IMG/VR virus record: IMGVR_UViG_3300035188_001379
Span: 120,466 to 184,465 of that record
DNA length: 64,000 bases
Reading direction: 5' to 3' (one strand)
DNA from: a virus
Both the position numbers and the translations under genes were made by a program. Positions 1 to 64,000 of the stretch are shown piece after piece. Each line of letters opens with the position of its first letter. Within the stretch, counting starts at the first letter, position 1. Below the pieces are notes generated by a model, which was given only the letters and a program-made list of their open reading frames with translations, made no database searches and was not told where the DNA came from.

Positions 1-142
1 TTCTTCTATGACTAGAAAACTAAAAATAAGCTTGCTGAGTCAAAAGCTGGCCGTAAACTTGTAAAAGTGCGTACAATTTTCAAAACTACCCAAAATTGTA
101 CAGGTATTGTACGTAGCGTTAAGTAAACAAGCTTAGCAACTT

Positions 143-1666
143 ATGCAAAAACGAAAAAAGAAATCTGTAGTTTCACAAAAAATAAAAATGACTGTGCCTG
201 CTAGCGTTATCGAAGAGTGCAGAAGGCTGAAGCAGCAGAAAAAGGGTTTTACGAAATACCTTTATGAAAAGCTAAAATACAATGGAGAGCAAATCGACTT
301 GGTGTTGCGAGAGCTAAAAAAAGGATTTTTAGACAAAAAATCTAGCGGTCCTGTGGAAGAGGACGTTGAGTGGGAGAGCAGTCTCAAATTTACTGATAAA
401 TATATCTACAACAAGCAAGACGACAAATACATCATGCATCTCAAGTCAGCCAACGGAAACATTGTTCTTCCGGGCGACACTGTGAGAGGAATCAAAGAGA
501 ACTATTCAAACTGGGTAGGTGAAGAGCATTCGATCAATCAAGTGTGTCGGAACTACCAGATTCCTAGAAACTATCTTGTAGAGATTCTCAAGGTACTCGG
601 CATCACTCACGACAGCGAGCCGATCACAGATGAACAGATCAACGAAAGAGATGTTAAAGACATCGCTAAAGACATTCTACAGAAAAAGAAGTTCAATCTC
701 TATCAGGAGTTTCAAAAGCGTAGCTGGAAAGAAACAGAAGAAGATGCTTCTAAATGGAGAAGATTACAAGAAGGTGTAATAGACCCTTTTACAAATTTTA
801 TCAATTCGTGGAATCCTCCGCCTAGAGAAAAAGTATCGTACAAAGGCTCTCCAGTAGGTAATAAGCCTAGAAAATCTTTCGTAGTAGGTTTGTCAGACGT
901 GCACTTTGGAGCCAAATCCAACCCAAAAGACTCGTATAGAAATAAAGGCTATAGCACGCAAGACGCAGTAAACTATATTAAGAAATATGTACAAGAGATT
1001 AAAGAAGCAGTCGAATCGAGGAATTACCATTTTGACGAGTGCGTGCTTGCTGCCATGGGTGATATCCTACACACTACAGGCGCTGGATTCACCACCAAAG
1101 GAACTATGCTTGTACACGATTGCATCAAGGAAGAGCAGTTCGCTAGCGCATTCAATAGCATTGTTCTGCTAATTGACTCTCTGCTTGAAATCTTTCCTAA
1201 AGTTCGTGTCAACAGCGTTAAAGGAAATCATAACGACTTTGGAGACTGGGTGCTGTTTAAAACCCTCGAGGCCTACTATCGTACAGAGCCAAGAATCTCT
1301 ATAGATGTGTTCCAAACTGACCACGGACTGTTTAAGGTTAAGAGCACTTTGTTTGTGATTTCTCACGGCTATAGCGCAGAATACAAAGGCAGGTTGCCGA
1401 GTGGAAAAGAAAGAGAAAGGTATATCGCAAATCTTTTCCTCAGTAGGCCTGAAGAGTTGATTGGAGCTAAACAAAAAGTGTTGTTAACAGCAGACCAGCA
1501 TCATCTTGAGATGAAAGAATATGCTGAGTTCGAGCACTATATGCTTTCTACCGTAGTCAAAGGAGACAAACACAGTGATGCGTTTGGATTGAACAATATC
1601 GCTAGGCAGAGTTGTTTTGTGGTAGACGAGACAGGCATCAAAGAGATAGTCTATTGCTACAGCTAG
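143..1666 (+). CDS. Calcineurin-like metallophosphoesterase with long N-terminal extension
   Basis: Motifs GLSDVHFG, MGDILH, KGNHND, SHG, ADQHH in the order expected for the family. Confidence 0.8.
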   Translation: MQKRKKKSVVSQKIKMTVPASVIEECRRLKQQKKGFTKYLYEKLKYNGEQIDLVLRELKKGFLDKKSSGPVEEDVEWESSLKFTDKYIYNKQDDKYIMHLKSANGNIVLPGDTVRGIKENYSNWVGEEHSINQVCRNYQIPRNYLVEILKVLGITHDSEPITDEQINERDVKDIAKDILQKKKFNLYQEFQKRSWKETEEDASKWRRLQEGVIDPFTNFINSWNPPPREKVSYKGSPVGNKPRKSFVVGLSDVHFGAKSNPKDSYRNKGYSTQDAVNYIKKYVQEIKEAVESRNYHFDECVLAAMGDILHTTGAGFTTKGTMLVHDCIKEEQFASAFNSIVLLIDSLLEIFPKVRVNSVKGNHNDFGDWVLFKTLEAYYRTEPRISIDVFQTDHGLFKVKSTLFVISHGYSAEYKGRLPSGKERERYIANLFLSRPEELIGAKQKVLLTADQHHLEMKEYAEFEHYMLSTVVKGDKHSDAFGLNNIARQSCFVVDETGIKEIVYCYS

Positions 1667-1689
1667 ACTGTGCATATTTAGGCTATTTA

Positions 1690-1707
1690 TTGGTATAATA
1701 TATTGAT
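1690..1707 (+). promoter_or_regulatory. Extended -10 promoter (TGnTATAAT) upstream of the tRNA cluster
   Basis: TTGGTATAATATATTGAT; the same 18-mer occurs at 45377-45394. Confidence 0.7.
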
Positions 1708-1737
1708 AGGGAAGCACTAGCTTTCAAATCAATGAAT

Positions 1738-1813
1738 GGGCCTGTAGCTCAATGGTCAGAGCAGGGCACTCATAATGCCTTGGTTGGGGGTTCGAATCCC
1801 TCCAGGCCTACCA
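1738..1813 (+). tRNA. tRNA with CAT anticodon, most likely tRNA-Ile2 (lysidine type)
   Basis: Cloverleaf: GGGCCTG/CAGGCCT acceptor, GGGCA-CTCATAA-TGCCT anticodon arm, TTCGAAT T-loop, encoded CCA. C4-G69 and C5-G68 match TilS determinants; not initiator-like. Confidence 0.85.
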
Positions 1814-1847
1814 TTCATTTAAGTTCACCAACCCAACCTAGCCCAAT

Positions 1848-2258
1848 ATGTATTCAACTCAGTTAGACAAAGTTCAAGTTAAGATCGCTAAGCTCGAAAA
1901 GCTCAAAGCGAAAGCAGCAAAGCTCAAGCACGAGATTGCGAGTGCGTTGGCCCTTACTGCTCCTCTAGATCACAGGGTAAGTGCTCCAGAGATCGCAAAC
2001 ATTCCATCAGGCTCGAGAGCAAGAAACATATGGCCAAAGTCCCCTGAGTGGGACAAAGCCACTTTTCAAGTCTTAGAAGTCACTGGAAAAATCAATCAGT
2101 ATTATGCTCCTGGCATCTGGTTCAAAACCAATGAGTGGGAGCTTGCCAAGCAGCATCTGGAAACAAACCTTACCAAAGGGAACATCTGGATCAGCGAGGC
2201 CTGGATTCAAGACGGAGAACTGTTCACAGGCAGCAGAAAAAGAGTAGCTACAAAGTAG
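1848..2258 (+). CDS. Hypothetical protein with N-terminal coiled coil
   Basis: 136-aa ORF after a C/A-rich leader, same strand as the operon. Confidence 0.7.
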   Translation: MYSTQLDKVQVKIAKLEKLKAKAAKLKHEIASALALTAPLDHRVSAPEIANIPSGSRARNIWPKSPEWDKATFQVLEVTGKINQYYAPGIWFKTNEWELAKQHLETNLTKGNIWISEAWIQDGELFTGSRKRVATK

Positions 2259-2262
2259 TATT

Positions 2263-2541
2263 ATGATTCACACAGAAATACTACTGAAGAAGGCTCTCGT
2301 CAAAGATGCTGTTGAAGCTCTTCGAAAAGAGATTGAAGATACCTTTAAAGGTAAAACAGTCTTTTTTGAGAAAGATGGTCCTTGCGCAGTTGAGAGCGTG
2401 TTCATATATAATGACGCATCCGAAGCTGAATGGACCACTGGAGATCTATGGGTGACGTTTCTTCCTGAGAAAGAAGAAGACGACGACATGATGGTTTTTT
2501 GTCCCATAGATGATCTGGACAAGCTGAAAATTCTGGTCTAG
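2263..2541 (+). CDS. Hypothetical acidic protein
   Basis: 92-aa ORF tightly packed after the previous gene. Confidence 0.65.
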
Positions 2542-2552
2542 ATTAAAAGAAC

Positions 2553-2637
2553 GCCGGTGTGGCGGAATGGCAGACGCAACGGACTTAAAATCCGTTGGGG
2601 AGCAATCCTCGTGTGGGTTCGAGTCCCACCATCGGCA
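2553..2637 (+). tRNA. tRNA-Leu(TAA)
   Basis: GCCGGTG/CATCGGC acceptor, ACGGA-CTTAAAA-TCCGT anticodon arm, long variable arm, TTCGAGT T-loop. CCA not encoded. Confidence 0.92.
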
Positions 2638-2649
2638 CTTTCAAATCTT

Positions 2650-2808
2650 ATGCACGAGATATTTCAGTACTTGTTTTTGGTTATTCTAGATGTAGTTTTT
2701 ATGAAGAATGTTTCTCCCATCTACATAAAAACTACATTCGCCCTGCTTGCTTTTTTGAGTGCATTGATGCTCACTAGAGCTGCATTGAAAAGATTCACGC
2801 ACCAGTAG
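2650..2808 (+). CDS. Possible 52-aa hydrophobic protein between tRNAs
   Basis: ATG at 2650, [17 protein letters not shown]..., two hydrophobic stretches. Overlaps tRNA-Arg by 10 nt. Confidence 0.3.
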
Positions 2809-2875
2809 CTCAGCTGGATAGAGCAACGGATTTCTAATCCGTCGGTCGCAGGTTCGAATCCTGCCTGGTGCACCA
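2799..2875 (+). tRNA. tRNA-Arg(TCT)
   Basis: GCACCAG/CTGGTGC acceptor, ACGGA-TTTCTAA-TCCGT anticodon arm, TTCGAAT T-loop, encoded CCA. Confidence 0.92.
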
Positions 2876-2907
2876 CTTCGGTAAGTAAACAACAAACAAA
2901 GCAGACA

Positions 2908-3051
2908 ATGAACAAAAACACCCGAGCTAAGAAAAAGTTGGAAAAGTCCTCAACAAAAGGAACAGCATGCGTCTCAGACTTCAAGCTGAGGCATTTGAAT
3001 CCTCAGAACAAAAGAGGAAGTGCATGGCAGGGCGCAAGTCCTAAGAAGTAG
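2908..3051 (+). CDS. Small basic hypothetical protein (47 aa, not in ORF track)
   Basis: Manual translation MNKNTRAKKKLEKSSTKG...QGASPKK*, A/C-rich leader, followed by a terminator. Confidence 0.45.
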   Translation: MNKNTRAKKKLEKSSTKGTACVSDFKLRHLNPQNKRGSAWQGASPKK

Positions 3052-3071
3052 AGAATACTCTATTTAGTTCG

Positions 3072-3121
3072 AGCCCCTATAGAGCGCAGATGTGCGTTTC
3101 TATAGGGGCTTTTTTTTAGCC
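3072..3121 (+). terminator. Intrinsic terminator ending in T-tract-AGCT
   Basis: AGCCCCTATAGA...TCTATAGGGGCT hairpin, then T-run and AGCT. Confidence 0.8.
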
Positions 3122-3151
3122 TATAGAGGTGCATATAATATGCGGTATTTT

Positions 3152-3160
3152 TGGTATAAT
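3152..3160 (+). promoter_or_regulatory. Extended -10 promoter
   Basis: TGGTATAAT about 30 nt after the terminator. Confidence 0.65.
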
Positions 3161-3198
3161 ATTATGAGGGAGTTTTCCCTATAAGAAACAGCATACCC

Positions 3199-3396
3199 AT
3201 GGACCCAGATCCAACAAAGCACTGTGACTGCCCTAAATGCAAAGCATTGAGGGGAGAAAAATTACCCGTCAACAGATGGGTATCTAGAGAGAGACAAGTA
3301 GCGAAAAGCAAGAACACGATGCTTGCTGACGCTATACAACAAGAAGAGGACAGAGACCATCAACCACCAGGAATCAGACTATGGAAAAGAAAATAA
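3199..3396 (+). CDS. Hypothetical protein with CxCxxC motif
   Basis: 65 aa, HCDCPKC. Confidence 0.55.
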   Translation: MDPDPTKHCDCPKCKALRGEKLPVNRWVSRERQVAKSKNTMLADAIQQEEDRDHQPPGIRLWKRK

Positions 3397-3647
3397 ACCT
3401 ATACAACCTAGAGAACACAATCATATCACTCGCAGCAGTGGTAGTAGCAGTTCTCTCGTTCGTTTATCTGGGCGACAAATATCTCGACCAGAGACAAGCA
3501 GAGATAGATAAGCTCAACGATCTTCTTGACCAGAAGGTTGTAGAAGTCGAGCGCTTGAGAGGCGCACTTATCGAGAAAGAGGATGAAATCGTAGAGTTGA
3601 GATATACCTACGCAAGAGAAGTAACAAAAAAACTCGCAAGAAAATGA
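3381..3647 (+). CDS. Single-pass membrane protein with coiled coil
   Basis: IISLAAVVVAVLSFVYL hydrophobic segment followed by heptad-like region. Confidence 0.65.
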   Translation: MEKKINLYNLENTIISLAAVVVAVLSFVYLGDKYLDQRQAEIDKLNDLLDQKVVEVERLRGALIEKEDEIVELRYTYAREVTKKLARK

Positions 3648-3838
3648 CAAACCTACAAAAGCTAGCCAAGATTAATGAAGAGATGCGTAAGCTGCTCACT
3701 GAAGTTGAAAATCTTCGAGATCTAGGTCAGTTGCTCAGTATCCCAGAGATTCTGAGCAAGGCTGAGAAGCTGCAGAAAGAAGGAGCACTTTTGATTTCAA
3801 AGATAAATGCAAAACGTTCTAGAGATCATCAGAGCTGA
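3644..3838 (+). CDS. Hypothetical helical protein
   Basis: 64 aa; ATGA overlap with upstream gene. Confidence 0.6.
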   Translation: MTNLQKLAKINEEMRKLLTEVENLRDLGQLLSIPEILSKAEKLQKEGALLISKINAKRSRDHQS

Positions 3839-4028
3839 CCACGATAGAAGACTCGAAGCAGCACGAAAGCGTGTTGCTGAGGCTAGTGAGATGAGCAAGG
3901 CCTCACACTGGACAGACGGTTACATGACACTTGAAAAGCTACGAAAAGCTCACGAGGAATACATGAAGCTTATCAAAGAAGAAGCATTTCTAATGAACCT
4001 GCTTTTAGGTAAAGTGCCATTGAACTAG
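3807..4028 (+). CDS. Hypothetical helical protein
   Basis: 73 aa; ends just before a terminator. Confidence 0.6.
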   Translation: MQNVLEIIRADHDRRLEAARKRVAEASEMSKASHWTDGYMTLEKLRKAHEEYMKLIKEEAFLMNLLLGKVPLN

Positions 4029-4037
4029 TTGAAGAGA

Positions 4038-4081
4038 GAGTAGCAGCAGGGTGACACCTGTTTGCTGCTCTTTTTTTAGCT
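4038..4081 (+). terminator. Intrinsic terminator ending in T7-AGCT
   Basis: GAGTAGCAGCAGG-GTGACA-CCTGTTTGCTGCTC hairpin + TTTTTTTAGCT. Confidence 0.75.
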
Positions 4082-4115
4082 CTTGGGTACCCCCCCGGTA
4101 TATCTCAAGCATCTT

Positions 4116-4125
4116 GAGGTATATT
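4116..4125 (+). promoter_or_regulatory. -10-like element, probably giving a leaderless transcript
   Basis: GAGGTATATT, 7 nt before ATG 4133. Confidence 0.45.
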
Positions 4126-4132
4126 ATTATAG

Positions 4133-4468
4133 ATGAGAGCAACTAGCCCATCAATATACAAGCCTGTCAGTCAGGCAACCAGCAGAGTTGAATCTGCTTT
4201 GCGGGTCGAAGTAACACTTCAAGCAGGCATAGTCACGCAAGTGGTTGTTGCCTCGCAAGATTTTCCTGTAGGGCCAGACGACCTCTGGTTTGAGGAAAAC
4301 ATTTCATTGAAAAATGCGGTATTCAATGAATCTCTCTTGGTAAGTCGTATCAGTACCGAACAGTATAGAAAGCTCATACGCTTGGTATACAGCTCGGACG
4401 AGATATTGTATGGCGACGGACCAACAGTGAACAGAGAGAACACTGAAGTAACCTTGGAGGTCTTCTAG
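4133..4468 (+). CDS. Hypothetical protein; first 21 codons shared with the MYG1-like gene at 45393
   Basis: MRATSPSIYKPVSQATSRVES versus MEANSYSTIKPVVQATSRVES. Confidence 0.65.
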   Translation: MRATSPSIYKPVSQATSRVESALRVEVTLQAGIVTQVVVASQDFPVGPDDLWFEENISLKNAVFNESLLVSRISTEQYRKLIRLVYSSDEILYGDGPTVNRENTEVTLEVF

Positions 4469-4473
4469 ACCTG

Positions 4474-4514
4474 AGCGCGCTCCCTTTGAGGGAGGTAAGC
4501 CGCTTTTTTTAGCA
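4474..4514 (+). terminator. Intrinsic terminator ending in T7-AGC
   Basis: Imperfect CTCCCT-TTG-AGGGAG hairpin + TTTTTTTAGCA. Confidence 0.6.
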
Positions 4515-4518
4515 TATA

Positions 4519-4547
4519 CCCCCACCCCTCTCCCCTACCCCCCTCCC
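4519..4547 (-). other. Potential G-quadruplex-forming sequence (five G-tracts on minus strand)
   Basis: Plus strand C5-A-C4-TCT-C4-TA-C6-T-C3 in an otherwise AT-rich intergenic context. Confidence 0.55.
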
Positions 4548-4563
4548 TAAAACCTAGATACTC

Positions 4564-4572
4564 TGGTATAAT
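4564..4572 (+). promoter_or_regulatory. Extended -10 promoter, leaderless
   Basis: TGGTATAAT, 6 nt before ATG 4579. Confidence 0.65.
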
Positions 4573-4578
4573 ACCTTG

Positions 4579-4746
4579 ATGAAAACACTAGCACTCAGCT
4601 TAGTTTTGTTGGTCACCGTAAACGCACAGGCTCTTGTGACTACCTGGGACTTTCTGTATTATGCAGAAACTGATCCTTGGGAATTGCAGGAAGAACTTGT
4701 GGAAGAAACACCGGTAGTTACTACCAGCGGTTCTTTCAATAGCTAA
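4579..4746 (+). CDS. Small exported acidic peptide (55 aa, not in ORF track)
   Basis: Manual translation MKTLALSLVLLVTVNAQA-LVTTWDFLYYAETDPWELQEELVEETPVVTTSGSFNS*; Sec-type signal with AQA cleavage motif. Confidence 0.6.
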   Translation: MKTLALSLVLLVTVNAQALVTTWDFLYYAETDPWELQEELVEETPVVTTSGSFNS

Positions 4747-4766
4747 CCATTCAACCACCCATACAC

Positions 4767-5006
4767 ATGAGATCAAAAGAAATCGAAACACTTCACAGAA
4801 TTAACGACGTGCTTCAGTTGCTGTTTGAAAAGATCAGCAACAACAGCACAAACCCTTTCGAGATTCTGGACGCACTTGATGAAACAATCGAACTTGTTCA
4901 AGAAATCGCTGAGATTATTCCTCACGACAGTTTCTACAGACGAGTTCCAGAAGAGCATCTTGTGGGTTTGAAGAAACTTCGAGATGAGGTAGTTTCTGGG
5001 CTGTGA
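4767..5006 (+). CDS. Hypothetical helical protein, paralog of 5978-6214
   Basis: MRSKE...NPFEILDALDETIELVQE versus MRTKE...NPFDVIDNVDRALELFEE. Confidence 0.7.
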   Translation: MRSKEIETLHRINDVLQLLFEKISNNSTNPFEILDALDETIELVQEIAEIIPHDSFYRRVPEEHLVGLKKLRDEVVSGL

Positions 5007-5023
5007 ATTGCTGCACAGCCAAA

Positions 5024-5063
5024 CCCCACCCCAATCTGGGGGTGGGCGGATCTTTTTTTAGCT
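5024..5063 (+). terminator. Terminator-like hairpin, GGATC-T7-AGCT
   Basis: CCCACCCC/GGGGTGGG stem; similar copy at 6455-6495. Confidence 0.65.
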
Positions 5064-5094
5064 AGCAGCCCTTTTAAAAAAACATACATATTTG

Positions 5095-5103
5095 TGGTAT
5101 AAT
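5095..5103 (+). promoter_or_regulatory. Extended -10 promoter ahead of a 460-nt non-coding stretch
   Basis: TGGTATAAT about 30 nt after the terminator. Confidence 0.65.
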
Positions 5104-5148
5104 ATTTTGAATAGAAATTTATAGCATATAGCTATAGGCTACTGTTCC

Positions 5149-5347
5149 AAGCATGCTAAGAAAGTATGCAGTGAGTCACGACTAAACAGGGCTAACTATG
5201 CTGAGAATAGTATAAGGTTCGATCTGCCAAAGAGGTCCGAAGTATGCTATGATAGTATACAGCCTTGGGATACAGGCCAAAGTCGAATAACACATATCCC
5301 CAAAAGCATGCTATGTAAGTATGCAGTACGGTTCACCGCTAAACGGG
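5149..5347 (+). repeat. Four imperfect quasi-palindromic repeats, consensus ATGCT-N5/6-AGTAT
   Basis: Copies at 5149, 5194, 5240 and 5304; copies 1 and 4 match at 22/24 nt and both continue to CTAAAC(A)GGG. Confidence 0.65.
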
Positions 5348-5567
5348 AGCAGTCTAGGAGTAAAGACTCAGCAGTGTATATTCGCAATTTAGAATATACA
5401 AAACTGCTACTCACTGCGCTATACAGCGAAAATAGCCCGATCGCTTGGAGAGGCGGAATGGCGTGGCACACACGTCTAAATACAAGTGTGTAGACTAGTG
5501 GACAGTCTGGAGTCCGTCCACTGACGAAGCAGGCTCTCGTCATGTCATATATAACAAATAGTTATAT

Positions 5568-5981
5568 ATGATAAAACCTGCAGCTTTTCATATGAAACCC
5601 ATGAAACAGGAGAGAGTCAGAGTAGTACTTCCTTACCTAGAAGGCTATCTTCTAGAAAGGTTAAGCAACCCAAGATGGCCTATGAACATGGGTAAAACCA
5701 GACATGTAGGCGGAGGAATAGAGAACAATGAAACCCCAGAACAGGCAGCAAGCAGAGAGCTGTTTGAGGAGCTCGGAGTAACTATACCTCCAGCTTCTTT
5801 TGAGAAACTTGGTTCCCACGAGAATCAACACTATTTGATCGTGAAAGATCATGGTCTTGTTCCTGGTGTGTATAAAGCATCTGTAGGCTCAGATGAGTAT
5901 ATACATCTTGTAGCAGGAGATCTCAAGGAAGCTCAGTATATCGGCCCTAGACTAGAAACCCTAACCCAACCCACACAATGA
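5568..5981 (+). CDS. NUDIX hydrolase
   Basis: NUDIX box GGGIENNETPEQAASRELFEELGV. Start could be a downstream Met. Confidence 0.85.
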   Translation: MIKPAAFHMKPMKQERVRVVLPYLEGYLLERLSNPRWPMNMGKTRHVGGGIENNETPEQAASRELFEELGVTIPPASFEKLGSHENQHYLIVKDHGLVPGVYKASVGSDEYIHLVAGDLKEAQYIGPRLETLTQPTQ

Positions 5982-6214
5982 GAACTAAAGAAGAACTCAC
6001 GTATCTTATTGAGCTGATGAAAATCACTTTTAAGATAATAGAATCGACTGAGTCACACAACCCATTCGACGTTATCGACAATGTTGACAGAGCGCTAGAG
6101 CTTTTCGAGGAGTTGATCAGCGTAGCTGTGGACCCGCAGTTTAAGTCTGAAGCTGAAGAAAAACGAGATAGCCTGGTGAATTTTCGGCAATTCGTTCTTG
6201 ATAACGCAAACTAA
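5978..6214 (+). CDS. Hypothetical helical protein, paralog of 4767-5006
   Basis: Shared MRxKE start and NPF(D/E)xxDxxD core. Confidence 0.7.
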   Translation: MRTKEELTYLIELMKITFKIIESTESHNPFDVIDNVDRALELFEELISVAVDPQFKSEAEEKRDSLVNFRQFVLDNAN

Positions 6215-6235
6215 TCTTCAACCCAACCAACAAAC

Positions 6236-6439
6236 ATGACAGCCACAAAAGAGCAGCAAAGGCTCCTAGACTTCTTGTGCGAGAAATATGATCTTGCCGA
6301 GAAAGCTGGAAATCAGATCAAGCAGCTAGAGATGATAGACCGTATCATTCTGTTTGATGAAGACCATCCTGGAATCATCTCTAAGGAGAAGCTTGAGAAA
6401 ATTAAACAGATTGGTGAAGAGATACTAAAAAACCTCTAG
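6236..6439 (+). CDS. Hypothetical protein
   Basis: 67 aa, C/A-rich leader, followed by a terminator. Confidence 0.6.
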   Translation: MTATKEQQRLLDFLCEKYDLAEKAGNQIKQLEMIDRIILFDEDHPGIISKEKLEKIKQIGEEILKNL

Positions 6440-6454
6440 CCGCTCAGATGTAAA

Positions 6455-6495
6455 CCCCGCCTCGATTCTGAGGTGGGTGGATCTTTTTTTTAGCT
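6455..6495 (+). terminator. Terminator-like hairpin, GGATC-T8-AGCT
   Basis: CCCGCCTC/GAGGTGGG stem; similar to 5024-5063. Confidence 0.65.
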
Positions 6496-6664
6496 GTTAG
6501 GTTTAATTCTTGTTGTATATAATTACTCTAGCTTTAAGTGCGAAACTATATCCTGTGTTTTTTTGAATAGTATTTTTATTTAAAACAAATCAGTTTAAAT
6601 TTTGACGTACGTTTTACAAGCTATCCGAAAGTTTCCAGCTTAAATTATAAAGAAAAATAAAAAT

Positions 6665-7111
6665 ATGCCGGCAGAATCAAAAGCACAACAAAGACTAATG
6701 GGTATGGCGCTAGCAGCTAAAAGGGGTAAAGGAGAGTATAGCGATAAAGTAAAAGAGCTAGCTGATAGTATGAGTGAAAAGCAGCTTATGGAATACGCTA
6801 AAACTAAAATTTCAGACCTACCCGAAAAGAAAGCATTCATTCTAGGTTTTGTAAAAAAAGCCGAGGAATATAGCATATCTAAAAGCAATGCTCTCGAATT
6901 GCTGAAAGAGGCTGCCCCTGCTCTCAGAGCGCTGCAAGAAGTATTAGGTAGTTCTGCAGGGAGAGCACTTATGGAGGGAGTCGCCGATCCAACTAGAGCG
7001 GCTCTAGCAAGAGGTAAAGTTTCAGGACAAGATCTTATGCTAAGACGCAGGCTAGCTGATACTGCTAAAAAACTAAGAAGAAAGTTTAACACAGACCATA
7101 CGTCATTTTAA
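6665..7111 (+). CDS. DUF3008-like N-terminal domain fused to a GF-KRA helix module
   Basis: MPAESKAQQRLMGMALAAKRG...SMSEKQL resembles DUF3008 (recalled, not searched), then AFILGFVKKAEEYSIS. Confidence 0.7.
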   Translation: MPAESKAQQRLMGMALAAKRGKGEYSDKVKELADSMSEKQLMEYAKTKISDLPEKKAFILGFVKKAEEYSISKSNALELLKEAAPALRALQEVLGSSAGRALMEGVADPTRAALARGKVSGQDLMLRRRLADTAKKLRRKFNTDHTSF

Positions 7112-7129
7112 TTATAGGCTAGCCTGCGC

Positions 7130-9238
7130 ATGAACTACAACACACCTATTAGAGACGTTTCAAACCCTGTGATTAACGCAGGGCTTGAAGCTTTATTTGG
7201 CAAGAATCTTATTCCTTCAAGGCTTGAAGGAGAAGACATGATAGACGCTCTTAATAGGCGAGATCGTACACTAGCTTTTAGAGAGAGTGCTGCAAACAAT
7301 TTTGCAGATAATCCAATTGTTAGCCGCCTAGGTGAAAAAGGGTCTAAAGCCTTGGGTAAAATGGACGCACTCTCCGGGGGCAAGCTCAGCGGTTTCTTGA
7401 GTCCTATGCTTGGCGGTAACACATATAAGGCTACAGAAAATGTGCATAACATGCTGCACAATCCTGCAGCTATGAGTGCTTTTGGTGGAGGAAATCACAA
7501 TTCCGAGAATATTATGAAGGCATTACACAAGAACTTCTATAAGCATGCCGAGAATGCTTCTTTAGCGGGTAGCTATATTAATCAGAACATAGGAGAGCTA
7601 CCAACCATCAAAGAACCGGAGAGTATTTCTTTTACACCTGTAGACAATGGTAAGAAAGTAGGGATGGGCTCAGGCTCTAGCACTTTTGCTGGAAAAACAC
7701 CAGTACAACATGCTGAGCACTATCCTAGTCGCAGTGCAGATAAAGCTATCCCAAGAAAGTCTGGTAAAGCCACAATCTCAAAAATACCTATGGGACGTAT
7801 GCCTGCAGCTATGAGTAAAATGGCTCTAGATGATAAGAGTGACACACACACCTATAGAATGGAAGGTAACGTGCAAGGAGTAGGTTTGCGTAAAGCTCTA
7901 CATAAAATACTTGAGGAAAATAGACTCAATGGGCTTGCTGTGAACTATCCAGAAACAAACGAGGTATATGCTACCATACAAGGAAGGAAAAAGAGGATAG
8001 ATCAGATTCTTGATGAGCTTAAGGCCCGTCTGGCGGTGAGAGAAAAAAAGCCTCTGGCTTACGGAACAGACTATAGCATCGAGCACGCTCCAGCCATGAA
8101 GGAAAGGATGCGTAGGGTTGTATTTACTCCAAAAGATATAGAGGTGTTTGAGCAAAACAATCCTGAGCTCGATAAATTCAAAACAGTAGATCTAGAGAAT
8201 AAACTCAAATATTTTGAAGACCGCTATAGGCTACATAGAGACGCTCGAGGGAAGTTGAGAGGCAGTCTGCCCAATAAAGCCATAGACCAGTTGTTTAATG
8301 GTGCTCCTGTGTATCACAGACAGGTATTAGCGCGTAACGAGAATAACGAGAAAGCTGCGTTCTTTACAGGCTTTCTCAAAAGAGCTGCAGAACATGGCTT
8401 TAGCCGCGAGGACACTGTAAAGCTTGCTGCTACATATAAAGAAGCAGTGGCACTTTCAGGAATAGGGAAAGCTTTCGGCACAAAAATGATGCCAAAAATA
8501 TTTAACATGGCTCGCGGAGCTTTTGGCAGTCTTCGTTCACTAGGTTCTAGTGTACCTGAGGGGCCTCTACACACTGAAAGAAATGCAGCGTTAGAAGCGG
8601 GAAACAAGTTTATTGAAAACTTCAAACCTGAAGGTTTTCGTATGTACGCAGGTCGAGTAAAAACACCTGAGAGTCTTGCTGGGCATGGAGGAGGGGTTAC
8701 AAACGACTTGCTAGGTATTAGAATGAGGCCTAGCAAGGGAGGCTATACTCAGGAAAGCGCAGACAACCTTGTAAATCAATTAAGACAGGCAGGGGTAAAT
8801 GTAAGTGGGCAGAAAAAACTTGTAAGACCTGGGTATCACGGCTGGAACATAAAAGGAACATTGCCTCACGCTACTGGGGATGTACCTATCGAAGTGCAGA
8901 TGACTCCGAGAAGAATGCAGGGCATATTTGCAGCGAACCATGCGTATGTATACAAGCCAGAAACATCTGGAGTCTCTCCAGCGGTATCAAAGGGCATCTA
9001 TGACCCAGCATTAAACTATGTGACAAACGTGCTTTCACCGATGAGTAGCCCAGCCAAGAGAATAGGTTATGGTGCTGCCGGGGTAGGTGCGCTAGGTACA
9101 ATGGGCGGTGTTGGCTATAACGCTGTAAAAGGACCAAATAACGCAGCGCAAAACAATGGAGAAGCCTTCAATAGTCAGGCTATATATGATAGAGTTCAGA
9201 CTAGTCCCGCTAGCTATCTAGCTCAGCAAACAAGATAA
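7130..9238 (+). CDS. Multidomain protein: acylphosphatase-like domain, GF-KRA module, RelA/SpoT-like nucleotidyltransferase domain
   Basis: GNVQGVGLR (about 7865); AFFTGFLKRAAEHGFS (about 8357); GRVKTPESL, DLLGIR, GYHG, IEVQMT (8651-8905). Confidence 0.75.
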   Translation: MNYNTPIRDVSNPVINAGLEALFGKNLIPSRLEGEDMIDALNRRDRTLAFRESAANNFADNPIVSRLGEKGSKALGKMDALSGGKLSGFLSPMLGGNTYKATENVHNMLHNPAAMSAFGGGNHNSENIMKALHKNFYKHAENASLAGSYINQNIGELPTIKEPESISFTPVDNGKKVGMGSGSSTFAGKTPVQHAEHYPSRSADKAIPRKSGKATISKIPMGRMPAAMSKMALDDKSDTHTYRMEGNVQGVGLRKALHKILEENRLNGLAVNYPETNEVYATIQGRKKRIDQILDELKARLAVREKKPLAYGTDYSIEHAPAMKERMRRVVFTPKDIEVFEQNNPELDKFKTVDLENKLKYFEDRYRLHRDARGKLRGSLPNKAIDQLFNGAPVYHRQVLARNENNEKAAFFTGFLKRAAEHGFSREDTVKLAATYKEAVALSGIGKAFGTKMMPKIFNMARGAFGSLRSLGSSVPEGPLHTERNAALEAGNKFIENFKPEGFRMYAGRVKTPESLAGHGGGVTNDLLGIRMRPSKGGYTQESADNLVNQLRQAGVNVSGQKKLVRPGYHGWNIKGTLPHATGDVPIEVQMTPRRMQGIFAANHAYVYKPETSGVSPAVSKGIYDPALNYVTNVLSPMSSPAKRIGYGAAGVGALGTMGGVGYNAVKGPNNAAQNNGEAFNSQAIYDRVQTSPASYLAQQTR

Positions 9239-9245
9239 TTTAAGC

Positions 9246-12200
9246 ATGAATAAAATTGGAGATAACGCAGAAGCCTCAGCACAACCGTTTGCAGGTAGAA
9301 CTCAGCCGTTTGCTAATAGTGAGATATCTGCAGAAAGCGCAGCAATAAACACGAATAGGAGCATTCAGCCGGGTACAGGGGCCATAGCTGACTCTGCTCC
9401 TAGTGTTTCTTCTAGAAGTTTAAAAAAAACTCCAGGAGTTAACACTAATATCACAACTCCTCCGCCTAGAATTCCTGAAGCTCAACAAAAAGCCTCTCCT
9501 GCTGGCGCTGTGGGTGCCGCTGGAGGAGTTGTGTCTGCTTTTGGCAGACGAGGAGGTGTAATAGGTGCTGCAACTAATCTTGCTTCTGAAGATGTGCCTG
9601 GCGCTGTATCTAACGTAGCAAGAGCTGTGAGCCCAAAATTGAATGTATTTTCTAGAGCATTAGACGCAGGCAAAAAACTGATTAAAGGCAATCCTGTAGG
9701 TGCAGGACTTGAGATGGCAGGAGCTGTAGTGCCTGTTGTGCCTGATCTAATAAATACAGGAAAAGATTTCATAAATCAGATCGACGAGCAAGCAGAACAG
9801 AATAGGCAATTTAATAAGAGAAACAGAGAGGTGCGTGGAAGTCTAGAGGCGCGTAATACTGGGATAGCTGATGTGGACGGCAATATCTTTGTGAACACCA
9901 ATGACGCTGTGCTTCTAGATAAATTAGGCTTTGAGGTTGCAGATTACGATCTGCTGGAGAAGACGAGCGAGGTGCTAGACCTATACTCGTATATCGAGAA
10001 AGTGGCAGAAGTTCCTAGAGAAGTAGCTAAGCTCATAGACGAAGGCAAAGCGTTCAGTGCTGAGTATCTTAAGGAAATGGAGTATAACGTACCAAAAGGC
10101 TACGAAGTAAAAGGTGACCTATGTTGTCCTTCTGAGAAGACTGAAAAGGAGAAAAAGCGTCTCTCTGAGAAGACTGCTTCAATTCAAAAACAAGCTGTAA
10201 ACTTTGGGCAGATAGCAAAGGCTATAGGTGCAGGTGTAAACAAAATTGCTCCAACTGTGGCAAATGCAGTGCACAGTGCTGCTCCTGCTGCTGCAAAACA
10301 AAAAGCAATTGTTAAGCAATTTCAAGACCCATCTAAAATAGGATTTAAAAGCGTATATCCTACCGAGCCAGTTATGCCTGCAGGCACAAATCCAAAAAAG
10401 TGGAGAGCAGATGTAGCTGAGGGGATGCAGCAACACCAAACTCTAAGCAGAATAAGACAAGACTCTTCTGGACACCAAGCCGCTTTTAGTTTCAATGCTC
10501 CGAATTCGTCGGGGGTAGATGAATTGCATAATGTCTGGGTGCATCCTGAAATGATACATACAAATCAGCAAGGTAAAGGGCTTGCAGCTCATGACAGACA
10601 GCTTGTCAATGCACTCATTGAGAACACTCAAACGGGGCAGAAATGGGCACAGCCAATGTACAGGTCTACCGGCACGAATAGTGAGCATACAGTAGGACAG
10701 TGGCTACCAACCAGAGGATTTGGTGCACCTAGTGAAGACTGGGTTAACGCAGTAAAAACAAAAATAAATCCAGAATTTGAAATGCCTCAACCGGTACCTG
10801 GAGTTTTACCGCAATTTGTAGGACCCAGCAATCAAGGGCCAGGAGGATTAAAAGGGCCAGGTTGGCTTGGTAAATATCAATTTAATCCTAGCACACAACA
10901 GTGGATGGTGCATGACAAAACAGACGCAGGAGTTAACGCTCTTATGCCTGTATATCAAAGATTGCGTGAAGCAATGGGAGAGTATATGGGAAATATTGGG
11001 CTAGCTAAGCAAGGATCTGAGAAGTCTGCTTCTGAAAGTAAGCCTGGGCTATGGGCAAATATTCATGCAAAGAGAAAGCGTGGAGAGAAAGCTGCTAAAC
11101 CTGGAGATGAGGATTACCCAGATAAGAAGCAATGGGATAAATTGAGTAAAAAAGGAGAAGCCGATCCAGAACAGTCTATATTGATCTCAGGTCACAGTGG
11201 TGCAGGAAAGAGTACGCTCGCGAAAGAACTATCTAAATTACTAGATATGAATCTACGTAGGGTAGATGCACACAAAGGATTTAGTGACTATGTTAAAAAA
11301 GACCACGAACACTGGGAAAAGTCATTGTCTGCTGGAACAAAAGAGTACGAGAGGTTTAATAAAATTATAAATAACGCTAATAGACACGTGCTGAGAAATG
11401 CTCCAGAGGCTTCAATTATCGAAGGCACTCAACTAGGTCATCTTTCTCCAGAAGAACTCAGCAAGTTCAAGGCACACATTCTGGTAGGAGGTACTCCAGA
11501 ACAGTCTATAATGCAAAGAATAGCTAGAAGCGCAAAAAAGAAAGGTGTCGAGTTCTCTCCAGAAGAAATTGAAGCTAGGAGAATAAAGGCAAAGAAAGTG
11601 GTAGACTTCTGGGAGCCTGGTATTGAAAAGTTCAGAAAGCTGCCAGGGACGCTGCAATATAATCACACAGAGCATGAGGTGGAGCCTTTGGTAGAACAAC
11701 TGCGTGCACTAATGAGCAAGCAGGCAGCATCTGCAGCATGGCAGCGCAGTGAAGGCAAGAATCCTGAAGGTGGATTAAACGCTAAGGGCAGGGCTAGCTA
11801 TAAGAAGCAAACAGGAGGCACCCTCAAAGCTCCAGTAACAGAGAGTAACCCGTCTGGTGAAAGGGCTAAGCGTCAGAATAGCTTCTGTAGTCGCATGTGT
11901 GGAATGAAGAGTAAGAACACGGGCAGCAAGGCTCAGAGCGATCCAGATAGCCGCATCAACAAATCGTTACGTAAGTGGAACTGTAAGTGTGGCGAAGATC
12001 ACAGTTCATTGTTCGAGAAAATAGCCTGTAACTTTAAAGAAGCTAAGAGTAGGTGCTGGGAAGGCTATGAGCCTGTTCCTGGTAAAGATCCTTATAGTGA
12101 AGACAGTTGCAGACCTAAGGGCAAAAAGAAAAAGATAGAAAAGAATGCCTCTACCGCTTGGAAAAAGAGACTTCGCACAGGTAAGCTGAGCGTCGATGGA

Positions 12201-13172
12201 GTTAACGCGATACTGCGAAGTAGTGGGCTGAGTTCAACTATGTCGCCTGAAAGTTGGCACAAGAGTCTTTCCGATCCTAGGTATTCTAAGGGAATACTGT
12301 ATGGGCATAGAGAGAGAGGAAAATCGGAAAATGTATTTAATCGTAAATATACCGTGCAACCTTTTAGTGAACAAGAACATTTGGATCGTCTTGCGCGAAC
12401 CAACTTAGGCTCTCTAGCTAGGGAGGCGGCATGGAGGCATCCGGATAGTATATATCCCTACTATAAAGCTCATATGATGGATACTCGTGCAGGACAGGAT
12501 GCTCAAGCAGTAAAAGAAACAATTAATGAACTATCGTATGATTCTAAGCAAAAGCGTTATATGCGAATTCTTCAAAAAATGTACGATAAAAGAGAGAAAA
12601 TGCCCACTAGCCGTAAAAAATTTTTAAGCGATTCTTCTGACTACCCTAGAGAAAACTGGCGCGGCATGTCTCTACAGCAAGCAAACGACTTGCTCGACAG
12701 TGCTGGGCAAACTGGGAATCATGGTCCGCAGGCAGTTCCAGACTTAAATACGATTGCTGGTCCTGTGGGTGTAGGGCAGCCAATCACCAGGCATGAGATT
12801 TCTCATCTAGTGGATCGTAATATGCCACAAGCTCAACGGCTAGCTGTTTTGAAAGAACTGCACCAAACACTTAAAAGAAATCCTGAAGTTATGCGAGGTA
12901 TACTTAGATATAAAGATCCGACCAAGGCTATATCTGAGTCTTTTGCGCAATTGATAGGTAGCAGAGGCAATTCAAATTCAGCGAAAAGGTTTATTGACTC
13001 ATATGTTGACGCTGCAAAAAATTCAAAAATATGGGATATGCAGCAAATACTTCCTAAATTACTTGAACGTGATCCTTCTGGGCGAGACGCTGCCGTTGTT
13101 TCTCAGTTGATAAGAAGATACGGCCTTAGGTTACCTGATTACGCGCGACACCAAGGCGCTCTACCTCTATGA
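9246..13172 (+). CDS. 1308-aa modular protein: micro-domains, P-loop NMP-kinase-like domain, DUF6321-like domain, C-terminal HExxH zincin-like domain
   Basis: GLWANIHAKRKRG; ISGHSGAGKST; AWQRSEGKNPEGGLNAKGR...SFCSRM...INKSLRKWNC; RCWEGYEPVPGK; RHEISH...SESFA. Confidence 0.75.
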   Translation: MNKIGDNAEASAQPFAGRTQPFANSEISAESAAINTNRSIQPGTGAIADSAPSVSSRSLKKTPGVNTNITTPPPRIPEAQQKASPAGAVGAAGGVVSAFGRRGGVIGAATNLASEDVPGAVSNVARAVSPKLNVFSRALDAGKKLIKGNPVGAGLEMAGAVVPVVPDLINTGKDFINQIDEQAEQNRQFNKRNREVRGSLEARNTGIADVDGNIFVNTNDAVLLDKLGFEVADYDLLEKTSEVLDLYSYIEKVAEVPREVAKLIDEGKAFSAEYLKEMEYNVPKGYEVKGDLCCPSEKTEKEKKRLSEKTASIQKQAVNFGQIAKAIGAGVNKIAPTVANAVHSAAPAAAKQKAIVKQFQDPSKIGFKSVYPTEPVMPAGTNPKKWRADVAEGMQQHQTLSRIRQDSSGHQAAFSFNAPNSSGVDELHNVWVHPEMIHTNQQGKGLAAHDRQLVNALIENTQTGQKWAQPMYRSTGTNSEHTVGQWLPTRGFGAPSEDWVNAVKTKINPEFEMPQPVPGVLPQFVGPSNQGPGGLKGPGWLGKYQFNPSTQQWMVHDKTDAGVNALMPVYQRLREAMGEYMGNIGLAKQGSEKSASESKPGLWANIHAKRKRGEKAAKPGDEDYPDKKQWDKLSKKGEADPEQSILISGHSGAGKSTLAKELSKLLDMNLRRVDAHKGFSDYVKKDHEHWEKSLSAGTKEYERFNKIINNANRHVLRNAPEASIIEGTQLGHLSPEELSKFKAHILVGGTPEQSIMQRIARSAKKKGVEFSPEEIEARRIKAKKVVDFWEPGIEKFRKLPGTLQYNHTEHEVEPLVEQLRALMSKQAASAAWQRSEGKNPEGGLNAKGRASYKKQTGGTLKAPVTESNPSGERAKRQNSFCSRMCGMKSKNTGSKAQSDPDSRINKSLRKWNCKCGEDHSSLFEKIACNFKEAKSRCWEGYEPVPGKDPYSEDSCRPKGKKKKIEKNASTAWKKRLRTGKLSVDGVNAILRSSGLSSTMSPESWHKSLSDPRYSKGILYGHRERGKSENVFNRKYTVQPFSEQEHLDRLARTNLGSLAREAAWRHPDSIYPYYKAHMMDTRAGQDAQAVKETINELSYDSKQKRYMRILQKMYDKREKMPTSRKKFLSDSSDYPRENWRGMSLQQANDLLDSAGQTGNHGPQAVPDLNTIAGPVGVGQPITRHEISHLVDRNMPQAQRLAVLKELHQTLKRNPEVMRGILRYKDPTKAISESFAQLIGSRGNSNSAKRFIDSYVDAAKNSKIWDMQQILPKLLERDPSGRDAAVVSQLIRRYGLRLPDYARHQGALPL

Positions 13173-13528
13173 ATCAAGGAGATCTAAGCGGACTGAAACA
13201 GTATGGGATAGATGTAGGCCTTTTAATCAGCGGGCTGTTTGGGGCTATCCTTTTAACTAGCAAGGGAAGCGCTATGAATCTTACTCGTACTGTGAGCAGC
13301 CTTGTAGGAGGAGCAGCTAGTGCAAACTATATTACACCTATCGTTGTTAATATGGCCAAGCTAGACGATACACACTACCATTATGGTATAGCATTTCTAT
13401 TGGGTTTTCTTGGATTAAAAGGTATAGAATATTTTAGCAGCAAGCTAATTCCTGAAGTTGCTCACGAACCAGAGCCTGTGCGCGCTAGACCAAGAAAAAG
13501 AAAACCCGCAACAAGAAGAAGAAAATGA
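13169..13528 (+). CDS. Holin-like membrane protein
   Basis: Three hydrophobic segments and a strongly basic C-terminal tail. Confidence 0.55.
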   Translation: MNQGDLSGLKQYGIDVGLLISGLFGAILLTSKGSAMNLTRTVSSLVGGAASANYITPIVVNMAKLDDTHYHYGIAFLLGFLGLKGIEYFSSKLIPEVAHEPEPVRARPRKRKPATRRRK

Positions 13529-13896
13529 CTACACCAGCAGTAATCAATGCAGTTGCAAATTGCACTACCGCTTTCTCAGCTCTAGCGCTACTTATTCATA
13601 TTTTTGGAGACCCTGACAACAGTGTATGGGACAACAATATCAAAGCATGGTTAGCCAAGTCAGGCTTATCCGTAGTTGTCTGTGGAGCTATAGCGAATGT
13701 GCTCACCCTAAGCTCTCCAGCAACATCAGAGATAGTACTCAACTGCGGCATGAGTCTTACATTTTTCTGGCTTAGTTGGTGGCAGTGGGAGATGTTTAAA
13801 GAGATGCAGCGAGAGAGCGAGCGTAAAAGAATTGCTAGAAATAAAAGAAATACAGTTAAAAAACAAACAAAGCGTAAACCAGCAAAAACAGTATGA
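13525..13896 (+). CDS. Membrane protein (second holin-like gene)
   Basis: Three hydrophobic segments, basic tail, ATGA-coupled to both neighbours. Confidence 0.55.
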   Translation: MTTPAVINAVANCTTAFSALALLIHIFGDPDNSVWDNNIKAWLAKSGLSVVVCGAIANVLTLSSPATSEIVLNCGMSLTFFWLSWWQWEMFKEMQRESERKRIARNKRNTVKKQTKRKPAKTV

Positions 13897-14927
13897 ATCT
13901 AGAAGATTTTAAAAACGGATGTAACAAGCAAAAAGAAGACTCTAGAGACAGAGTCTATAAGCCAAAGATCGTTCATTGGACGCATCTCAATGATATAGAT
14001 CTTCGGAAAGATTGCAGCGCACCTAGAGCTCAAGGAAACATTGGTTCGTGTACTGCTTTTGCTGCCACAAGCATGTTTGATTTTGTGAGAAGGAAAAACA
14101 GCATGGTGAGCTGGCAGCCTAGTCCTCTTTTCACATACTACGCCACACGAAAAGCAGTAGATCCTGTACTAACAGATTCTGGAGCAACTGTACGAGACGC
14201 TCTTAAAAGTGCCGCAAGAGATGGAGTAAGTATGGAGCGGGTATGGCCATATATCGTTGAGAAGTATAACGAGCATCCGCCAGAAGAGGCGTGGAATATT
14301 GCAGAAAAGCATCAGGCTCTCGAGTATCTAAAGCTCAATGACTTTGATAAGAGCGAATGGCTTAACTGTCTCCATGAGGGATATCCTTTTATATTTGGAT
14401 TAAACCTATATGCGTCTTTCTTTGATCCTTTCATGCAGCTTCTTGGAGGATTCATGCTAGATCCTGATAGAGAAAATGAAAAGCTTGTGGGCGCACACTG
14501 CATGATGGCTGTTGGTTATATTAAGAACTACAATAATAAAGAGTATCTCATAGTTCAGAACAGCTGGGGCACTGGTTGGGGAGACGGTGGTTATTGCTAT
14601 ATTCCACTAAGCTATATCATGACTAACGATAGCTTTGATTTCTGGACAATTAGACTTACAGAAACTAGCGACGAGTACGCTAGCGATCCTATCGAAGAGC
14701 CTAAGCCAGAACCAAAGCCTGAGCCAGTTCCTGAGCCTGCGGTAGAACCTCCTGCTCCTGAACCTGAACCTATAGTAGAACCTCCCTCTCCTGTTGTAGA
14801 GCCTGTTGTAGAGCCTGTCGCACCGGCCCCGGCGGTAGAAGTAGTGGAAGCTAAGCGCAAAAACCTACCATTCTATATAGTAATGGCTATAGGTGTGCTA
14901 CTCTTACTTGTTTTTATTTTTGGATAA
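13893..14927 (+). CDS. Papain-family (C1A) cysteine peptidase with Pro/Glu linker and C-terminal membrane anchor
   Basis: QGNIGSCTAFA (Cys), GAHCMMAVGY (His), QNSWG (Asn); PEP-rich linker; FYIVMAIGVLLLLVFIFG tail. Confidence 0.9.
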   Translation: MNLEDFKNGCNKQKEDSRDRVYKPKIVHWTHLNDIDLRKDCSAPRAQGNIGSCTAFAATSMFDFVRRKNSMVSWQPSPLFTYYATRKAVDPVLTDSGATVRDALKSAARDGVSMERVWPYIVEKYNEHPPEEAWNIAEKHQALEYLKLNDFDKSEWLNCLHEGYPFIFGLNLYASFFDPFMQLLGGFMLDPDRENEKLVGAHCMMAVGYIKNYNNKEYLIVQNSWGTGWGDGGYCYIPLSYIMTNDSFDFWTIRLTETSDEYASDPIEEPKPEPKPEPVPEPAVEPPAPEPEPIVEPPSPVVEPVVEPVAPAPAVEVVEAKRKNLPFYIVMAIGVLLLLVFIFG

Positions 14928-14931
14928 ATCT

Positions 14932-15930
14932 ATGCTAAAGCTTGCTAAATATATTGAAAAAACTGGGATGAATCTCAGTTACATGAAGAATGCGCTTAGA
15001 GCTGCTCGCGCTGCGGGTGTACCTATTCTTCGAAGTGAGGATGCACTAAAGTCTCATATAGCCCAAAACGTGACACCCTCTTTTTTAAAGAAAATCCCTT
15101 TCATTGGAGAACGGATGCACGACGCTACAACTAACCTTGGAACTAATGCGTTAACCTTGAAAGGGCCTGTAGCTGTGCCTGGCCATAATTTTGTATACAT
15201 GCCAAGAAGTTTTACAAACGGAGCAGGACAAAATTATTCTCCTAGAGCGACATTGTTACATGAGTTAGGCCATATACAACACATGCAAGAAGATCCAAAG
15301 TCTTTTGGAACAATGGGTCAGTTAAATCGTGTTTTTAGTTCACCCGTAAATGCTAGAAGTAGAATGAATCTAACTGAAACTATAGCGAACAACAACGCAA
15401 TTATGGATATGCGTGCAGCTAATGTTCCTGAGCATTTAATAGATACATATAAAACTAGGGTGCAGTCTCCTTTTCATAATAGTTATGGGCTAAACCTAGA
15501 AAATATTGGAAATAGCCCTACTGGGAATATGAATTTACCTAGAAGAATTTTGCACGGTGCAACACAAAGACTTTCAGATATGGGAAAAAATATTGCAGGA
15601 ATTGGAAAAAGTTTTTGGCAAAGCTTTAAAAAACCCAAGCAACTAGATGCAAATTTTTCTGGAACGGTACCAAATACCCAGGCAAGCCTGCCTGGACCTT
15701 TAAGACCGTACAAACCATCAGCCGACTTCATGAGCAAATTTAACGCCTCTTTAGGCAAAGCTAACAATGCGGCAATTTCTCCTGTCATGGAGCGCCCTGC
15801 GCATATCCCTGCGCGACAAGCCGAAGTTCGAAGATTTTCAAGTAAAGCAACAGGTTTTGCTCCACTAAAAAAGATCCCAGTTTACACACATCCGGCTGCA
15901 CAAGAATTTAACGTACCTTATTCAGTATAA
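14932..15930 (+). CDS. HExxH zincin-like protein with YIEKTG leader
   Basis: LLHELGH followed by ETIAN. ATG at 14932 preferred over the track start, which overlaps the peptidase. Confidence 0.6.
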   Translation: MLKLAKYIEKTGMNLSYMKNALRAARAAGVPILRSEDALKSHIAQNVTPSFLKKIPFIGERMHDATTNLGTNALTLKGPVAVPGHNFVYMPRSFTNGAGQNYSPRATLLHELGHIQHMQEDPKSFGTMGQLNRVFSSPVNARSRMNLTETIANNNAIMDMRAANVPEHLIDTYKTRVQSPFHNSYGLNLENIGNSPTGNMNLPRRILHGATQRLSDMGKNIAGIGKSFWQSFKKPKQLDANFSGTVPNTQASLPGPLRPYKPSADFMSKFNASLGKANNAAISPVMERPAHIPARQAEVRRFSSKATGFAPLKKIPVYTHPAAQEFNVPYSV

Positions 15931-15975
15931 AATAAATCTTTATCTGGAGCAAAGCAATTGCTAGAATTACAAAAT

Positions 15976-17103
15976 ATGAGCGCAGATCAAATACACATGC
16001 TAGGCTTTATTAAAAGAGCTTCTCAATACGGTTATTCAGAAAGAGAAATTGAATACCTTTTGAAGCAGGCTTACGGACTTCCTTCAAATTTCGTACCGAA
16101 TACTCCAGGTAGCTTAGCCGCCCCTATAGCTACTTCTGTTACAGGAGGAAAAGTTCCAGAGTCGCTAAAACCTGAGTATCAAAGCAACTCTCAAGCAGGA
16201 ATGATGAGCGGTTCAAATTTTTATTCTTCTCCTCAACCGGCACAGTCGGCAGCTGCAGCTCCTGCAGCAAATCCAACACCAGCGCCTGCTCCAGTTCAAG
16301 CAGGTCCTAGCGATGCGCAGCTAGCAAAAATTATGGGCAGCTACAATCCCAAGTCGAAGCTAGACCAAACAAAAGCTACAAGAATTCGAGAGTTATATGG
16401 GCAGGGTACAACTTCACCCAGCGCCATATATGCCGATAAAGCTTATAGTGGAATAACGCCTAAATCTATTAGAGCAGGAGGAGCACCGCAACCTATTTCA
16501 ATACCAACAAAAACAGCCAGCATGAATACACAACAACACTCATACATCTACGGATTCGTAAAAAGAGCCATGCAATATGGTTTTAGCGAGCAGCAAGCAT
16601 TGAACATTTTCAAGAACGCTGCTGAACTTAAGGGCGACCAGCATAAGCTCGACGTCGATAAAGACGGTAAGATCGAGGCTTCTGACCTTAGGAAGTTGAG
16701 ACAGCGCAAGCAGGCTGCGTTCATGAAGCAGTCTGACCTTGGTGATGCGATGATGGCCGGCGCTAATTATATTCAAGATAAGGTAGTAAATCCTGTTTCT
16801 ACGTTTGCGCAAGAGAAGATTGTGGCCCCTGTAAAGCAGTATATGAGCAGACCAGACCCTTTTGACCCAGCTAACAGAGCTCAGTTTGATAAAGGAGCCA
16901 AAGGAAGTTATATTAGAGAAAGAGCTCTAGCTGATAAGGCTAATAGTGCAGCTGCAGGAGACGTTGGTACTTTCGCAGGAGGAACTGGTACTTTAACTGG
17001 AGGTACAGTAAATGCAGGTACAGTAAATGCAGCTCCAGTCGCTAGACCTGCGGTACGCGCTCCTGGTGTAACTGCCGTTAAACCTGTTGTAGCTAGACCA
17101 TAA
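15976..17103 (+). CDS. Modular low-complexity protein with two GF-KRA modules and an EF-hand-like motif
   Basis: HMLGFIKRASQYGYS; SYIYGFVKRAMQYGFS; LDVDKDGKIEASDL. Confidence 0.7.
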   Translation: MSADQIHMLGFIKRASQYGYSEREIEYLLKQAYGLPSNFVPNTPGSLAAPIATSVTGGKVPESLKPEYQSNSQAGMMSGSNFYSSPQPAQSAAAAPAANPTPAPAPVQAGPSDAQLAKIMGSYNPKSKLDQTKATRIRELYGQGTTSPSAIYADKAYSGITPKSIRAGGAPQPISIPTKTASMNTQQHSYIYGFVKRAMQYGFSEQQALNIFKNAAELKGDQHKLDVDKDGKIEASDLRKLRQRKQAAFMKQSDLGDAMMAGANYIQDKVVNPVSTFAQEKIVAPVKQYMSRPDPFDPANRAQFDKGAKGSYIRERALADKANSAAAGDVGTFAGGTGTLTGGTVNAGTVNAAPVARPAVRAPGVTAVKPVVARP

Positions 17104-17108
17104 ATAAT

Positions 17109-17366
17109 ATGACCCCCGAAGAAGCATATATCGAAGGATTCGTGAAAAGAGCAACACAGTATGGACTTAGTGAAGCTGAGGCATTTGAGCTGTTAAAAAG
17201 CGCTGTCGACCAAGATGCAGTAGCACAACCTGGTATGAGATCCGCTACGGCTAAACCTGGTCCTGAGCGTTACGTACCTCCAGCTCCTCCTACTGGTGTG
17301 CCAGCAGTCTCGCTTGACTCTTTAGATAGTCGTAAAAAGGGTCCCGTAGCGCAAAGAAGAAGATAA
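17109..17366 (+). CDS. Small GF-KRA module protein
   Basis: MTPEEAYIEGFVKRATQYGLSEAEAFELLKSA. Confidence 0.7.
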   Translation: MTPEEAYIEGFVKRATQYGLSEAEAFELLKSAVDQDAVAQPGMRSATAKPGPERYVPPAPPTGVPAVSLDSLDSRKKGPVAQRRR

Positions 17367-17370
17367 GCGT

Positions 17371-18642
17371 ATGAACAGACGCGAATTCCTTTACACTGGT
17401 TTGTTCGGTGGGTTAGGAATTGGTATGGGAGATCTGTTCAGACTAAGAGCTGAGTCATCTCTAACTGCGAAGGCCGCGTCTGTTATTCATATTTTCCTGC
17501 CTGGAGGAGCAGCAGCGCAGGAAACATGGGATCCTAAAGTAAATGCTCCTTCAGAGTATCGTGGGCCGCTAAAGAGTATTCCTACAGCTATTCCTGGGAT
17601 ACACTTTAGCGAGCACATGAAGAATACAGCTAGAGTAGCTGATAAGATCACTCTTGTGCGCTCTATGACTCATGGCGAAGCTGCTCATGAGCGGGGTACC
17701 ACCAGCATGTTTACAGGCTATAAGCCTAGCCCTGCTGTAAACTATCCTTCGTTTGGTAGCGTTGTGTCTCATGAGCTTGGAGGCGCTAATAATTTACCTG
17801 CATATGTATGCATCCCCCAAAAAATCAATAATAATGGTAACGATGTCGCTGGCAGTGGTTTTCTCTCTAACTCGTATGGTCCTTTCAGTCTTGGATCAGA
17901 CCCGGCGAGTAAAGGGTTCAAGGTAAGAGACCTTGACTCTAATGTGAGCGCTGATCGCTTTGAGCGTAGAAAGAGTATACTTGAAACAGTGGACGGTCAT
18001 TTCAAGTATATGGAGAGCACTGACGCGTTGGTGTCGATGGATACGTTCTACCAGCAAGCATATGCTCTGCTTAGCTCTGAGAAAGCTAGAGCAGCATTTG
18101 ATCTGACAAAAGAAACAGCAAAGACCAGAGAAGAGTACGGACTCTCTGAAGCAGGCCAAAGATTTCTTATGGCTCGTAGGCTTGTAGAGAGTGGTGTGAA
18201 GTTTGTGAGTGTCACATATGGAGGGTGGGACATGCACAACAATATAGGTGTACAGATAGATAAGCAGCTTCCAGCTTTTGATAAGGCTTACGCGGCCCTG
18301 ATTAATGATCTTGATCAAAGAGGAATGCTAGAGAATACACTGGTGATGGTAAGCAGCGAGTTTGGACGCACACCTAAGATAAATATGAACGCTGGGCGCG
18401 ATCATTGGCCTAGAGTGTTCAGCGTTGCATTTGCTGGAGGAGGATTCAAGAGAGGGCTTGTGTACGGAACAAGCAGTGTCACAGGCGATGATGTTGACAG
18501 TAACCCTCTGTCTGTAGAAAACCTTGCAGCTACCTTGTATCATCAGCTAGGTATCAACCCAGAAGGCTCTCTTATGGCTGATGGTGGACGCCCTGTAAAG
18601 ATTGTGTATAATGGTACTGTGATGCAAGAACTATTAGCATAA
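17371..18642 (+). CDS. DUF1501 family protein with Tat signal
   Basis: MNRREFL Tat motif; SVIHIFLPGG, QETWDPK, SMTHGEAAHERG, GGWDMH, SEFGRTP, GRDHWP. Confidence 0.88.
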   Translation: MNRREFLYTGLFGGLGIGMGDLFRLRAESSLTAKAASVIHIFLPGGAAAQETWDPKVNAPSEYRGPLKSIPTAIPGIHFSEHMKNTARVADKITLVRSMTHGEAAHERGTTSMFTGYKPSPAVNYPSFGSVVSHELGGANNLPAYVCIPQKINNNGNDVAGSGFLSNSYGPFSLGSDPASKGFKVRDLDSNVSADRFERRKSILETVDGHFKYMESTDALVSMDTFYQQAYALLSSEKARAAFDLTKETAKTREEYGLSEAGQRFLMARRLVESGVKFVSVTYGGWDMHNNIGVQIDKQLPAFDKAYAALINDLDQRGMLENTLVMVSSEFGRTPKINMNAGRDHWPRVFSVAFAGGGFKRGLVYGTSSVTGDDVDSNPLSVENLAATLYHQLGINPEGSLMADGGRPVKIVYNGTVMQELLA

Positions 18643-18644
18643 TT

Positions 18645-20006
18645 ATGAGCGACTGTGGTAATCATCCTTCTTTCTCTAGCCGAAGAGAATTTCTAAATGA
18701 TTTTGCATGGGGTATGGGCGGCTTATCGCTTGCCTCTATTCTAAATTTTAGTACTCATACGCTAGAGGCTAGCGGAGCACTAGGAGCAAAGAAACCGCAC
18801 TTTCAACCAAAAGCAAAAGCAGTAATTCAATTGTTTGCTAGTGGTGCTCCTAGTCATGTAGACACTTTCGACTATAAGCCAGAGCTGCAGAAAAGAGATG
18901 GAGAGAAGCACGATTATGGAAATCTGCTAGCTTCTCCTTTTGAGTTTAAAAGATTTGGTAAGTCTGGTATACACTATTCTGAAGTGTGGAGCAAGCTTGC
19001 CGGTCATGCTGACGACATCGCAATAATCAACAGCATGCAGACTCCAATACCTGACCACGGTATTGCTAGCAAGTTCCTACACACAGGAAGCTCTCAGTTG
19101 AGTAAGCCTAGTCTTGGTAGTTGGCTTGTATATGGGCTAGGTACATTGAATGAGAATATGCCAGGGTTTATCTCGTTAAACTCTTCTCCTGAGTCTAGGC
19201 AGTGTGCATTTCTTCCTGGGATGTATCAGGGTTGTAATGTGTCCTATCGCCAAGGCATGAATCCTAACGAGATTCTTGCAAATCTACGTAGCGAGTTCAG
19301 CACAATAGAAAGACAAAGAAGGCAGATCGATCTAGCTAGAAGTCTGAGTTTGGATCATATGAGCAAGCTGCAGAAAGACACACAGCTCGAGGCCAGACTA
19401 GAGTCTTTTGAAACTGCGTTTAAGATGCAGACCGAAGCCACTGACGCTTTTGATACGAGCAAAGAGAGTGAAGCTGTTAAAGACTTGTATGGCAGAACAG
19501 AAGAAGGCGCAAGAATGCTTGTGGCTCGTAGACTTGTAGAAAAAGGAGTACGGATGGTTCAGGTAAATGTAGGAGGCTATGATCACCACTCTGATATTAA
19601 AAATGCTATGAGTAATACGGCTCGTAGATATGATCAGGCATTTTCTGCGTTGCTTACAGATTTGAAGCAAAGAGGATTACATAAAGACGTACTTGTTGTT
19701 TGGGGTGGAGAGTTTGGTAGAACTGTAACTAGTGGAGGAGGTGCAGGTGCTCCTGGCAGAGATCACAACGGTAAAGCTTTTAGCGTCTGGATGAGTGGCG
19801 GTGGAGTGCAAGGAGGACAAAGATATGGTGAGACTGATGAGATAGGAGCTAAAGCTGTAAAAGACGTCACAGGCATTCATGATCTGCACGCTACAATTTT
19901 ACATCTGATGGGGTTTGACCACACAAAGCTTATCTACGAGTATAACGGAAGACCGTTCAGGCTTACTGATGTATACGGTGATGTGATTAAAGAAATCACA
20001 GGCTAG
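18645..20006 (+). CDS. DUF1501 family protein with Tat signal (second subfamily)
   Basis: SRREFL; AKAVIQLFASGAPSHVDTFDYKP, PSLGSWLVYGLG, YDHH, GEFGRT, GRDHN, HDLHATILHLMG. Confidence 0.88.
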   Translation: MSDCGNHPSFSSRREFLNDFAWGMGGLSLASILNFSTHTLEASGALGAKKPHFQPKAKAVIQLFASGAPSHVDTFDYKPELQKRDGEKHDYGNLLASPFEFKRFGKSGIHYSEVWSKLAGHADDIAIINSMQTPIPDHGIASKFLHTGSSQLSKPSLGSWLVYGLGTLNENMPGFISLNSSPESRQCAFLPGMYQGCNVSYRQGMNPNEILANLRSEFSTIERQRRQIDLARSLSLDHMSKLQKDTQLEARLESFETAFKMQTEATDAFDTSKESEAVKDLYGRTEEGARMLVARRLVEKGVRMVQVNVGGYDHHSDIKNAMSNTARRYDQAFSALLTDLKQRGLHKDVLVVWGGEFGRTVTSGGGAGAPGRDHNGKAFSVWMSGGGVQGGQRYGETDEIGAKAVKDVTGIHDLHATILHLMGFDHTKLIYEYNGRPFRLTDVYGDVIKEITG

Positions 20007-20043
20007 CTCTAGCAGTCTAAAACTAACCTAGAAATAATTTATA

Positions 20044-20490
20044 ATGCACAACACAACATCAGCAATAAACGACATAGAGAAATACGCAGACCCCACTAGT
20101 TCTAGGTATGGGAAGCTTTTGAACTGGCCTGATCCTGTATGGCCGATTTGGCACTATGGCATCGGGCTATCTGATACCTATATTTTTGATACTGGTAAGG
20201 GTTGGCAAGCCTTTCAAAGAGTAGATGCCAAAGAAGTAATTGGAGTCGATCATTTGCACCTAGCTTCAGTCGATGTGATTGACCGATTAAAAAAGGCTGT
20301 AGAGTGTTTTAAATCATGGAGCTATCATCTGCTGGGCTGGAATTGTGAACATATGAGCAGACTTGTAGCAACTCAAGAAGCTCGCTGCTATGCAATAGGA
20401 CCTGTACTAGGTTTGCGTTTAGCTGGTGACGGAGTAAACCACGACGCAGACAAGCTGTTTGCAGAATACATTAAAATTAAAGACAGCTAA
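20044..20490 (+). CDS. LRAT/NC-domain (permuted NlpC/P60) protein
   Basis: WHYGIG and YHLLGWNCEHM match the H...NCEH signature. Confidence 0.65.
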   Translation: MHNTTSAINDIEKYADPTSSRYGKLLNWPDPVWPIWHYGIGLSDTYIFDTGKGWQAFQRVDAKEVIGVDHLHLASVDVIDRLKKAVECFKSWSYHLLGWNCEHMSRLVATQEARCYAIGPVLGLRLAGDGVNHDADKLFAEYIKIKDS

Positions 20491-20494
20491 AATT

Positions 20495-21469
20495 ATGAAT
20501 AGTACTGAGGCATATCTTCAAAAAGTTGCTACAGCTTGGAAGGAGCGGCTTAGAGCTGGAGTACTAGGCACAAAATCTTTAGGTAAAATACTAGACCGGG
20601 CAGGTATGTCTAGACCTGATGAGGGAGTTAAAAGATTACACGAACGTGTTTCTCATCCTGCGTACGCTAAAGGGCAAGAGTATCATAACCCTATGAGAGG
20701 ACGCCCGATAAAACGTAACCCGAACTACACCTACGACAACACGCGCAAAGATCTGAAACAGATCAGCCGCGCGTTGGCTGACAGATCCGGTGAATACAGG
20801 TCATCTGATCTTTTCAGTATTTTTCCAAGCTATAAGGGGCATTTAGATAGAAGGATTGTTGACGGGTACACCAATTACATAGCACAGAACGCAGGTGAAG
20901 ATGGTGCTGTCTTGGCGAAGCTAGTAGCCAGACGGGATAAAACCCCCATTTCATCAAAAAAATTCATAGGCAGCAGTGAGGGAGTTATTCCTTACGATCG
21001 CAATAAGCCTTGGCATGAGCAACTTAAACAAACGCGACAATCACCATACGGAGCGGGTATGGCTCTCCAAGATATAAGTGCAGCATTAGCTCCTTTAGGT
21101 ATAGGGAGCCCTACTGCCAGACATGAGATTGCACATCTCATTGATAGTAGTCTTCCTCGAGCTGATAGGTTTGCTGTTTTGAAAGAGCTGCATCAAACAC
21201 TTAGAAGAAATCCTGAGGTTATGAGGGCTATAGCTAGGCAGGGTTTGGAGGGGTCTGTGTTTATACGTGAAGGAATGGCGCAAATGATAGCCAGTAAAGG
21301 CAATTCAAATTCTGCAAAAAGATTTATTTCTAAATATATTGATGCTGCGAAAAACTCAGGCATAGATGATTTGCTGCGGCTGCTTCCTAAATCCTTAGAA
21401 AAGGATCCTTCGGGGCGAGATGCTGCCGTAATAACTCAATTGATGCGTAACTATGAGCTTCGGGTTTAA
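20495..21469 (+). CDS. HExxH zincin-like protein, paralog of the C-terminal domain of 9246-13172
   Basis: YLQKVA-TAWKERL; RHEIAH...REGMA; shared AVLKELHQTL(K/R)RNPEVMR, GNSNSAKRFI, DPSGRDAAV. Confidence 0.72.
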   Translation: MNSTEAYLQKVATAWKERLRAGVLGTKSLGKILDRAGMSRPDEGVKRLHERVSHPAYAKGQEYHNPMRGRPIKRNPNYTYDNTRKDLKQISRALADRSGEYRSSDLFSIFPSYKGHLDRRIVDGYTNYIAQNAGEDGAVLAKLVARRDKTPISSKKFIGSSEGVIPYDRNKPWHEQLKQTRQSPYGAGMALQDISAALAPLGIGSPTARHEIAHLIDSSLPRADRFAVLKELHQTLRRNPEVMRAIARQGLEGSVFIREGMAQMIASKGNSNSAKRFISKYIDAAKNSGIDDLLRLLPKSLEKDPSGRDAAVITQLMRNYELRV

Positions 21470-21484
21470 GACAAGCTTGGCTCT

Positions 21485-21928
21485 ATGAAAAAGACATACG
21501 CTTGCGCTATATGCGGCAAGATCTGGAATAGACGTACGCTAAGGATGGAGCAGGGGAAAACCTGCAGTAAGAAGTGCGCAAGTATTAAAGGTTATTTGAG
21601 CGGAGACCGCAAAGAGACAGGTATAGAGCTCAAACTACAGTCGCTACTACTGGCTCTAGATATTGAATTTGAAACGCAGAAGCCTATCCTTGGGGTTACG
21701 ATAGCTGACGTGTTTATTCTACCCAACGTAGCTATATTTGCAGATGGCGCATACTGGCACGGAGACCCGATGACTCAGTATAAAGACGCAGAGAAAACAA
21801 AAAGGCTTAGGCGTGCAGGCTATGTTGTATTGCGGCTGGATGAGGAAGAAATCGAAGAAGACACTGAGCTTGTAAAATCTAAATTGCTGGAAGCGTATAA
21901 TTGTCGTAGAATAACAAAAAAACTTTAA
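21485..21928 (+). CDS. Vsr/DUF559-like endonuclease with N-terminal Cys motif
   Basis: CAICGK...CSKKC; ADVFIL...FADGAYWHG...GYVVLRL. Confidence 0.75.
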   Translation: MKKTYACAICGKIWNRRTLRMEQGKTCSKKCASIKGYLSGDRKETGIELKLQSLLLALDIEFETQKPILGVTIADVFILPNVAIFADGAYWHGDPMTQYKDAEKTKRLRRAGYVVLRLDEEEIEEDTELVKSKLLEAYNCRRITKKL

Positions 21929-21936
21929 ATTTAAAT

Positions 21937-22293
21937 ATGGCGACAACGAAACTATCAGAGCTTAACGAAGGGAAAAAACCAGAAGGACACAAAAGAAGTT
22001 CTCGCTGGGGTAAAACAAGAAAAGCTCATCTGAAGGAGAATCCTACGTGCGCGCTTTGCGGAGGAACTAAAAAACTGGAAGTGCATCATATTCATCCTTT
22101 CCATACACACCCAGAACTTGAATTAGAGGCAAGCAATCTAATTACTCTCTGCGAAGACAAAGGAGACGGAGTATACTGCCATTTATTTTTTGGGCATTTA
22201 GGTAGTTATAAATGCGTTAATCCTACAATTCGTGAAGACATACTTATCTGGAGAGAAAAGCTCGCAGGTAGAAATAAAGACTTCAGTTTGTAA
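21937..22293 (+). CDS. HNH endonuclease
   Basis: CALCG...EVHHI...NLITLC...CHLFFGH. Confidence 0.85.
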   Translation: MATTKLSELNEGKKPEGHKRSSRWGKTRKAHLKENPTCALCGGTKKLEVHHIHPFHTHPELELEASNLITLCEDKGDGVYCHLFFGHLGSYKCVNPTIREDILIWREKLAGRNKDFSL

Positions 22294-22323
22294 TTTAAGG
22301 CTGGTAAAATATTTAATTAAGTC

Positions 22324-22731
22324 ATGAATACCCAGCAACAAGCGTATATCTACGGATTCGTAAAAAGAGCAGCCGAGCACGGTGTTAGCGAAGATAAAGC
22401 TCTTGACCTCTTGAAAGAAAAAATGGGGCCTTTCGACGCTGAGCGTGCTGCCGACATGCTTGCAGCAGAGGTAAAGCTTAAAGCGTTAACTCACAATAAA
22501 AAAGAACACCCGTACCACTACTATTTAAATCCTTTTGTAGGAGGTCCTCTTACAGAAGTAATGACTAAGTTAGATAGACGTGGTTATGCAGGAATAGCAG
22601 ACGACGAAGTACTCGCACATCATTTAATTGGAGGGCCTTTGTTAAATATGTACAGGGGAGGAAAAGAAACAAGAAACAAGGTTAGAGAAAAGTTCAATAA
22701 AGCTGTGGAAGACTATTCTGGAGAAAAATAA
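22324..22731 (+). CDS. GF-KRA module protein
   Basis: MNTQQQAYIYGFVKRAAEHGVS. Confidence 0.7.
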   Translation: MNTQQQAYIYGFVKRAAEHGVSEDKALDLLKEKMGPFDAERAADMLAAEVKLKALTHNKKEHPYHYYLNPFVGGPLTEVMTKLDRRGYAGIADDEVLAHHLIGGPLLNMYRGGKETRNKVREKFNKAVEDYSGEK

Positions 22732-22754
22732 GGTTAATTTTAACACGCATACAT

Positions 22755-23492
22755 ATGAGCAAAGCTATACAATATCTTGAAAAACTGGCAGCAAAAAAAG
22801 AAAAAGAAAAAGAGCGGGGTATAGGGTTAAGTGGGGTAATAGGAGCTCCATTACTCGCTGCTGGTGTTTTGGGGCTGGCCGGCAGTGTTCCTGCCACTAA
22901 GATGCTTTTACGCGGAGCTCGGGTGCCAGAGAAAAAAACCTTACTGTCTAAGCTAATGCCTAAGAGTTACGATGCGCGGGATTTTGTTGCGGACTATATT
23001 GCTACAAGTCGCGGTGTAGGTCATACACCATATGCAAAGCCTTTAAAAGCGTACGCAAAGACACAAGCAAAGCCTTCTATCACATATCCAACAGCTGAAT
23101 TGGCTGTGAAAGAGATGGAAGACCACTACGATAGCTTCTTGTCTAAAGATCCAAGAAATGCGGTACGTAAATGGATTGATGAAGTGGTTGCACATAAAAA
23201 AGAAAATTTTATTAAAAATAACCCCGATTTTAAAGGAAACAGAATTACTCAAGATTTCGAAGCACGAGGACAAAAATTAAAAGATTATATAGCGCAACCT
23301 CACGAAGACACACTAAAACTTATAAGAGAAATAGAAGATCCTGAGCTTTTAAAAATGCTGATCAATATGCAGTCACAAAAGGCAAAGGTTTCTGGTTTTT
23401 ATGGTAAACTCGGTCTTGGTGGTTTAGGTTTGGCTGGAGTTGGGGCAGGGCTTGTAGGAAAAGAAATTTATGACCAGTCACAAAAAGAATAG
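22755..23492 (+). CDS. Protein with YLEKLA leader and two Gly-rich hydrophobic segments
   Basis: MSKAIQYLEKLAAK; GLSGVIGAPLLAAGVLG; GLGGLGLAGVGAGLVG. Confidence 0.65.
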   Translation: MSKAIQYLEKLAAKKEKEKERGIGLSGVIGAPLLAAGVLGLAGSVPATKMLLRGARVPEKKTLLSKLMPKSYDARDFVADYIATSRGVGHTPYAKPLKAYAKTQAKPSITYPTAELAVKEMEDHYDSFLSKDPRNAVRKWIDEVVAHKKENFIKNNPDFKGNRITQDFEARGQKLKDYIAQPHEDTLKLIREIEDPELLKMLINMQSQKAKVSGFYGKLGLGGLGLAGVGAGLVGKEIYDQSQKE

Positions 23493-25395
23493 CGAGAGTA
23501 ATTCTGAAAAAGCTGAAAACGCGCTAACCGTTGCCTCTGGTGGATTAGGGGCAGCGGCCTTGGCTAAATTTATATACTCTGGAGGTCTGCGCGGAGTAGA
23601 TCTAGATGCTGCGCCTAGTGTGCAGATTATGAGTAACAACGAGGGGTCTTTTGGTAATCAGGCAAAAGGACTAGAAAGTTTGCTGAAGGCCGAAGGCATC
23701 AAGACTGCCCCATTTTCATGGGGGTTTACTGGAGCAGGTGAACGTAAGCCTGGTTGGCAAAGAATTCTGCATGCTCCGTTTAGTGATGCCTCAATATATT
23801 TAGGACATAACACAAATGTTCTTAAACATCTAGCTGATATAGGTAAACTGAAGTATAGAGTAAATACTGACTTCAGAGAGGGTAATTTTTTAAGCCCTCA
23901 CATACTGCATCATGGCGGATCCGGTGAAACGTTAAAGCAAAGCTTGGCGCGTAAAATAATCTTACTGCTCGGAGGCGGAGATAAAATGGCGGTAAGAGAA
24001 AACCCTAAACACTACGATAGGTTTTTTACACCAGGAGACGCGTCGGAAGCAATGCCTGAGATGTATCAAGGTAAAAAACCGTCTGTAATGACGGGCAACA
24101 TACCTACAAGAGATATATTTGGAGAAACTCCATATAATGAAAAAAAATGGAGTCCAGGAGAAAAAATAAAAGCTATACTCACAACAGGAGGAGGCAACGC
24201 AATGCCTCAAGTTTTTGACGAGCTTGCCTCGGAGCATGCTGGGCTAGCCAAAGGGGCACCTAGACCATCTTTGTACGATGTAGATAAAAGATGGATATCT
24301 CCGAAGCCCTGGAGAAACTATGATGTAAAGAAAAAGTTTTTCATAGATGACATCCTTGAGAATTTAAGAAAAACGCATGGAAAAGATAACGTAGAATTAG
24401 ACTGGCTAACTGGGTATAACCCTAAAGTTACAGCGTGGCCAGGCAATGTAGAGCTTATGCATGAGCTTAGGGAGCATATGAAAACTCCTGAAGGTGCAGA
24501 AAGGTTCAAGGGATTGAACGTACTGGATCATATAGATGATATGCCTAAGGCTTTTTCTGATGCTCACTATATTTTTGCTACTCCGGGGAGTACTGTAGCT
24601 GAAGTGATGCGTATGCCTGGGGAGCATGTACCTAAACTTGTGAATATGCTTCCAAATCAGGAGGCGGAGGGGTACATGAATCACTTTACAACAAACGCAA
24701 ACGAGACAGTCAAAAAGTTTCCAGGGGCTAAAGTGTGGGATGCCACCGCAGAAGACAGAAATGCTGCTCTTGCTAAAATAATGGCAGAGCCTCACAGCAT
24801 AGCAAAAGGCAGAACTAAAGGCTACGAAACAAGCATGGGAGATATTGGGAGAGTTATTCGAGAAGACGTCAAACAAAACAAAGTTAAAAACATAAAAACT
24901 CTTTTGGCGCTTACAGGTGCAGGTCTTGGAGCTTTCGGATTATCCAGGGTAATTAAAAAAATAAGAGAGCTGCGTGCAAAAAAACCTGAAAAAGAAGAGA
25001 CAAAGCAAGCCGAGTTCTTTTCAAAGATCGCTAGCTTCATAAAAGCTTCAGGCAGCGACATCGATATCATGTTTGATAAAAAGGTAGAGACAAAACCTAA
25101 AGACCCTCTAGATGGCAGGCTTAAGAAGAACAAAGCTATTGTAGAGGTCAAAGAAACAGGGTTAGAGGAGCCCAAGCTGCACAAGCATAAAATAAAAATA
25201 GCTCTCGAGAAACTTAGAGGAGGAAAAGGAGACCGTAAATCAGACGAGTCTTTTTCGAGTAGTGAATTAAGAAAGGGAACCACACACGAGCTAGAGCATA
25301 CAAAAGATAAAGAGCTTGCGAAAGAAATCGCTAAAGATCATTTGAGTGAAGTTAAAGACTATTACTCGAAGCTACAAAAAGCAAATATAGACTAG
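23470..25395 (+). CDS. GT-B glycosyltransferase-like protein (MurG/MGDG-synthase-like C-lobe) fused to a DUF5661-like C-terminal domain
   Basis: LTTGGG; LDHIDDMPKAFSDAHYIFATPGSTVAE; C-terminal GTTHELEHT...AKEIAKDHLSE..DYYSKL (DUF name recalled, not searched). Confidence 0.6.
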   Translation: MTSHKKNSESNSEKAENALTVASGGLGAAALAKFIYSGGLRGVDLDAAPSVQIMSNNEGSFGNQAKGLESLLKAEGIKTAPFSWGFTGAGERKPGWQRILHAPFSDASIYLGHNTNVLKHLADIGKLKYRVNTDFREGNFLSPHILHHGGSGETLKQSLARKIILLLGGGDKMAVRENPKHYDRFFTPGDASEAMPEMYQGKKPSVMTGNIPTRDIFGETPYNEKKWSPGEKIKAILTTGGGNAMPQVFDELASEHAGLAKGAPRPSLYDVDKRWISPKPWRNYDVKKKFFIDDILENLRKTHGKDNVELDWLTGYNPKVTAWPGNVELMHELREHMKTPEGAERFKGLNVLDHIDDMPKAFSDAHYIFATPGSTVAEVMRMPGEHVPKLVNMLPNQEAEGYMNHFTTNANETVKKFPGAKVWDATAEDRNAALAKIMAEPHSIAKGRTKGYETSMGDIGRVIREDVKQNKVKNIKTLLALTGAGLGAFGLSRVIKKIRELRAKKPEKEETKQAEFFSKIASFIKASGSDIDIMFDKKVETKPKDPLDGRLKKNKAIVEVKETGLEEPKLHKHKIKIALEKLRGGKGDRKSDESFSSSELRKGTTHELEHTKDKELAKEIAKDHLSEVKDYYSKLQKANID

Positions 25396-25453
25396 CCTAT
25401 TTCGGTAGGAAATATATTGCTGTAGTTTAACTGATGGTATATATTCAGCCATT

Positions 25454-25834
25454 ATGGTGATGAAAAAGAAGAGGATACCTCAGTTCGACCCAGCTACAGC
25501 CTTATTCGACAACGACTTAATCCTGATTGATCAGGAAAACGTTACCAAGAAGGCATCGTTCAAGCTATTCAAAGATTCTGTTGGCGGTAACGGCGGAGGA
25601 GGATCACGTAACACCACAACATATTATTTTGTCGGAGACGGTATCAAAAAAACGTTTAACCCTGTGTCTTCGCTAGTCAGCACAGATGCTACAAAATGTT
25701 TGGTTGTAGTTGGTGGTGTTCCGCAACTAGCTAATATATCGTATGATCTAACTATGGACGCTGGAGGAACCCTGCGATTCATCGACGAAGCCCCTCCTGA
25801 AGGGCTTTCCATCTCTATACAAAGTTTTCAATAG
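25454..25834 (+). CDS. Small virion structural-type protein
   Basis: RIPQFDPAT...LIDQENVTKK anchor-like start; FVGDG...VVVGGVPQ...LRFIDEAPPEG, a beta module typical of myovirus fibre/baseplate proteins. Confidence 0.55.
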   Translation: MVMKKKRIPQFDPATALFDNDLILIDQENVTKKASFKLFKDSVGGNGGGGSRNTTTYYFVGDGIKKTFNPVSSLVSTDATKCLVVVGGVPQLANISYDLTMDAGGTLRFIDEAPPEGLSISIQSFQ

Positions 25835-25899
25835 TTCTTTATTTTAGATAAATAATCGGGTATGATAATGACTGTACCGAATTAACCTTTTAAAAATAT

Positions 25900-27216
25900 A
25901 TGCCATTAACAAAAGTAAGATACGACATGTTAGATCCGGAGATCACGCAAAAGATCTCTGACGCTGGGAGTCCTTTGGTCTTTACTCAAGACCCTAACAA
26001 TGCGAGCGCAAAAGCATTAACCAAGTTCAAAATTGACGGAGGTGAAAAGAACATTCGTAGTACAGCGTTCGCTGAAGGCAAGCTTGTGATTACTCTCGCA
26101 AGTTTTACACCTACAGTTACCCCTACAGGGCAGACTAATCTTGCTTGGGATAAGGCAGCTACTGAATTTACTGTAGTGGTTGATAATCCTTCTACCGATT
26201 ATCCTGATCAATGGCTTACTGAAGTTACCGCCATTGAGCAGACCGCTGGAGCTGTGTCTGTAGATTTGGATGACTACACACCCACTACACAACAAACCTT
26301 ACCTTTGACGGCTTCTGGCGATTTTACAGTAAAATATACTGCTGACAAAACCGTCAGCTATATCCGTCCTGTTCATGCTAGTGTTAACGGTACAGCTAAC
26401 GGCGGATCTGCAGGAGCTAATGTAGTGCTTAAGAGCAAGACAGGAACTGCCGATGCTGTTAACTGGACTACAAAGTATCCGTGGAGCACTACCTGGCAAA
26501 ACGTAAGTCACAGTATTTCACTCGCTAACCTGACAGGTAAAACATTCCTTAAGACCTACGATAAGGTTACCTTTACTGTGGCAAGTTCGGGACTTGACAC
26601 GCGCGGTAACGCAAACCACACATTCACAGTTACTGGAGGTACGGCAACCGAACCAGGAACTTCTGGCTCGTTGACAGGTGACTTCGAGTTCGATAAAGAA
26701 ATCAACCACAGCAACGGCGCTACTGTCAGAACTATCAGGTTAACAACTGAGTTTACAAGACCTGCTGAAGTTACAGGTACAGAGTATAAATTTACTCCTG
26801 GTGACGAGACTACGACAGCGATATCTGCCGCTTTTTCGTATCCTTCGTTTACTCTGATGAGCGCTTCTACTCCAACAGCAAATACAATCATCAGTGACGG
26901 CTCAACGACAGGGTTTAGTGGGGCTGTAGCTCTTCTCGGAGACCAGCAAAAAGCTTACACTACATCAGTAACTAATCCTGATGCGACAAACGCAACCAAG
27001 TTTTGGTTTGGTGTTAGAACAGCCGCAGGGGTACCCACTTCCATCAAAGGTGGAACATCTCTCATATCTGACGTGTCTTATGAAACAGCCACTATTACTT
27101 TAACGCCATCGAACACAAGCGATGCTGACAAATGGCAGAACTATAGCGGAGAAGGCTATACACTTATAGGGATTACAATACCTGGAGGAGCTAGCACAAA
27201 CATCATTATTTCTTAA
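25900..27216 (+). CDS. Thr-rich beta-strand structural or adhesion-like protein
   Basis: 438 aa, T/S/G/V-rich, within a fibre-like gene block. Confidence 0.55.
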   Translation: MPLTKVRYDMLDPEITQKISDAGSPLVFTQDPNNASAKALTKFKIDGGEKNIRSTAFAEGKLVITLASFTPTVTPTGQTNLAWDKAATEFTVVVDNPSTDYPDQWLTEVTAIEQTAGAVSVDLDDYTPTTQQTLPLTASGDFTVKYTADKTVSYIRPVHASVNGTANGGSAGANVVLKSKTGTADAVNWTTKYPWSTTWQNVSHSISLANLTGKTFLKTYDKVTFTVASSGLDTRGNANHTFTVTGGTATEPGTSGSLTGDFEFDKEINHSNGATVRTIRLTTEFTRPAEVTGTEYKFTPGDETTTAISAAFSYPSFTLMSASTPTANTIISDGSTTGFSGAVALLGDQQKAYTTSVTNPDATNATKFWFGVRTAAGVPTSIKGGTSLISDVSYETATITLTPSNTSDADKWQNYSGEGYTLIGITIPGGASTNIIIS

Positions 27217-27258
27217 GTGTAGTACCGGTTAAAAAAATAAACCCAGCTCAATATAATT

Positions 27259-28800
27259 ATGAAAGATACAACAGGATTATTACCGTTTCAATGGCCAGGT
27301 ACATGGTTAGCTTCAGGCAACTCGCCTATCGTTTTAGACTCTGATATCAGAGGTACACTACAAAGTATTGCCGGAGGAAGCACAGAAAAGCTCACTTCTC
27401 TGTCAGGCACAAGACTCAGTGAAGGGATGCTTGTTTATGTCAAAGAGTCGTACACTGCGTCTGAACCAGGGGCGACTCCAAGCGATCCACAGGTACAATA
27501 TGCAAGAGAGGGAGGGCAATATTACCAATATCGTGCTGGCGGAGCTACGAGAGATGCTAACGGTGCGTTCCCTAACAATTCTGAGTCTTACTGGCACGTT
27601 TTAGGTCTTGCTGGCGACAAGGGAGACCCTGGAGTTTCTTCGAGCATCTACAAGTATAAGGCAGAGACAACGGCTACTTTTGACGCTGACGACGCGACAA
27701 AGATTCCAGGTGCTGCGCAGATCATGTGGAGCAGTGCGGGACCCAACCAGAAGAGCGCAGAGTACATTTATGTGTCTCACAAGACAAGCGATACGCTTGA
27801 TATCGATAACTTCCTCAGCTTGTTGCAAGCTACGCAACCTATCCTCATTCAGAACGCTACAAATAGCGAAAGCTACCAGAAGTTTACTATCACAGGGGCA
27901 CCCACCAGAGTAGTTAAACCAAACGGAGCTAGCTCAATCGTCTATTGGAGTATTCCTGTCGAAGAAACCTCAAGCTCAGGTTTAGCGGCTACAGCGGGTT
28001 TCAGTGACGAAGACGACATTTTGCTTGTTGTCGTTTCTGGTGCAAGAGGCGAGCAAGGCCCTCAGGGAGAATCGGCAACTATTGTTGGAAAGACAAGGAA
28101 CACTTTGTTTACAACTGAGCTTGTCGATGCAAATGATCCGACGCAGGGAGTTAAGAAAGAATACGGCCCCTTGACAGGCTGGACGGCTAACGACCATGAG
28201 GCTTTTATTGTTAAGCTTGGCGGCGTCATTCTTACAGGCGGCACTGACAAAACAGGAGCTAACGCAAAAGGCTATGTAATCGAAGGTACTACACAACAGT
28301 CTAGTAAGGTTGTACTGACCGAAGAGCCTAGTGTAGGCTATGAGCTTGAAGTGCGGGCTATCTCTGTAGGTGCGGCTGCTACCACTTTGAGTGGTACGCT
28401 TTCTTCACCTATTCGTGAAGTGGCCAAAACAGATATCAATGTAATTCCTGCAGAAACTCGTCTCGATCTCGGATTACAGCAGGTCTATCTGTACCCTGGA
28501 GACGCACCAGCTCTTTTCAGCCTCAACCTTAAGCACACCGAGAGCAACAACTTAAATGCTTTGATGCAGATCGGTGAAGCTATCGGAGCTACCGTTATGG
28601 TGGGAGCAGGCACTACAGGCACTCTTCCTGCGTTAGGAAACGTGCAGATTGATGGAGTCACACAAGCAGTTAAATGGGTTAACAGCACAAAGACTCTTAC
28701 AGCCGGCAAGTTGAACATCATCAGCCTCACAGTAATCAAGACAGCAAATGACGCATTCACTGTTGTTGGTTCTGTTGTTGCTGCTGGAACTCCTGCCTAA
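27259..28800 (+). CDS. Tail-fibre-like protein with short collagen-like G-X-Y segments
   Basis: GDKGDPG and GARGEQGPQGE; C-terminal QIDG...VKW...SLTVIKTANDAFTVVGS resembles fibre C-termini of T4-like aquatic phages. Confidence 0.65.
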   Translation: MKDTTGLLPFQWPGTWLASGNSPIVLDSDIRGTLQSIAGGSTEKLTSLSGTRLSEGMLVYVKESYTASEPGATPSDPQVQYAREGGQYYQYRAGGATRDANGAFPNNSESYWHVLGLAGDKGDPGVSSSIYKYKAETTATFDADDATKIPGAAQIMWSSAGPNQKSAEYIYVSHKTSDTLDIDNFLSLLQATQPILIQNATNSESYQKFTITGAPTRVVKPNGASSIVYWSIPVEETSSSGLAATAGFSDEDDILLVVVSGARGEQGPQGESATIVGKTRNTLFTTELVDANDPTQGVKKEYGPLTGWTANDHEAFIVKLGGVILTGGTDKTGANAKGYVIEGTTQQSSKVVLTEEPSVGYELEVRAISVGAAATTLSGTLSSPIREVAKTDINVIPAETRLDLGLQQVYLYPGDAPALFSLNLKHTESNNLNALMQIGEAIGATVMVGAGTTGTLPALGNVQIDGVTQAVKWVNSTKTLTAGKLNIISLTVIKTANDAFTVVGSVVAAGTPA

Positions 28801-28864
28801 TTGGCAGATAACAACGACAGGGCGCAGAATCATGGGCTGCGCCCTGTCTAACCAATATTTATTT

Positions 28865-29266
28865 ATGCCTTTCATCACATCTGTAGGTTCAGCTAACTCG
28901 TTTGGCTTTGGATTGTCTTATATCAAAAAGTACATAGAGACTCTCTGGATATACGTTTCTAGTGGGAATGCCGCATGGGCAACTCAAGCCAACTGGTATA
29001 AAGACGAACAACACACTGTAGCGGCAGGTAAGCTTCCTGCAGCTACGAATGCGGCTGTTTTATTGAGTGACGCTACTGCAGATGTGGAAACTTGGACGGC
29101 CCCAGAGAGTATTGAATTAAATGGAAATACTCTAACTCTACAGGCGCACACTTTTACTACTAACCCTGCGTGTGCCCCTATAGTCACAATATCTGTCGAT
29201 ATAACTAATTCTCAAGGACCGACAACTTCTTTAAATCTTGTAGGACACATACAGACTGCTGCATAA
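28865..29266 (+). CDS. Small fibre-associated protein
   Basis: MPFITSVGSANSFGFG start at ATG 28865; the track start overlaps the upstream gene. Confidence 0.55.
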   Translation: MPFITSVGSANSFGFGLSYIKKYIETLWIYVSSGNAAWATQANWYKDEQHTVAAGKLPAATNAAVLLSDATADVETWTAPESIELNGNTLTLQAHTFTTNPACAPIVTISVDITNSQGPTTSLNLVGHIQTAA

Positions 29267-29285
29267 TAAGCCAAAACTTAATTTT

Positions 29286-32200
29286 ATGTCTAAAACTTTT
29301 ACAAATATCACTGTCAACGTCGGTAATGGGGCAATAAACAACAGACCTATCGTTAATGGGTCTGCAGTTATCGCTACAGGAGGCAGAAACAATGCTACAG
29401 TAGCAGGATCTGTGGTACTCAACGGAGGGCTTAACTCTAATACAGCGGTAGTCACTGGCACACTCACCATAAACAGTGGAGCAAACAATGCCCCTGTTGT
29501 AGGTGCAGCCACAATTAGCGGAGGAACAAACACTGGAACAATTACAGGCCCAGCCACAATTGATGGAGGAGACAACCTAGGTGCAATCGCAGGAGCAGTT
29601 ACAATCTCTAGCGGAACTAACGCGGCAGCTATTACTGTAGGACCTGTCACAATCAGTGGAGGCTCTAACTCTGGAACCATCGCTGCAGCAACGGTCATCA
29701 GCGGTGGCGCTAATTCTGGAGCAATTACTGGCGCTGTTACAATTTCTAATGGAACAAATACAGGAGCAATTACAGGCCCAGCGACAATCAGTGGAGGGTC
29801 TAACTCTGCACCTATTACAGGAGCTGCTATAGTTAGTGGAGGAGATAACTCAGGAGCTGTTACAGGAGCTGTCACAATTTCTAGCGGAACTAACTCTGGG
29901 CCTGTAACAGGACCAGTTAATATCACTGGAGGAACAAACACAGGAGCAGTCGCTGGAGCAGTTACAATCAGCGGAGGCTCTAACTCTGCAGCCGTTACCG
30001 GCACAGTTCTTGTGAGTGGAGGAACAAATACAGGCACTGTAACTGGTAGTGTGCGTGTCACAAATGGCGGCACACAGAACGGGCCAGTGGTCGGTAATCT
30101 CTATATAGAAGCAGGGGGCACTATATCTGGCGATACAACTATTTCTGGAGGAGGGAAAGTTTATGCCGCTGCTAACGTAGATACGGCTGCGGCTCTGTCG
30201 CTAATTCCAACTTTTACAGGTACTGTAGTACAGACAACGCAGAACGGAGTACTTACGTCAACCACCTACACAGGGGGAACACCTGGAGCAACTGCGCCTG
30301 TTACAGGGATTTTCTATAATCTTGAAGGAGGCAGCAACGCAGGGAAAGCTTATAGCTATAACGAGCAAGGTGAACCTACGCCAGTCAATACGCCTAAGTT
30401 CAATCTTACAGGAGACGGTAAGGCTTATAACTGGAATAACGGCGTCAAAGGGAGCTTGTTTACTGGTGTTATCGACGGTGTTACCTATACAAACGGTGTT
30501 GAAGGTACTGGAGGCGGTGGTGGAGGTGCTTCTTACAATGAATACGCTGTAACCTTTGAGGGCAGCTCAGGTACGCTTTATACGAGTTTGAGCGATACAG
30601 TCACCTCAGGCACTGTTTATAGCGACTCCGCATTGAATCTTCCATTCACAGGGGCTTTTGAATACAACTCTGTTTGGTATTATGCTGACGCTGGTGTACC
30701 CAACACCTACAGAGCTTATGGTGTATCGGGCGATACCAACGGAGGTGTACTTTACAGCTATCCAGTATTTAACGCAGAACCTGACGAGTTTATCTACACC
30801 AACACAGCGCTCACAGCAAAGTACACCGGAGAATATCAATACCAGGGAGTGTTTTATTACGCTGAAGACGGTGTGGTAGGACAACTTAAACCTGTCACAG
30901 TAACAGGGGACAGTAATGACGGAGTACTGTATATCGCTGCAGACAGCGGTATTTCGGTAGGAGCGACAGGCTCTCCTGTGTTTACAGACTTTACAGGAGA
31001 TACGCCGTACGAAGGGCCATTTGTATATAACGGAGCTTATTTCCGAGCAAACAATGCCGGGGCTTGGACTGCTTTTGATGGTGTAGCGCAGGCTGCTATT
31101 AACGGCTCATATTATAATGTAGTTAATGGCAGCTTAGACTTAGCTTCGACAAACTACGCTGTTGGAGTTAAATTATTTTTTGCTGACAACAGGTACTACA
31201 CTTTTGATGGAGATGGTTTAGCTGGAATCGCTTTTAATGGGGCTGTAGACGCAGAAAACTCGTGGTATGAGGTTGTAAACGGGCTCTCTGTGGGGTTGTT
31301 TAATGGTATAGCCAAAGACGCTGATAATAATTATATCAAGATTACCAGCGGCAGTAACGTGGGGCAGAACATCCCTGATGGAGGCCATAAATTTGCTGAA
31401 GACGGACTTTACTACTTATTTGAAAATGGGCAGCTTGTTCGACTCTTCGAAGGCGGTGCACCGGGAGCTAACGGCACGTACTACAAAGTAGATCAAGGGG
31501 TTTTGACTTCAAATGTTTTTGCAGGCGCAGGCTATAACCAATGGGGGCAAGCCATGGATTTTAATGGAGGCCTGAGCGGAATTGCGACAAGAGGCTATAA
31601 GCAGCTTGTAAGCGACGGCAGACATTATTACTTTAATACCATCTATGGCGGTGGCCCTGCTATTAAGCAAACCGTAGCTATACTTACTCCAGATGGCTAT
31701 CGTGTTGCAGACGACGGTTTTGTAACAGACGAAGTCTTTTCTGGATTATACCAGGAGTTTTTTGATGCGGGTCAGTATGCCGACGGCTCGCGATATCTGA
31801 TGATTAATAATGGTAGTGGCGGTATTTTTAGTGGTACTGCTTACGACCAAGTCACAGGCTTAGTTCTTAAAATTGTGAACGGCGAGTCTCTAGGAGGACA
31901 CACCTCGGTGTTTGCAGACAGCTATATTGATGGGGATGGTGCGTTTGTAAACTATAATATATCTGAGCTCTATGAGGGATATTATTATAATAATGGTCTT
32001 CCTTATAACGGGTTAATTGGTTTCAGTACCCCTGTAACTGATGAATATAACGTAGTCGTAGGTACGTCACAAGGGGCAGGGTCTTTTGCGTTTTACTTGG
32101 GCTGGCCTGAAGGGGAGATTGCCTCAGGGGCTACGGCAAAATGTACGACAATATCTGTAAGCGCTAACGGCAACGTGATGACAATTGCAGGTGACGTGGA

Positions 32201-35200
32201 CTATGGGGGTCTTTCCTCGTATCCGTCAAAAATGGTCCTGTACAATGCTCAGGTTTCTGGCAACGTGCGTGCCATCGCTAACGGTAATAATTTAATGGGG
32301 TCTCCTGCAGGTGTGGGCGGCGACTTCAATTGTAACAATCTCGGTATTACTAGCCTAAAAGGCGCCCCAATTACCGTAGCGGGAACCTTTAATTGTTCAT
32401 ACAACTATCTCACTAGCTTGCAATATAGCCCAACTGCTGTAGGAATCTTCAATTGCTTTCACAACCAGCTCAACAGCTTGCAAGGTGCTCCAGCTGTGGT
32501 CAACGGATTCAATTGTGGAATCAACCAGCTCGCCAGCTTGCAAGGTGTTCCAGCTACGGTATACGGAGATTTTGACTGCTCAGGTAACCAGCTCACCAGC
32601 CTGCAAGGTTCTCCAGCAACTGTAACAGGAAATTACATTTGCTCCAACAATAGCCTCACTAGCTTACAGGGTGTTTTAGCTAGCGTACAGGGAGATTTTG
32701 ACTGCACTACCAATCAACTCACTAGCCTGCAGGGCGCTCCAGCCATGGGCGGGAACGGGTCCTTTTACTGTAGCGACAATCAGCTCACAACCTTACAGGG
32801 AGCTCCTACAGAAGTACGGGGTAACTTTATGTGTGTTGGCAACCAGCTCACCAGCTTGCAAGGTGCTCCGGCTGTGGTACAGGGTGTATTTAATTGCTCT
32901 GATAATCTAATTACTAGCTTGCAAGGAGGACCAACTAGCATACCTGGAGTTTACAATATAGGTCAGTACATTTGCGCCAACAATCAGCTTACTAGCTTAC
33001 AGGGTGCTCCAACTACAGTAATTTTCTATTTTGATTGCGGCTACAACCAGCTCACTAATTTAGTAGGCGGCCCTGTAACTGTTCTTAACGGCTCCTATAA
33101 CTTCAGCCATAACCCCTTATTGACCAGTTTGAGTGGGTCCCCAGACAATGTAAATGCAGGTACTGTCTATTATAACAACACAGGATTAACATTACCTACA
33201 GTTGCCGCCTCTGTCGGAGGAACCTTGTTTATATATTCTGTAAGTGGTGTTGGACGCCAGGCTGTAGCGGCAACTGGAGGAACCCCCACAAGCTTTGCTT
33301 ACTACCTCGACGGAGTATTGAGTAACTCGTTTACAACAACCACTCCTACAAAAGCTGTAGATAACGGAAATTTTTACACCTACACTAACGGAGTACCTAC
33401 TTTTGAAAAAGCAGGAGTTATTGCAGGTAGAACAGTGACATATTCTGACGGACAGTATCGTATTACTGGCGACATTTCGATCCAGTCGCAGATGGCCCAG
33501 CTACCTGACTTTAGTGGTATACACTTGAATGGAAGTTTCTATTGTGGCGGTAAGGGACTTACAAGTCTACAAGGTGCACCAGCACAAGTTACTGGGAGTT
33601 TTCATTGCCAGGGCAACCCTATTACAAATCTACAAGGAGCGCCATCGTATGTCGGTGGAGATCTTGTCTGCGGAGAATTTGCGACGTTTACGAGCCTGCA
33701 AGGAGGACCTACCACTGTCGGCGGTTACTTTAGGTGTCGTAACAGTCAAATTACCAGCTTACAGTACGGCCCAACTACCGTAGGAGGTGATTACATTTGC
33801 GACAACAATCAGCTTACTAGTATACAGGGAGCTCCTACATCCTTAACTCGTGTTTTCCTTTGCAACAACAATCAAATCACTAGCTTACAGGGAGGACCAA
33901 CAGGGTGGATATCTGGTTATAATTGTTCCTACAATCAGCTCACTAACTTGCAGGGTGCTCCGTCGAATATAGGTGAAGGCTTTAATTGCAGCAATAACCC
34001 GCTAACCAGTTTACAGGGCGCTCCTGGCACTGTGTTAAACTTTGACTGCAGTTATACAAACATCACTGGCTTAGATATGGGGCCATTGCAAGGAATTCGC
34101 TCGTATACTTGCACAAATACGAAGATCACCTCATTAATCGGAGCCCCTAGTGTGGTGGGTACCGTAAATTCATCTAACCCCGGAGGATTCTATTGTAACA
34201 ATAATGCGTTCCTCACCACGCTAATCGGTTCACCACATACAGTATATGGTGCGTTTAGCTGTCATAGCTGCAGTAGTCTCACAAGCTTTCAAGGAGCACC
34301 TGACACAGTTACAGGGCTGTTTAACTTTACAACTTCAGTAATAAGCTTGCCTAAGGCGTTCTTGACTGCCACAGAAAAGGCTGCAATATACGCTGCATCA
34401 GGAGTAACCAGATTATCCCCAAACCCATCAGGATCTCTTCTAAGTATAGGTTACTTTACCCCTTCAGGGCGAGACGAGAGTTACTCAAGCACTGTCCCAC
34501 AAAAGGCAGAAGATTCCAATTATTATCTGTATTCCAACGGCTACGCTATTTTTGATAGAGTGGGTACGGTGGCAGGGATCGAGCTACAATACGCTAATGG
34601 ACGATACGAGACCATTGGTAGTGTAAGCTTGTCAAATAGAGGATTGACTGCTTTGCCTGACTTCACTGGCGTACACATTAAAGGGTCGTTCAGTTGCAAT
34701 AATAACTTACTTACTGATTTACAAAAAGCACCAGCAAGCATTCAAGGAGATTTCAACTGCTCCTATAATCAGATCACTTATCTGCGCTGCCCCACTACTA
34801 GCGTTGGAGGAGCTTTTAATTGCGGTAATAACCCACTTATTAACTTATACGACATGCCTCCAGTAATTTCTGGAGCAGTACAATACGCTAATACACCGAA
34901 TGTAACACCGTTACCTGGGCTGCATCTTGACAACACAGGTGTGTGGTGGATATATAACGCTTCTAGGACTGGTCGAACTCTAGCTATTCCTGCTACAGGT
35001 TCGAGAGCTCTAAGCATAGGTTATTATGTAAATGGTGAGCTAGCTACAAGTTACACGTCAAATACTCCTACAAAAGCAGAAGATAACAATTTCTACACAT
35101 ACAGCCAGGGAAGTCCAAATTTACACAGAGTAGGCACGGTTGCTGGGTATGTTTTGGATTACGAGGCAGGAGAGTATGTTTATAATGGTAACGTTGATTT

Positions 35201-35873
35201 GATGTCTCGCGGACTAACCTCTTTACCTAATTTTAGCGGAGTATATGTTAAAGGAAACTTCTACTGCGGGCTTAATCAACTTACGAGTCTAACTGGAGCT
35301 CCGTCCAGAGTGCTTTACCATTTTGGATGCCAGGGCAATCAGCTCACAAGTTTACAGGGCGCTCCTTCGGTTGTAGGATTAAGCTACGATTGCTCAGTTA
35401 ATCAGCTCACTAGCCTACAGTATTGTGCGACTACCATAGGAGGCGACTTTAGATGCCACAATAATCAGCTCACTAGCCTGCAATATGGACCTACAAGTGT
35501 ATCTGGAGATTTTCTTATAAGTAACAACCAGATTACTAGCTTGCAATACATGCCGACTACACTAGGAGGAGGAATACACGCATCTTCTAATTTACTCGCT
35601 AGCCTGCAATACTGCCCAGCAACTGTAAACGGAGCCTTTAATGTTTCCAATAATCGGCTCACTAGCCTGCAATACGGACCTGCCACAGTAACAAGCTTCT
35701 ACAATTGCGCTAATAACTTAATTAGCAATATGCAATATGCTCCGTCAAGTGTACCAGAACAATACATTACATATGGTCCGAATCCAAATCTCGCCCTACC
35801 CAGAACTGACGCAGATGTTGCAGGAGTGCTCTGGAATTACGGGGCTGCAGGATATATGAGAACCCGAGCCTAG
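29286..35873 (+). CDS. 2195-aa repeat protein (beta-helix-like N-terminus plus four blocks of about 22-aa LRR-like repeats); probable fibre or adhesin
   Basis: GAVTISGGxNxG repeats at the N-terminus; many NQLTSLQGAPxxVxGxFxC repeats; three homologous spacer domains. Confidence 0.75.
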   Translation: MSKTFTNITVNVGNGAINNRPIVNGSAVIATGGRNNATVAGSVVLNGGLNSNTAVVTGTLTINSGANNAPVVGAATISGGTNTGTITGPATIDGGDNLGAIAGAVTISSGTNAAAITVGPVTISGGSNSGTIAAATVISGGANSGAITGAVTISNGTNTGAITGPATISGGSNSAPITGAAIVSGGDNSGAVTGAVTISSGTNSGPVTGPVNITGGTNTGAVAGAVTISGGSNSAAVTGTVLVSGGTNTGTVTGSVRVTNGGTQNGPVVGNLYIEAGGTISGDTTISGGGKVYAAANVDTAAALSLIPTFTGTVVQTTQNGVLTSTTYTGGTPGATAPVTGIFYNLEGGSNAGKAYSYNEQGEPTPVNTPKFNLTGDGKAYNWNNGVKGSLFTGVIDGVTYTNGVEGTGGGGGGASYNEYAVTFEGSSGTLYTSLSDTVTSGTVYSDSALNLPFTGAFEYNSVWYYADAGVPNTYRAYGVSGDTNGGVLYSYPVFNAEPDEFIYTNTALTAKYTGEYQYQGVFYYAEDGVVGQLKPVTVTGDSNDGVLYIAADSGISVGATGSPVFTDFTGDTPYEGPFVYNGAYFRANNAGAWTAFDGVAQAAINGSYYNVVNGSLDLASTNYAVGVKLFFADNRYYTFDGDGLAGIAFNGAVDAENSWYEVVNGLSVGLFNGIAKDADNNYIKITSGSNVGQNIPDGGHKFAEDGLYYLFENGQLVRLFEGGAPGANGTYYKVDQGVLTSNVFAGAGYNQWGQAMDFNGGLSGIATRGYKQLVSDGRHYYFNTIYGGGPAIKQTVAILTPDGYRVADDGFVTDEVFSGLYQEFFDAGQYADGSRYLMINNGSGGIFSGTAYDQVTGLVLKIVNGESLGGHTSVFADSYIDGDGAFVNYNISELYEGYYYNNGLPYNGLIGFSTPVTDEYNVVVGTSQGAGSFAFYLGWPEGEIASGATAKCTTISVSANGNVMTIAGDVDYGGLSSYPSKMVLYNAQVSGNVRAIANGNNLMGSPAGVGGDFNCNNLGITSLKGAPITVAGTFNCSYNYLTSLQYSPTAVGIFNCFHNQLNSLQGAPAVVNGFNCGINQLASLQGVPATVYGDFDCSGNQLTSLQGSPATVTGNYICSNNSLTSLQGVLASVQGDFDCTTNQLTSLQGAPAMGGNGSFYCSDNQLTTLQGAPTEVRGNFMCVGNQLTSLQGAPAVVQGVFNCSDNLITSLQGGPTSIPGVYNIGQYICANNQLTSLQGAPTTVIFYFDCGYNQLTNLVGGPVTVLNGSYNFSHNPLLTSLSGSPDNVNAGTVYYNNTGLTLPTVAASVGGTLFIYSVSGVGRQAVAATGGTPTSFAYYLDGVLSNSFTTTTPTKAVDNGNFYTYTNGVPTFEKAGVIAGRTVTYSDGQYRITGDISIQSQMAQLPDFSGIHLNGSFYCGGKGLTSLQGAPAQVTGSFHCQGNPITNLQGAPSYVGGDLVCGEFATFTSLQGGPTTVGGYFRCRNSQITSLQYGPTTVGGDYICDNNQLTSIQGAPTSLTRVFLCNNNQITSLQGGPTGWISGYNCSYNQLTNLQGAPSNIGEGFNCSNNPLTSLQGAPGTVLNFDCSYTNITGLDMGPLQGIRSYTCTNTKITSLIGAPSVVGTVNSSNPGGFYCNNNAFLTTLIGSPHTVYGAFSCHSCSSLTSFQGAPDTVTGLFNFTTSVISLPKAFLTATEKAAIYAASGVTRLSPNPSGSLLSIGYFTPSGRDESYSSTVPQKAEDSNYYLYSNGYAIFDRVGTVAGIELQYANGRYETIGSVSLSNRGLTALPDFTGVHIKGSFSCNNNLLTDLQKAPASIQGDFNCSYNQITYLRCPTTSVGGAFNCGNNPLINLYDMPPVISGAVQYANTPNVTPLPGLHLDNTGVWWIYNASRTGRTLAIPATGSRALSIGYYVNGELATSYTSNTPTKAEDNNFYTYSQGSPNLHRVGTVAGYVLDYEAGEYVYNGNVDLMSRGLTSLPNFSGVYVKGNFYCGLNQLTSLTGAPSRVLYHFGCQGNQLTSLQGAPSVVGLSYDCSVNQLTSLQYCATTIGGDFRCHNNQLTSLQYGPTSVSGDFLISNNQITSLQYMPTTLGGGIHASSNLLASLQYCPATVNGAFNVSNNRLTSLQYGPATVTSFYNCANNLISNMQYAPSSVPEQYITYGPNPNLALPRTDADVAGVLWNYGAAGYMRTRA

Positions 35874-35884
35874 GTAAAAAGCGT

Positions 35885-35979
35885 CTATAGTTAAGCAGAA
35901 GACTTGAACTGCTTAACTATAGTCAGTAATAAAAATATAACTGCCTGCTTGATACTATTCAGGCAGGCAGTTATATTTT
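35885..35979. other. Two adjacent long inverted repeats
   Basis: CTATAGTTAAGCAG/CTGCTTAACTATAG (14 bp perfect) and a 21-bp stem (35932-35952 with 35959-35979) with one G-U pair. Confidence 0.75.
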
Positions 35980-35990
35980 GTAATTAACGT

Positions 35991-37388
35991 ATGCGTGTAA
36001 CTATACCTAAAGAAATAAAAGAAAACCTGGAACAGCTGACCAGCGTTATGATTAACCTGGATGATGTAGCTACTCCAGGCAGAGTCATACCGCAGATTTT
36101 ACCAATAGCTTACGTAGCGCAAAACGATTATGCCGAGGTACTAGACTATTTGTGGCAAAGTTGCTCGTACATAAGGTACATAGTTAAGTACAAAGACGGC
36201 ACAGAAAGCATTATCAGTTTTGATTCTAAAGAAAAAGCGGCATACACGCAAACAGCCAACAGAAGCGAACGGGAGGTTCACGGTTTTGATGAAATTAATC
36301 CTAGAGAAATGCTCGGTTGGTATTTTGGACGCCCGCCGCGTGAGTACAGTTATAGCAAAGCGAACATCGTTAATGGTGAATTTTTAGATGCGTTAGATTC
36401 TTGTAGGCTTATTAAAGGAATCGAGCTGCCCGCTACAGGAGTTTTTCGACTCAAGAACGGAGTGGTGTCTTCTAGGGGATTAGTTTATTCTTACGACCTA
36501 AGACAACGCTATTTAGAGCTATCTAGATTCTCATCTTTAGATGAAGTTAACAAAGACGAGGCTGAGCTAAAAATTTATCTAGGTAAAAAACTAGATCGAC
36601 TGTGTCCAAACACATCGGCCAGGTACTATAAAGGTAGAGCATTAAATCTATACACATTCTTCAGTAATTATAATTTTTGTCACGGGTTTTTAGATGTATG
36701 TGCACTATTAAGCTCTTGCTACTCAGTAGGTATTGATTTTAAAGAGTTTGATTGGTTTGTGGTACCTGAAAATAATTTTAGTCTTACCCAAGGACTTTTC
36801 GATAGACTAGGTATAGATAAAACAAAAAAGCTAGTCACAGGCGAAATTAAAGTAGAGGACAAAGTACAAGCGAGAGACTATAGCTTGATGTTTGATGAGT
36901 TAGTCACGCCTTCTTTTGATGGCTTTTGTGGCTATTATGCTCCGCATGCTTTCGATTTTATCAGATATCTTTACGCAGATGAACTAACCGCACTAGGAAA
37001 ACGTAGAAAAATTTATCTGAGTCGGGAAGGCTCAGTTAGAGGAGTGAGTAATGAGCAAGATCTTATCGAACTTTTAAAGAAATATGGCTTTGACGTGGTA
37101 AATAGCAGCACGCAAGCTAATATTCCTGAACTAATGAGTAATGCGTCTGTCATTATAGGCGCTCACGGAGCAGCGATGGCTAACTGCGTGTTTTGCTCTC
37201 CAGGCGCTCGGCTTATAGACTTGCTTCCTGCGGGCTATCCTTATCCGTATTATATGAGCTTGGCTGACTCGGTTGGGCTAGAATATACGGCATTTGTATG
37301 TAAGTCTAAAGGTAAAGGCGCGGCAACTAAAGCTGATTTTATGGTAGATATTCCTAGGTTGAAAGTGTTTCTCGACCAGACTTTATGA
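35991..37388 (+). CDS. Glycosyltransferase family 61 (DUF563-like) protein
   Basis: KIYLSR...VSNEQDL...ASVIIGAHGAAMANCVF...LIDL. Confidence 0.78.
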   Translation: MRVTIPKEIKENLEQLTSVMINLDDVATPGRVIPQILPIAYVAQNDYAEVLDYLWQSCSYIRYIVKYKDGTESIISFDSKEKAAYTQTANRSEREVHGFDEINPREMLGWYFGRPPREYSYSKANIVNGEFLDALDSCRLIKGIELPATGVFRLKNGVVSSRGLVYSYDLRQRYLELSRFSSLDEVNKDEAELKIYLGKKLDRLCPNTSARYYKGRALNLYTFFSNYNFCHGFLDVCALLSSCYSVGIDFKEFDWFVVPENNFSLTQGLFDRLGIDKTKKLVTGEIKVEDKVQARDYSLMFDELVTPSFDGFCGYYAPHAFDFIRYLYADELTALGKRRKIYLSREGSVRGVSNEQDLIELLKKYGFDVVNSSTQANIPELMSNASVIIGAHGAAMANCVFCSPGARLIDLLPAGYPYPYYMSLADSVGLEYTAFVCKSKGKGAATKADFMVDIPRLKVFLDQTL

Positions 37389-38296
37389 ACAACACTCTCT
37401 ACGTCGTAGTACCCTATTTTAATTTTGTAAACTATAAGCGGGGCCAGAAGAACCTCGACAGCTTTCTCGCTACTCTGCAGCATGCCCCTGGGATATCTGT
37501 AGTGCTTGTTGAAGGTTACAGAGAAGAGAGGCTTCCAAGCTATAGCGGAAGAGTGGCAAACCACGTACAAGTATATGTTCCGGATGTATTATGGGTTAAG
37601 GAAAATCTTATAAACATTGGATTTAGTTACCTGCCTGATGACTGGCAGTATGGCGGCTGGTTTGATAGAGATATAATGTTTTTAAACCCTAATTGGCTGC
37701 CTGAGACTATAGCCGCTCTAGAAGTTTCTGATATTGTTCAGCCATGGTCGCAGTGTCTTTACTTAAACAGCAGGCATGAGCATGCCCCTTTAGTTGTGCG
37801 TGATAATTCTTACACTTACGCAGAGAGCCTGACTGGACTGCTCTTAAGAAGAGAGGTTGATGCACAGAATCTGTATAAAGGTAAGCATACGCAGCCAGGA
37901 CAGGCGTGGACAATCAATAGGAAATATTACGATTATCTTGGAGGACTTTATGACAAAGCTATTCTAGGAGGAGCTGACTCACTGTGGTCTATAGGTTTGC
38001 TAGGTATTAAGAAATTCTGCGTGCTAGAAGGAATAGAAGAGGATGCTCAGGAATATCTAGCTAAAGTAAGTACAGCTGTTGTAGGGGCTACACGAGGAGC
38101 AATAGTGCATTACTATCACGGAGAAATTAAAAACAGGCAGTATGTTAGCCGTCACGACATACTCAAAAAGCACGGTTTCAACCCTAAAGACTTTTTGACG
38201 TACACACAAGAAGGTGTTCTACGCTACACTGAGGTGGGTAAAAATATGGAAACGGACGTAATTAATTATTTTCTTGGGCGCCAGGAAGACTTATGA
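37385..38296 (+). CDS. GT-A fold glycosyltransferase-like protein
   Basis: YVVVPYFN; LWVKENLINIG; WFDRDIMF (DxD). Confidence 0.65.
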   Translation: MNNTLYVVVPYFNFVNYKRGQKNLDSFLATLQHAPGISVVLVEGYREERLPSYSGRVANHVQVYVPDVLWVKENLINIGFSYLPDDWQYGGWFDRDIMFLNPNWLPETIAALEVSDIVQPWSQCLYLNSRHEHAPLVVRDNSYTYAESLTGLLLRREVDAQNLYKGKHTQPGQAWTINRKYYDYLGGLYDKAILGGADSLWSIGLLGIKKFCVLEGIEEDAQEYLAKVSTAVVGATRGAIVHYYHGEIKNRQYVSRHDILKKHGFNPKDFLTYTQEGVLRYTEVGKNMETDVINYFLGRQEDL

Positions 38297-38952
38297 AAAG
38301 AATTAACTTTTTTAGTCTGTGTCGCAGTGGACACCATGCTGTAATCTTTTGGCTAATTAATAATCTTGGAGGCTGTGAAGAAGAAGTATATTTGCAAAAA
38401 TACAGTAATCCTTCCTCAGGGTTATTGTACTACAACAATATAGGTGTGTATAATCCCACTTTTCCAGAAAACTACACATGGCTCATTACGAACACAGAAG
38501 ATCGAGAATTTGTCTCGGGTGAGGACAACATCGTAATTGTTAGAGATTTTTACAACCTGCTAGCTAGCAGGTATAAAAAGTACGGAGCACTGCTAGGGTT
38601 GCGAGAAAAAGATTATATTACAAATTTGCAGGAGCTCATAGGCTCATGGAAGCAACATGCAAAAACTTTTCTAGACTTCCCTACCAAAGGAATTTCATAC
38701 AACGCTTGGCTTAAGAGCAAAACTTACAGAGACAGTGTTGCTGCTAGATTCAGTGTACCCAACGAGATTGACGCTATTGATTACGTACCAAATATGGGAG
38801 GAGGCAGCAGTTTTGTAGGGGTACAAAAAGAAAAAGACATAGAGAGCTATCTTCACAGGTATAAACAAATAGAGCTACCTGAGAGTATAGCTACAGAAGT
38901 AAACAGAGATGCGGAGCTTGCCAGCTTAAACACCAAATTGTTCTTTGCCTAG
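38293..38952 (+). CDS. Sulfotransferase-like protein
   Basis: FSLCRSGHHAV 5'-PSB-like loop; IVIVRDFYNLLAS 3'-PB-like motif. Confidence 0.55.
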   Translation: MKRINFFSLCRSGHHAVIFWLINNLGGCEEEVYLQKYSNPSSGLLYYNNIGVYNPTFPENYTWLITNTEDREFVSGEDNIVIVRDFYNLLASRYKKYGALLGLREKDYITNLQELIGSWKQHAKTFLDFPTKGISYNAWLKSKTYRDSVAARFSVPNEIDAIDYVPNMGGGSSFVGVQKEKDIESYLHRYKQIELPESIATEVNRDAELASLNTKLFFA

Positions 38953-38979
38953 CATACGTAAGGTTATATAAAACCAGCT

Positions 38980-39891
38980 ATGTCGACTGAAGATAAATAT
39001 GTGTGGTGCCGTCCTATGGGAGGACTTAACGATAATCTTTGCCAAATAGCGTATTGTGTAGCCTATTGCGAGAGTTATCATAGAACATTAGTTTTAAATG
39101 ATATATGGGGAAGGTTGTTTGACTGGTCGTTGGGCCTGAAATTGGTTGAACCTCAGAATATCCGGATCATTAAAAAAACGCCTGACCTTTTTGAAAAGTT
39201 TAAAACATTAAGCTGTTTCCCTAAAGAGTTAGAGTTTAGCAATTTTGATTACAAAGCGAATACGTGTCTTATAACTAGAAAAATCTGCATTCAAGACACA
39301 GCTACACCTTTATGCTTTGATTTATCAAAAAAATACGACGAGACTTTGCTGGTACATCAACAGTGCGGAGGAGGCGTGGAGTCGAGAAAAGCTCTGCAAT
39401 ATTTTCAAGTGAATGAAAACATTGCGGAACAAGTTCAAAGCTTGAGAAAACTTTACGGAGACTATACGGCAGTACATATAAGAAACACAGACTATATTTC
39501 CGATTATGTTGAGCTTTTACAGCAAGTTAATAGCGAAGACGACGCTGAAAAAATTTTAATTTGCTCAGATGACCATGATGTAAAAAAAGCCGCACAAGAA
39601 ATATTAAAAGATAAGTACGTCTCTGTTGTAGATATGCCTCTGCTGGCTGCTAAAGGAGTAGGTTTGCATCATAATTCAAAAAATACTCCAGAGTTTATAG
39701 TTAAGTCAGCGCTGCTAGAGCTATGCATGCTTGCGTACGGCAAAAAGCTTGTTAAGTGCCCGATCAAAGGCTACTATAACGAAAGCTCTATAGGAAACAC
39801 TGTTAAGCATTCCGGATTTTCTAACCTAGCGGCGTATTTACACAGCAACAAAACTGAGCTTCAGCGATTCGCTAGACAAAACGACGAATAA
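38980..39891 (+). CDS. O-fucosyltransferase-like (NodZ/GT23-like) protein
   Basis: MGGLNDNL; YTAVHIRNTDY; ILICSDD. Confidence 0.7.
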   Translation: MSTEDKYVWCRPMGGLNDNLCQIAYCVAYCESYHRTLVLNDIWGRLFDWSLGLKLVEPQNIRIIKKTPDLFEKFKTLSCFPKELEFSNFDYKANTCLITRKICIQDTATPLCFDLSKKYDETLLVHQQCGGGVESRKALQYFQVNENIAEQVQSLRKLYGDYTAVHIRNTDYISDYVELLQQVNSEDDAEKILICSDDHDVKKAAQEILKDKYVSVVDMPLLAAKGVGLHHNSKNTPEFIVKSALLELCMLAYGKKLVKCPIKGYYNESSIGNTVKHSGFSNLAAYLHSNKTELQRFARQNDE

Positions 39892-39893
39892 CT

Positions 39894-40562
39894 ATGTACA
39901 ACGTATCTTCATCATGTCAAGTAAAGCAACTTGCCGCTATCTACGAAAAGTACTTTAAAGACTTAACAAGCGGAGTCTTCGTAGAGGTTGGTGCGTACGA
40001 TGGAGAGTCTTTTTCAAACACGTCATGCCTAGCTGACCTCGGATGGAAAGGTGTCTACGTAGAGCCTGTTAAGAGTTTTTATGAGAAGTGTAAAAAAAGA
40101 CACGAAAACAACAACGTGACAGTTTTAAACTACAGTGTAGGTACAGAAGAAAAGGAAGTTAAGCTGTATGTAGTTGGCCCCATAACCACGACAAAGGCCT
40201 CACAGTTACAAATGTACAAAGATGTAGACTGGCTTAAAAACAGGACTGAAAATGAAGAAAAATGTACGCAAACTACACTAGAGAAAATACTCACAGCCAA
40301 TAAAATTCAACCTAACTTTGAATTGCTGGTAGTGGACGTTGAGGGAAGCGAAGTAGACGTTTTTAATTCATTCTCACTAAAACACTGGAGACCTAAAATG
40401 CTGATTGTTGAGCTGGAAGACTTGCATCCCACATTTGCAAAATTCGTAGAACATAGAGAACAGCATAAAGCTTTACGAACTAAAATTACAAACGAAGGCT
40501 ACACTGAAGTTTACAGAGACTCTATAAATACCATTTTTGTCGATAAAAAGCACTATGACTGA
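39894..40562 (+). CDS. FkbM-family methyltransferase
   Basis: FVEVGAYDG; VYVEP; LLVVDVEGSE. Confidence 0.85.
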   Translation: MYNVSSSCQVKQLAAIYEKYFKDLTSGVFVEVGAYDGESFSNTSCLADLGWKGVYVEPVKSFYEKCKKRHENNNVTVLNYSVGTEEKEVKLYVVGPITTTKASQLQMYKDVDWLKNRTENEEKCTQTTLEKILTANKIQPNFELLVVDVEGSEVDVFNSFSLKHWRPKMLIVELEDLHPTFAKFVEHREQHKALRTKITNEGYTEVYRDSINTIFVDKKHYD

Positions 40563-41217
40563 GATCGAGTTAATTTCAAAACTTTTGCCTGAAAACAAAG
40601 AGACACGCCTCGTCTTTTTTGACGTAGGGGCTAACTCTTTTTCTTTTGGTTTATACGCTAAGCAGATTTACCCAAACGCAACTGTCTACGGGTTCGAGGC
40701 TGACACTGCTGTTTTTAAATCCACCGCCAGGAATAGGCAAATAAATGAATCCTATGAATTACACTACCTCAACAAAGCTGTAGCTGATGTAAATGGTGTG
40801 GCTAAATTTTACCCAAGCCTTAGTTATTCTGGCAAAGAGCACCGCTCAAGTGGTTCGCTATGTGAACCTGTTATAGATAGCGCTACAAACAAAATGCTTA
40901 GAGGCTATACTTCGTTAGAGTTTGACCCTGAGGGCTACGAGGTACCTACGGTTAGGCTTGATACTTTCTGTAGCGACAAAAAAATAAACCAGATTGATTA
41001 CCTGCATATCGATGTACAAGGAGCCGAAGATAAAGTAATTCGCGGGCTTGGAAAATTACGTCCTACGTACATATACGCAGAAACAAACTTGTTTGGAGAG
41101 GCTCTATACAAAACAACAACCACACTTAGTAAATTTGATGAGTTACTAGAGGATTATGGATATCAGATTTTTGATAGGACGCACTCAGATACGATGTACC
41201 TTCGAACCAAAAGCTAG
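40555..41217 (+). CDS. FkbM-family methyltransferase (second)
   Basis: FFDVGAN; VYGFEAD; YLHIDVQGAE. Confidence 0.85.
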   Translation: MTEIELISKLLPENKETRLVFFDVGANSFSFGLYAKQIYPNATVYGFEADTAVFKSTARNRQINESYELHYLNKAVADVNGVAKFYPSLSYSGKEHRSSGSLCEPVIDSATNKMLRGYTSLEFDPEGYEVPTVRLDTFCSDKKINQIDYLHIDVQGAEDKVIRGLGKLRPTYIYAETNLFGEALYKTTTTLSKFDELLEDYGYQIFDRTHSDTMYLRTKS

Positions 41218-41316
41218 CATATCAAAGATTCTTTATAATGCTGTTGCGCTGCCGCTAAGTTTTGTGTAGCTTGATGAGGCCTAATAAAAGGCAGCAACCA
41301 TAACCTACACAAACAC

Positions 41317-41550
41317 ATGACAGTACTACCTACTCCCACAATTCCCGGCTACACTCAAAAGTATCTTAGCGTCACGCCTCCTGCAGGCTTGGTGGTGCTT
41401 GATAAGCCTAAGCGTGTTCTTCCTCCTGCCGCAACAGAAGGCACAGGACTCCCACCATCAACGATTACTCCATACTCAGGAATCTATGACAGCGAAGGAA
41501 AGCTGCCTAAAGTCCCAGGAGACGGGACCACGTTCATTGCGCGAGTGTAA
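41317..41550 (+). CDS. Small Pro/Thr-rich hypothetical protein
   Basis: 77 aa, C/A-rich leader, followed by a terminator. Confidence 0.55.
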   Translation: MTVLPTPTIPGYTQKYLSVTPPAGLVVLDKPKRVLPPAATEGTGLPPSTITPYSGIYDSEGKLPKVPGDGTTFIARV

Positions 41551-41575
41551 AGCCTAACAGCTAAAAAATAGACTG

Positions 41576-41612
41576 CTCGGTACTGGGTTAGCTCCTGGTA
41601 CCGAGTTTTTTT
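41576..41612 (+). terminator. Intrinsic terminator
   Basis: CTCGGTAC...GTACCGAG stem + T7. Confidence 0.7.
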
Positions 41613-41674
41613 GTATAATTAGCAGGCTAGAAATTCTTATAGCTAACCCGGCTAATTTAAGTTAAAATATAACC

Positions 41675-42097
41675 ATGCATAGGAAATATACACGTGAAGG
41701 GCTTTTTTCCAATATAGGGGCTGCCGCTAGCTATGGTAATGAGTATTATTTTGCTACTGACACAGGACAGTACTACTACTCGAACGGGACAGCCTGGAAT
41801 ATTACAACATTTGAAGATGCAAGAAGCGTCAAAAGCCATTCTGGGCTAATTCAAACTGCTAACGTAGCACAGCTTGTAATGCCTGCGGATCCTAGCAGGA
41901 GATGGTTGTTTATGCAGAATCATTCTAGTACAAACATGTATGTGGGTCTTGGTTTTCGTCCCACAACCACCACAGGTATTCTTATACATAAAGATGGTGG
42001 TAGTTTATCTTTGGATACTTTCGTACCTACAGACGCAGTTTATATCGTTGCAGGCAGCGCAGGGAGCGGCACTACATTCATTGCGCTAGAAGGCTAG
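41675..42097 (+). CDS. Small beta-rich structural-type protein
   Basis: YFATDTGQYYYSNGTAW; RRWLFMQNHSSTNMYVGLG. Confidence 0.6.
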   Translation: MHRKYTREGLFSNIGAAASYGNEYYFATDTGQYYYSNGTAWNITTFEDARSVKSHSGLIQTANVAQLVMPADPSRRWLFMQNHSSTNMYVGLGFRPTTTTGILIHKDGGSLSLDTFVPTDAVYIVAGSAGSGTTFIALEG

Positions 42098-42098
42098 T

Positions 42099-42368
42099 AT
42101 GCTAGGTTCAATCTACAGCTTTGTTAAGCTGGCCAAGTCAACGCAGCTTAAAAGACTCATCGAGGCTAAAGAGCGTTCCGACAAAAACGATTACGCTAGC
42201 AAAAATCGAATACTAGGAGAGCTGCTCAATACTCATCCTAGACAATTCAAGATTGATTCTGTTTTGAATCAAAAGTATGTAGGGCTTACACATAAACCTA
42301 CAGGGTTCCGGATACATGCCCCAAGAAAGCTGATACCGGAGGGTATAGAGAACGCTGTGCAAAAATAA
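42099..42368 (+). CDS. Hypothetical protein with FVKLA leader
   Basis: MLGSIYSFVKLAKS. Confidence 0.6.
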   Translation: MLGSIYSFVKLAKSTQLKRLIEAKERSDKNDYASKNRILGELLNTHPRQFKIDSVLNQKYVGLTHKPTGFRIHAPRKLIPEGIENAVQK

Positions 42369-42372
42369 GCCT

Positions 42373-42795
42373 ATGATTGCTCCACGCAAAGCCTCGGAAG
42401 TATACAGAGACATACTTGGAGGAAAAGCACAGAAGTGGGCATCAATATTTTCAGAAATCTGGGAGTTTATAGAGGCAGTCTCTAAGTTGGATGCTGAGGA
42501 GATGCGTCTTGAGGGTCAGCAAGTACTATACGCGCTGCAGATGCAGCTCTATCAAATCATAGAAATAGACTTCTACCTGCAGTCTTGTGAGGACGCTGTG
42601 GAAGGGTTCTATGCCAGGAGAGCTGTATGGCTTGAGATATTTGACGAGTACAAAACGCCTTTTAAAAACGAGTATCTCGAGTACGGAAGTAACTATAAAA
42701 GAATACACAAGATCAAAAAAGCGCTGGAGCTTGCAGGTGTGCATATAACTACAAAACAGGCTATAAACACGTATCTAAAGCATCTGGATAAATAG
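42373..42795 (+). CDS. Hypothetical helical protein
   Basis: 140-aa ORF in operon. Confidence 0.6.
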   Translation: MIAPRKASEVYRDILGGKAQKWASIFSEIWEFIEAVSKLDAEEMRLEGQQVLYALQMQLYQIIEIDFYLQSCEDAVEGFYARRAVWLEIFDEYKTPFKNEYLEYGSNYKRIHKIKKALELAGVHITTKQAINTYLKHLDK

Positions 42796-42819
42796 GCTAG
42801 GCTAGCATATAATCAAACC

Positions 42820-43578
42820 ATGGCTAAACCCAAAACAACCAAACCAGACACTAGTCCAAAAGTGTACCAGAGAGAAAAGATTGATTTTGACCTACACATT
42901 CGTGAGCTTCCTTGGACTGAGAAGCAGCAAGCTTTAATAGAGCTCGGGTCAGATAAAGACACTCGTATAATTTTTCTTTCTGGTCCTGCAGGATCTAGCA
43001 AAACGCTAACTGCAGTCAGAATTGGACTTGAAATGCTCAATAAACGCAGAGCATCTGATCTTGTGTTTGTGCGTGCTGCTGTAGAATCAGCGGACTCTAA
43101 GCTGGGTTTTTTGCCTGGAGATATTAACGGCAAATATGAGCCTTACATGGGACCGTTTGAAGATAAGCTCGAGGAGTTGTTGCCTGCTGGAGAAGTCAAA
43201 AGACTTAAGGGAGAGAATAGGGTGATTTACCAGCCTATTAACTTTGTAAGAGGAGCTAGCTGGACAGCTAGGTTTGTTATCGTGGACGAATGTCAGAATC
43301 TTACAATCAACGAGATTCAAACACTGATGACTAGGCTCGGAAAGTTCACAAAGATGATTTTATGTGCAGACAGTGCGCAGTCAGACTTACCCAAGATCAA
43401 GCAAGGAGGCTTCGAGAAGTGTGCCTATATGTTTAACACTGTAGAAGCCCAACGATTCGGCATCTATAGCGTCGCATTCAATAACGACGACATTATGAGA
43501 AGCGAGCTTTGCAAGTTTATCGTGAAGACGTTTGAAGAAAACCCAAGCGTACTGGCTTCAGCTCAGCATACTAAATAA
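42820..43578 (+). CDS. phoH: PhoH-family ATPase
   Basis: GPAGSSKT, LGFLPGD, FVRGASW, IVDECQN, DIMRSELCK. Confidence 0.92.
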   Translation: MAKPKTTKPDTSPKVYQREKIDFDLHIRELPWTEKQQALIELGSDKDTRIIFLSGPAGSSKTLTAVRIGLEMLNKRRASDLVFVRAAVESADSKLGFLPGDINGKYEPYMGPFEDKLEELLPAGEVKRLKGENRVIYQPINFVRGASWTARFVIVDECQNLTINEIQTLMTRLGKFTKMILCADSAQSDLPKIKQGGFEKCAYMFNTVEAQRFGIYSVAFNNDDIMRSELCKFIVKTFEENPSVLASAQHTK

Positions 43579-43581
43579 GAG

Positions 43582-44709
43582 TTATTTTGTAATAACAGAG
43601 TTGTTCTTGCCTGCAAGCTTTCTACGAAGATACTGCGCTTCTTCAGAAAGGTCTGCTATAGGCATTTCTGAAACCATGTCTTTGGCTACGTCATCCTGAA
43701 CTGCAGGTTCTGGAGCTGTGTATATGCTGGGTGCAGGAGCAGGCTCTGGAACAGGAGGTATCACCGCAATCACAGGCTCAGTGCTAGCAGGCTCTTCTAG
43801 TTTATCGACAATCACCTTCTCTATAGGCGGCTCAAAAGCAATAGGAGCAGGGACCTTAACAGGTTCTTTACTTTCTTGAATTACTATGCTGCGGCTCTCA
43901 GGCTGTATTGGAGTTAGCTCTCTTAAGGAAGACTCGAACTGCTCCTCCTCTTCTTTTTTACTCGCAGCTCTATGTTCTATGAGTTTATTCCAGGCAAGCA
44001 CAAGAGCAACAGCTAAGGGGTCGAATACGGCAATTAGAGCGAATATAAAGTATTGTACTGATGTGTCTACGTCAGTACCTATGGCGTCTGCAATAAACTT
44101 AAAAGAGCCTACATCTGTAGTGGTATTCAACGAAATCTTCAACTCACTGATTTCTTTATCTAGCTCTGTGGCTCTTTGTCTGTCCTGGGCAACCTCTGTC
44201 TCTTTTTTGTGTATCTCTTCGTTGGCTTCAGCGATTGATTTGTAGGCTTGCTCTCTAGGAGCCTTAAGGTTTCCTGCAGCTTGTATACGCTGTTCTTGTG
44301 TTTGCCTCAAATCTACAAGTGTTTTAATTCTGTCTGTGCGTTCAAGTATGCTTTGATCTACTCCTTGTTTTTCAAGCGTCAAAGAGGCAATCTTTGTATC
44401 GAAGGTGTTCACTTTACTTGAATGCACCTGATATGCGCCTGTAAGAAAGCCGAATATTCCCAGGCTAGTGATACACATGAGAACAAGCACAGCCGAACTC
44501 AAGTAGAGCTTAAGAAGAAAGTTAATTCTTCTCCAATAGGTGTGTAAAAAAGAAGCAGCTACTAGCTTACCTAGTTCAAGGCTGCTAGCCATAATACCTA
44601 TAGCCAGAGAGCTACCGGAGAAGAGCGTGATCAGCCCTTTAATACTAAAGAAAGCAGCGCAGCTGGCTACGAATATTGCAGAAAAAGCGACAAGGGTTAT
44701 GAAAAGCAT
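43582..44709 (-). CDS. Multi-pass membrane protein with long coiled coil and Pro-rich tail
   Basis: Several N-terminal hydrophobic helices, heptad region, further TM segment FIFALIAVFDPLAVALVLAW. Confidence 0.7.
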   Translation of the reverse strand: MLFITLVAFSAIFVASCAAFFSIKGLITLFSGSSLAIGIMASSLELGKLVAASFLHTYWRRINFLLKLYLSSAVLVLMCITSLGIFGFLTGAYQVHSSKVNTFDTKIASLTLEKQGVDQSILERTDRIKTLVDLRQTQEQRIQAAGNLKAPREQAYKSIAEANEEIHKKETEVAQDRQRATELDKEISELKISLNTTTDVGSFKFIADAIGTDVDTSVQYFIFALIAVFDPLAVALVLAWNKLIEHRAASKKEEEEQFESSLRELTPIQPESRSIVIQESKEPVKVPAPIAFEPPIEKVIVDKLEEPASTEPVIAVIPPVPEPAPAPSIYTAPEPAVQDDVAKDMVSEMPIADLSEEAQYLRRKLAGKNNSVITK

Positions 44710-44759
44710 ATATATTATATTATACGCTTTTCGAAGCCTAATTCACACAGAAAAGATTT

Positions 44760-45311
44760 CTACAAACTGTCAAAATACCTAGCAAGGACGTGCAGGAAAT
44801 CGCTAAGTCTGTTGATGTACTTGAACAGTAAAGGTCTAAGACTCTCTTCAGTAGAGAGTGTCAGTGTATCTTCGTACTCTTTAACTAAAAGAAGAGATCT
44901 TTCAGCTCTTCGGCACACCTTAGCAGCAAAGTCGCAGTTTGCTCCTATGATACTGTTACCGTACAGCACCCAGTCTTTTTGTTTTGTTCTTGGGTCTTTT
45001 TCAAGTGAAGCCAGCTCATCTTCAAGCCTAATTAAATCGTAGTCATCAAGACTGTTAAACTTGGTGTAGTATTCTTTTCTTTTTTCTGGCTCAGCTACCA
45101 CCTCACCCATAAGTAAAGTGAGAGACTTCTGAATGTGTTGAATGGTTGACGCGTAAATTGAAGATGACATGTGCGCTCGAGCTGAACCCATAGCAGCGTT
45201 CAGCTCGTCTATATCTCCTACACTAGTTATATGCGGGGAAGTTTTACTTACTCTAGATCCATACAGTCTACCTGTAGTTCCACTGTCTCCTGTTTTTGTA
45301 GCAATACTCAT
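44760..45311 (-). CDS. pduO: PduO-type ATP:cob(I)alamin adenosyltransferase
   Basis: IATKTGDSG, GDIDELNA, VCRRAER, YINRLSDFLHVLARY. Confidence 0.88.
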   Translation of the reverse strand: MSIATKTGDSGTTGRLYGSRVSKTSPHITSVGDIDELNAAMGSARAHMSSSIYASTIQHIQKSLTLLMGEVVAEPEKRKEYYTKFNSLDDYDLIRLEDELASLEKDPRTKQKDWVLYGNSIIGANCDFAAKVCRRAERSLLLVKEYEDTLTLSTEESLRPLLFKYINRLSDFLHVLARYFDSL

Positions 45312-45376
45312 TTAATTAATTTAGCTAGTCTATCAAAAATGTCAATTATACAGGCGTACATAAACAATGTGTTTTT

Positions 45377-45394
45377 TTGGTATAATATATTGAT
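45377..45394 (+). promoter_or_regulatory. Extended -10 promoter, leaderless
   Basis: TTGGTATAATATATTGAT; TATAAT lies 6 nt before ATG 45393. Confidence 0.7.
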
Positions 45395-46403
45395 GGAAGC
45401 AAACAGCTATTCCACGATAAAGCCTGTCGTTCAGGCAACCAGCAGAGTTGAATCTGTTTTTACACATGGTGGACCTTTTCACTGTGATGACGTACTGGCC
45501 ACCGCACTCATTAAAGTGTTGTGGGGAGACGCCAAGATCGTCAGAACCCGAGACCAAGCCTTGCTTGCGGAAGCTAAGGAAAATCCTCATGCGGTACTGG
45601 CTGATGTAGGTGGGGAGTTTGACTCTTCCTCGAGGGTCTTTGACCATCACTTCGTCGACTCTCCAAAAAGAGATGACGGAACACCGTACGCGGCTGCAGG
45701 ATTGGTTTGGGTCAACCTTGTTGGAGAGCTGCTGCAGCAAAGCACTACTGCTGAACAGATCGCGGTGCTCGAAGAGGTGATCAAGGCCACTGACAGCACC
45801 GACAACGGTGTAAAGGTAGGGCCTTGGTGGACACTCTCATTGAGTGTACACAAGTCAAATCCTGTGAACGGCGAGCCTAAAACTTTCGACGAAAGGTTTG
45901 CGGGGGTTGTACTGATCGTTAAGAAGGCGATCGAGAAAACCCTGCTGTCTGAAATTATTTCAATAAATCAATTTCAGAATTTCGTCGAAGAGCATCCGAT
46001 GATGCTCAAATGGGTAGGAGAGCATGAGCTGACCATTCAGGAAAGTTCCGTCAGGTTGCGAGAGGCTTTGAGGCTTGAAGAAGGGAACGTTCTTGTGCTT
46101 CCGCAGTACGAGCCAGCAATGCATGACGTTCTTTGGGAAGCTCCAGAGAATGTCTTGTTTGTTGTGTTTCCCTCGCCAAGCGGAGAGTTCATGGTGCAGC
46201 AGATTCCTGCAGGGAAAGGCTCATTCGCAGGCAGGAAGAAACTTCCTTCGAGCTGGGCAGGCAAAAGAGGCACGGACCTTGATGAGGTGGCCGGAGTAGA
46301 GGGTGCCGTCTTTTGTCATCCTGCAAGATTTATTGCAGGACACAAAACAGTTGAGGGAGCCAAGCAATTGGCTCTTTTGGCTGTGAGTGAACCTCCCGAG
46401 TAA
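45393..46403 (+). CDS. MYG1-family (UPF0160) nuclease-like protein
   Basis: THGGPFHCDD, IVRTRD, DVGGEFD, FDHH, FCHPARFI. Start placed at ATG 45393 behind the promoter. Confidence 0.85.
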   Translation: MEANSYSTIKPVVQATSRVESVFTHGGPFHCDDVLATALIKVLWGDAKIVRTRDQALLAEAKENPHAVLADVGGEFDSSSRVFDHHFVDSPKRDDGTPYAAAGLVWVNLVGELLQQSTTAEQIAVLEEVIKATDSTDNGVKVGPWWTLSLSVHKSNPVNGEPKTFDERFAGVVLIVKKAIEKTLLSEIISINQFQNFVEEHPMMLKWVGEHELTIQESSVRLREALRLEEGNVLVLPQYEPAMHDVLWEAPENVLFVVFPSPSGEFMVQQIPAGKGSFAGRKKLPSSWAGKRGTDLDEVAGVEGAVFCHPARFIAGHKTVEGAKQLALLAVSEPPE

Positions 46404-46464
46404 TCCCCCCATCTCACACATCCTTCGTCAGGGCAAGTGTGTGAGTAGCGTAGAATAACGACGG

Positions 46465-46522
46465 AAAAAGAGAGTAGCTGAGAGGGTTGGTCGCCTCTCA
46501 AGTCTACTCTCTTTTTTTAGCT
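46465..46522. terminator. Bidirectional terminator between convergent genes, ending T7-AGCT on plus strand
   Basis: AAAAAGAGAGTAG...CTACTCTCTTTTT stem. Confidence 0.78.
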
Positions 46523-46551
46523 ATCAGCTATTCCCGCCAGATTCGACGGGT

Positions 46552-48402
46552 TTAGATTTCTAGGCTACATGCACCGCCAGCGCAGGCAACCTCACCTTTG
46601 AAGTCTGTATTATCCTTTCTCTCTTTGATATCTTCGAATCTGTAGTCTTCAGCAATCAAGCTAAAGGCTTTTTCCAAAACTTCAAAGACCTCAGGATGCG
46701 GCGGCTGGCTGTAAGGCAGGTATTTATAATCACCGCCATCATATGGAATAAGACTAATACCATAATAAGAATCTCTATTCTCCAGCATCCATCGCTTGAT
46801 GCTTTCTTTTTCGTGCTCATGGTAGTTGATCGTGAGGCTGATGTTGTGGGTGTTGGGTCCCTCAATATGTCCAGGGACAATCCAATTATCATACAAATCT
46901 TTCACACGCTCGAGGCATTGTACAGCTGTTTCTTGGCTGCGTAGCAACGTGGTATCGTAGAGCTTGATCGGCACCTGCATGATCATGTCGTTACTATTGA
47001 ACGGGTCGTCTACAACAAAAGCAGGAAACTTTTTAGCCAAGGACTTAGCAAGAGCGCTATGCTTATCCATGCGTACCCTACGCACATAGCGTACTTCATG
47101 CCCAGCGTGAACACCTGCGGTTGTACCTAGCCATGAGCTACTCGTGCCTGAAGGCTTTGTAGTAGTGATTCTCCTAGCTGGACGAATACCTAGCTTGGTC
47201 GCCCATACTTTGTTCACTTCTACTGCAGTAAGAGCTCCTTCTTTAAGATTCTCTGGAGTTAAAATAGACTGGGCTTCTGCTTGTCCTGTGATGCTCACGC
47301 CTAGAAGGGCTTCCTCATCAGCATTCTTTTTCCAGTCAGGTTGAACATACTGGAAGTCTGTATAGGTGGCTTGCAGCGTTCCAATAATTGTTGCACTCAC
47401 AACAGCCTTCAACCAGTCATCTTTGCTGAAGCACTGCGCGGCGTTAATCTCGGTAAGATTGCATACACCCATACTCTTTAGCGCAATTTCATGACAGGGA
47501 TTAAATCCCATCTCGTCGTCGTTTGTTAGCGACAAGCCTGGCTCTGCCTGTCCTCCAGCAAAACAAGCATCGATAATTTTTGCACCTACTTGATTAAAGT
47601 CGGGATCGTCTTTACGAAGAACAGCTGAGTTATTTGCGCGAGCAAGTTCGGGATACTTCTCCCACCATGAACCTGCTTTGCAGTTCAATAGCTCTTCATC
47701 ATCAGCGTCGAACAGGCTGATCAAAGCGCCTCTACGTACGCCTCCAACAACTACACAGTCAGCGATCAAGCATGAAATTCTATGACACTCGAACGGACTG
47801 AGCTGTCTCCCAATAGCCTTGCGGAGAATAGCTCGAACATTTGCATGCATTTTTACAAGCGCCTTGGGTCCGCTGGCTGTGCCTCCGGTAGACAAGGGAG
47901 CTCCCATTGGGCGAATCTGTGTATAGTCAAACTGAAGATCAGGGTTTGCAAAAAGCGCTAGCAAACTGTCACACCAGCCTTCTGCAGAGTCATTGATAAT
48001 ATACGGAGCTTCTACGGAACCTTCGGGAATAGTGGGCAAACTGCCGATGTGTCTCTTTTTGACACTGAAGCCTACACCTACACCACTCATGCTCATATAG
48101 AACAAGTCTGCGAAATCTCTGAACTTTGTGATGTTGATAAAGCTGCAGTTAAACATGCGATTGTTTCTGCGCTCAATCGCTTCGCCAGCAAACTGAAAGC
48201 TTCTCATTGACGGAACTACACGACCCGCAAAAACCTGCTCGTAGGCTTTCTCAATAGCTTCAGCAAGGTGAGGAAACTTGCGGATGTGCATATCCATGTT
48301 CCTCTTGATAGTTTCTTCTTTAGTTTCTCTGCGGAGCTCTTCTGGAAGATACTTTGCGTATGTTCTGTAGTGAACTAATTTACTTAGGAATTCTTTACTC
48401 AT
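46552..48402 (-). CDS. nrdJ: Class II (adenosylcobalamin-dependent) monomeric ribonucleotide reductase
   Basis: PSMRSFQFAG, FNCSF, VGGVRR, NPCHEI, CNLTEIN, TTKPSGT, C-terminal CAGGAC. No ATP cone and no adjacent nrdB. Confidence 0.85.
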   Translation of the reverse strand: MSKEFLSKLVHYRTYAKYLPEELRRETKEETIKRNMDMHIRKFPHLAEAIEKAYEQVFAGRVVPSMRSFQFAGEAIERRNNRMFNCSFINITKFRDFADLFYMSMSGVGVGFSVKKRHIGSLPTIPEGSVEAPYIINDSAEGWCDSLLALFANPDLQFDYTQIRPMGAPLSTGGTASGPKALVKMHANVRAILRKAIGRQLSPFECHRISCLIADCVVVGGVRRGALISLFDADDEELLNCKAGSWWEKYPELARANNSAVLRKDDPDFNQVGAKIIDACFAGGQAEPGLSLTNDDEMGFNPCHEIALKSMGVCNLTEINAAQCFSKDDWLKAVVSATIIGTLQATYTDFQYVQPDWKKNADEEALLGVSITGQAEAQSILTPENLKEGALTAVEVNKVWATKLGIRPARRITTTKPSGTSSSWLGTTAGVHAGHEVRYVRRVRMDKHSALAKSLAKKFPAFVVDDPFNSNDMIMQVPIKLYDTTLLRSQETAVQCLERVKDLYDNWIVPGHIEGPNTHNISLTINYHEHEKESIKRWMLENRDSYYGISLIPYDGGDYKYLPYSQPPHPEVFEVLEKAFSLIAEDYRFEDIKERKDNTDFKGEVACAGGACSLEI

Positions 48403-48496
48403 ATTTTGTGTTGATGGCTAACTGAGCTTTTATACTAGCTAATTTAAGGTTTAGGGTACAGAAAATTAATTTTTAGCCTCTAAACATTAAGTCTTG

Positions 48497-48946
48497 CTAA
48501 ATTGGAAAGCTATGATCTGTAGATAGCTTAGGTTGAAATTTACGTAAGATTATGTTAAACTTTTCTGCATTTTTAAGCGCTTCCTGATCTCTCTCGTACA
48601 AAAAGTCGTAGACTATTTGTTTAACACCGTAAGCCGCACAAAGGACTAGGCAGTTGGTGCAAGGAAGTAGGGTGACGTATAGATAATACGGCTCACCAGG
48701 TTTTGTGTATTTGAGGCAGTTGCACTCAGCATGAATAACGTAGGGCCTACGAGCGTCTCTATCGCTCCAGTCAATCTCTACTCCTGAAGGGGCTCCGTTG
48801 TAGCCAGTGCTTATGATCGAATGATCCTCTCTAAAAGCTGCAGCTCCTACGATAACATACGGATCAGGAGATCTTTCCGCAGCTGCTCTAGCAATAAGCA
48901 TTCCGTACTCATCCCAGCAAGGACGAGTTCTTTCTGTACTGTTCAT
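48497..48946 (-). CDS. dCMP deaminase
   Basis: IVGAA, TGYNG, HAECN, PCTNC. Confidence 0.88.
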   Translation of the reverse strand: MNSTERTRPCWDEYGMLIARAAAERSPDPYVIVGAAAFREDHSIISTGYNGAPSGVEIDWSDRDARRPYVIHAECNCLKYTKPGEPYYLYVTLLPCTNCLVLCAAYGVKQIVYDFLYERDQEALKNAEKFNIILRKFQPKLSTDHSFPI

Positions 48947-48950
48947 CCAA

Positions 48951-49139
48951 CTACGCTAGCGCTTCGTAAGCCGCCTTGCAAAGGTTTTTAAGCATAGTTT
49001 CTATCTCTTCGTCTTGCAGTCTTTCGAAGTTTCTGAAGATAGGTTTGTCTCCGTCAAAATCCGCTTTGAGCACAAAAACACCATCATAAACGATAGTTAT
49101 CTGGTCTGTGTCAGCATCATAGTCGAACTCAAATCTCAT
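48951..49139 (-). CDS. Small acidic hypothetical protein
   Basis: MRFEFDYDAD... start at 49139; the longer track start overlaps the divergent gene. Confidence 0.55.
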   Translation of the reverse strand: MRFEFDYDADTDQITIVYDGVFVLKADFDGDKPIFRNFERLQDEEIETMLKNLCKAAYEALA

Positions 49140-49182
49140 TGCGGTATTGTTTTTTAAATTACTATTCATTACTATAGCGGAT

Positions 49183-49875
49183 ATGATTATCACTAAACAA
49201 GAAAAAATAAATAAGCTTAAAGAATATTTCAAAAATATGAAGCTGGATGCTTCTGTAATGGGAAGAACGATGGGCACTACTACAGGTTTTGTGACCACTC
49301 AAATAATTCTCGATTCTTCTAAAAAGCTTCTGGATGTGTTTAGTAGACAGGTTGCACCTGACGACCGCGATAACGTGGTTTTTTCAAAATTTTTAGGCCC
49401 TGAAGACTATATGAAAGAGCATATAGAGCACGACGCAGGGAAGCTGCAGTTTAAAGCTAAGAACAAGCTTAGACAGAAAAGAAACCTGAGCTGGCTTCAC
49501 GCAGGCTTCTTTACTCCGCAAGTCAAAAGTGTGTTTGTAGGTAATGCGTTAGCTCAGAATATTGAAGGTGTGAATCCGATGGAGCAGTACATGCTAGCAC
49601 ATAAAGTTACCAAGATGGGAGAAGGAGGCATCGGAAGTTCTGAGGCTATTCCCGACAGTTCTCGAGAAGTCAACGAAAGCCAGTTTGGACTACTCGATCC
49701 TATTCAAACGGTAGAGGCTACCACCATCGGTGTAGTAAACTTTTTTGTTAATAATCTACGTAAAGGAGACGATGGAAAGCTGTATAGGCAGGTAATTGAA
49801 AACGCTACAGGTAAAACTGTATGGATTGACCATCAAGAGTTCCTCAGCTCTACGATTGACGTGCCTGAGCATTAA
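49183..49875 (+). CDS. rpoB: RNA polymerase beta subunit, middle fragment
   Basis: PDDRDNV; NPMEQYMLAHKVTKMGEGG...REVNESQFGLLDPIQTVEATTIG parallels the RpoB NPL..THKRR..LGPGG...RDVH..YG..CPIETPEG.NIG region. Confidence 0.82.
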   Translation: MIITKQEKINKLKEYFKNMKLDASVMGRTMGTTTGFVTTQIILDSSKKLLDVFSRQVAPDDRDNVVFSKFLGPEDYMKEHIEHDAGKLQFKAKNKLRQKRNLSWLHAGFFTPQVKSVFVGNALAQNIEGVNPMEQYMLAHKVTKMGEGGIGSSEAIPDSSREVNESQFGLLDPIQTVEATTIGVVNFFVNNLRKGDDGKLYRQVIENATGKTVWIDHQEFLSSTIDVPEH

Positions 49876-50744
49876 GGAGCAGGGTCAGGATCAGGTTGTG
49901 GATCAGGATCAGGTTCCGGATCAGGCGGCGGAGCATCTGTCGGATATATATGACACACCCCGTCCGCGACGAATCCAATGAAATAGCCGTCTCCCTGAGA
50001 GCTTATTTGAGGACTATAACGGCTATAATCGTCCTGATCGCATGGTTCGGTTATAATATAGCTAGCTGTATCCTCAGAGGGGATGGTGCTAAAGTTGTAT
50101 TTAAATTTGCAGCTAGTCGGAGAGTCCAAAGTAGGGTCAAGAGGCAGAATGTCTACATTATCCCAAATTATAGTTTCGTCTGTATAATCTTGTGTAAAAG
50201 TCCCTAGCAGCTGGCCTCCATTATAAGCTGTAAAAGAAAACGATTGAGCTGCTTGAGAGGCCGCGGCAGCGCCTCCATCACCACCTCCATCACCACCTCC
50301 ATCACCACCTCCATCAGGAGGAATAGGGTCCATCTTAATACCTCCACTAACATAATACTCTGTCCCGGCTGAGTCGTACACTGTACCATTGTATGGCCAT
50401 TGCAAACTGCTATCCATATAGTACATAAAGTACGAGTAACACTCATGATAGAGGTATACTTGATCTGTGAGATCAGCATCTGTGTAGTATATCTCAAAAC
50501 AACTGCCTCCTCCTCCTCTGCTTCGATAAACCTCTCCCTCGCCGGTACATATATCCATATAGCTCGACCACCCTGTACGGCCTATAGGGCCTAGATTCCA
50601 GTCTTCTATGTCCTCTTCTGTGGCGTTAGAGTTCCATGTGACCTGTGCGTCGCTTAAAGAAAAAGTTCTAAGTGTAAACACACATTTTTTATCTTTAATG
50701 GCCTCGCACCCGTTACAAAAACAACAAGAGCTTAATCTATACAT
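49872..50744 (-). CDS. Cys/Tyr-rich protein with GGDG and DP low-complexity repeats
   Basis: 12-nt tandem repeat at about 50273-50316; DPxP tail. Confidence 0.6.
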   Translation of the reverse strand: MYRLSSCCFCNGCEAIKDKKCVFTLRTFSLSDAQVTWNSNATEEDIEDWNLGPIGRTGWSSYMDICTGEGEVYRSRGGGGSCFEIYYTDADLTDQVYLYHECYSYFMYYMDSSLQWPYNGTVYDSAGTEYYVSGGIKMDPIPPDGGGDGGGDGGGDGGAAAASQAAQSFSFTAYNGGQLLGTFTQDYTDETIIWDNVDILPLDPTLDSPTSCKFKYNFSTIPSEDTASYIITEPCDQDDYSRYSPQISSQGDGYFIGFVADGVCHIYPTDAPPPDPEPDPDPQPDPDPAP

Positions 50745-50764
50745 ACTATTTATACAATTTATGC

Positions 50765-53152
50765 TTAGGAGCTAGTGACATACTCAGGAGGAGTCATAAA
50801 CACCATGGCAGTCATTTTTTTGCCTTCGTTGTCGCACAGCGTTATGGTCTGCCAGCCTGCCGTTTTTCCGCCTAGTGCGTTAGGAGAAAGAGTAAAGCTG
50901 CCTCCGCTACCAGTCATGCTAATACTTCCTCCGTTGATCGTCGTGGTTCCCTCACTGCACACTATATGAATATTTTCACCGATCTTTACAGTACACAGCC
51001 CATCACCTACAGTTAGTCCTGACCTAGCTGTAATGTTTTCCATCGTCATCTCTCCTGAGATGAAGCTGAAGCTATAGGCGCCTCCGCCACAATGAGGAAG
51101 CAGCTCTGAGGTGTATATGGTTTTCATATACATAGTGCTGCTGCACATTTCTATGGTAGTATGGCACTCAGGCGAGCAGCAAGGATAAGGAGGAGTAATA
51201 AGGCGTACCTGTAACTGATCTAAAATCAATGAAGAAGGCGCTTCTGAGCACGATGTAGTTAACTCCCCTTGAAGCTCTAGGCCTCCTGCTGAATTGGTGC
51301 CTAGGTACATGCCTGCTACTTGCGCGGCGATGTTGACATCTATCGTTCCTCCAAGGCTGAGACGGGAATCTGCTGTTTGAGTTATATAAAGACCTGAAAC
51401 TTTAATCTCAGATGCAGCTTCGCAAGGAGGTAGGTTAATGGTCGTATTTAAAGGAGACATCTCGAGAGCGAACTCTGCCCCGCATCCCTCATTAGTACTG
51501 GTGACTGACAGCGTGCTTGTAAGATCCAAAGTACCTACTTGACGACTTCCTTGCGTGAACGTAACATTTGCAGAGTTGTATGGTGAGTTTACATTGAATG
51601 AAAACTCCTTACAAGCGTCTAGCTCGATATTTCCGTTAAGCTCAAAGCCACAACCTTCGTTAGTTGGAAGCATACTCAGCTCTAGCTTAGGTGGATTGGT
51701 CCCCGATGTGGTGATGTTTACGTCACTTGTGATTTCCTTACAGGCATCTACAGCGATGTTTCCGTTAAGTTCAAACCCACAGCCATCATCTGCCATCTGA
51801 AAAGATAAATCTACTTCAGGAGGATTAGTTCCTGAGGTAGTGATGTTAACTGCTGCTGAGATTTCTTTACAAGCGTCTAGCTCGATATTTCCGTTAAGCT
51901 CAAACCCACAACCATCGTTGGTTGGAACCATGCTCAGCTCTAGCTTAGGTGGATTGGTCCCCGATGTAGTGATGTTTACGTCACTTGTGATTTCTACACA
52001 GGCATCCAACGCAATGTTTCCGTAAAGCTCAAACCCACAACCATCATCTGACGGCATCATACTCAAATCTACTTCAGGAGGATTAGTTCCTGAGGTAGTG
52101 ATGTTGACCGAGCTTGAGATTTGTTTGCAGGCGTCTAGAGCAATATTTCCGTTAAGCTCAAACCCACAACCATCGTTGGTTGGAGTCATATTCAACGCTA
52201 AAGTAGGAGGGTTAGTACCTGAGGTAGTGATGTTGACAGCGCTTGTGATTTCTACACAGGCATCCAACGCAATATTTCCGTAAAGTTCAAATCCACAACC
52301 ATTGTCGGTTGGGAGCATACTTAAATCTACTTCAGGAGGATTAGTTCCTGAGGTAGTGATGTTGACGGATGCTTTGATTTCTGGGCAGGCATCTAGCTCG
52401 ATGTTTCCATTAAGTTCAAATCCACAACCATCGTCGGTTGGGGTCATATTCAATGCTAGCTTAGGAGGATTATTTCCTGAGGTAGTGATGTTGACGCCTG
52501 CTGAGATTTCTGGGCAGGCAGTTATTTCTACGTCTCCAACTAAAACAAACCCGCAATTATCATCTACACGCTCTAGGTTCCAATCGCTTCTTTTAACAGC
52601 GTTACCGGACACGCTTATCTGCGCAGAAGAAGTCAGCTCAACGCAAGCGTCTACAGTTATACTGCCTGTCAGCTCGAGAGCACAATCAGGAGCGCCGCTA
52701 TTTGAAAACGACAAGCTGACGCCAGGTTGTGCCTTACCTAGGCCATCTATCTCAACGCTTGTAGTGATTTCCTCGCAAAATCCAGAAGGCATTGCGATTT
52801 CTCCGCCGATAGTTATACCGCAAGCAGGAGGACCATCAGAGTCAAGCGTAAGTGTGCCGCTAAGCGGAGCTTTTATAACAAAAGTTGAGTTGGCTAGAAA
52901 GTCTACACAGCCTCCAGGAACAATAGGAGGATTATAGACAGGGGGAACAGGAGTAACATCAGGAAAAGTAAAAACGCAAACCTCTTCAACCTTTTTAAAA
53001 GATACAGGTGTGAGAGTTAGATTTGTGAGAGGTGGTAGTACACAAGCCTCAGGCTTCTCTTCTTGCGCATTATAAGCAGGAAGATACTCAGCATAGTACT
53101 TATACTGAGTATCTCCTAAGTGGATTTTAGTTGGATCGATCTTTAAAGCCAT
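50765..53152 (-). CDS. Fibre-like protein with tandem 43-aa Cys-paired repeats
   Basis: Seven well-conserved copies of CxEIxxxVNITTSGTNPP...DGCGFELNGNIxLDA plus degenerate flanking copies. Confidence 0.75.
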   Translation of the reverse strand: MALKIDPTKIHLGDTQYKYYAEYLPAYNAQEEKPEACVLPPLTNLTLTPVSFKKVEEVCVFTFPDVTPVPPVYNPPIVPGGCVDFLANSTFVIKAPLSGTLTLDSDGPPACGITIGGEIAMPSGFCEEITTSVEIDGLGKAQPGVSLSFSNSGAPDCALELTGSITVDACVELTSSAQISVSGNAVKRSDWNLERVDDNCGFVLVGDVEITACPEISAGVNITTSGNNPPKLALNMTPTDDGCGFELNGNIELDACPEIKASVNITTSGTNPPEVDLSMLPTDNGCGFELYGNIALDACVEITSAVNITTSGTNPPTLALNMTPTNDGCGFELNGNIALDACKQISSSVNITTSGTNPPEVDLSMMPSDDGCGFELYGNIALDACVEITSDVNITTSGTNPPKLELSMVPTNDGCGFELNGNIELDACKEISAAVNITTSGTNPPEVDLSFQMADDGCGFELNGNIAVDACKEITSDVNITTSGTNPPKLELSMLPTNEGCGFELNGNIELDACKEFSFNVNSPYNSANVTFTQGSRQVGTLDLTSTLSVTSTNEGCGAEFALEMSPLNTTINLPPCEAASEIKVSGLYITQTADSRLSLGGTIDVNIAAQVAGMYLGTNSAGGLELQGELTTSCSEAPSSLILDQLQVRLITPPYPCCSPECHTTIEMCSSTMYMKTIYTSELLPHCGGGAYSFSFISGEMTMENITARSGLTVGDGLCTVKIGENIHIVCSEGTTTINGGSISMTGSGGSFTLSPNALGGKTAGWQTITLCDNEGKKMTAMVFMTPPEYVTSS
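51614..52516 (-). repeat. Seven 129-nt coding tandem repeats with alternating A/B units
   Basis: Odd units (K/T)L(A/E)L, even units EVDLS; 7 x 129 = 903 nt. Confidence 0.85.
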
Positions 53153-53490
53153 TAAAGCATCTTATTAAACACGAGGTAAAAAAACAATATTAAAGCAGGC
53201 GCACATAAGGATTCAAAAGAGCCTAGAGAGGCGACTACAGCTACACCTAGCCAAAAGCTTACGCAAACTGGGCAGGTGAGCAGCCTTACTAGAAATTTAT
53301 CATGATAGTACTCTCTTAGGAATGCTGCATAATTTCCAGGATACTCGGCCTGCTTTAATTGTTTGTACTCTGCAAATTTATTACCTAGCGAAAGCCTTAG
53401 AAGATTCAAATACTCAAAAAGAGCATCAGTATCTAGCCAGACCAGTAAAAAATAACTAGCAACTGCAGATAGTACGATGACTTGAAGCAT
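53152..53490 (-). CDS. Small membrane protein with CPxC motif (DUF1360-like)
   Basis: RLLTCPVCVSFWLG between hydrophobic segments (family name recalled, not searched). Confidence 0.6.
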   Translation of the reverse strand: MLQVIVLSAVASYFLLVWLDTDALFEYLNLLRLSLGNKFAEYKQLKQAEYPGNYAAFLREYYHDKFLVRLLTCPVCVSFWLGVAVVASLGSFESLCAPALILFFYLVFNKML

Positions 53491-53493
53491 GTG

Positions 53494-53733
53494 TTATTTG
53501 CTTAGTTCAATAATCTTGGCCTTCAAATCGGCAAGCAAGTTTTTTTGCGCGATAGAGGCGATGCGCATGTTTTGCAATTGAGCAATCTGCTCGCCAAGCT
53601 TCTTGATATTGTTCTCTTGCTCTGTGACATTGATGGTTGCCTGCTTTAAGCCATCCTCAATCAACAAGAGAGAGATGTGTGTGGACTCAGGATTTTCTTC
53701 GGTCACGACGGGAAGTTCGACTCGGTCTTTCAT
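53494..53733 (-). CDS. Small coiled-coil protein
   Basis: 79-aa heptad-rich ORF. Confidence 0.6.
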   Translation of the reverse strand: MKDRVELPVVTEENPESTHISLLLIEDGLKQATINVTEQENNIKKLGEQIAQLQNMRIASIAQKNLLADLKAKIIELSK

Positions 53734-53745
53734 GTGTTTTGTTGG

Positions 53746-53919
53746 TTATTCTGCGATTGAGTTGTTTTCTGTCAGGAGTTCTTTGATTTCTGCTTGGATT
53801 CTTTTGATGTTTTCGTTGTACCCTTTTACCATATCTTTTTTATCACGTTTAGCTTCTTCAAGTTCTACAACTAGGTTGTAGATCTTTTCTTCTTTAGTTG
53901 CATGGGTATCGTTACTCAT
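53746..53919 (-). CDS. Small coiled-coil protein (57 aa, not in ORF track)
   Basis: Manual translation MSNDTHATKEEKIYNLVVELEEAKRDKK...NNSIAE*. Confidence 0.55.
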   Translation of the reverse strand: MSNDTHATKEEKIYNLVVELEEAKRDKKDMVKGYNENIKRIQAEIKELLTENNSIAE

Positions 53920-54024
53920 AGAGGATCAAATTAACGAATAGCCTGAGAGTGTGCAAGCGATTTTGCAAAAAAAAAGACGCACCAGCGAACCAGTGCGTCT
54001 TTTTGGTTGGAGGTTAAGGGTAGC

Positions 54025-54741
54025 TTACGCGAGTGCGGCAAGCTGTGCAGGAGACAGGCTTGCTTTTTGCCCTGTAGTGAGTACAGCTTTTTGAGCTGTG
54101 GTAAACGCAGAAAGCTGCGATACAGACAACGAAGCGAGCTGAGCTGCTGTAATCTGCTGCACATCAGCAATTTCAAGTGCGCGAATTTGCTTGTTGGTGA
54201 GGGAAGCAAAGTCAGCAACTTCGATCGCCGGAATCTGAGTAGTGGTCAGGTTTGCAATCTGTGTAGTGTTCAGCGTAGATACCTGCTGCGGAGTGAGTGC
54301 GGCGATCTGCGGATTAGTCAATGCGGCGATATTGCCGATAGTGACTTGCAAGAGTTGACCTTCACCAGACTCAAGTTCTTGATCTGCGCTACCATATTCA
54401 GCAGAACCATAAGCGTTAGGTCCTACACGCCCAGAGCCACGAACATACTCAATTACATAGCTGATCTTAGCTGGTGCAGTTACTCCAGAAAGCGTCAAGG
54501 GAACAGAGGTGTCTGTGCCAGGATATACGTCGAGCGTAATGACAGGATCTGTGTGTGCTACGATAGTAGCACGGATAATGTCTCTGGCAGGTACATCTGC
54601 GAAAGAAAGGGTGTCAAGCAACAGGTAAGAAGATGCTTCGACAGAGCCGTAACTCACTTGAAGCTTTTCATACCTAGAGCTCTTAAGACCTCCGACGTCG
54701 TTAGTTTCTACTGCGATTTTTCTGATACGTTTAGTTGACAT
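54025..54741 (-). CDS. Protein with C-terminal LTxxQIxAL helical repeats
   Basis: ALTNPQIAALTPQQVSTLNTTQIANLTTTQI... Confidence 0.7.
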   Translation of the reverse strand: MSTKRIRKIAVETNDVGGLKSSRYEKLQVSYGSVEASSYLLLDTLSFADVPARDIIRATIVAHTDPVITLDVYPGTDTSVPLTLSGVTAPAKISYVIEYVRGSGRVGPNAYGSAEYGSADQELESGEGQLLQVTIGNIAALTNPQIAALTPQQVSTLNTTQIANLTTTQIPAIEVADFASLTNKQIRALEIADVQQITAAQLASLSVSQLSAFTTAQKAVLTTGQKASLSPAQLAALA

Positions 54742-54882
54742 GTTGTTTTGTGTTTTTAGTTGTTGATGATAGCAACAGACTTTCAGGCAACAGGAACCAA
54801 AGGTTCCCAGAGGATCGCTGATCTACTCCATTGCTATAATAATTATCTATGTTGCTAGATAGATAATCAAGATAAATTACCA

Positions 54883-55545
54883 CTAGTTGTCGCCAACAAG
54901 CAACTCATATAATTTGTCTATCTCTGTTCCTGTATAACTTGCTCTGTTGGCGTTGTATATCGCTTCTCCCCAGGCTTCACGCATAGCGGAATCTGCTATT
55001 CCCATATCTTTTAAAATGCCGTAAAGTTTGATCTGAGAGTTTCTAATCATCATTATGAACAGCTGCTTATCAGGCAGGAACAAGATTCTTGAGGTAGTTC
55101 CTGTACGTGCTTCAGGATTTATGTGCGCCTCAGGAATACCGTCCTGCCTAATCCTAGAGTATATGCCCGGCAACAATCTTTGCTGATTCACTCCCTCATA
55201 CTCAGAGCCGTTGTATATAACAGTGTTGTGAGGAGTTACATAAGGAATCTGAGCGATTGTAGTGCTCTTACTTTCGATGATCTTTCCACTAGGCTTATGT
55301 ATCAGGTTAATCGTACCTTTCAAAGGCACAGTAAGATCTTTCTTTTCAAGAATAGCCTGCTTCTGCTGAGAAACAGGAATACGTGAAGTATCTACCTTTA
55401 GATCTTTTGCTTGCAGCTTAAAATCCTGCGTTTCAATTGCTCCTAACTTTTTATTAAACGAGTTTACCGCAGTATCAAACAGATTTTGCCTGAGCTTGTC
55501 AGGATCAAAAAAAGCACGTGTATTTTTAGGAGGATTTGAAGCCAT
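54883..55545 (-). CDS. rpoB: RNA polymerase beta subunit, N-terminal fragment
   Basis: IAQIPYVTPHNTVIYNGSEYEGVNQQRLLPGIY parallels RpoB IP.MT..GTF.INGTERV.VSQL.RSPGV. Confidence 0.75.
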   Translation of the reverse strand: MASNPPKNTRAFFDPDKLRQNLFDTAVNSFNKKLGAIETQDFKLQAKDLKVDTSRIPVSQQKQAILEKKDLTVPLKGTINLIHKPSGKIIESKSTTIAQIPYVTPHNTVIYNGSEYEGVNQQRLLPGIYSRIRQDGIPEAHINPEARTGTTSRILFLPDKQLFIMMIRNSQIKLYGILKDMGIADSAMREAWGEAIYNANRASYTGTEIDKLYELLVGDN

Positions 55546-55551
55546 GTTATG

Positions 55552-56154
55552 CTAGGACTCTAGTAGCTTTTTTAAGTAGGCTTTATTAGCTTCGTCTTTC
55601 AAAAGATTTTCTAGTTCTGGGTATTTTGCAACGAGCTCAAGCTCTTTTGGTTGTTTTGCGCTAGCTGCGCGAGCAGGGTCATTTATAGCAAAACCGAGAG
55701 CATTAGTTTTAGTTACTTGATTGAGAACACTGTTAGCTATCCTTCGATTGACTGCATCTCCGAAGCTGTCAACGAGATCAGCTTGTTTTATAGGACTTGC
55801 ATACGCTCTGGGGCTACTAATAGAGCTCACTGTACCTGGGTCAGGTGTCAGAAAGGAAGGTTTTTCGTGAGATGGAAGATATGTTCTTCTTGCTGCGTTT
55901 CCTTTGTTACTTTTTCCGCCAGACATACCCATAAGCGCTGCTAGTCCAATAGGGGCAACAGCCTTAGCGATTTCGCCAATTTCTCCAAGCCCGTTAGATG
56001 CGCTTCCTAGCAAGCTTGAGCCTCCGGCCAGAATTCCTCCTCCAACAAGAGCAGGAGCCACAACCTTCTTGGCAACAGCCCCGTAGTTTATGCTTCCGCT
56101 TTTTTCAAGCTCTTCACGGAATCCTTCAGTTAGTTTTTCCCAGTCAAGATTCAT
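55552..56154 (-). CDS. K-x-A family protein with Gly-rich hydrophobic segments
   Basis: WEKLTEGFREELEKSG-SINYGAVAKK; IKQA-DLVD. Confidence 0.65.
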   Translation of the reverse strand: MNLDWEKLTEGFREELEKSGSINYGAVAKKVVAPALVGGGILAGGSSLLGSASNGLGEIGEIAKAVAPIGLAALMGMSGGKSNKGNAARRTYLPSHEKPSFLTPDPGTVSSISSPRAYASPIKQADLVDSFGDAVNRRIANSVLNQVTKTNALGFAINDPARAASAKQPKELELVAKYPELENLLKDEANKAYLKKLLES

Positions 56155-56158
56155 AGGA

Positions 56159-56893
56159 TTAAGCGTAAGGTTCAAGTTCAACACGAGTAGGCAGCGCCTC
56201 TTCAGTATAAGATTCAGGACGTTCCCTCATCTTCTTGCGTAGCATATAGGTAAGATACGCGGCTCCTGCGCCTGTACTCAGAAGCCCTGATGCGGCAGTA
56301 TCTATTGCGGGCTGAAATGGCTTTTTCGCCACGCCCCCAAGTTCTCCTAAGAGTCTACGAATGCTTCCTTCTTCAATTGCTGTATCGTTGGGATCTTCTG
56401 CTTCTTTTTCAAACATAAGCTGATAGGCTACCCCGTTACAGAATGCATCCACGCAAGGAGTTTCCTCGCTTGAGGAATCAGAGCCTGTTTTGATCTGGCT
56501 CAAAACGTCGATATACTCTTTCTGGGCTTGGGCTAGCTCTTTCTGAATTCTTTTCTTTTCGGCAAAATAGAAATCTTTCTTAGCCTGTCCAAAACCTTGC
56601 TGACTTCCTAGTAAAAGCTGAATAGGTACGTTTTGTGTTTTTACAGCTCTCGAAAATATGCCAGGAGCATCAAGGTCTTCAGCAACCTTTGCGGAAGGTA
56701 GCAAGGAGGCGGGAAGAGGAATTCTAAGAATGTTAGAGTCTTCTTCCTCAAGCCTGGCCTGCTCGAGGCGTTTTCTAAGCTCGTTTTCTTTAGCAAGTTG
56801 AATTGCGCTGAACAAACTGCGCCCAAAGAGATTCGAGGCTTCCTGAGACTCTTCAGGAGAGAGAGGTATAGGTGTAGAAGATTCTTTTAGCAT
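56159..56893 (-). CDS. K-x-A family protein
   Basis: AKVA-EDL; FEKEA-EDP; hydrophobic segment near the C-terminus. Confidence 0.65.
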   Translation of the reverse strand: MLKESSTPIPLSPEESQEASNLFGRSLFSAIQLAKENELRKRLEQARLEEEDSNILRIPLPASLLPSAKVAEDLDAPGIFSRAVKTQNVPIQLLLGSQQGFGQAKKDFYFAEKKRIQKELAQAQKEYIDVLSQIKTGSDSSSEETPCVDAFCNGVAYQLMFEKEAEDPNDTAIEEGSIRRLLGELGGVAKKPFQPAIDTAASGLLSTGAGAAYLTYMLRKKMRERPESYTEEALPTRVELEPYA

Positions 56894-56895
56894 AA

Positions 56896-57285
56896 TTATT
56901 CTTTTTCTTTTTTACTTCCGTAGATGATAAACACCCTGAAGCTTCCTTGTGGAGTCCATGTATCTTTCCAGAGTGAGATCAGATATTTTTTGTTGTTCAT
57001 CAGCTCGTTGAGCATGTCCTGGTCGCGCTGTTGTTCAGGATCGAGAATGATGTTCTTGAAGACATAGTCTGTCATGTCTCCTGCAGAAGTTTTGCGTTTA
57101 ATTCCTTTTGCATGCTCGAAAGCATCGATAACCGTTTCAGGATCAAAGCCTTTATTGGTTACTTCGTTGCGAATGTTCCTGGCTTTAGAAGACGTGCGCA
57201 AATCCGCGGCACTAGAACCAAAGTCGAAGTGCTCGGTGGCTGTATTTTTTCCGTTGTCTGATAGCCTAAATGAGTCCATGTTCAC
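56896..57285 (-). CDS. Hypothetical protein
   Basis: 129-aa ORF in operon; alternative ATG at 57279. Confidence 0.6.
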   Translation of the reverse strand: MNMDSFRLSDNGKNTATEHFDFGSSAADLRTSSKARNIRNEVTNKGFDPETVIDAFEHAKGIKRKTSAGDMTDYVFKNIILDPEQQRDQDMLNELMNNKKYLISLWKDTWTPQGSFRVFIIYGSKKEKE

Positions 57286-57610
57286 GTTTCAGATTGTTTG
57301 TGATTTGTCTGACTAGCTTGATTTTGTCTCTTTCGCGTTGAAGGGCCTTATTCACAGAGTCGACAGAGCTGTCCATCTCATCCATAGTAAGCCCTGCCAT
57401 AGCTCCGCCTGCGAGAGAGCCTTTGATTGCGAGCTCTGGAAGACTAGCAAGGCTTAAGCTGGGGGCAAGGTTTTCTGCAACTTTCAATACTCCTTCACCT
57501 GTATTCAAGTTCTGAAGAGCATTCTCAAAAACTTTCAAAGAGGACCCTTGTTTTTGTAGCTCGAGAGAAAGCTCTGCCTTGATTGCCTGGGCTGTTTTTG
57601 TCATTTCCAT
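57266..57610 (-). CDS. K-x-A family small protein
   Basis: MTKTA-Q; LKVA-ENL; GSLAGGAMAG. Confidence 0.6.
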   Translation of the reverse strand: MEMTKTAQAIKAELSLELQKQGSSLKVFENALQNLNTGEGVLKVAENLAPSLSLASLPELAIKGSLAGGAMAGLTMDEMDSSVDSVNKALQRERDKIKLVRQITNNLKREHGLI

Positions 57611-57615
57611 AAAAG

Positions 57616-58005
57616 TTACATGCGAATTCTTGAGCGTCCTGTATCAGGATCGTAAGTTGTGAATTTATTTTCTTTAAACTGATTGTACATTATATTACCA
57701 ATACCAAACCCTGCCAAGCTCATTAGTGTTTGTGCGGGTTTGCTCATGCCTAGGTATGATGCGGTGGCTTTTGTGAGTGCAGCTCCTGCAGCTCCGACAA
57801 CAAGATGGTCTACCCATTCCGGACTATCTAGCATTGTGAGTAGCGAATTCTTTTTATTAACATCTATACCATGATCGTGCATCACGACATGCTTGAAAAC
57901 ATTTGGAGTGACCTTTGTGGGGTCATAGTATTTTGTGGCGTATGGAGGAGCATCTGCAATGCTGAGCATCGAGTTTGTGTTAAATGGAGATGCGGCTGAG
58001 TACAT
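57616..58005 (-). CDS. Small protein with Gly/Ala hydrophobic hairpin
   Basis: LVVGAAGAAL...LMSLAGFGIG. Confidence 0.6.
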   Translation of the reverse strand: MYSAASPFNTNSMLSIADAPPYATKYYDPTKVTPNVFKHVVMHDHGIDVNKKNSLLTMLDSPEWVDHLVVGAAGAALTKATASYLGMSKPAQTLMSLAGFGIGNIMYNQFKENKFTTYDPDTGRSRIRM

Positions 58006-58008
58006 AGG

Positions 58009-58875
58009 CTATTGAGTTTTGATCGCCATGCTTCCTAGCGTAGCTGCAGCTGAAGGAAGTATAGAGTATATTTCGTGTGATGTGCGAGAGGCAGGATTCA
58101 TTGCACGCTCGGTTACTCTGTCTGGATTGATATGGTCGAGTACTTTAGACAAGCCTTTGCTCGCAGCATAGCCTCCTACGAGACTAGTAATTGGTCTGCT
58201 TGCGTGAGAGGCCACAAAGTTAGAGCCAAAGTCGCTTACTCCGTGAAGTACAGACTTTAAAGCAGAAGAGGCCTCCTCTGCATCCATCTCAAAGGCCTGC
58301 TTCATGTGATCGTTTCCTCCCTCAAGCAGACTTGAGGTGTTAATTACTGCTGAGGGGCTCTCTGTGGTTGCCGACTCGCTCAGATCACCCATTTCAGGCT
58401 TGAGATTTTCTTCCATAGCTTTGAGCTTTGCTACGAACTTTTTGCTAGGAGAGTATCTCCAGTTTTTACCTTCCTCATGCTGAAGCATGAAGGTAGGATT
58501 TTTTCTGCCGTCAGCAAGAGTCATATAGATGTTGTCAGGACTGCTTCTATGAATCTGCGCTGTACCTTTACCTATAGCGTCTTTGTCGAAATCGAGAATG
58601 CTATCCTCGCCCAGTCTACTTACCTTAGCGTCTTCGCTAGGATATTCTTCTCCTAGTCCTCCGAAGCTATAAACAAGGTTGCCGTCGCTGAGTTTTAGTC
58701 CGTCGCGAGTACGCACATACTTCCATTTTGCCTGACCTGCCAGTGTGGGTAGAATGTTCTCGTTAACAGGCATGCTAGAGATGTCCAGAGCCTCTTTAGT
58801 AAGGGCTCTCGCACTCTTCTCTAGTTCTTCCTGCACTCCAAGACAGAAGGCAGGCATATAGACACGCATTACCAT
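58009..58875 (-). CDS. K-x-A family protein
   Basis: AFCLGVQEELEKSA-RALTKEA-LD; MKQA-FE. Confidence 0.65.
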   Translation of the reverse strand: MVMRVYMPAFCLGVQEELEKSARALTKEALDISSMPVNENILPTLAGQAKWKYVRTRDGLKLSDGNLVYSFGGLGEEYPSEDAKVSRLGEDSILDFDKDAIGKGTAQIHRSSPDNIYMTLADGRKNPTFMLQHEEGKNWRYSPSKKFVAKLKAMEENLKPEMGDLSESATTESPSAVINTSSLLEGGNDHMKQAFEMDAEEASSALKSVLHGVSDFGSNFVASHASRPITSLVGGYAASKGLSKVLDHINPDRVTERAMNPASRTSHEIYSILPSAAATLGSMAIKTQ

Positions 58876-58876
58876 A

Positions 58877-60568
58877 TTACGGTTGAGGTTGTTGAGGTGG
58901 CGGAAGGCTCGCAGAATAGCTCTGAGGCGTCTCGGGTGCCCCTACAAAAGGATTCTGTCTGTTATAGGCTGCAGCAAAAGGATTCATGCTGTTTGCTCCT
59001 GAGCCGTACGGATCTTTCCACTTGTTCATCATCTGAGGAAGATAGTTGTAGCCTGCGATACCTCCTAGGATAGGAGCAATGAGTCCTCCTGCCCCTTCAA
59101 GACCCATTTCTCTAGAGATCAGCATAGCCAGCAATGCTCCTCCCACTGCTCCTGTCGCCTGGTTGCTCATGAATGGAACAACTCTATGGCGATCAGCCTG
59201 CAGACCTGAAGCGTCTTGCGCTGGACTTGCTCCTCCTACTCCTAGTCCGTTTAGTGCTTTTTTGCCTCCATACAAACCTAGTCCTGTTGCGGCTAGCGCA
59301 CCAGCAGGCCCAAAGGCTTTATACGCCCCTAGGGCTCCTGCACCTGCAAGAGGACCAAGCGGGCCTAGGATAGGAGAGGCTAAAGAACCTAGCATGCCTC
59401 CAGTAAACGCACCTTTCACTCCTTCCCATGGAGCAAATCTGAACATTCCCTTTCCTGTGCTGCGTGTGCCTGTAGCCACATGAGGAGCTGCCTGGTCTGC
59501 CCAGCTGGGAGCATTTTCTACTCCTGTGTGTCCTATGTCTGCGGCATGACCTTTCATCTTTTCTAGATGGTCAACAAGCCCCTGATCTGCCGGATGTGTT
59601 TTGCCTGGAGTGGTAGAGTGGATGTTTGTGACTCTGGAAGCCACACCCTTACCTACACCTGATCTTGCAGCAAGAGGATCGAATTTTCCTGCGCCAATGT
59701 CTTTGAGTGCTTGCGCTGCGTCTGTTTTGGCTGAGCCAGTACCGAACTCTGCAGCATGAAGGGTGTCTAGATAGGTTCTGTCTAGAATTCCCTGGTTTTC
59801 TTTAGCAAATCCTTCAGTCAGCTGAGATGCAGCGTCAGATTTCATCTTTTTGAGCGCGCTGAAGGCTTTGCTGTTTTGCTTATAGAGATCAGGATTGCTG
59901 GCCATCAGATCCTCGGCAAGCCCGTAAGATCGCGCTCCCTTGAGTTTGTCGAGCCCTTCTCCATGAAGCACTTTACCTGCGTCGTCGACGAATGCTCCAA
60001 ATTGCTGTCCTTTGGCGATAGCTTTCTCTGCGGCAGGAGCTGACCTTGCATTCCTAAATACTCCCTTGGCCACGTCGCCTAGAGCTTTGTAGTTTCCTCC
60101 TCTAAAGAGTTGCATACCTAGATTTCCTAGATTGGCCAATCCTTTGAGGTTGACGGCTTCTTTTGTCATTCCGTCGATGAAAGCGTCGTCTGCTCCTTCT
60201 TTTCTGAGCTCGTCAACAATTCCTTCCCATACACGGACCGCCTCGATTTGTGCTGCCTTCTCGAAGCATTCTGCACTCTTTGTGAAAGCGTCGATCTCGG
60301 TCTCTGAGTATGATGCACTCTCGCAGAGGCTGGCCATTTTTTTCAGCTCTCGATTCAGATACGCTAGATAGTTTGATTCCTCTCTTTGCTTCTCGAGAGC
60401 ATTCTTCTCTAGTGTCTCCTCTAGCTCCCGCACTATTCCCTCGTAGAAAGGGTTCTGGGCACCCGCCTGCTTCTGAATCTCTAGGAACAGAGAGTCTAGA
60501 GTCTTCTCGTTGCTCGTCTGCTCTCCCAAGAGGGCTTTTTTCGCTAGTGGATGGTTCGTTCTGTTCAT
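58877..60568 (-). CDS. K-x-A-rich protein with Gly-rich hydrophobic C-terminal region
   Basis: Several KxA sites in the first 140 aa (KQA, KNA, KMA, KSA, KAA, KEA-VNL); Gly-zipper-like segments. Confidence 0.7.
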   Translation of the reverse strand: MNRTNHPLAKKALLGEQTSNEKTLDSLFLEIQKQAGAQNPFYEGIVRELEETLEKNALEKQREESNYLAYLNRELKKMASLCESASYSETEIDAFTKSAECFEKAAQIEAVRVWEGIVDELRKEGADDAFIDGMTKEAVNLKGLANLGNLGMQLFRGGNYKALGDVAKGVFRNARSAPAAEKAIAKGQQFGAFVDDAGKVLHGEGLDKLKGARSYGLAEDLMASNPDLYKQNSKAFSALKKMKSDAASQLTEGFAKENQGILDRTYLDTLHAAEFGTGSAKTDAAQALKDIGAGKFDPLAARSGVGKGVASRVTNIHSTTPGKTHPADQGLVDHLEKMKGHAADIGHTGVENAPSWADQAAPHVATGTRSTGKGMFRFAPWEGVKGAFTGGMLGSLASPILGPLGPLAGAGALGAYKAFGPAGALAATGLGLYGGKKALNGLGVGGASPAQDASGLQADRHRVVPFMSNQATGAVGGALLAMLISREMGLEGAGGLIAPILGGIAGYNYLPQMMNKWKDPYGSGANSMNPFAAAYNRQNPFVGAPETPQSYSASLPPPQQPQP

Positions 60569-61775
60569 TTGAGAGCGTAATTACTTTTTTTATTGTATTT
60601 GACTTCTTCTTTTTTTGCAAGAGTGGATGCATGTATAATCCTGCTTCGTCTCTAGAAGGAATGTGACTCTTGCCGAACCTCTGAATTCCTGTATTCAGAC
60701 TGTCACCTCTGCACAGCCATATAAGGTTGTGGTAGCATTCTACAGTAGCCTTGTTGAGCTCTCTGAGATTGTCGCTTCTCACTTCGCGCAGATACTGAGA
60801 GGCTAGAGAGTAGGCATTGAAGAGATAGTCTACAGCCTTCTCTATGCTAGCGTATGTTTTTCCAGCCTTGAACTCGAGGTTTGAGTCTCTGAGTATTTCT
60901 AGTTTGCGATCAGAGTAGTTCTTGTTGAACTCTTCCTCGATCATCCTGAGTTTCTCTTTGTGTTCCGCATAGTTCTGCTTCTTTTCTTTAGGTATGAAGA
61001 AGAGCAGGTGTGTATGAGGATCGTATAGGCCTTTCTCTATGCTAGAGACGCTGATTTCATGACTTCTCATATAGGAAGGAAGCAACTTCTTCTTGTGGCA
61101 CAATCTGGAGAGCTCTAGAGCATTAGTCTTGAAGAAGCTTTGAATCATCTCTTTGCAGGCCTGTGGATCTTGAAGGCTTACGCTTTTGTCTAGAGTGATC
61201 ACAGCCTGATAGGCAACGAATCCAGCCTCAAACAGTCTTTCTACAGAGTAGCTCTTCTTAAACTGCGCTGCAAACCTACGGCATGTTTTAGCGTCTACAG
61301 CTCGAGTATCCAAACATTCGCTAGAGTATGCTCCAGCTCTAGAGAGTAGGTTAGAGCGAACACTGTCTTTACCGTTGTTAACAATGTTGGTCATATCACA
61401 ACCAATGTTAAGTAGTAGATGAGCCTCTAGGTCTTTGCGCTTTAGGCCAAATCTGTTTGCATTACCAGATAGGTCAGACCCTAGGAGATCTTCTAGCGTG
61501 AGTTTGTCTTCTCTAGAGAGCTTGTCCCAATAGGTGATATAGTTGTCGATGTTACACCAGTTCAGATCGTACTTATGAGCTACATCACCTTCAGGCTCGA
61601 TAAATGCACCAGAAGAGGATAGGCTAGGATGAGAAGATCTGAATCGCTCCACATCGTACGAGCAAGGAGGAGCTATCCTAGCGAACTTGTATGATCCCTC
61701 GTATACGTGAGAGGAGTCAGGAGAGTCAGAGTCAGAGTCAGTGAGAAACTCAGTGAGAGAGACAGCCGAGGGCAT
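60213..61775 (-). CDS. Rolling-circle Rep-like HUH endonuclease domain protein
   Basis: AVITLD (motif I-like), SYMRSHEIS...YDPHTHLL (HUH), KAVDYLF (motif III-like). The last about 118 codons overlap the next gene. Confidence 0.55.
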   Translation of the reverse strand: MPSAVSLTEFLTDSDSDSPDSSHVYEGSYKFARIAPPCSYDVERFRSSHPSLSSSGAFIEPEGDVAHKYDLNWCNIDNYITYWDKLSREDKLTLEDLLGSDLSGNANRFGLKRKDLEAHLLLNIGCDMTNIVNNGKDSVRSNLLSRAGAYSSECLDTRAVDAKTCRRFAAQFKKSYSVERLFEAGFVAYQAVITLDKSVSLQDPQACKEMIQSFFKTNALELSRLCHKKKLLPSYMRSHEISVSSIEKGLYDPHTHLLFFIPKEKKQNYAEHKEKLRMIEEEFNKNYSDRKLEILRDSNLEFKAGKTYASIEKAVDYLFNAYSLASQYLREVRSDNLRELNKATVECYHNLIWLCRGDSLNTGIQRFGKSHIPSRDEAGLYMHPLLQKKKKSNTIKKVITLSNEQNEPSTSEKSPLGRADEQREDSRLSVPRDSEAGGCPEPFLRGNSAGARGDTREECSREAKRGIKLSSVSESRAEKNGQPLRECIILRDRDRRFHKECRMLREGSTNRGGPCMGRNC

Positions 61776-61915
61776 AGTGGGAGAATCAGTGATATCGTAC
61801 AGCTAGTCAAGCGTAGCGTAGGCTAAGTGAGGGAGAATCTAACACTACTACTATCTCTATAGGTACCAGCCACTCCTGCTTGCCTATTCTCAGGTTTTAA
61901 GATATACTTTCCAGT

Positions 61916-62239
61916 ATGAAATCCACCTGCAGGTCTATCAGTCAGATAAAGACCGTAACCATACGGGGCAAACGCTACCGCTTTGTGGTGAAGAAGCTCA
62001 ACAAGGCCCGAGGGCTCACCGAGCATCCAGACACGAAAAACAAGACCGTGTACATTGACGAGCGTGAGCACGGGAAAGACCTGCTGGCTACACTTATCGA
62101 CGAGTTCATTCATTGCGCTATCTGGGAAATCCGGAATGATGTAGTTGATCAGATTTCTGACGACATTGCAGATGCCTTATGGAGATGCGGTCTTAGATTT
62201 ACTGACGAAATTGAGGAGCCTACAGATACTCCCGATTGA
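61916..62239 (+). CDS. Small zincin-fold-like protein with degenerate DExxH motif
   Basis: LATLIDEFIHC where related small phage proteins typically have LIHExxH. Confidence 0.5.
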   Translation: MKSTCRSISQIKTVTIRGKRYRFVVKKLNKARGLTEHPDTKNKTVYIDEREHGKDLLATLIDEFIHCAIWEIRNDVVDQISDDIADALWRCGLRFTDEIEEPTDTPD

Positions 62240-62270
62240 TATTTGCTCTAGAGTGCGCTAATATCTTTCT

Positions 62271-64000
62271 ATGTCTGGTAAAAATTATAAGTACGCTCTT
62301 GTTAACGGTAAGCTGCAGCGAGTATCTGCTTCGCAGAAATCGAAGTATAGTATTCCGGATCCTTCCAACTTCTTCAGTCCTGTTACCAATCTGATTCCTA
62401 GCCTCAGTTCTGTTTCCGGGGCACGTGTACTTATTGGAGATAAGTCTTCGCTTCAAGCGATGACCCTTGTCAACCGCGAAGCCCCTCTAGTGCAGTCTGC
62501 TCCAAAAGGAGCCAAGACGAGTTTTGTTAAAGAGTTTGGAAAGCTGGTAAGTATCGTCTCTAAAGCTGACGGGAAAGTGAGCGAAATCAGCGACGACCAC
62601 ATCATCGTCAAAGACAAGTTTGGCAAAGAGCATACCCACGATCTGTACTCAAACTATATTGTAGGTCGTGAAAGCTACATTCATCATACCCCTAAAGTTG
62701 CAGTAGGAGACAAGGTGACTGTTGGGCAGCTCCTAGCCACATCCAACTATTCAGACAATAAAGGTACACTGGCCCTTGGGATGAACCTTAAGACTGCTAT
62801 CATGCCGTACAGGTCTTTGAACTTTGAAGACTCTTTGGCTATCTCAGAAACAGCCGCCAAAAAACTCGAGGGAGAGCAATTGATTCCTGTCCGTATGGAA
62901 ATTGCTCGGGGATTATCTACAGACAAAGACAAATTCATTTCTCTATTTCCGAACAAATATTACAATTCGCAGCTGGGCAATATCGCAGCTAATGGGGTAG
63001 TTAAGCGTGGAACTGTACTCAAGCATGGTGACCCTGTGATTCTAGCTTTCCAGCCAAAGACTCTAAAGTCCCTTGATATTCAGCTAGGAAAATTGTCGAA
63101 GGTTATCCGTAATGCCTTTTCTGATATTTCTGTGCCCTGGTCCTACGAGTACGATGGAGAAGTCACTGATGTTGCAGTCACAAGCAAGCTGGTCTCTGTT
63201 ACCGTAAAAACCAAAAGACCGATGAGCTTTGGTGACAAGCTCAACATGCCCTTCGGAGCTAAGGGAGTTGTGCATATCGTACCAGACACGCAAATGCCTC
63301 AAGACTCTGACGGTAAGCCTGTGGATGTTCTACTCAATACTATGAGCATTACTTCTCGTGTGGCTCCTGGCCTGGTTAACACTATAGGTCTTGGCAAGCT
63401 CGCCGAAAAGAAAGGTAAGAGTTTGAATGTGACAGGCTTTGTCGAAGGGTCTGCAGTCCAGAAAGTGATAGACGTTTTGCGTAAACACGGAGTTTCAGAG
63501 ACAGAAAAACTCTATGATCCTACATCAGGCAAACACATAGATGTTCTCACCGGCCCGCTCTACTTCAATAGACTGCATCACATTGCAGAAGACAAAATAT
63601 CGTCCAGGTCGGCAGCTACAACGTACGATATTAACATGCAGCCCAGTAAAGCTGGTTCTGACGAGAAAGCTAAACGACTAGGTAATTTGGCCACGACAGT
63701 AGCCTTGTCGAATGATGCAAAAGCAGTATTGCGGGATGTGGCTACTGTTAGAGCTACAAAAAATGATGAATTCTGGACCTCATTAAAACTAGGACACACG
63801 CCTCCTCCTCCTAAAGTACCGTTTATTTTTAATAAGTTCATTAGCCATCTTCAAGGAGCTGGAGTAAATGTAGTGCAGCAAGGATCTAAATTTCACATAA
63901 AGCCTCAAACAGATAAAGATATTGTCGCACTCTCTCACGGCGAAATTAAAGAGCCTCTCAGCTACAAACTAAAGAAGGATAACCTTATCCCAGAAGACGG
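62271..64000 (+). CDS. rpoB: RNA polymerase beta C-terminal fragment running in-frame into a beta-prime N-terminal-like sequence (truncated by window edge; not in ORF track)
   Basis: Manual translation from ATG 62271: TNLIPSL...EAPLVQS; ALGMNLKTAIMPYRSLNFED; GDKLNMPFGAKG; DGKPVDVLLN; RLHHIAEDKISSRS; then LSHGEIKEP...PEDG. Confidence 0.88.
   Translation, partial: MSGKNYKYALVNGKLQRVSASQKSKYSIPDPSNFFSPVTNLIPSLSSVSGARVLIGDKSSLQAMTLVNREAPLVQSAPKGAKTSFVKEFGKLVSIVSKADGKVSEISDDHIIVKDKFGKEHTHDLYSNYIVGRESYIHHTPKVAVGDKVTVGQLLATSNYSDNKGTLALGMNLKTAIMPYRSLNFEDSLAISETAAKKLEGEQLIPVRMEIARGLSTDKDKFISLFPNKYYNSQLGNIAANGVVKRGTVLKHGDPVILAFQPKTLKSLDIQLGKLSKVIRNAFSDISVPWSYEYDGEVTDVAVTSKLVSVTVKTKRPMSFGDKLNMPFGAKGVVHIVPDTQMPQDSDGKPVDVLLNTMSITSRVAPGLVNTIGLGKLAEKKGKSLNVTGFVEGSAVQKVIDVLRKHGVSETEKLYDPTSGKHIDVLTGPLYFNRLHHIAEDKISSRSAATTYDINMQPSKAGSDEKAKRLGNLATTVALSNDAKAVLRDVATVRATKNDEFWTSLKLGHTPPPPKVPFIFNKFISHLQGAGVNVVQQGSKFHIKPQTDKDIVALSHGEIKEPLSYKLKKDNLIPED

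Follow-up and report, generated by a model that had tools for sequence, protein, structure and literature searches.

In a window of 64,000 nt that makes up the right-hand third of a phage genome of 184 kb (IMG/VR record, 94% complete), unrelated proteins share blocks that end in Lys-x-Ala (K-x-A), which raises the question of whether this pattern directs proteins into the capsid and marks where they are cut. The initial annotation had proposed that it is a packaging and/or cleavage signal; our analysis confirmed its observation in part and partly supported its interpretation. Genes were called as plain longest ORFs (Table 1), shuffled controls keep composition only, and an unbiased scan ranked about 900 two-residue (dipeptide) patterns against expectation. 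The closest cultured relative of the phage is the distant orphan Salmonella phage Arash, not phiKZ.

Table 1. Genes and features of the window, with positions in nt of the window.
Feature	Position	Strand	Evidence
DUF3008 (residues 3-56) with internal GF module, 148 aa	6665..7111	+	Pfam PF11450, E 3.6e-13
GF module of 148-aa protein, preceded by E-K-K-A	6821-6928	+	module HMM, i-E 1.9e-18
Multi-domain protein, 702 aa	7130..9238	+	domains listed singly
Acylphosphatase-like domain of 702-aa protein	7811-8026	+	Pfam/NCBIfam
GF module of 702-aa protein	8345-8452	+	module HMM
Pol-beta-fold NTase of 702-aa protein, resembling small alarmone synthetases	8510-9109	+	AF2 and Foldseek
Beads-on-a-string protein, 1308 aa	9246..13172	+	sequence map, Pfam, PHROG
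GLWANI mini-domain of 1308-aa protein	11040-11183	+	PHROG mini-domain match
P-loop kinase of 1308-aa protein	11178-11543	+	Pfam AAA_18
DUF6321 of 1308-aa protein	11754-11978	+	Pfam
CWEGY mini-domain of 1308-aa protein	listed between DUF6321 and zincin-like domain	+	PHROG mini-domain matches
HExxH zincin-like domain of 1308-aa protein	12141-13133	+	40% identity, E 1e-58 to free paralog
Papain-family (C1) peptidase	13893..14927	+	Pfam PF00112, E 1e-12; L003 ortholog 84% identical
HExxH (HELGH) protein, short leader ending K-L-A and K-T-G	14932..15930	+	sequence
381-aa protein, two GF modules (15979-16086, 16528-16635)	15958..17103	+	HMM i-E 1.8e-18, 1.8e-20
85-aa protein, N-terminal GF tag and basic Pro/Ala-rich tail	17109..17366	+	HMM i-E 7.5e-20
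Free zincin-like paralog (HEIAH)	20495..21469 (20459-21469 in the paralogy comparison)	+	paralogy with fused copy
135-aa GF-tagged protein	22324..22731	+	AF2 helical hairpin
245-aa protein, single-helix leader ending E-K-L-A	22755..23492	+	sequence
641-aa protein, C-terminal DUF5661 mini-domain also in relatives	23470..25395	+	Pfam PF18905, E 1.2e-6
89-aa protein, F-V-K-L-A at residues 8-12	42099..42368	+	weak, possibly chance member
210-aa protein, leader ending E-E-L-E-K-S-G, paralogous to that of the 288-aa protein	55552..56184	-	sequence
288-aa protein, leader ending E-E-L-E-K-S-A	58009..58875	-	orthologs in L022-L024

A longer form of the motif, said to occur about six times, is indeed present as six G-F-(V/L/I)-K-(R/K)-A copies with their flanks, at the annotated places (first base of the Gly codon at nt 6845, 8369, 16003, 16552, 17136 and 22354). 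G, F, K, A and S are invariant in their alignment, and an HMM built from the six recovered each of them at i-E 1e-16 to 1e-21; no family in Pfam, PHROG or NCBIfam corresponds to this GF module. It is a helical hairpin of 33-36 aa ending in L-L-K-x-A. In the AF2 model of the 135-aa protein, built from 72 aligned sequences and with pLDDT 84-95 for residues 1-30, a helix at residues 3-18 is followed by a turn and a second helix from residue 23; both helices look alike and are also similar to the single-helix leaders. Midway along helix 1 there is one K-x-A (GFVKRA), an odd place for a site serving cargo release alone. The HMM, run over the whole genome, also gave lower-scoring copies beyond the window (genome nt 11106, 25865, 16425 and 16023; 4-5 in all). 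The profile matches 523 public protein clusters, nearly always within residues 2-35 of a small basic protein, and the tails that follow are unrelated. Among its 147 top matches the module is N-terminal in 134, and the tails sort into 69 groups unrelated to one another (median length 116 aa), 88% net positive and only 2 TM-like. Complete relatives carry 8-12 copies per genome, mostly within one array; homologs of the 85-aa protein are metagenomic only and without assigned names. Modules inside longer proteins keep 'MNTQ' and therefore derive from gene fusions. Between paralogous modules DNA identity is 44-68% and synonymous codons are scrambled, being the same at only 22-75% of identical residues; the module is kept by selection at the protein level.

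We found that K-x-A forms the last residues of conserved blocks. Across 214 GF instances information content is 3.2 bits at the terminal Ala (A 80%, S 13%, with K at 91% two positions earlier), then 0.7 and then about 0.4. The third position of K-x-[ASG] was the exact end point of local similarity 208 times, compared with 12-36 at neighbouring offsets, and after exclusion of GF ends K-x-A still gave 32 compared with 3-14; control motifs were flat. K-x-A/S/G also terminates at least five other mini-domains: GLWANI, DUF6321, DUF3008, 'CCPxEKTA' and EF-hand-like blocks, the last ending in R-K-Q-A in the 381-aa protein. In that protein K-T-A stands before the internal GF module, which retains 'MNTQQ'. 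At the corresponding junction cyanophage DUF6321 proteins carry E-G-A instead, so K-x-A is not intrinsic to this domain. K-x-A sites are kept in orthologs of 33-45% identity. In the 1308-aa protein K-x-A/G stands at each junction of residues 586-970, and its pieces occur recombined in relatives, which shuffle mini-domains at K-x-A junctions; in one relative, from a comparison of orthologs in L022-L024, a CWEGY mini-domain stands as an insertion directly behind the K-Q-A of the 288-aa protein's leader. The free HEIAH zincin has its leader's Q-K-V-A directly before TAWKERL, and the fused copy has E-K-N-A-S before TAWKKRL. The idea that the phage strings together diverse effectors fits these sequence arrangements and the multi-domain proteins.

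Several examples quoted for domains starting directly after the motif were inexact. EKSA lies 5 residues upstream of GLWANIH and SKQA 3 residues upstream of AWQRSEG, and the NTase core said to adjoin YKEA begins about 60 residues downstream. The Pfam RelA_SpoT model does not match this 702-aa protein; Foldseek matches of the AF2 model are only to Pol-beta NTases and alarmone synthetases and are weak (E 3e-3 to 4e-2), and in the ESM atlas a viral RelA_SpoT cluster came up as a lead (0.85). Its N-terminal domain is common to a 1445-aa structural-region protein (blastp E 8e-15). The HELGH protein, without a family match in Pfam, PHROG or NCBIfam, weakly resembles zincin units that are part of fusions in L006 and L009. 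An ortholog search with the 245-aa protein found none.

In the cargo family bare K-x-A shows no enrichment: 12 'cargo' proteins contain 42 compared with 39.5 in shuffles (K-x-[AG], 63 and 73.6), and in the unbiased scan of the cargo cluster it ranked only 361st of 1060 patterns. Leaders ending in the motif have modest support, since 24 of 207 proteins have Phi-[Phi/E/Q]-K-x-[AG] within residues 1-30, compared with 29 of 671 later windows of 30 residues; some are chance. The figure of about 18 proteins is roughly right under a loose leader criterion, with some of the matches surely accidental. Accidental-looking leaders include those of the NUDIX protein and of the 89-aa ORF, the latter with neither family nor ortholog support. 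The effective signal extends beyond the tripeptide, either to a hydrophobic residue at P5 together with a P1' that is small or acidic, or to the entire 33-aa hairpin.

The same pattern is the most over-represented one in the head-assembly module outside the window. There K-x-A ranked 1st of 894 patterns (76 observed, 33.2 expected, z 7.4), as it did in the head modules of relatives L013 (76, 30.1), L010 (72, 36.4) and L014 (71, 36.1) and in Arash gp218-226 (46, 21.1), with z from 5.4 to 8.4 across the five sets; these modules are homologous and therefore not independent samples. In the rest of this genome it stood at background (791st), and for the tail parts of L010 and L014 its ranks were 369th and 265th. 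Of the seven K-x-A-richest proteins, six belong to the head module, the candidate protease included. As calibration, the same scan placed I-x-E, one form of the known T4 protease motif, 1st and L-x-E 5th in T4 head proteins ([LI]-x-E 55 against 28.9 expected, and 25 against 26.7 in non-head proteins). At head-module sites P5 is hydrophobic in 55% (background 33%) and P1' in only 13% (background 35%), and GF ends have the same flanks. Because bare K-x-A is unenriched in the cargo cluster, the link between cargo junctions and the head motif rests on these shared flanks and on GF copies in the head module. The prohead protease sought in the rest of the genome was found as a candidate at genome nt 14077-15525, matching as sole family the PHROG 'head maturation protease' (E 1.8e-9), with no match to Pfam S77, S78 or S78_2 or to a PDB sequence. 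The gene directly after it, at the scaffold position, has two divergent GF modules, and its Arash counterpart two 'EAVELVKEA|S' repeats. The major capsid protein has K-x-A at the same aligned N-terminal position here and in Arash (27.9% identity). The head module, which lay beyond the view of the initial annotation, lends strong statistical support to the idea that K-x-A may be a cleavage signal.

In the explanation we prefer, and to which we give about even chances, K-x-A would be a head-maturation protease site and the GF module a capsid-targeting tag. The candidate protease would recognise K-x-A, more fully a site with a hydrophobic residue at P5, Lys at P3, a P1 that is mostly Ala and more rarely Ser or Gly, and a P1' that is small or acidic. 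The 33-aa hairpin and its single-helix short forms would be capsid- or scaffold-core-targeting tags ending in this site. Tagged proteins would co-assemble with the scaffold-position protein, itself holding divergent GF hairpins, be enclosed in the prohead and then lose the tag to the protease, and beads-on-a-string proteins would be cut at every K-x-A junction into separate units travelling with the DNA. We infer cleavage, protease identity, packaging and injection from sequence.

Such a system suggests a likeness to the load-and-cut capsid cargo of T4, in which internal proteins carry a capsid-targeting sequence (CTS) cut off by the prohead protease gp21 at L/I-x-E, and the CTS has been suggested as an evolutionary route for loading varied proteins into capsids (review PMC9026906). 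In both, a short conserved N-terminal helix is found on divergent small basic proteins, and the tag-end motif is over-represented also in core, scaffold and capsid proteins. In contrast to T4, the putative tag is a two-helix hairpin of 33 aa and not 10 residues, the motif is K-x-A, the candidate protease shows no Peptidase_S77 homology, the family is far larger (8-12 copies per genome, 523 clusters), and putative tags also occur inside fused multi-domain proteins. Herpesvirus assemblin cuts at hydrophobic-x-Ala followed by Ser, and the assemblin fold is common to the prohead proteases of tailed phages; the P1 Ala, upstream hydrophobics and small P1' are alike, whereas the P3 Lys is specific to this phage group. 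The prohead proteases gp175 of phiKZ and gp245 of SPN3US recognise S/A/G-x-E, and in phiKZ-like phages many head proteins have N-terminal propeptides with multiple motif copies, the cleaved proteins being packaged with DNA and then ejected (PMC10052503, PMC5694885, PMC9026906). Our phage resembles these giants as a large myovirus with multisubunit RNA polymerase genes; with P1 Ala instead of Glu, the likeness would be in processing scheme rather than in motif or in a demonstrated protease relationship.

Polyvalent proteins likewise combine several unrelated enzymatic or effector domains per polypeptide, including RelA/SpoT-like NTase and zincin-like units, and their delivery with DNA and proteolytic release of units were proposed (Iyer et al. 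2017, PMC5512222). The sections of that work drawn on here define neither a junction motif nor a targeting tag; the hallmark domains they describe were not seen in our phage, its zincin-like units match no curated model, and most members are small and single-tailed. The tag-cargo scheme as a whole is already known from the T4 CTS and polyvalent proteins, and what we propose would, if true, be a variant of the T4 system not described before. Polymorphic toxins have demarcation motifs, VENN in CdiA and DPxGL in Rhs, and there are also MuF-fused phage toxins. They share with our proteins a conserved N-terminal part, a sharp motif and unrelated C-terminal parts, but the tails here are mostly short basic low-complexity peptides and not recognisable toxin domains, and this genome has no MuF domain.

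A less probable alternative, though one to be taken seriously, is that K-x-A is part of an amphipathic helix unit (roughly E-A-Phi-x-Phi-Phi-K-x-A) serving contacts (scaffold self-association, capsid or portal binding) or as a helix cap, with the GF hairpin docking or oligomerising and no cut. Since the K-x-A-richest head proteins are helical, scaffold-like and acidic, and a repeated helix unit with K-x-A at its end is common to part of the enriched ones, the over-representation could be a structural or binding repeat; the confident GF hairpin, the likeness of its helices to the leaders and the retention of sites in diverged orthologs, expected of structural residues, agree with this. However, conservation stops abruptly at the Ala without gradual decay, any block may follow the at least five unrelated mini-domain types ending in K-x-small, and P1' avoids hydrophobics, which is unexpected for helix packing. 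Furthermore, there is no enrichment of Phi-Phi-E-x-A, of Phi-Phi-R-x-A or of the pattern in reverse, and the counterpart signal in T4 is its protease motif.

It is rather unlikely that, in the manner proposed for polyvalent proteins, the junctions are cut inside the infected cell, once the proteins have been delivered or expressed, by peptidases of the cargo cluster (three HExxH zincin-like domains or the C1 peptidase, a candidate alternative processing enzyme), the capsid protease being uninvolved. HExxH units are fused into or beside bead proteins here and in relatives, and the C1 peptidase is conserved in the cluster. Papain-type enzymes prefer a hydrophobic P2 and a basic P1, which would suit a cut after Phi-K. 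The polyvalent-protein model gives processing to an MPTase domain (PMC5512222). Nevertheless, the top rank of K-x-A specifically in head-assembly proteins, those of Arash included, would be left unexplained, the zincin-like domains are without a match among curated peptidase families, and most GF-tagged genes encode small single-unit proteins without an attached peptidase.

Chance and composition (K and A are common, and examples were picked afterwards), with the GF module alone real, are very improbable as an explanation: the background level in the cargo set, the inexact examples and the accidental-looking leaders speak for it, but not the first rank in five head-module sets with background elsewhere, the exact offset-0 spike at block ends that survives GF removal, or the independent insertion precisely after a leader's K-Q-A. 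For the head module and block ends chance is largely refuted, and it holds only for single weak examples. Hardly credible at all is the notion that the GF module and the junctions act at the DNA level, as recombination handles by which cassettes are shuffled, and not as peptide signals, for although mini-domains are shuffled among relatives, internal modules retain traces of gene fusion and conserved Vsr-like and HNH endonuclease genes lie inside the cluster, no long identical DNA tracts were seen at junctions between paralogs, the head-module enrichment would be unexplained, three codons are too few for a junction to recombine by homology, and the paralogous modules have diverged in DNA and codons as given above.

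The six copies of the long motif described in the initial annotation were all recovered at their positions, and a profile built from them retrieved 4-5 weaker copies in the remainder of the genome. The motif belongs to a conserved helical unit of 33-36 aa ending in L-L-K-x-A (GF module), which in a confident AlphaFold prediction folds as a helix-turn-helix hairpin. When 1.8 billion representative proteins were searched exhaustively with the module profile, 523 clusters matched (E<=1e-3), and in 134 of the 147 top hits the module is N-terminal, starting at residue 2-5 of a small protein. The tails that follow it fall into 69 unrelated groups with a median length of 116 aa and are rich in Ala, Pro and Gly; 88% are net positive, and membrane-like tails are almost never seen. 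The tails resemble the small basic internal proteins of T4. Each complete relative (190-204 kb) has 8-12 copies, most of them in a single array that is syntenic with the cargo cluster of the window. Internal copies often retain the initiator ‘MNTQ’ and hence originated by fusion of neighbouring genes. No family in Pfam, PHROG or NCBIfam covers the module, a tblastn search of 50,697 GenBank phages with a GF-tagged protein found none that matched, and the module profile found nothing in the cultured Salmonella phage Arash, a distant relative. The GF tag family is undescribed.

Positions of the features discussed (w, window; g, nucleotides of the whole virus record; aa, amino acids)
Feature	Position	Remark
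Cargo cluster	w ~6.6-25.4 kb	Tagged and multi-domain proteins
Long-motif copies	w near 6833, 8357, 15995, 16540, 17125, 22340	
702-aa protein	w 7130-9238	Acylphosphatase + Pol-beta NTase; N-terminal unit at 7130-7550
1308-aa protein	w 9246-13172	P-loop kinase + DUF6321 + HExxH domain
Papain-family (C1) peptidase	w 13893-14927	
85-aa GF-tagged protein	w 17109-17366	
Tandem DUF1501 genes	w 17371-20006	Full length; E 1e-112, 1e-127
Free zincin-like paralog	w 20495-21469	
Vsr/DUF559-like and HNH endonucleases	w 21485-22293	Kept in the cluster of nine relatives, 60-75% identity
Leader protein	w 22755-23492	
PduO-type cob(I)alamin adenosyltransferase and ribonucleotide reductase	w 44760-48402	Adjoining
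238-aa ALTTAQ protein	w 54025-54741	Three repeats; PF20080, E 2e-16
Minus-strand gene with leader	w 58009-58875	
Candidate prohead protease	g 14077-15525	phrog_18299 ‘head maturation protease’, E 1.8e-9, residues 64-227
Scaffold-position protein	g 15585-16721	Two divergent GF hairpins
313-aa head protein	g 16783-17724	
1445-aa tail/baseplate-region protein	g 30064-34401	
352-aa acidic protein	g 54103-55161	About 66 kb upstream of the window
Split protease ortholog	L013:9941-12544	Segments: residues 5-158 and 158-482
Shine-Dalgarno check regions	w 6635-9245, 14902-14931, 15946-15975, 16492-16521, 17079-17108, 20465-20494, 22294-22323, 22725-22754, 42069-42098	

The short K-x-A motif had been proposed to mark domain boundaries throughout the cargo proteins. 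As a bare pattern it is not enriched there (42 seen against 39.5 expected, and 63 against 73.6 for K-x-[AG]), and at two of the quoted junctions the motif lies 3-5 residues away from the domain, but conserved blocks do end at K-x-A. Over 214 GF instances the Lys carries 3.6 bits and the Ala 3.2 bits (A 80%, S 13%), and information content falls to 0.7 bits at the residue directly after the Ala and then to about 0.4. When 390 proteins of the clusters were compared all against all, 208 C-terminal ends of similarity fell precisely on the final residue of K-x-[ASG], compared with 12-36 at other offsets; after removal of the GF module ends, 32 similarity ends still fell on K-x-A and 3-14 at other offsets. 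The control patterns E-x-small, R-x-small, D-x-small, K-x-aliphatic and the reversed pattern produced no spike of similarity ends. The GLWANI block terminates in K-L-T-K-x-[ASG], the EF-hand-like block in R-K-Q-A, DUF6321 in Phi-K-E-[ASG] (Phi, hydrophobic residue), DUF3008 in K-K-A and one additional block in E-K-T-A. Moreover, DUF6321 is preceded by six different partners, each terminating in K-x-[AS], and in an ortholog of the minus-strand leader gene a CWEGY mini-domain is inserted directly past the K-Q-A of the leader. In T4-like cyanophages the junction before DUF6321 reads E-G-A, not K-x-A, and K-x-A is therefore a property of this phage group and not of the domain.

Similar beads-on-a-string proteins with DUF6321, CW-x-GY and other mini-domains were seen in 514 marine cyanophage and pelagiphage records, among them Synechococcus phages S-RIM2 and S-B43 (L020, L021) and Pelagibacter phage HTVC115P (L019), and some are annotated as structural and adjoin capsid genes. 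A literature search on DUF3008, DUF6321 and DUF5661 found no papers. The endonucleases of the cargo cluster could be drivers of mini-domain shuffling.

The strongest evidence for a K-x-A signal comes from the head module, the head-assembly genes outside the window. The initial annotation had suggested looking for a prohead protease in the rest of the genome, and a candidate was found there, homologous to proteins of Arash, of Vibrio phages and of Bacillus phage G; Pfam S78, S78_2 and the gp21-type Peptidase_S77 (PF03420) had no match in the genome, and comparison of the candidate with PDB sequences returned noise only. The gene directly after it, in the scaffold position, encodes two divergent GF hairpins. 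We scanned every two-residue pattern with gaps of 0-2 residues (about 900) against a composition-based expectation, the null models of the scans and shuffles keeping composition only. K-x-A ranked 1st in the head-module proteins of this phage (76 vs 33.2 expected, z 7.4), in the head parts of the related genomes L013 (76 vs 30.1), L010 (72 vs 36.4) and L014 (71 vs 36.1), whose head modules are homologous and so are not independent samples of the enrichment, and in gp218-226 of Arash (46 vs 21.1). Outside the head module its rank was 791 of 1200 in the remainder of this genome, 265 and 369 in tail parts of relatives and 76-385 in cargo clusters. The same scan of T4 gp20-gp24 placed I-x-E 1st and L-x-E fifth, together the known gp21 motif, [LI]-x-E being seen 55 times in head proteins (28.9 expected) and 25 times in non-head proteins (26.7 expected), and the T4 head proteins contain no Phi-Phi-K-x-A; hence the scan recovers a known motif, and the head proteins of T4 lack the K-x-A signal.

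Of the seven proteins that are richest in K-x-A, six lie in the head module, the protease among them. At the head-module sites P5 is hydrophobic in 55% compared with 33% of background sites, P1' is occupied by E, A or S in 56% and by a hydrophobic residue in 13% (background 35%), and the GF module ends have the same flanks. Furthermore, 10 of 14 Phi-Phi-K-x-A sites keep K-x-A/S in orthologs that are 33-45% identical, and the capsid proteins of this phage and Arash share K-x-A at one aligned position near residue 25-29. In the Arash capsid protein, gp226, the site reads L-V-K-E-A, and Arash gp220, gp221, gp223 and gp225 have Phi-Phi-K-x-A sites. The published virion list of Arash, with 116 proteins, is too inclusive to reveal processing (PMC10585845). 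Two further loci were noted. The two similarity segments of the protease ortholog in L013 lie about 1.2 kb apart, a spacing suggestive of a split gene or of an inserted intron, intein or homing element. The 352-aa acidic protein, encoded far from the head module, has the largest K-x-A excess of the genome (15 vs 2.4, p 3e-8), and its ortholog in the relative L012 has four Phi-Phi-K-x-A sites; the protein is possibly an additional component of the scaffold or core.

Tentatively, and with the odds somewhat against the scheme as a whole, we propose a two-part code common to a clade of ~150-200-kb uncultivated phages, in which the 33-aa hairpin would bring whatever protein is joined to it into the prohead and an assemblin-like head protease with P1-Ala specificity would free that protein by cutting at K-x-A; each lineage would deliver dozens of swappable basic peptides and enzymes in this way, with in-frame mini-domain swaps at the sites, and the same protease motif would operate in Arash. 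By analogy with T4 (PMC9026906) and phiKZ-like phages (PMC10052503), K-x-A would be the site of the head protease, the GF hairpin and single-helix short forms would direct proteins into the scaffold core, perhaps by pairing with those hairpins that the scaffold-position protein carries, and multi-domain proteins would be cut at their junctions. Beyond the presence of the motif and the constraint on it, we infer each of these steps. The observation of the initial annotation is partly confirmed and its reading as a packaging and cleavage signal partly supported.

K-x-A could instead belong to a helix unit that serves structure or binding and is not cut. The junctions could also be cut by the cluster's own zincin-like or papain-family peptidases; the motifs HELGH, HEIAH and HEISH are visible, and Pfam, PHROG and NCBIfam give no match for them. 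That the zincin unit begins at the same boundary whether free or fused holds for one paralog pair in this genome, but no further homolog was recovered, as a single-protein locus search with the free zincin found no match and a homolog search returned only the zincin itself. For individual weak leaders chance is possible. The leader protein listed in the table had no ortholog among five relatives. A DNA-level recombination handle is unlikely, since paralogous GF copies are only 44-68% identical in DNA and their synonymous codons are scrambled, so that selection acts on the peptide.

As in the T4 capsid-targeting system, proteins that are otherwise unrelated and mostly small and basic begin with a conserved short peptide, and, in statistical terms only, this tag ends in a motif over-represented in core, scaffold and capsid proteins; the motif itself differs (K-x-A, L/I-x-E in T4). 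The multi-domain proteins resemble polyvalent proteins (Iyer et al. 2017; PMC5512222) in that a single phage polypeptide combines several enzymatic or effector domains of unrelated kinds; in that account self-processing is assigned to a zincin-like MPTase, and here only HExxH motifs without a family match are seen. Phage_Mu_F (PF04233), the mark of MuF-fused polymorphic phage toxins, gave no match in the genome. The RelA-SpoT domain assigned to the C-terminal part of the 702-aa protein is weakly supported: Pfam RelA_SpoT matched neither there nor elsewhere in the genome, and Foldseek matched only Pol-beta NTases, weakly (E 3e-3 to 4e-2, TM about 0.38), but the longest alignments were to the small alarmone synthetases SAS1, RelP and SAS2, and a language model gave one lead (ESM atlas, high score). 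The N-terminal ~130 residues of this protein are common to the 1445-aa protein and to ORFs downstream of the cargo cluster in the relatives L001-L004; the unit may be a second kind of virion-targeting domain.

If the proposal holds, these phages possess a second system of capsid cargo loading and release, independent of that of T4 in sequence, with its own tag and protease motif and with a cargo set far larger and more diverse. It would also account for a large unannotated family from uncultivated phages (the 523 clusters without a Pfam or PHROG family), give a function to the K-x-A-rich head proteins of Arash and supply a candidate tag with which foreign proteins could be packaged into large phage heads. 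As the rank of I-x-E in T4 illustrates, a prohead-protease motif can be read from sequence by an unbiased pattern scan of head-module proteins, and the candidate K-x-A motif is immediately testable in a cultured phage.

The source record of 184,465 bp, of which the window covers bases 120466-184465, is 94% complete (CheckV); among cultured phages the orphan Arash and three Vibrio phages are closest to it, with major capsid protein identities of 27-28%. Genes were called as longest ORFs. Of eleven starts that were inspected, ten of genes and one at an internal Met, none is preceded by a Shine-Dalgarno-like sequence, the upstream regions being just AT-rich; ribosome-binding sites are therefore no guide to internal translation starts, an idea that was set aside. 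The window encodes PhoH, a B12-type ribonucleotide reductase, dCMP deaminase, glycosyl- and methyltransferases, a 2195-aa fibre-like protein and a multisubunit RNA polymerase beta-type fragment; the 238-aa ALTTAQ protein lies among minus-strand genes near RNA polymerase fragments. The PduO-type adenosyltransferase and the B12-dependent (class II-like) reductase constitute a phage-borne cofactor-activation pair. In addition, the tandem DUF1501 genes within the cargo cluster are kept in the relatives L003 and L004 with 71-81% identity. DUF1501 is typical of Planctomycetota and Verrucomicrobiota, and the pair is therefore a possible clue to the host.

Follow-up and report, generated by a model that had tools for sequence, protein, structure and literature searches.

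The gene under study is an open reading frame (ORF) on the + strand at nt 7130–9238 of the window (the whole 64,000-nt stretch of DNA that was analysed), in the 184-kb genome of an uncultured phage; the ORF listing gives its product as a 702-aa modular protein of the polyvalent type. It is closely flanked by a DUF3008 ORF (gap of 19 nt) and a 1308-aa polyvalent ORF (gap of 8 nt). The surrounding cluster contains metabolic-looking modules (NUDIX, kinases and DUF1501), and the gene lies approximately 100 kb away from the head module. An earlier note, made from the sequence alone, had seen no obvious antitoxin or hydrolase gene next to this ORF. For the immediate neighbours this holds, as no small antitoxin gene adjoins it in the ORF listing, unlike the bicistronic pairing of toxic small alarmone synthetases (toxSAS) with a small antitoxin or a SAH hydrolase, and no SpoT-type HD hydrolase (HD_4) was found in this phage genome. 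The statement needs qualifying for a NUDIX hydrolase gene (window 5568–5981), which lies 1.1 kb upstream and is not adjacent, and whose product is a possible hydrolase of whatever the synthetase makes. No small neighbour gene conserved across the homologue loci was found; an 87-aa ORF following the homologue at locus L011 was considered as such a partner and rejected, having no homologue at any other locus.

The protein is built from several modules, all encoded on the + strand. A blastp comparison among the ORFs of this genome finds the N-terminal module (aa 8–138; nt 7151–7543) again in a 1445-aa ORF at genome positions 30064–34401, with 31% identity over 137 aa (E 1e-16). PHROG scans of ORFs in the head region identified the protease and a sigma factor only, and gave no name for the 1445-aa ORF. 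An acylphosphatase-like domain follows (aa 242–299; nt 7853–8026), matching Pfam PF00708 with E 1.6e-7 (32 bits against a cut-off of 22.5) and carrying the GxVQGVGxR phosphate loop. This assignment is backed by NCBIfam models and by the Atlas structure rows, all of which are acylphosphatases, and the fold probably continues as far as approximately aa 366. Next come a portable two-helix tag (aa 408–439; nt 8351–8446), delineated by an HMM built from six copies and ending in Y-K-E-A, and an RSH/SAS-like pyrophosphokinase module (aa 440–612; nt 8447–8965), delineated by a family profile, an AlphaFold model, Foldseek, VIA-align and invariant columns, with its catalytic core at aa 477–612 (nt 8558–8965). 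YKEA occupies aa 436–439 (nt 8435–8446), approximately 40 residues ahead of the domain start given in the earlier note, and the synthetase module is therefore taken to start at V440. A Gly-zipper-like hydrophobic tail (aa 642–668; nt 9053–9133), located by a composition scan and kept in the close clade, weakly resembles ATP synthase subunit c in a PDB search by single-sequence phmmer (E 0.0066). The arrangement of acylphosphatase, tag, synthetase and tail in one 702-aa ORF bears out the original description of a RelA/SpoT-like domain embedded in a modular phage protein and followed by a hydrophobic, Gly-rich tail. Neither Pfam nor PHROGs gave a match in the 702-aa protein to MuF/SPP1 gp7, the N-terminal domain of MuF-fused Apk2-type polymorphic toxins, and the searches likewise turned up no portal domain or other domain known to anchor proteins in virions.

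Within the synthetase module, four motifs lie in the single frame of ORF 7130–9238, in canonical RSH order and where they had been placed before: GRVKTPESL (aa 508–516, nt 8651–8677), DLLGIR (aa 526–531, nt 8705–8722), GYHG (aa 568–571, nt 8831–8842) and IEVQMT (aa 587–592, nt 8888–8905), all on the + strand. The HMM search suggested at the outset gave a divided answer. The Pfam RelA_SpoT model (PF04607) did not match the 702-aa sequence at E≤10, nor anything else in the whole genome, and Pfam, NCBIfam and PHROGs, queried with the whole protein or the excised domain, returned the acylphosphatase only, with no RSH match. Likewise, single-sequence phmmer against the PDB found no RSH entry, a close profile of six sequences (A1) gave only chance nanobody matches, and neither the whole protein nor two distant members had a tblastn match in 50,697 phage records. 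However, a family profile of 22 relatives (A2) searched against the PDB retrieved 12 RSH/SAS entries with E values from 5.6e-6 to 4e-3, the next matches having E >0.4. The best of these was 3l9d (E 5.6e-6), then FaRel2 (6.8e-5), with 2be3, YjbM, Rel, RelP and YwaC among the others. Moreover, five of the 22 relatives match Pfam RelA_SpoT themselves at E≤1, the best with E 2.2e-5.

The earlier note had also proposed a structure prediction. The AlphaFold model of the synthetase module (pLDDT 78.5; prediction from the single sequence was poor, at 50.7) adopts the α/β nucleotidyltransferase fold of the SAS type. Alignment of the model with VIA-align gave SAS2 (Z 10.7), RelP (10.2) and SAS1 (10.1) as the closest structures, with an rmsd of 2.5 over 123 aa for the 6fgk entry (Z 10.7). 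All of the top nine chains were RSH, while other nucleotidyltransferases reached Z≤7.0, CapRel 7.5 and Tas1 7.3, the gap between SAS and CapRel/Tas1 being one that does not determine the substrate. The top Foldseek matches were likewise SAS structures, and the Atlas structure search gave a RelA_SpoT cluster at TM 0.73. Given the PDB profile matches, the Pfam matches of the relatives and the SAS structural matches, the motif array goes beyond chance, and profile and model together confirm aa 477–612 as a real, very divergent RSH synthetase-type domain. The lack of an HMM match, named beforehand as a ground for rejecting the domain, is literally true of the Pfam model on this sequence, but the family profile and the structural match override it.

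The key residues of the module are R509, K511, S515, H519, D526, G529, R531, Y569, E588, Q590 and H604. Over the 22 family sequences, with identity down to 19%, the Arg, Asp and Tyr (R509, D526 and Y569) are invariant, and the Lys, Ser, Gly, Glu, Gln and the H..YK element are conserved at ≥90%. These positions were compared with the residue maps of FaRel2 (PMC11782079) and RelP (PMC5794853). R509, K511 and S515 align with FaRel2 R64, K66 and S70, and with GRVKPIESI of 3l9d, giving the RxKxxxS motif; D526, G529, E588 and Q590 align with FaRel2 D90, G93, E145 and Q147 (DxxG and ExQ); and the G-loop tyrosine Y569 aligns with FaRel2 Y128 and RelP Y151. The conserved residues also map onto FaRel2 R95, and in RelP their counterparts are R78, K80, S84, D107, R112, Y151, E174 and H190. 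In the characterised enzymes RxKxxxS on strand 1 serves to bind the phosphates of ATP and to stack its adenine, the Asp holds Mg, and the G-loop Tyr stacks the acceptor base (PMC11782079, PMC5794853); judged by these alignments, the catalytic residues of the phage domain look intact. Furthermore, the SAS core is under purifying selection, with a dN/dS of 0.10 computed against the L003 homologue of the 702-aa protein (0.03 for the acylphosphatase part). One element departs from the pattern. The basic helix following strand 1, which holds the triphosphate (RelP K88/R91, PMC5794853; FaRel2 K74/R77, PMC11782079), is shortened, as only ten residues (L-A-G-H-G-G-G-V-T-N) separate S515 from D526. H519 occupies the position of a Lys in distant members, and nothing corresponds to the second basic residue. 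What remains of the helix is a short, Gly-rich loop in which H519 alone is kept, and ATP binding may therefore differ. In addition, R531 is replaced by Gln in most of the distant family members.

The family is rare, with 37 clusters, every one metagenomic, in a set of 1.84 billion representatives, and the clusters looked up bear the single name "hypothetical protein"; its genomic context also drew on the IMG/VR loci L009–L012. The domain stands alone in some members and is combined in others, in shuffled arrangements, with acylphosphatase, 2H (2H-SAK), P-loop kinase, GNAT and DUF6321 modules; in one member a PTH2 peptidyl-tRNA hydrolase domain is present. At least eight family clusters combine synthetase-like and acylphosphatase-like modules, with either one first, and the architectures of the close homologues of the 702-aa protein are themselves shuffled. 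Acylphosphatase and SAS in one protein, with the relatives' modules in varying order, is the organisation expected of polyvalent-protein domains. One stand-alone relative of the synthetase domain lies 0.8 kb from a large terminase gene. Antisense open stretches of 92–139 aa, which may be no more than a composition effect, run over the synthetase domain in all eight homologues.

The tag, approximately 30 residues ending in K-x-A, stands directly ahead of the synthetase domain. Searched with the HMM built from six copies, the ORFs of this genome yield nine (i-E 2.6e-22 to 1.1e-5) and a shuffled proteome yields none. Copies lie at the N-termini of small ORFs and also in an ORF adjoining the head-maturation protease (genome positions 14077–15525), which was recognised through phrog_18299 (E 1.8e-9); a search with Pfam Peptidase_S77 gave no match in this genome, and the control genomes were equally empty. 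K-x-[AGS] is found at the same aligned position before the domain in most family members, including the stand-alone ones, in which a leader of 9–13 residues ending in K-x-A (e.g., MWFKTYLIKSA) replaces the tag. Enrichment in K-x-[AGS] is confined to four ORFs, which include the head protease and two ORFs in its vicinity. ORF 7130–9238 shows no such overall enrichment, and the argument therefore rests on the position of the motif and not on its count. The earlier note had read the domain as a putative host-shutoff effector, inactive until its release or injection. From these sequence patterns the tag is a candidate cassette combining a capsid address with a protease cut site, and release by cutting followed by capsid delivery is plausible.

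Because the synthetase domain sits right behind this portable tag, we regard the 702-aa protein as a probable weapon that the phage would load into its head. The explanation that we give somewhat better than an even chance is that the divergent RSH synthetase module belongs to a packaged polyvalent cargo, from which it is cut free and injected, making a purine-nucleotide alarmone. The 702-aa protein would be made late and pulled into the prohead via the tag or the N-terminal module; the head protease would cleave at the K-x-A junctions, freeing the synthetase module (aa 440 onward) with the Gly-zipper tail; and the pieces would enter the next host along with the DNA. There the enzyme would move the β-γ pyrophosphate of host ATP onto the 3′-OH of an acceptor. 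If this is a purine nucleotide, a (p)ppGpp- or (p)ppApp-type alarmone would result and host metabolism would be reprogrammed or arrested. The nature of the acceptor is the weakest step. A nucleotide is favoured because basic residues flank the G-loop Tyr and because the best structural matches of the model are housekeeping SAS: the phage domain keeps KK..R-P-G-Y-H where FaRel2 has N-D-D-G, and alarmone synthetases retain a large positive patch at this site (PMC11782079).

An enzyme of the same core could instead be a tRNA 3′-CCA pyrophosphokinase like FaRel2, PhRel2 and CapRel, halting host translation and making no alarmone. FaRel2 is the second-best PDB match of the family profile (E 6.8e-5), CapRel aligns with Z 7.5, the acceptor-stacking Tyr is invariant, and the PTH2 domain of one relative also points towards tRNA. 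We nevertheless consider this unlikely, since the N-terminal helices that anchor tRNA in FaRel2 (K28/R29) have no evident counterpart, the basic residues flanking the G-loop Tyr are retained as in nucleotide-using enzymes, and a total block of translation at entry would harm the phage too. A catalytically dead RSH fold, or one repurposed as a binding or structural module, would explain the truncated phosphate-binding helix, the failure of the Pfam model on the 702-aa sequence and the Gln in place of R531 in distant members. It is nonetheless very improbable, as the catalytic Asp, Glu, RxK, Tyr and His are retained down to 19% identity and a dead domain, here with a dN/dS of 0.10, is not expected to retain exactly those residues.

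The route of action is a separate matter. The enzyme might act, unpackaged, in the producing cell, serving metabolic takeover or superinfection exclusion, with the tag as a docking or folding module. The distance of the gene from the head genes, its position among metabolic-looking modules and the lack of a detected virion-anchoring domain are consistent with such a role, and the Gly-zipper tail could be a mere host-membrane anchor. Yet the same tag recurs in ORFs around the head-maturation protease, the stand-alone relative sits beside a large terminase gene, the short K-x-A-ending leaders resemble capsid-targeting peptides of the T4 type, and a fully active toxin-type SAS lacking an immunity gene would be hazardous to the producing cell; we therefore regard action in the producing cell as rather doubtful. 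Delivery from the capsid is also assumed in a further, distinctly improbable explanation, in which the synthetase and the acylphosphatase would work as a pair that makes or edits a non-canonical pyrophosphorylated nucleotide, or disables nucleotides of host defence signalling by pyrophosphorylating them.

The loading of weapons into the capsid is a known phage strategy; the present branch of enzymes is new and unannotated. Phage RelA/SpoT enzymes have so far been toxins (MuF-Apk2) or predicted modules of polyvalent proteins, and because the standard family model misses the present branch, the number of such enzymes in large uncultured phages is underestimated. The module of approximately 170 residues offers a compact test case for the product of a minimal RSH core in which the usual phosphate-binding helix is absent, for the loading and release of enzyme cargo in phage heads by a two-helix tag ending in K-x-A, and for the role of the frequent acylphosphatase-like companion. 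If an alarmone is made on entry, this would be a direct example of a stringent-response switch injected by a phage; if the synthetase and acylphosphatase act as a pair, it would be new counter-defence chemistry and not a classical mimic of the stringent response.

RelA/SpoT has been listed among the domains of phage-type polyvalent proteins (Iyer, Burroughs, Anand, de Souza and Aravind, 2017, PMC5512222), a study that also cites Alt of phage T4. The present protein shares with those proteins an RSH domain strung together with unrelated effectors and extensive shuffling, and the role proposed there, in which the protein enters together with the DNA and manipulates the host through alarmone-like nucleotides, is the one we likewise infer. 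However, the examples of Iyer et al. (2017) carry a recognisable RelA/SpoT domain and come from prophages of Spirochaetes and epsilon-Proteobacteria and from MuF fusions, whereas the present family is invisible to the Pfam model and has a shortened phosphate-binding helix. It is often accompanied by an acylphosphatase-like module, a term with 0 occurrences in PMC5512222, and its domain is preceded by a tag ending in K-x-A where those proteins contain a zincin protease within the same chain.

With RelP/SAS2 and RelQ/SAS1 (6fgk, 6ewz and 5dec) the domain shares the fold (Z 10.1–10.7, rmsd 2.5–2.9, approximately 123 residues) and the order RxKxxxS, DxxG, G-loop Tyr, ExQ and H..YK. It differs in its low identity (15–20%), in lacking the C-terminal helices that form the tetramer, in the short Gly-rich loop that replaces the K88/R91 helix of RelP, and in its phage rather than cellular context. 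The catalytic core is also common to the toxic SAS FaRel2 (8pu4), CapRel (7ztb), Tas1/Apk1 (6ox6) and the MuF-fused Apk2, the fusion partner in enzymes of the Apk2 type being the domain of a minor capsid protein from temperate phages. In contrast, no antitoxin or immunity gene adjoins the present gene, its protein has neither a pseudo-zinc-finger nor a MuF domain, and the model scores lower against the toxic SAS structures than against the housekeeping ones. In phage T4 the internal proteins IPI–III and Alt bear a capsid-targeting sequence that is removed by the prohead protease, and the enzyme cargo is injected with the DNA. The phage protein resembles these in what reads, from its sequence, as a short leader or tag common to unrelated cargo and ending in a conserved cut-like motif; here, however, the tag is a 30-residue two-helix unit that also occurs inside polyproteins, and its end motif is K-x-A, in place of the (L/I)-x-E of T4.

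The four synthetase motifs described in the earlier note lie in one frame and in canonical order within the 702-residue product of the ORF at window 7130–9238 (+ strand): GRVKTPESL at aa 508–516, DLLGIR at 526–531, GYHG at 568–571 and IEVQMT at 587–592, with the hydrophobic, Gly-rich tail confirmed at aa 642–668. The YKEA after which the domain was said to begin is present at aa 436–439, about 40 residues upstream of the start assigned to it. Overall, the observation was confirmed and its interpretation, a RelA/SpoT-like host-shutoff effector, was supported in part.

The sole Pfam match of the 702-aa protein is an acylphosphatase domain (aa 242–299, E 1.6e-7). With the cut-off relaxed to E ≤ 10, the excised synthetase domain still matched no Pfam or NCBIfam model, and a PHROGs search was likewise empty. 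PF04607 (RelA_SpoT) was unmatched in the window sequence and across the entire genome, the same model being positive in 11 control genomes. Searches of the PDB with the single sequence (phmmer) or with a profile of six close homologues returned chance matches only. However, a profile of 22 family sequences, with identities to the query down to 19%, matched RelA/SpoT homologue (RSH) entries in the PDB (hmmsearch): the top 12 entries were all RSH enzymes, including 3l9d (5.6e-6), FaRel2 (6.8e-5), 2be3, YjbM/RelQ, Rel, RelP and YwaC, and the next matches had E > 0.4. Five of the 22 sequences individually matched Pfam RelA_SpoT (best 2.2e-5).

The structure prediction proposed in the earlier note likewise aligned best to RSH enzymes. 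With the 22-sequence alignment, AlphaFold gave a model with pLDDT 78.5 and pTM 0.70, the single-sequence model reaching a pLDDT of only 50.7. The best PDB matches in Foldseek were SAS2, 2be3, SAS1 and RelP (E 7e-4 to 2e-3). Independently of Foldseek, VIA-align placed nine RSH enzymes in the top ranks, led by SAS2 (6fgk; Z 10.7, rmsd 2.5 over 123 aa), RelP (Z 10.2), SAS1 (10.1), Rel and an exported SAS (both 9.1), with CapRel (7.5), Tas1 (7.3) and SpoT (7.1) following and other nucleotidyltransferases at Z ≤ 7.0. A protein atlas structure search retrieved a RelA_SpoT cluster (TM 0.73).

Residues were mapped by HMM alignment to FaRel2, using the residue roles in PMC11782079 and PMC5794853. R509, K511 and S515 are predicted to contact the ATP adenine, ribose and phosphates, D526 and E588 to bind Mg, G529, R531 and Q590 to contact the adenine, Y569 to stack on the acceptor, and H604, the equivalent of RelP H190, to contact the ribose. 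Across the 22 sequences three residues never vary, namely the RxK Arg, the DxxG Asp and the G-loop Tyr, and conservation is 90% or higher for K, S, G, E, Q and H..YK. Against the 82%-identical homologue on contig L003, dN/dS was 0.10 in the core and 0.03 in the acylphosphatase part. The canonical basic helix that follows strand 1 (RelP K88/R91, PMC5794853; FaRel2 K74/R77, PMC11782079) is missing: it has shrunk to a 10-residue Gly-rich loop in which H519, a Lys in distant family members, is the sole basic residue kept. From the conserved catalytic residues and the dN/dS of 0.10, the domain looks like a working enzyme, and from the reduction of the basic helix, one with an altered triphosphate grip.

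A purine nucleotide is tentatively favoured as the acceptor, with tRNA or another acceptor as a possible alternative. This weak preference is based on the basic residues K561, K562, R566 and H570 that flank the G-loop Tyr, where the FaRel2 counterparts are acidic or neutral, on the statement in the FaRel2 study that alarmone synthetases retain a large positive patch there (PMC11782079), and on RelP and RelQ being the closest structures.

The synthetase module directly follows Y436-K-E-A439, the end of a tag of about 30 residues with a core like a-Y-I-x-G-F-V-K-R-A. By blastp against the virus's own ORFs, aa 404–448 matched several small ORFs at their N-termini and two further ORFs internally. 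An HMM of six copies detected nine when run on the actual proteome (i-E 2.6e-22 to 1.1e-5) and zero on a shuffled version; most copies end hydrophobic-hydrophobic-K-x-A. They lie in window ORFs 7130–9238, 15958–17103 (two copies), 17109–17366 and 22324–22731, and in the head region in genome ORFs 11088–11468, 15585–16721 (two copies) and 25829–26092. Genome ORF 14077–15525, which adjoins a tagged ORF, is similar to a head-maturation protease (phrog_18299, E 1.8e-9); enrichment in K-x-[AGS] was seen in this ORF and just three others. Most family members carry K-x-[AGS] at the same place, 53–70 residues before RxK; in stand-alone members it closes a short leader (e.g. MWFKTYLIKSA, MDYCAYLIKQA), and P0025 has the near-identical MWYESYLIKHA ahead of its acylphosphatase module. 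On a 156-kb viral contig (L011), neighbouring genes 6962–7516, 7836–8627 and 8895–9812, one of them a stand-alone synthetase-like gene, share the leader F-[DE]-x-G-V-x-x-G-[IL]-x-K-x-A-A. At locus L012 just 0.8 kb separates a stand-alone gene from that of the large terminase (phrog_675, E 7e-68).

The T4 capsid-targeting sequence offers an analogy, from which we infer that the tag directs cargo to the prohead and that protease cleavage falls after K-x-A. The 702-aa protein would be loaded into the capsid, the synthetase module released by the protease and ejected into the host, and the predicted pyrophosphokinase would there use host ATP. The N-terminal module (first ~140 residues, window 7151–7543), whose aa 8–138 are homologous to the beginning of an ORF of 1445 aa (genome 30064–34401; blastp E 1e-16), might serve in anchoring or packaging, and the Gly-zipper tail may insert into a membrane or ejection conduit. 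Gly-zipper-like segments also occur in the neighbouring cargo-like ORFs 9246–13172 (aa 86–108) and 22755–23492 (aa 210–236). In homologues P0005–P0008 a similar segment is also found mid-protein.

The window covers bases 120466–184465 of a 184,465-bp IMG/VR record (estimated completeness 94%). A DUF3008 ORF (148 aa) ends 19 nt upstream of the 702-aa ORF; the next ORF, 8 nt downstream, encodes 1308 aa that include a P-loop kinase-like domain and DUF6321. Just ahead of this co-oriented run is a strong terminator-like hairpin (6456–6477, +), which, like another at 5025–5046 (+), has a GC-rich stem of 8–9 pairs and the 3' tail GGATCTTTT. A Peptidase_C1 (papain family) gene farther downstream of the polyvalent genes (13893–14927, +) could encode an additional protease that processes the polyproteins. 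The gene keeps this position in three related contigs, namely the present one, L002 (7152–8156) and L003 (12453–13472). Two tandem full-length DUF1501 genes (17371–18642 and 18645–20006, +; Pfam E 2.6e-112 and 1.8e-127) represent unusual phage cargo.

The ORF listing showed no small gene adjoining the 702-aa ORF, a comparison of family loci no conserved small neighbour, and the genome no SpoT-type HD hydrolase. A NUDIX hydrolase gene (137 aa, window 5568–5981, +; Pfam E 6.9e-11, also matching PHROG nudix families) lies 1.1 kb upstream and is a possible source of a hydrolase for the synthetase product. Antisense open stretches of 92–139 aa are present in all homologues.

A word-indexed search found eight close proteins, all ending in the synthetase domain and Gly-rich tail behind differing front parts. 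Among 1.84 billion representatives, the family profile retrieved only 37 clusters at E ≤ 1e-3; the ten looked up were metagenome proteins, named "hypothetical protein" at most. Searches of 50,697 phage genome records by tblastn, with the entire protein or two distant members, gave no match. Six further IMG/VR contigs of 27–203 kb carry members, and the one on the 203,206-bp contig (L008) shares 55% identity within the domain. On a related 86-kb contig, a member is accompanied by a gene for a tubulin-family protein (L001 1–194, Pfam Tubulin), a feature also known from some very large phages. Members are stand-alone proteins of 190–250 aa or parts of larger proteins with a 2H "Swiss Army Knife" phosphoesterase, two P-loop kinases plus GNAT, DUF6321 or acylphosphatase. 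The last, recognised by Pfam or its GxxQGVGxR loop in P0001, P0002, P0004, P0010, P0013, P0024, P0025 and L007, stands before or after the synthetase depending on the member. Family alignment A3 also includes a protein with a PTH2 peptidyl-tRNA hydrolase domain (Pfam E 4e-16) and another with an EAD9 effector-associated domain (Pfam E 1e-28). P0018 (2135 aa) and P0038 (1713 aa), in which the profile matched 11 and 6 short stretches, were left out of the conclusions, as they are likely spurious members and probably the source of unrelated Pfam repeat-family matches.

These shuffled architectures follow the pattern that Iyer et al. (2017; PMC5512222) described for polyvalent proteins, in a paper that makes no mention of acylphosphatase. 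RelA/SpoT modules in phage polyvalent proteins (Iyer et al., 2017), like MuF-Apk2 toxins, are of an already known kind; new relative to the literature are an RSH branch that is distinct, lacks annotation and falls below Pfam detection, the shortening of its phosphate-binding element, the repeated association with acylphosphatase and the placement of the synthetase behind a portable K-x-A tag.

Follow-up and report, generated by a model that had tools for sequence, protein, structure and literature searches.

Organization of the locus

The window analysed here, a 64,000-nucleotide stretch of phage DNA, encodes the β subunit of RNA polymerase (RNAP) as three ORFs distributed over both strands (Table 1). 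All three had been proposed from the letters alone to be parts of β, and each of them is matched to Gp206 (1,525 aa) of Salmonella phage Arash. By blastp, piece 1 corresponds to Gp206 residues 36-222 (E 3e-18), piece 2 to residues 231-469 (E 2e-23) and piece 3 in its full length to residues 473-1517 (E 2e-160): the Gp206-equivalent chain is split here at Gp206 ~222/231 and 469/473, without loss or overlap of sequence. That the pieces abut closely, as the original prediction held from the order of motifs, is also seen in 121-125 homologs with both parts on one chain, where the median gap between the piece-like parts is 2 residues for junction 1|2 and 1 residue for 2|3. A chance resemblance is excluded because of these E-values and the conservation of the pieces in other contigs.

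Table 1. Features of the split β locus, in window coordinates
Feature	Coordinates	Strand	Description
Putative sigma-70-like promoter of piece 2	49147..49175	+	TTGTTT, 17-nt spacer, TACTAT, 7 nt to ATG
Piece 2	49183..49875	+	230 aa; β middle module: lobe end, return to protrusion, fork domain
Intervening block	49872..62113	-	~17 ORFs; lies between pieces 2 and 3, with piece 1 inside it
Piece 1	54883..55545	-	220 aa; RNAP β N-terminal module: protrusion and approximately the first two thirds of the lobe
Putative sigma-70-like promoter of piece 3	62236..62264	+	TTGATA, 17-nt spacer, TAATAT, 6 nt to ATG
Piece 3	62271..64000	+	First 576 of 998 codons; β C-terminal half running into the β' N-terminus with no stop between
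Piece 3, β part			Hybrid-binding/DPBB domain with both catalytic lysines; flap

The features expected of RpoB are present: the hybrid-binding/DPBB domain with its two catalytic lysines, the fork (Rpb2 domain 3) and the N-terminal protrusion and lobe. The one missing feature is the single polypeptide made from one gene, in place of which there are three ORFs on two strands. In Pfam searches piece 3 recovers RNA_pol_Rpb2_6 (E 1.3e-44) and piece 2 RNA_pol_Rpb2_3, i.e. the fork, as a match above the cut-off (E 1e-5); piece 1 has no Pfam match of its own and is tied to RpoB only by its fused homologs and by weak PDB matches (E ~2e-3). Alignments to cellular enzymes place piece 1 on residues 50-196 of a cyanobacterial β (phmmer), piece 2 on E. 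coli β 403-577 and piece 3 on Clostridioides difficile β 635-1176, and the family profile covers C. difficile β 43-241 and 395-1180. The fork domain of piece 2 includes the rifampicin-pocket region and the GEGGI loop. The invariant residues of the piece (G146, G148, D172 and G183) are common to it and the fused enzymes. In piece 3 the segment FGDKLNMPFGAKGVV aligns with the bacterial GDK..GNKG motif; the catalytic lysines of GDK...GAKG, which had been noted as retained, are indeed in register with bacterial β, and D322, K323 and K331 are invariant.

Pieces 2 and 3 are collinear on the plus strand and 12.4 kb apart. The stretch between them had been described as an approximately 12-kb, mostly minus-strand block carrying piece 1, and everything in it is in fact on the minus strand. 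Piece 1 begins 6 nt past the stop of the ORF upstream of it, within a minus-strand operon, and piece 2 is a single plus-strand gene amid minus-strand genes. The block further encodes an ALTTAQ-repeat protein, a DUF1360 protein and a variable 795-aa protein; most of its other products are without an assigned function in PHROGs and Pfam. No homing endonuclease, transposase or intron was recognized in 49872..62113, PHROGs and Pfam returning no mobile-element genes there. Likewise, Rfam gave nothing in 47000-64000 at E <= 0.1, group I and II introns included, and the inverted repeats flanking piece 2 are short, chance-level pairs. A megablast of 49000-64000 against phage records returned no match, and a related-locus search with P0036 and P0012 yielded no confirmed relative.

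The candidate promoter of piece 3 has a leaderless layout and lies at the point from which piece 3 and the minus-strand block diverge. The mRNA of piece 2 is likely to be leaderless as well, because no Shine-Dalgarno sequence precedes the gene. The pattern TTGnnT-N17-TAnTAT-N7-ATG before piece 2 is kept, as a consensus match, in the related contigs L004, L005, L006 and L009, and TTGAyA-N17-TAAyAT-N6-ATG before piece 3 in L004, L006 and L009, L008 having a variant of it. Genome-wide, TAnTAT-N5-8-ATG is not enriched ahead of long ORFs (9/33 versus a 23% background), and a consensus promoter and terminator scan found no excess over shuffles. The reading of the two elements as promoters draws solely on their conservation in relatives.

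The β/β' fusion and the remaining polymerase genes

The first 207 bases of the contig are identical to its last 207, and it is because of this terminal overlap that piece 3 runs off the contig end. Its frame carries on from contig base 2 over genome bases 2-1474 (490 codons) to a DSDGD motif. The full product has 998 aa, in which the C-terminal part of β, with GDK...GAKG, is fused to the N-terminal part of β', with DSDGD near the end and both motifs intact; the suspected continuation into a β' start is thereby borne out. A PF00623 match at genome 857-1270 falls in the same frame, and the family profile aligns with Bacillus subtilis β' 148-540.

The C-terminal part of β' is encoded by a separate gene of 616 aa (L003:2997-4847) 1.5 kb downstream of piece 3 (Rpb1_5, E 1e-13; homolog of Arash Gp216, E 2e-60), and a Gp218-like gene and capsid genes come after it. 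Across the whole genome there is one PF00562 match and one PF00623 region, pieces 1 and 2 have one match each, and no alpha subunit gene was found. A protein with a Sigma70_r3 domain is encoded at L026:418-1050 (E 1e-8). The window thus holds three of the four genes for the phage's single multisubunit RNAP.

Structural position of the junctions and a model for the enzyme

We mapped the junctions on an AF2 model of the fused homolog P0082, which is ~33% identical to the pieces (pLDDT 84.7, pTM 0.82). In this model the E. coli lobe (residues 151-443) superimposes on residues 130-288 (Z 16.1), and the B1-B2 domains of Mycobacterium tuberculosis are matched with a Z of 15.0. Junction 1|2 falls in a loop between two helices (227-232) and junction 2|3 in a loop between two strands (454-462), with the cut at 457/458. 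The model accordingly places the former inside the lobe and the latter after the fork, both in predicted loops; by sequence, junction 1|2 corresponds to E. coli β ~380-385, within the lobe and past SI1. Residue 1 of the AR9 non-virion C-β chain (7s00_C) aligns at residue 444 of the model and residue 9 of the phiKZ chain (7ogp_C) at 486; junction 2|3 is hence ~14 residues from the start of the AR9 C-β alignment, an approximate distance between alignment ranges. A co-fold of piece 2, residues 1-545 of piece 3 and piece 1 as the partner scored 0.87, against 0.74 for a control in which chain 2 was replaced, a pair of scores that speaks neither for nor against binding.

Very probably, a long gene of the mReC/Arash type has been cut twice and its pieces dispersed, with four chains forming one core non-covalently. 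In relatives, β and the N-terminal half of β', with both catalytic barrels, come from a single gene of ~1,500 aa and C-terminal β' from a second one, the enzyme being a slimmed bacterial-like β/β' core devoid of alpha. The long gene appears to have been cleanly cut at two surface loops, one inside the β lobe (1|2) and one just past the fork domain (2|3), and the pieces to have been dispersed such that piece 1 ended up inverted in a neighbouring operon. The chains of 220, 230 and 998 aa would then fold together with the 616-aa β' C-terminal chain, by analogy with β fragments from bacteria, archaea and the phiKZ/AR9 group, and the product may be packaged in the virion as in Arash.

The archaeal RpoB is split into B'' and B', the products of adjacent genes in one operon, and the break in it comes after the fork region and before the hybrid-binding domain. 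Fragments of E. coli β reportedly reassemble in vitro into active enzyme, in work of the 1990s by Severinov and co-workers. Compared in outline with the split in the window, these cases indicate that a β cut at surface sites still assembles an active enzyme, though the archaeal pieces are adjacent in one operon whereas those of the window phage are scattered.

Conservation of the split and alternative explanations

Eight more contigs, drawn from other samples, have the order 2(+), 1(-), 3(+) as well, at identities down to 40%; these include L004-L009, in which the gene order of the block is kept too, and G002 at 40-54% identity. Piece 1 is an intact ORF of 217-221 aa in 7 genomes, with dN/dS of 0.03-0.13 where dS could be computed, and piece 2 is 74-89% identical in 6 contigs (dN/dS 0.03-0.14). 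Overall, synonymous change has reached saturation (dS), with dN at 0.07-0.38 and omega at 0.03-0.13. Contigs from a different study, at >=99% identity, run across the 3' end of piece 2, the two ends of piece 1 and the beginning of piece 3. The split into three parts on two strands is confirmed as real, conserved and under purifying selection.

These observations bear on whether the layout could be an assembly artefact, or the small ORFs decaying leftovers of a gene replaced by another polymerase, as might be suspected of a metagenome assembly in which piece 3 passes the contig end. Both caveats had been attached to the original prediction. The recurrence of the layout in samples other than this one and the border-spanning contigs of the different study exclude an assembly error, and the terminal overlap accounts for the run-off of piece 3. 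As for decay, the ORFs have stayed intact despite saturated synonymous change, and the genome, estimated to be 94% complete, holds no second rpoB or rpoC. The conserved layout, the selection data and the independent contigs refute this explanation, to which we give next to no credence. Hardly better is the chance that the pieces are eventually joined into one chain, by a split intein or RNA trans-splicing, or that a programmed DNA inversion restores a contiguous gene during infection. Inteins are common in the family, one being found inside piece 2 of close relatives, and cyanobacterial DnaE offers an example of split-intein halves encoded on opposite strands. However, an intein N-half takes ~100 aa and a C-half ~35 aa, and there is no room for them because the pieces tile the fused homologs with just 1-8 spare residues per end. 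Against RNA-level joining and inversion stand the lack of any Rfam match in 47000-64000 and of meaningful inverted repeats beside piece 2, the absence of a joined form among the contigs of four runs, and the at least two rearrangements that the order 1-2-3 would need. With no intein space, intron signal, inverted repeats or joined contigs, joining is largely refuted. We infer from the missing room for split inteins, intron signal and inversion repeats that the pieces physically assemble by non-covalent association.

The four-chain core described above also has to be weighed against the idea that the core has ceased to depend on piece 1, piece 2 or both, these having become optional or separately regulated modules (confined to an infection stage or to the packaged enzyme only) or taken on a new role. 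Consistent with this, the genes differ in their transcriptional setting, piece 1 lying in the minus-strand operon and pieces 2 and 3 behind their own putative promoters, and in bacterial RNAP the lobe serves as a regulatory surface. However, the fork domain and rifampicin-pocket region of piece 2 line the active-site cleft and have the invariant residues of the fused enzymes; piece 3 alone is without these elements, of which the genome has no other copy; and pieces 1 and 2 are both under strong constraint. We consider such a loss of obligate function unlikely.

The split within the family and its origin

At E <= 1e-10 the family has 820 cluster representatives, of which we surveyed 150 for splits. 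All three piece-parts are on one chain in 101 of the 150, though among the short database proteins scored as split, some may be cut off by a contig end. The fusion of β with the N-terminal part of β' is the family norm, being found in Arash Gp206, Vibrio phage D69 and most of the 150. In the piece-2 tree, which is unrooted and short (223 columns), the 12 stand-alone piece-2 rows of the window clade, a freshwater one, are monophyletic (SH-aLRT 100); other clades have the arrangements 1+2|3 (SH-aLRT 96) and 1|2+3 (99), each with dispersed pieces. The original prediction of a distinct split architecture consequently holds for the three-way split over two strands and not for the fusion, which is general, nor for the breakpoints, each of which recurs singly in a sister clade. 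We found no published account of the layout: searches of the literature, incomplete in coverage, on Arash, multisubunit phage RNAPs, mReC and split Caudovirales polymerases turned up no account of either the split or the family fusion.

Because about 100 of the 150 representatives are fully fused, the splits are probably derived from the fused form, a direction that is taken from parsimony and from bacterial β being unsplit. In fused relatives, large insertions occur at these junctions: an InPase domain has been taken up at junction 1|2, and inteins lie close to junction 2|3. The intein inside piece 2 of close relatives extends from C..TEV to SGN|S. The intermediates in sister clades would be in keeping with insertion and inversions as the origin: accessory DNA would have been inserted at permissive sites, with at least two rearrangements following. 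It is rather unlikely that the fragmentation is adaptive and not neutral; the argument would be that at least three clades of a polymerase associated with virions have each undergone breaks, independently of one another, at the same two permissive sites, with the pieces under separate promoters.

Comparison with known polymerases

The enzyme belongs to the mReC/Arash family. The mReC are multi-subunit RNAP-encoding Caudovirales, a set of 97 for which β and β' served as phylogenetic markers (Weinheimer and Aylward, 2020; PMC7481178); they are uncultured large aquatic phages with deeply branching bacterial-like β/β', a description that the present family fits. In the text of that paper the words fused, fusion, split and fragmented are used only of crAssphage and of fragmented Viral RefSeq phage sequences (PMC7481178). 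The Arash RNAP consists of Gp206 and Gp216 (606 aa; OQ632216), both abundant in virions by mass spectrometry, and the Arash paper names Gp206 plainly a ‘β subunit’, with no discussion of the fusion (PMC10585845). Arash and Vibrio phages D69, D148 and D181 belong to the same family and share with the window phage the in-frame fusion of β to a β' N-terminal part ending after the DxDGD barrel, the separate downstream gene for the β' C-terminal part at the head of the structural genes, and a Gp10-like sigma gene. Identity to the Arash/D69-type enzyme is 26-32% across all pieces. The difference is that Arash and D69 encode β and the N-terminal part of β' in one gene (~1,450-1,530 aa), as against three genes on two strands in the window phage. 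Virion packaging has been established in Arash alone, by mass spectrometry.

The phiKZ/AR9-type enzymes (7OGP, 7S00) also have dispersed β and β' genes and no alpha or omega, comparable to the alpha-less scattered set of the window phage, and a β' cut after the catalytic barrel, as in the window phage (PMC7598289). In both, one of the breaks in β falls past the fork region and ahead of the hybrid-binding domain, an approximate match; the phiKZ/AR9-type enzymes break β at further points too (PMC7824862), and a jumbo-phage review states that the phiKZ-type β split sites differ from the archaeal one. The phiKZ/AR9 type has two complete polymerases, one virion and one non-virion, and lacks both a β/β' fusion and a sigma-family factor, the window phage being the opposite on all of these. 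The present enzyme is not of the phiKZ type because there is one polymerase set rather than two and the genome has a sigma-like gene. The sequences of the phiKZ/AR9 type and of the window pieces are too distant for phmmer matches. Unlike in the phiKZ/AR9 type, the unsplit, ancestor-like form survives in sister lineages of the window phage.

Implications

The enzyme of the window phage is a conserved, further-fragmented form of one that is made from a single fusion gene in Arash. Scattered multi-piece encoding, and the recognition of the pieces in the absence of alpha and omega, are stated open questions for phiKZ/AR9 (PMC7598289). If the fragmentation were adaptive, a phage could time or titrate the assembly of its core, or else load and eject the enzyme in the form of smaller subunits; there would then also be a living series of fused, two-piece and three-piece β, showing how the multi-piece polymerases of the phiKZ type arose. 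The family is large and almost unstudied, and it marks two β loops where the chain may be cut or a domain inserted. Unsplit, two different two-piece and three-piece forms coexist in it, with inteins or foreign domains at or near the same junctions; because of this coexistence and the shared junctions, natural variants can reveal in what order the events took place and which sites are permissive, and co-expression can put this to the test, with Arash and Vibrio phages D69, D148 and D181 as the isolates for comparing the fused with the split form.

Polymerase gene set

The three reading frames that the original prediction named as an N-terminal, a middle and a C-terminal portion of the RNA polymerase (RNAP) β subunit are present where it had placed them, as seen from ORF listing and translation (pieces 1, 2 and 3; see table). 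The 184,465-bp IMG/VR virus record, of which the window is the final 64 kb, closes on itself although it is classed ‘linear’: its initial 207 bases recur at its end, and its unique length is 184,258 bp. The frame of piece 3 accordingly passes the window edge and resumes at contig base 2 for 490 further codons. The resulting 998-aa protein leads from the β catalytic GDK...GAKG region to the β′ N-terminus and ends right after DSDGD, which bears out the predicted β/β′ fusion. The gene for the C-terminal part of β′ is followed by structural genes, in the same arrangement as in Salmonella phage Arash. Genome-wide there is a single Rpb2_6 match and one Rpb1_2 region, and pieces 1 and 2 match once each; thus, an intact rpoB elsewhere, the alternative that would have reduced the pieces to remnants, was not found. 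A search of the genome for RNAP α likewise found none.

Coordinates of the RNAP pieces and other features (window positions unless stated otherwise)
Feature	Position	Strand	Matches and remarks
Piece 1	54883-55545	-	No Pfam match of its own; Arash Gp206 residues 36-222, E 3e-18
Piece 2	49183-49875	+	Rpb2 fork domain (Pfam); Arash Gp206 residues 231-469, E 2e-23
Piece 3	from 62271	+	Rpb2 hybrid-binding domain (Pfam), E 1.3e-44; Arash Gp206 residues 473-1517, E 2e-160
β′ C gene	1.5 kb past piece 3		616 aa; Rpb1_5; homolog of Arash Gp216
Predicted promoter before piece 2	49147-49185		Sigma-70-like
Predicted promoter before piece 3	62236-62273		Sigma-70-like
Sigma70_r3 protein	genome 37417-38049 (L026:418-1050, a segment outside the window)		210 aa; E 1e-8; C-terminal HTH
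290-aa and 795-aa ORFs	49872-53152	-	Beside piece 2
ALTTAQ-repeat protein	54025-54741		
P-loop protein	9246-13172	+	1,308 aa; DUF6321 segment at residues ~837-911
Terminal repeat	63794-64000		Identical to genome bases 1-207

Conservation of the three-piece layout

The three-piece layout is real, conserved and under selection. Pieces 3, 1 and 2 retain the same order and orientation in six IMG/VR contigs (60-75% identity in piece 1), across which the intervening genes are also syntenic. A far more distant contig (40% identity in piece 1, 54% in piece 3) has the pieces 6.3 and 10 kb apart, again as 2(+), 1(-), 3(+). An assembly error at the junctions is ruled out by this retention in relatives together with freshwater metagenome contigs from a different study, which match with at least 99% identity across the two ends of piece 1, the 3′ end of piece 2 and the beginning of piece 3; no alternative joints at these borders were seen in them. 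Decay of the small pieces is equally ruled out: the ORFs are intact in 7/7 genomes (217-221 codons for piece 1, 230 for piece 2), synonymous sites are saturated and dN/dS, where computable, is 0.03-0.13.

The 290-aa and 795-aa ORFs are the sole poorly conserved genes of the minus-strand block among the relatives; together with the ALTTAQ-repeat protein they may be host-range-type variable proteins.

Fused and split forms across the family

In Arash, the nearest named relative, the counterpart of the three pieces is one chain, the 1,525-aa Gp206 annotated as ‘beta subunit’; Vibrio phage D69 likewise has a single gene (1,527 aa). Gp206 and Gp216 are reported to rank with the most abundant proteins of Arash virions (PMC10585845). 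A phmmer scan of 1.84 billion cluster representatives with piece 2 matched 820 at E <= 1e-10, a family that fits the ‘mReC’ lineage of Weinheimer and Aylward (PMC7481178). Mapping all three pieces onto the best 150 of these 820 distinguished the following forms: single chains with parts of every piece (101); chains stopping directly after the piece-2 region (10); chains beginning ~20-50 residues ahead of that region and continuing into piece 3 (12); and stand-alone piece-2 proteins (10). Twelve stand-alone rows, the window's group, make up a single clade (SH-aLRT 100) in an unrooted tree of the piece-2 region; the chains ending after piece 2 fall in a separate clade (96), most of those beginning before it in a third (99), and fused forms are scattered over the whole tree. 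At loci of the second clade piece 3 is found 4-6 kb downstream, past accessory genes (2OG-Fe oxygenase, DUF6321), or else more than 8-10 kb off; for the third clade, a complete genome of 176 kb has piece 1 ~15 kb upstream. Both forms are confirmed by these loci as true splits, with the pieces dispersed. Hence, both breakpoints, junctions 1/2 and 2/3, recur in the family, and the window's clade has both.

The DUF6321 segment of the window's P-loop protein is 63-76% identical to ORFs lying between RNAP pieces in the distant second clade (L015:7356-8216 and L016:15154-16377). As this far exceeds the 37% identity of the polymerases, the module may have been exchanged horizontally.

Although the tree is unrooted, fission is the more parsimonious direction, because bacterial β is unsplit and fused forms dominate. 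Starting from the order 1-2-3, the present arrangement would take DNA inserted at each of the two junctions plus a minimum of two rearrangements, e.g. two nested inversions; the clade cut only at junction 2/3 looks like an intermediate toward it. Joining of the products by a split intein is very unlikely, as the piece ends leave no room for intein halves. Window positions 47000-64000 gave no match to introns or any other Rfam family, and no repeats suggesting programmed inversion were found around piece 2. Taken together with the homology, these observations lead us to infer that the pieces must assemble as separate polypeptides.

Expression context

Conserved sigma-70-like promoters (-35, 17-nt spacer, -10) directly precede pieces 2 and 3. 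In these predicted promoters the ATG lies 6-7 nt past the -10 box, with no Shine-Dalgarno sequence, which suggests leaderless transcripts; taken by itself, the -10-to-ATG box shows no enrichment ahead of long ORFs across the genome. In a minus-strand operon, piece 1 is coupled to the ORF upstream of it. The Sigma70_r3 protein, a homolog of which (Gp10) is reported as a virion protein in Arash, may serve as specificity factor for the phage polymerase. Rifampicin-pocket positions in piece 2 (residues 125-145, aligned to E. coli β) read D516E, H526L, R529K and S531T, and the enzyme is probably insensitive to the drug.

Position of the cuts and associated inserts

The contention that the pieces abut is upheld by their tiling of Gp206 and by a median gap of 1-2 residues between the corresponding parts in one-chain homologs. 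In a confident AlphaFold2 model of one such fused homolog, P0082 (pLDDT 84.7, pTM 0.82), junction 1/2 falls at residues 226-229, in or at the edge of the loop between helices H214-226 and H233-246, and junction 2/3 at residues 457/458, in a nine-residue loop with a strand on either side. Xanthomonas β (6j9e_C) aligns with model residues 2-899 (Z 28.8), and the E. coli lobe (residues 151-443; 7egs_A) with 130-288 (Z 16.1); since the latter places the lobe at these residues, junction 1/2 is predicted to lie inside it. Here the family profile skips C. difficile β residues 241-395. The non-virion chains of the jumbo phages AR9 (7s00_C, from its residue 1) and phiKZ (7ogp_C, from its residue 9) align with residues 444-906 (Z 22.2) and 486-901 (Z 19.6), respectively, which puts their β split close to junction 2/3. 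Of the distinct split architecture originally proposed, the three-piece layout stands; the claim of a wholly distinct breakpoint is weakened by this closeness. phiKZ/AR9 are a classic case of RNAP genes that are split and dispersed (PMC7598289; PMC7824862), and fused enzymes of the Arash type are already on record. Our literature search found no account of the fusion architecture of the mReC/Arash-type family or of its recurrent fission; in the text of the mReC paper, wording on fusion, splitting or fragmentation applies only to crAssphage and fragmented Viral RefSeq phage sequences (PMC7481178).

The cut points also tolerate large inserts in relatives. Inteins occur near junction 2/3 and inside piece 2: the close relatives P0007, P0010 and P0011 have a 140-340-aa intein-like insert in the GxGGI/S loop (start C..TEV, end SGN/S), which the window's piece 2 lacks. 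Fused homologs further show recurrent 150-500-aa inserts at piece-3 positions ~140, 324, 364, 463, 775 and 914, with LAGLIDADG/intein-splicing matches in the subset examined. At junction 1/2, the relatives P0027, P0029, P0035 and P0080, of the clade cut only at 2/3, have 260-1,020 extra residues with an inorganic pyrophosphatase domain (InPase, PF18823; E 1e-45 to 1e-57), inserted into the β lobe exactly where the window's gene is cut between pieces 1 and 2. It would be unusual for an RNA polymerase subunit to have a pyrophosphatase built in.
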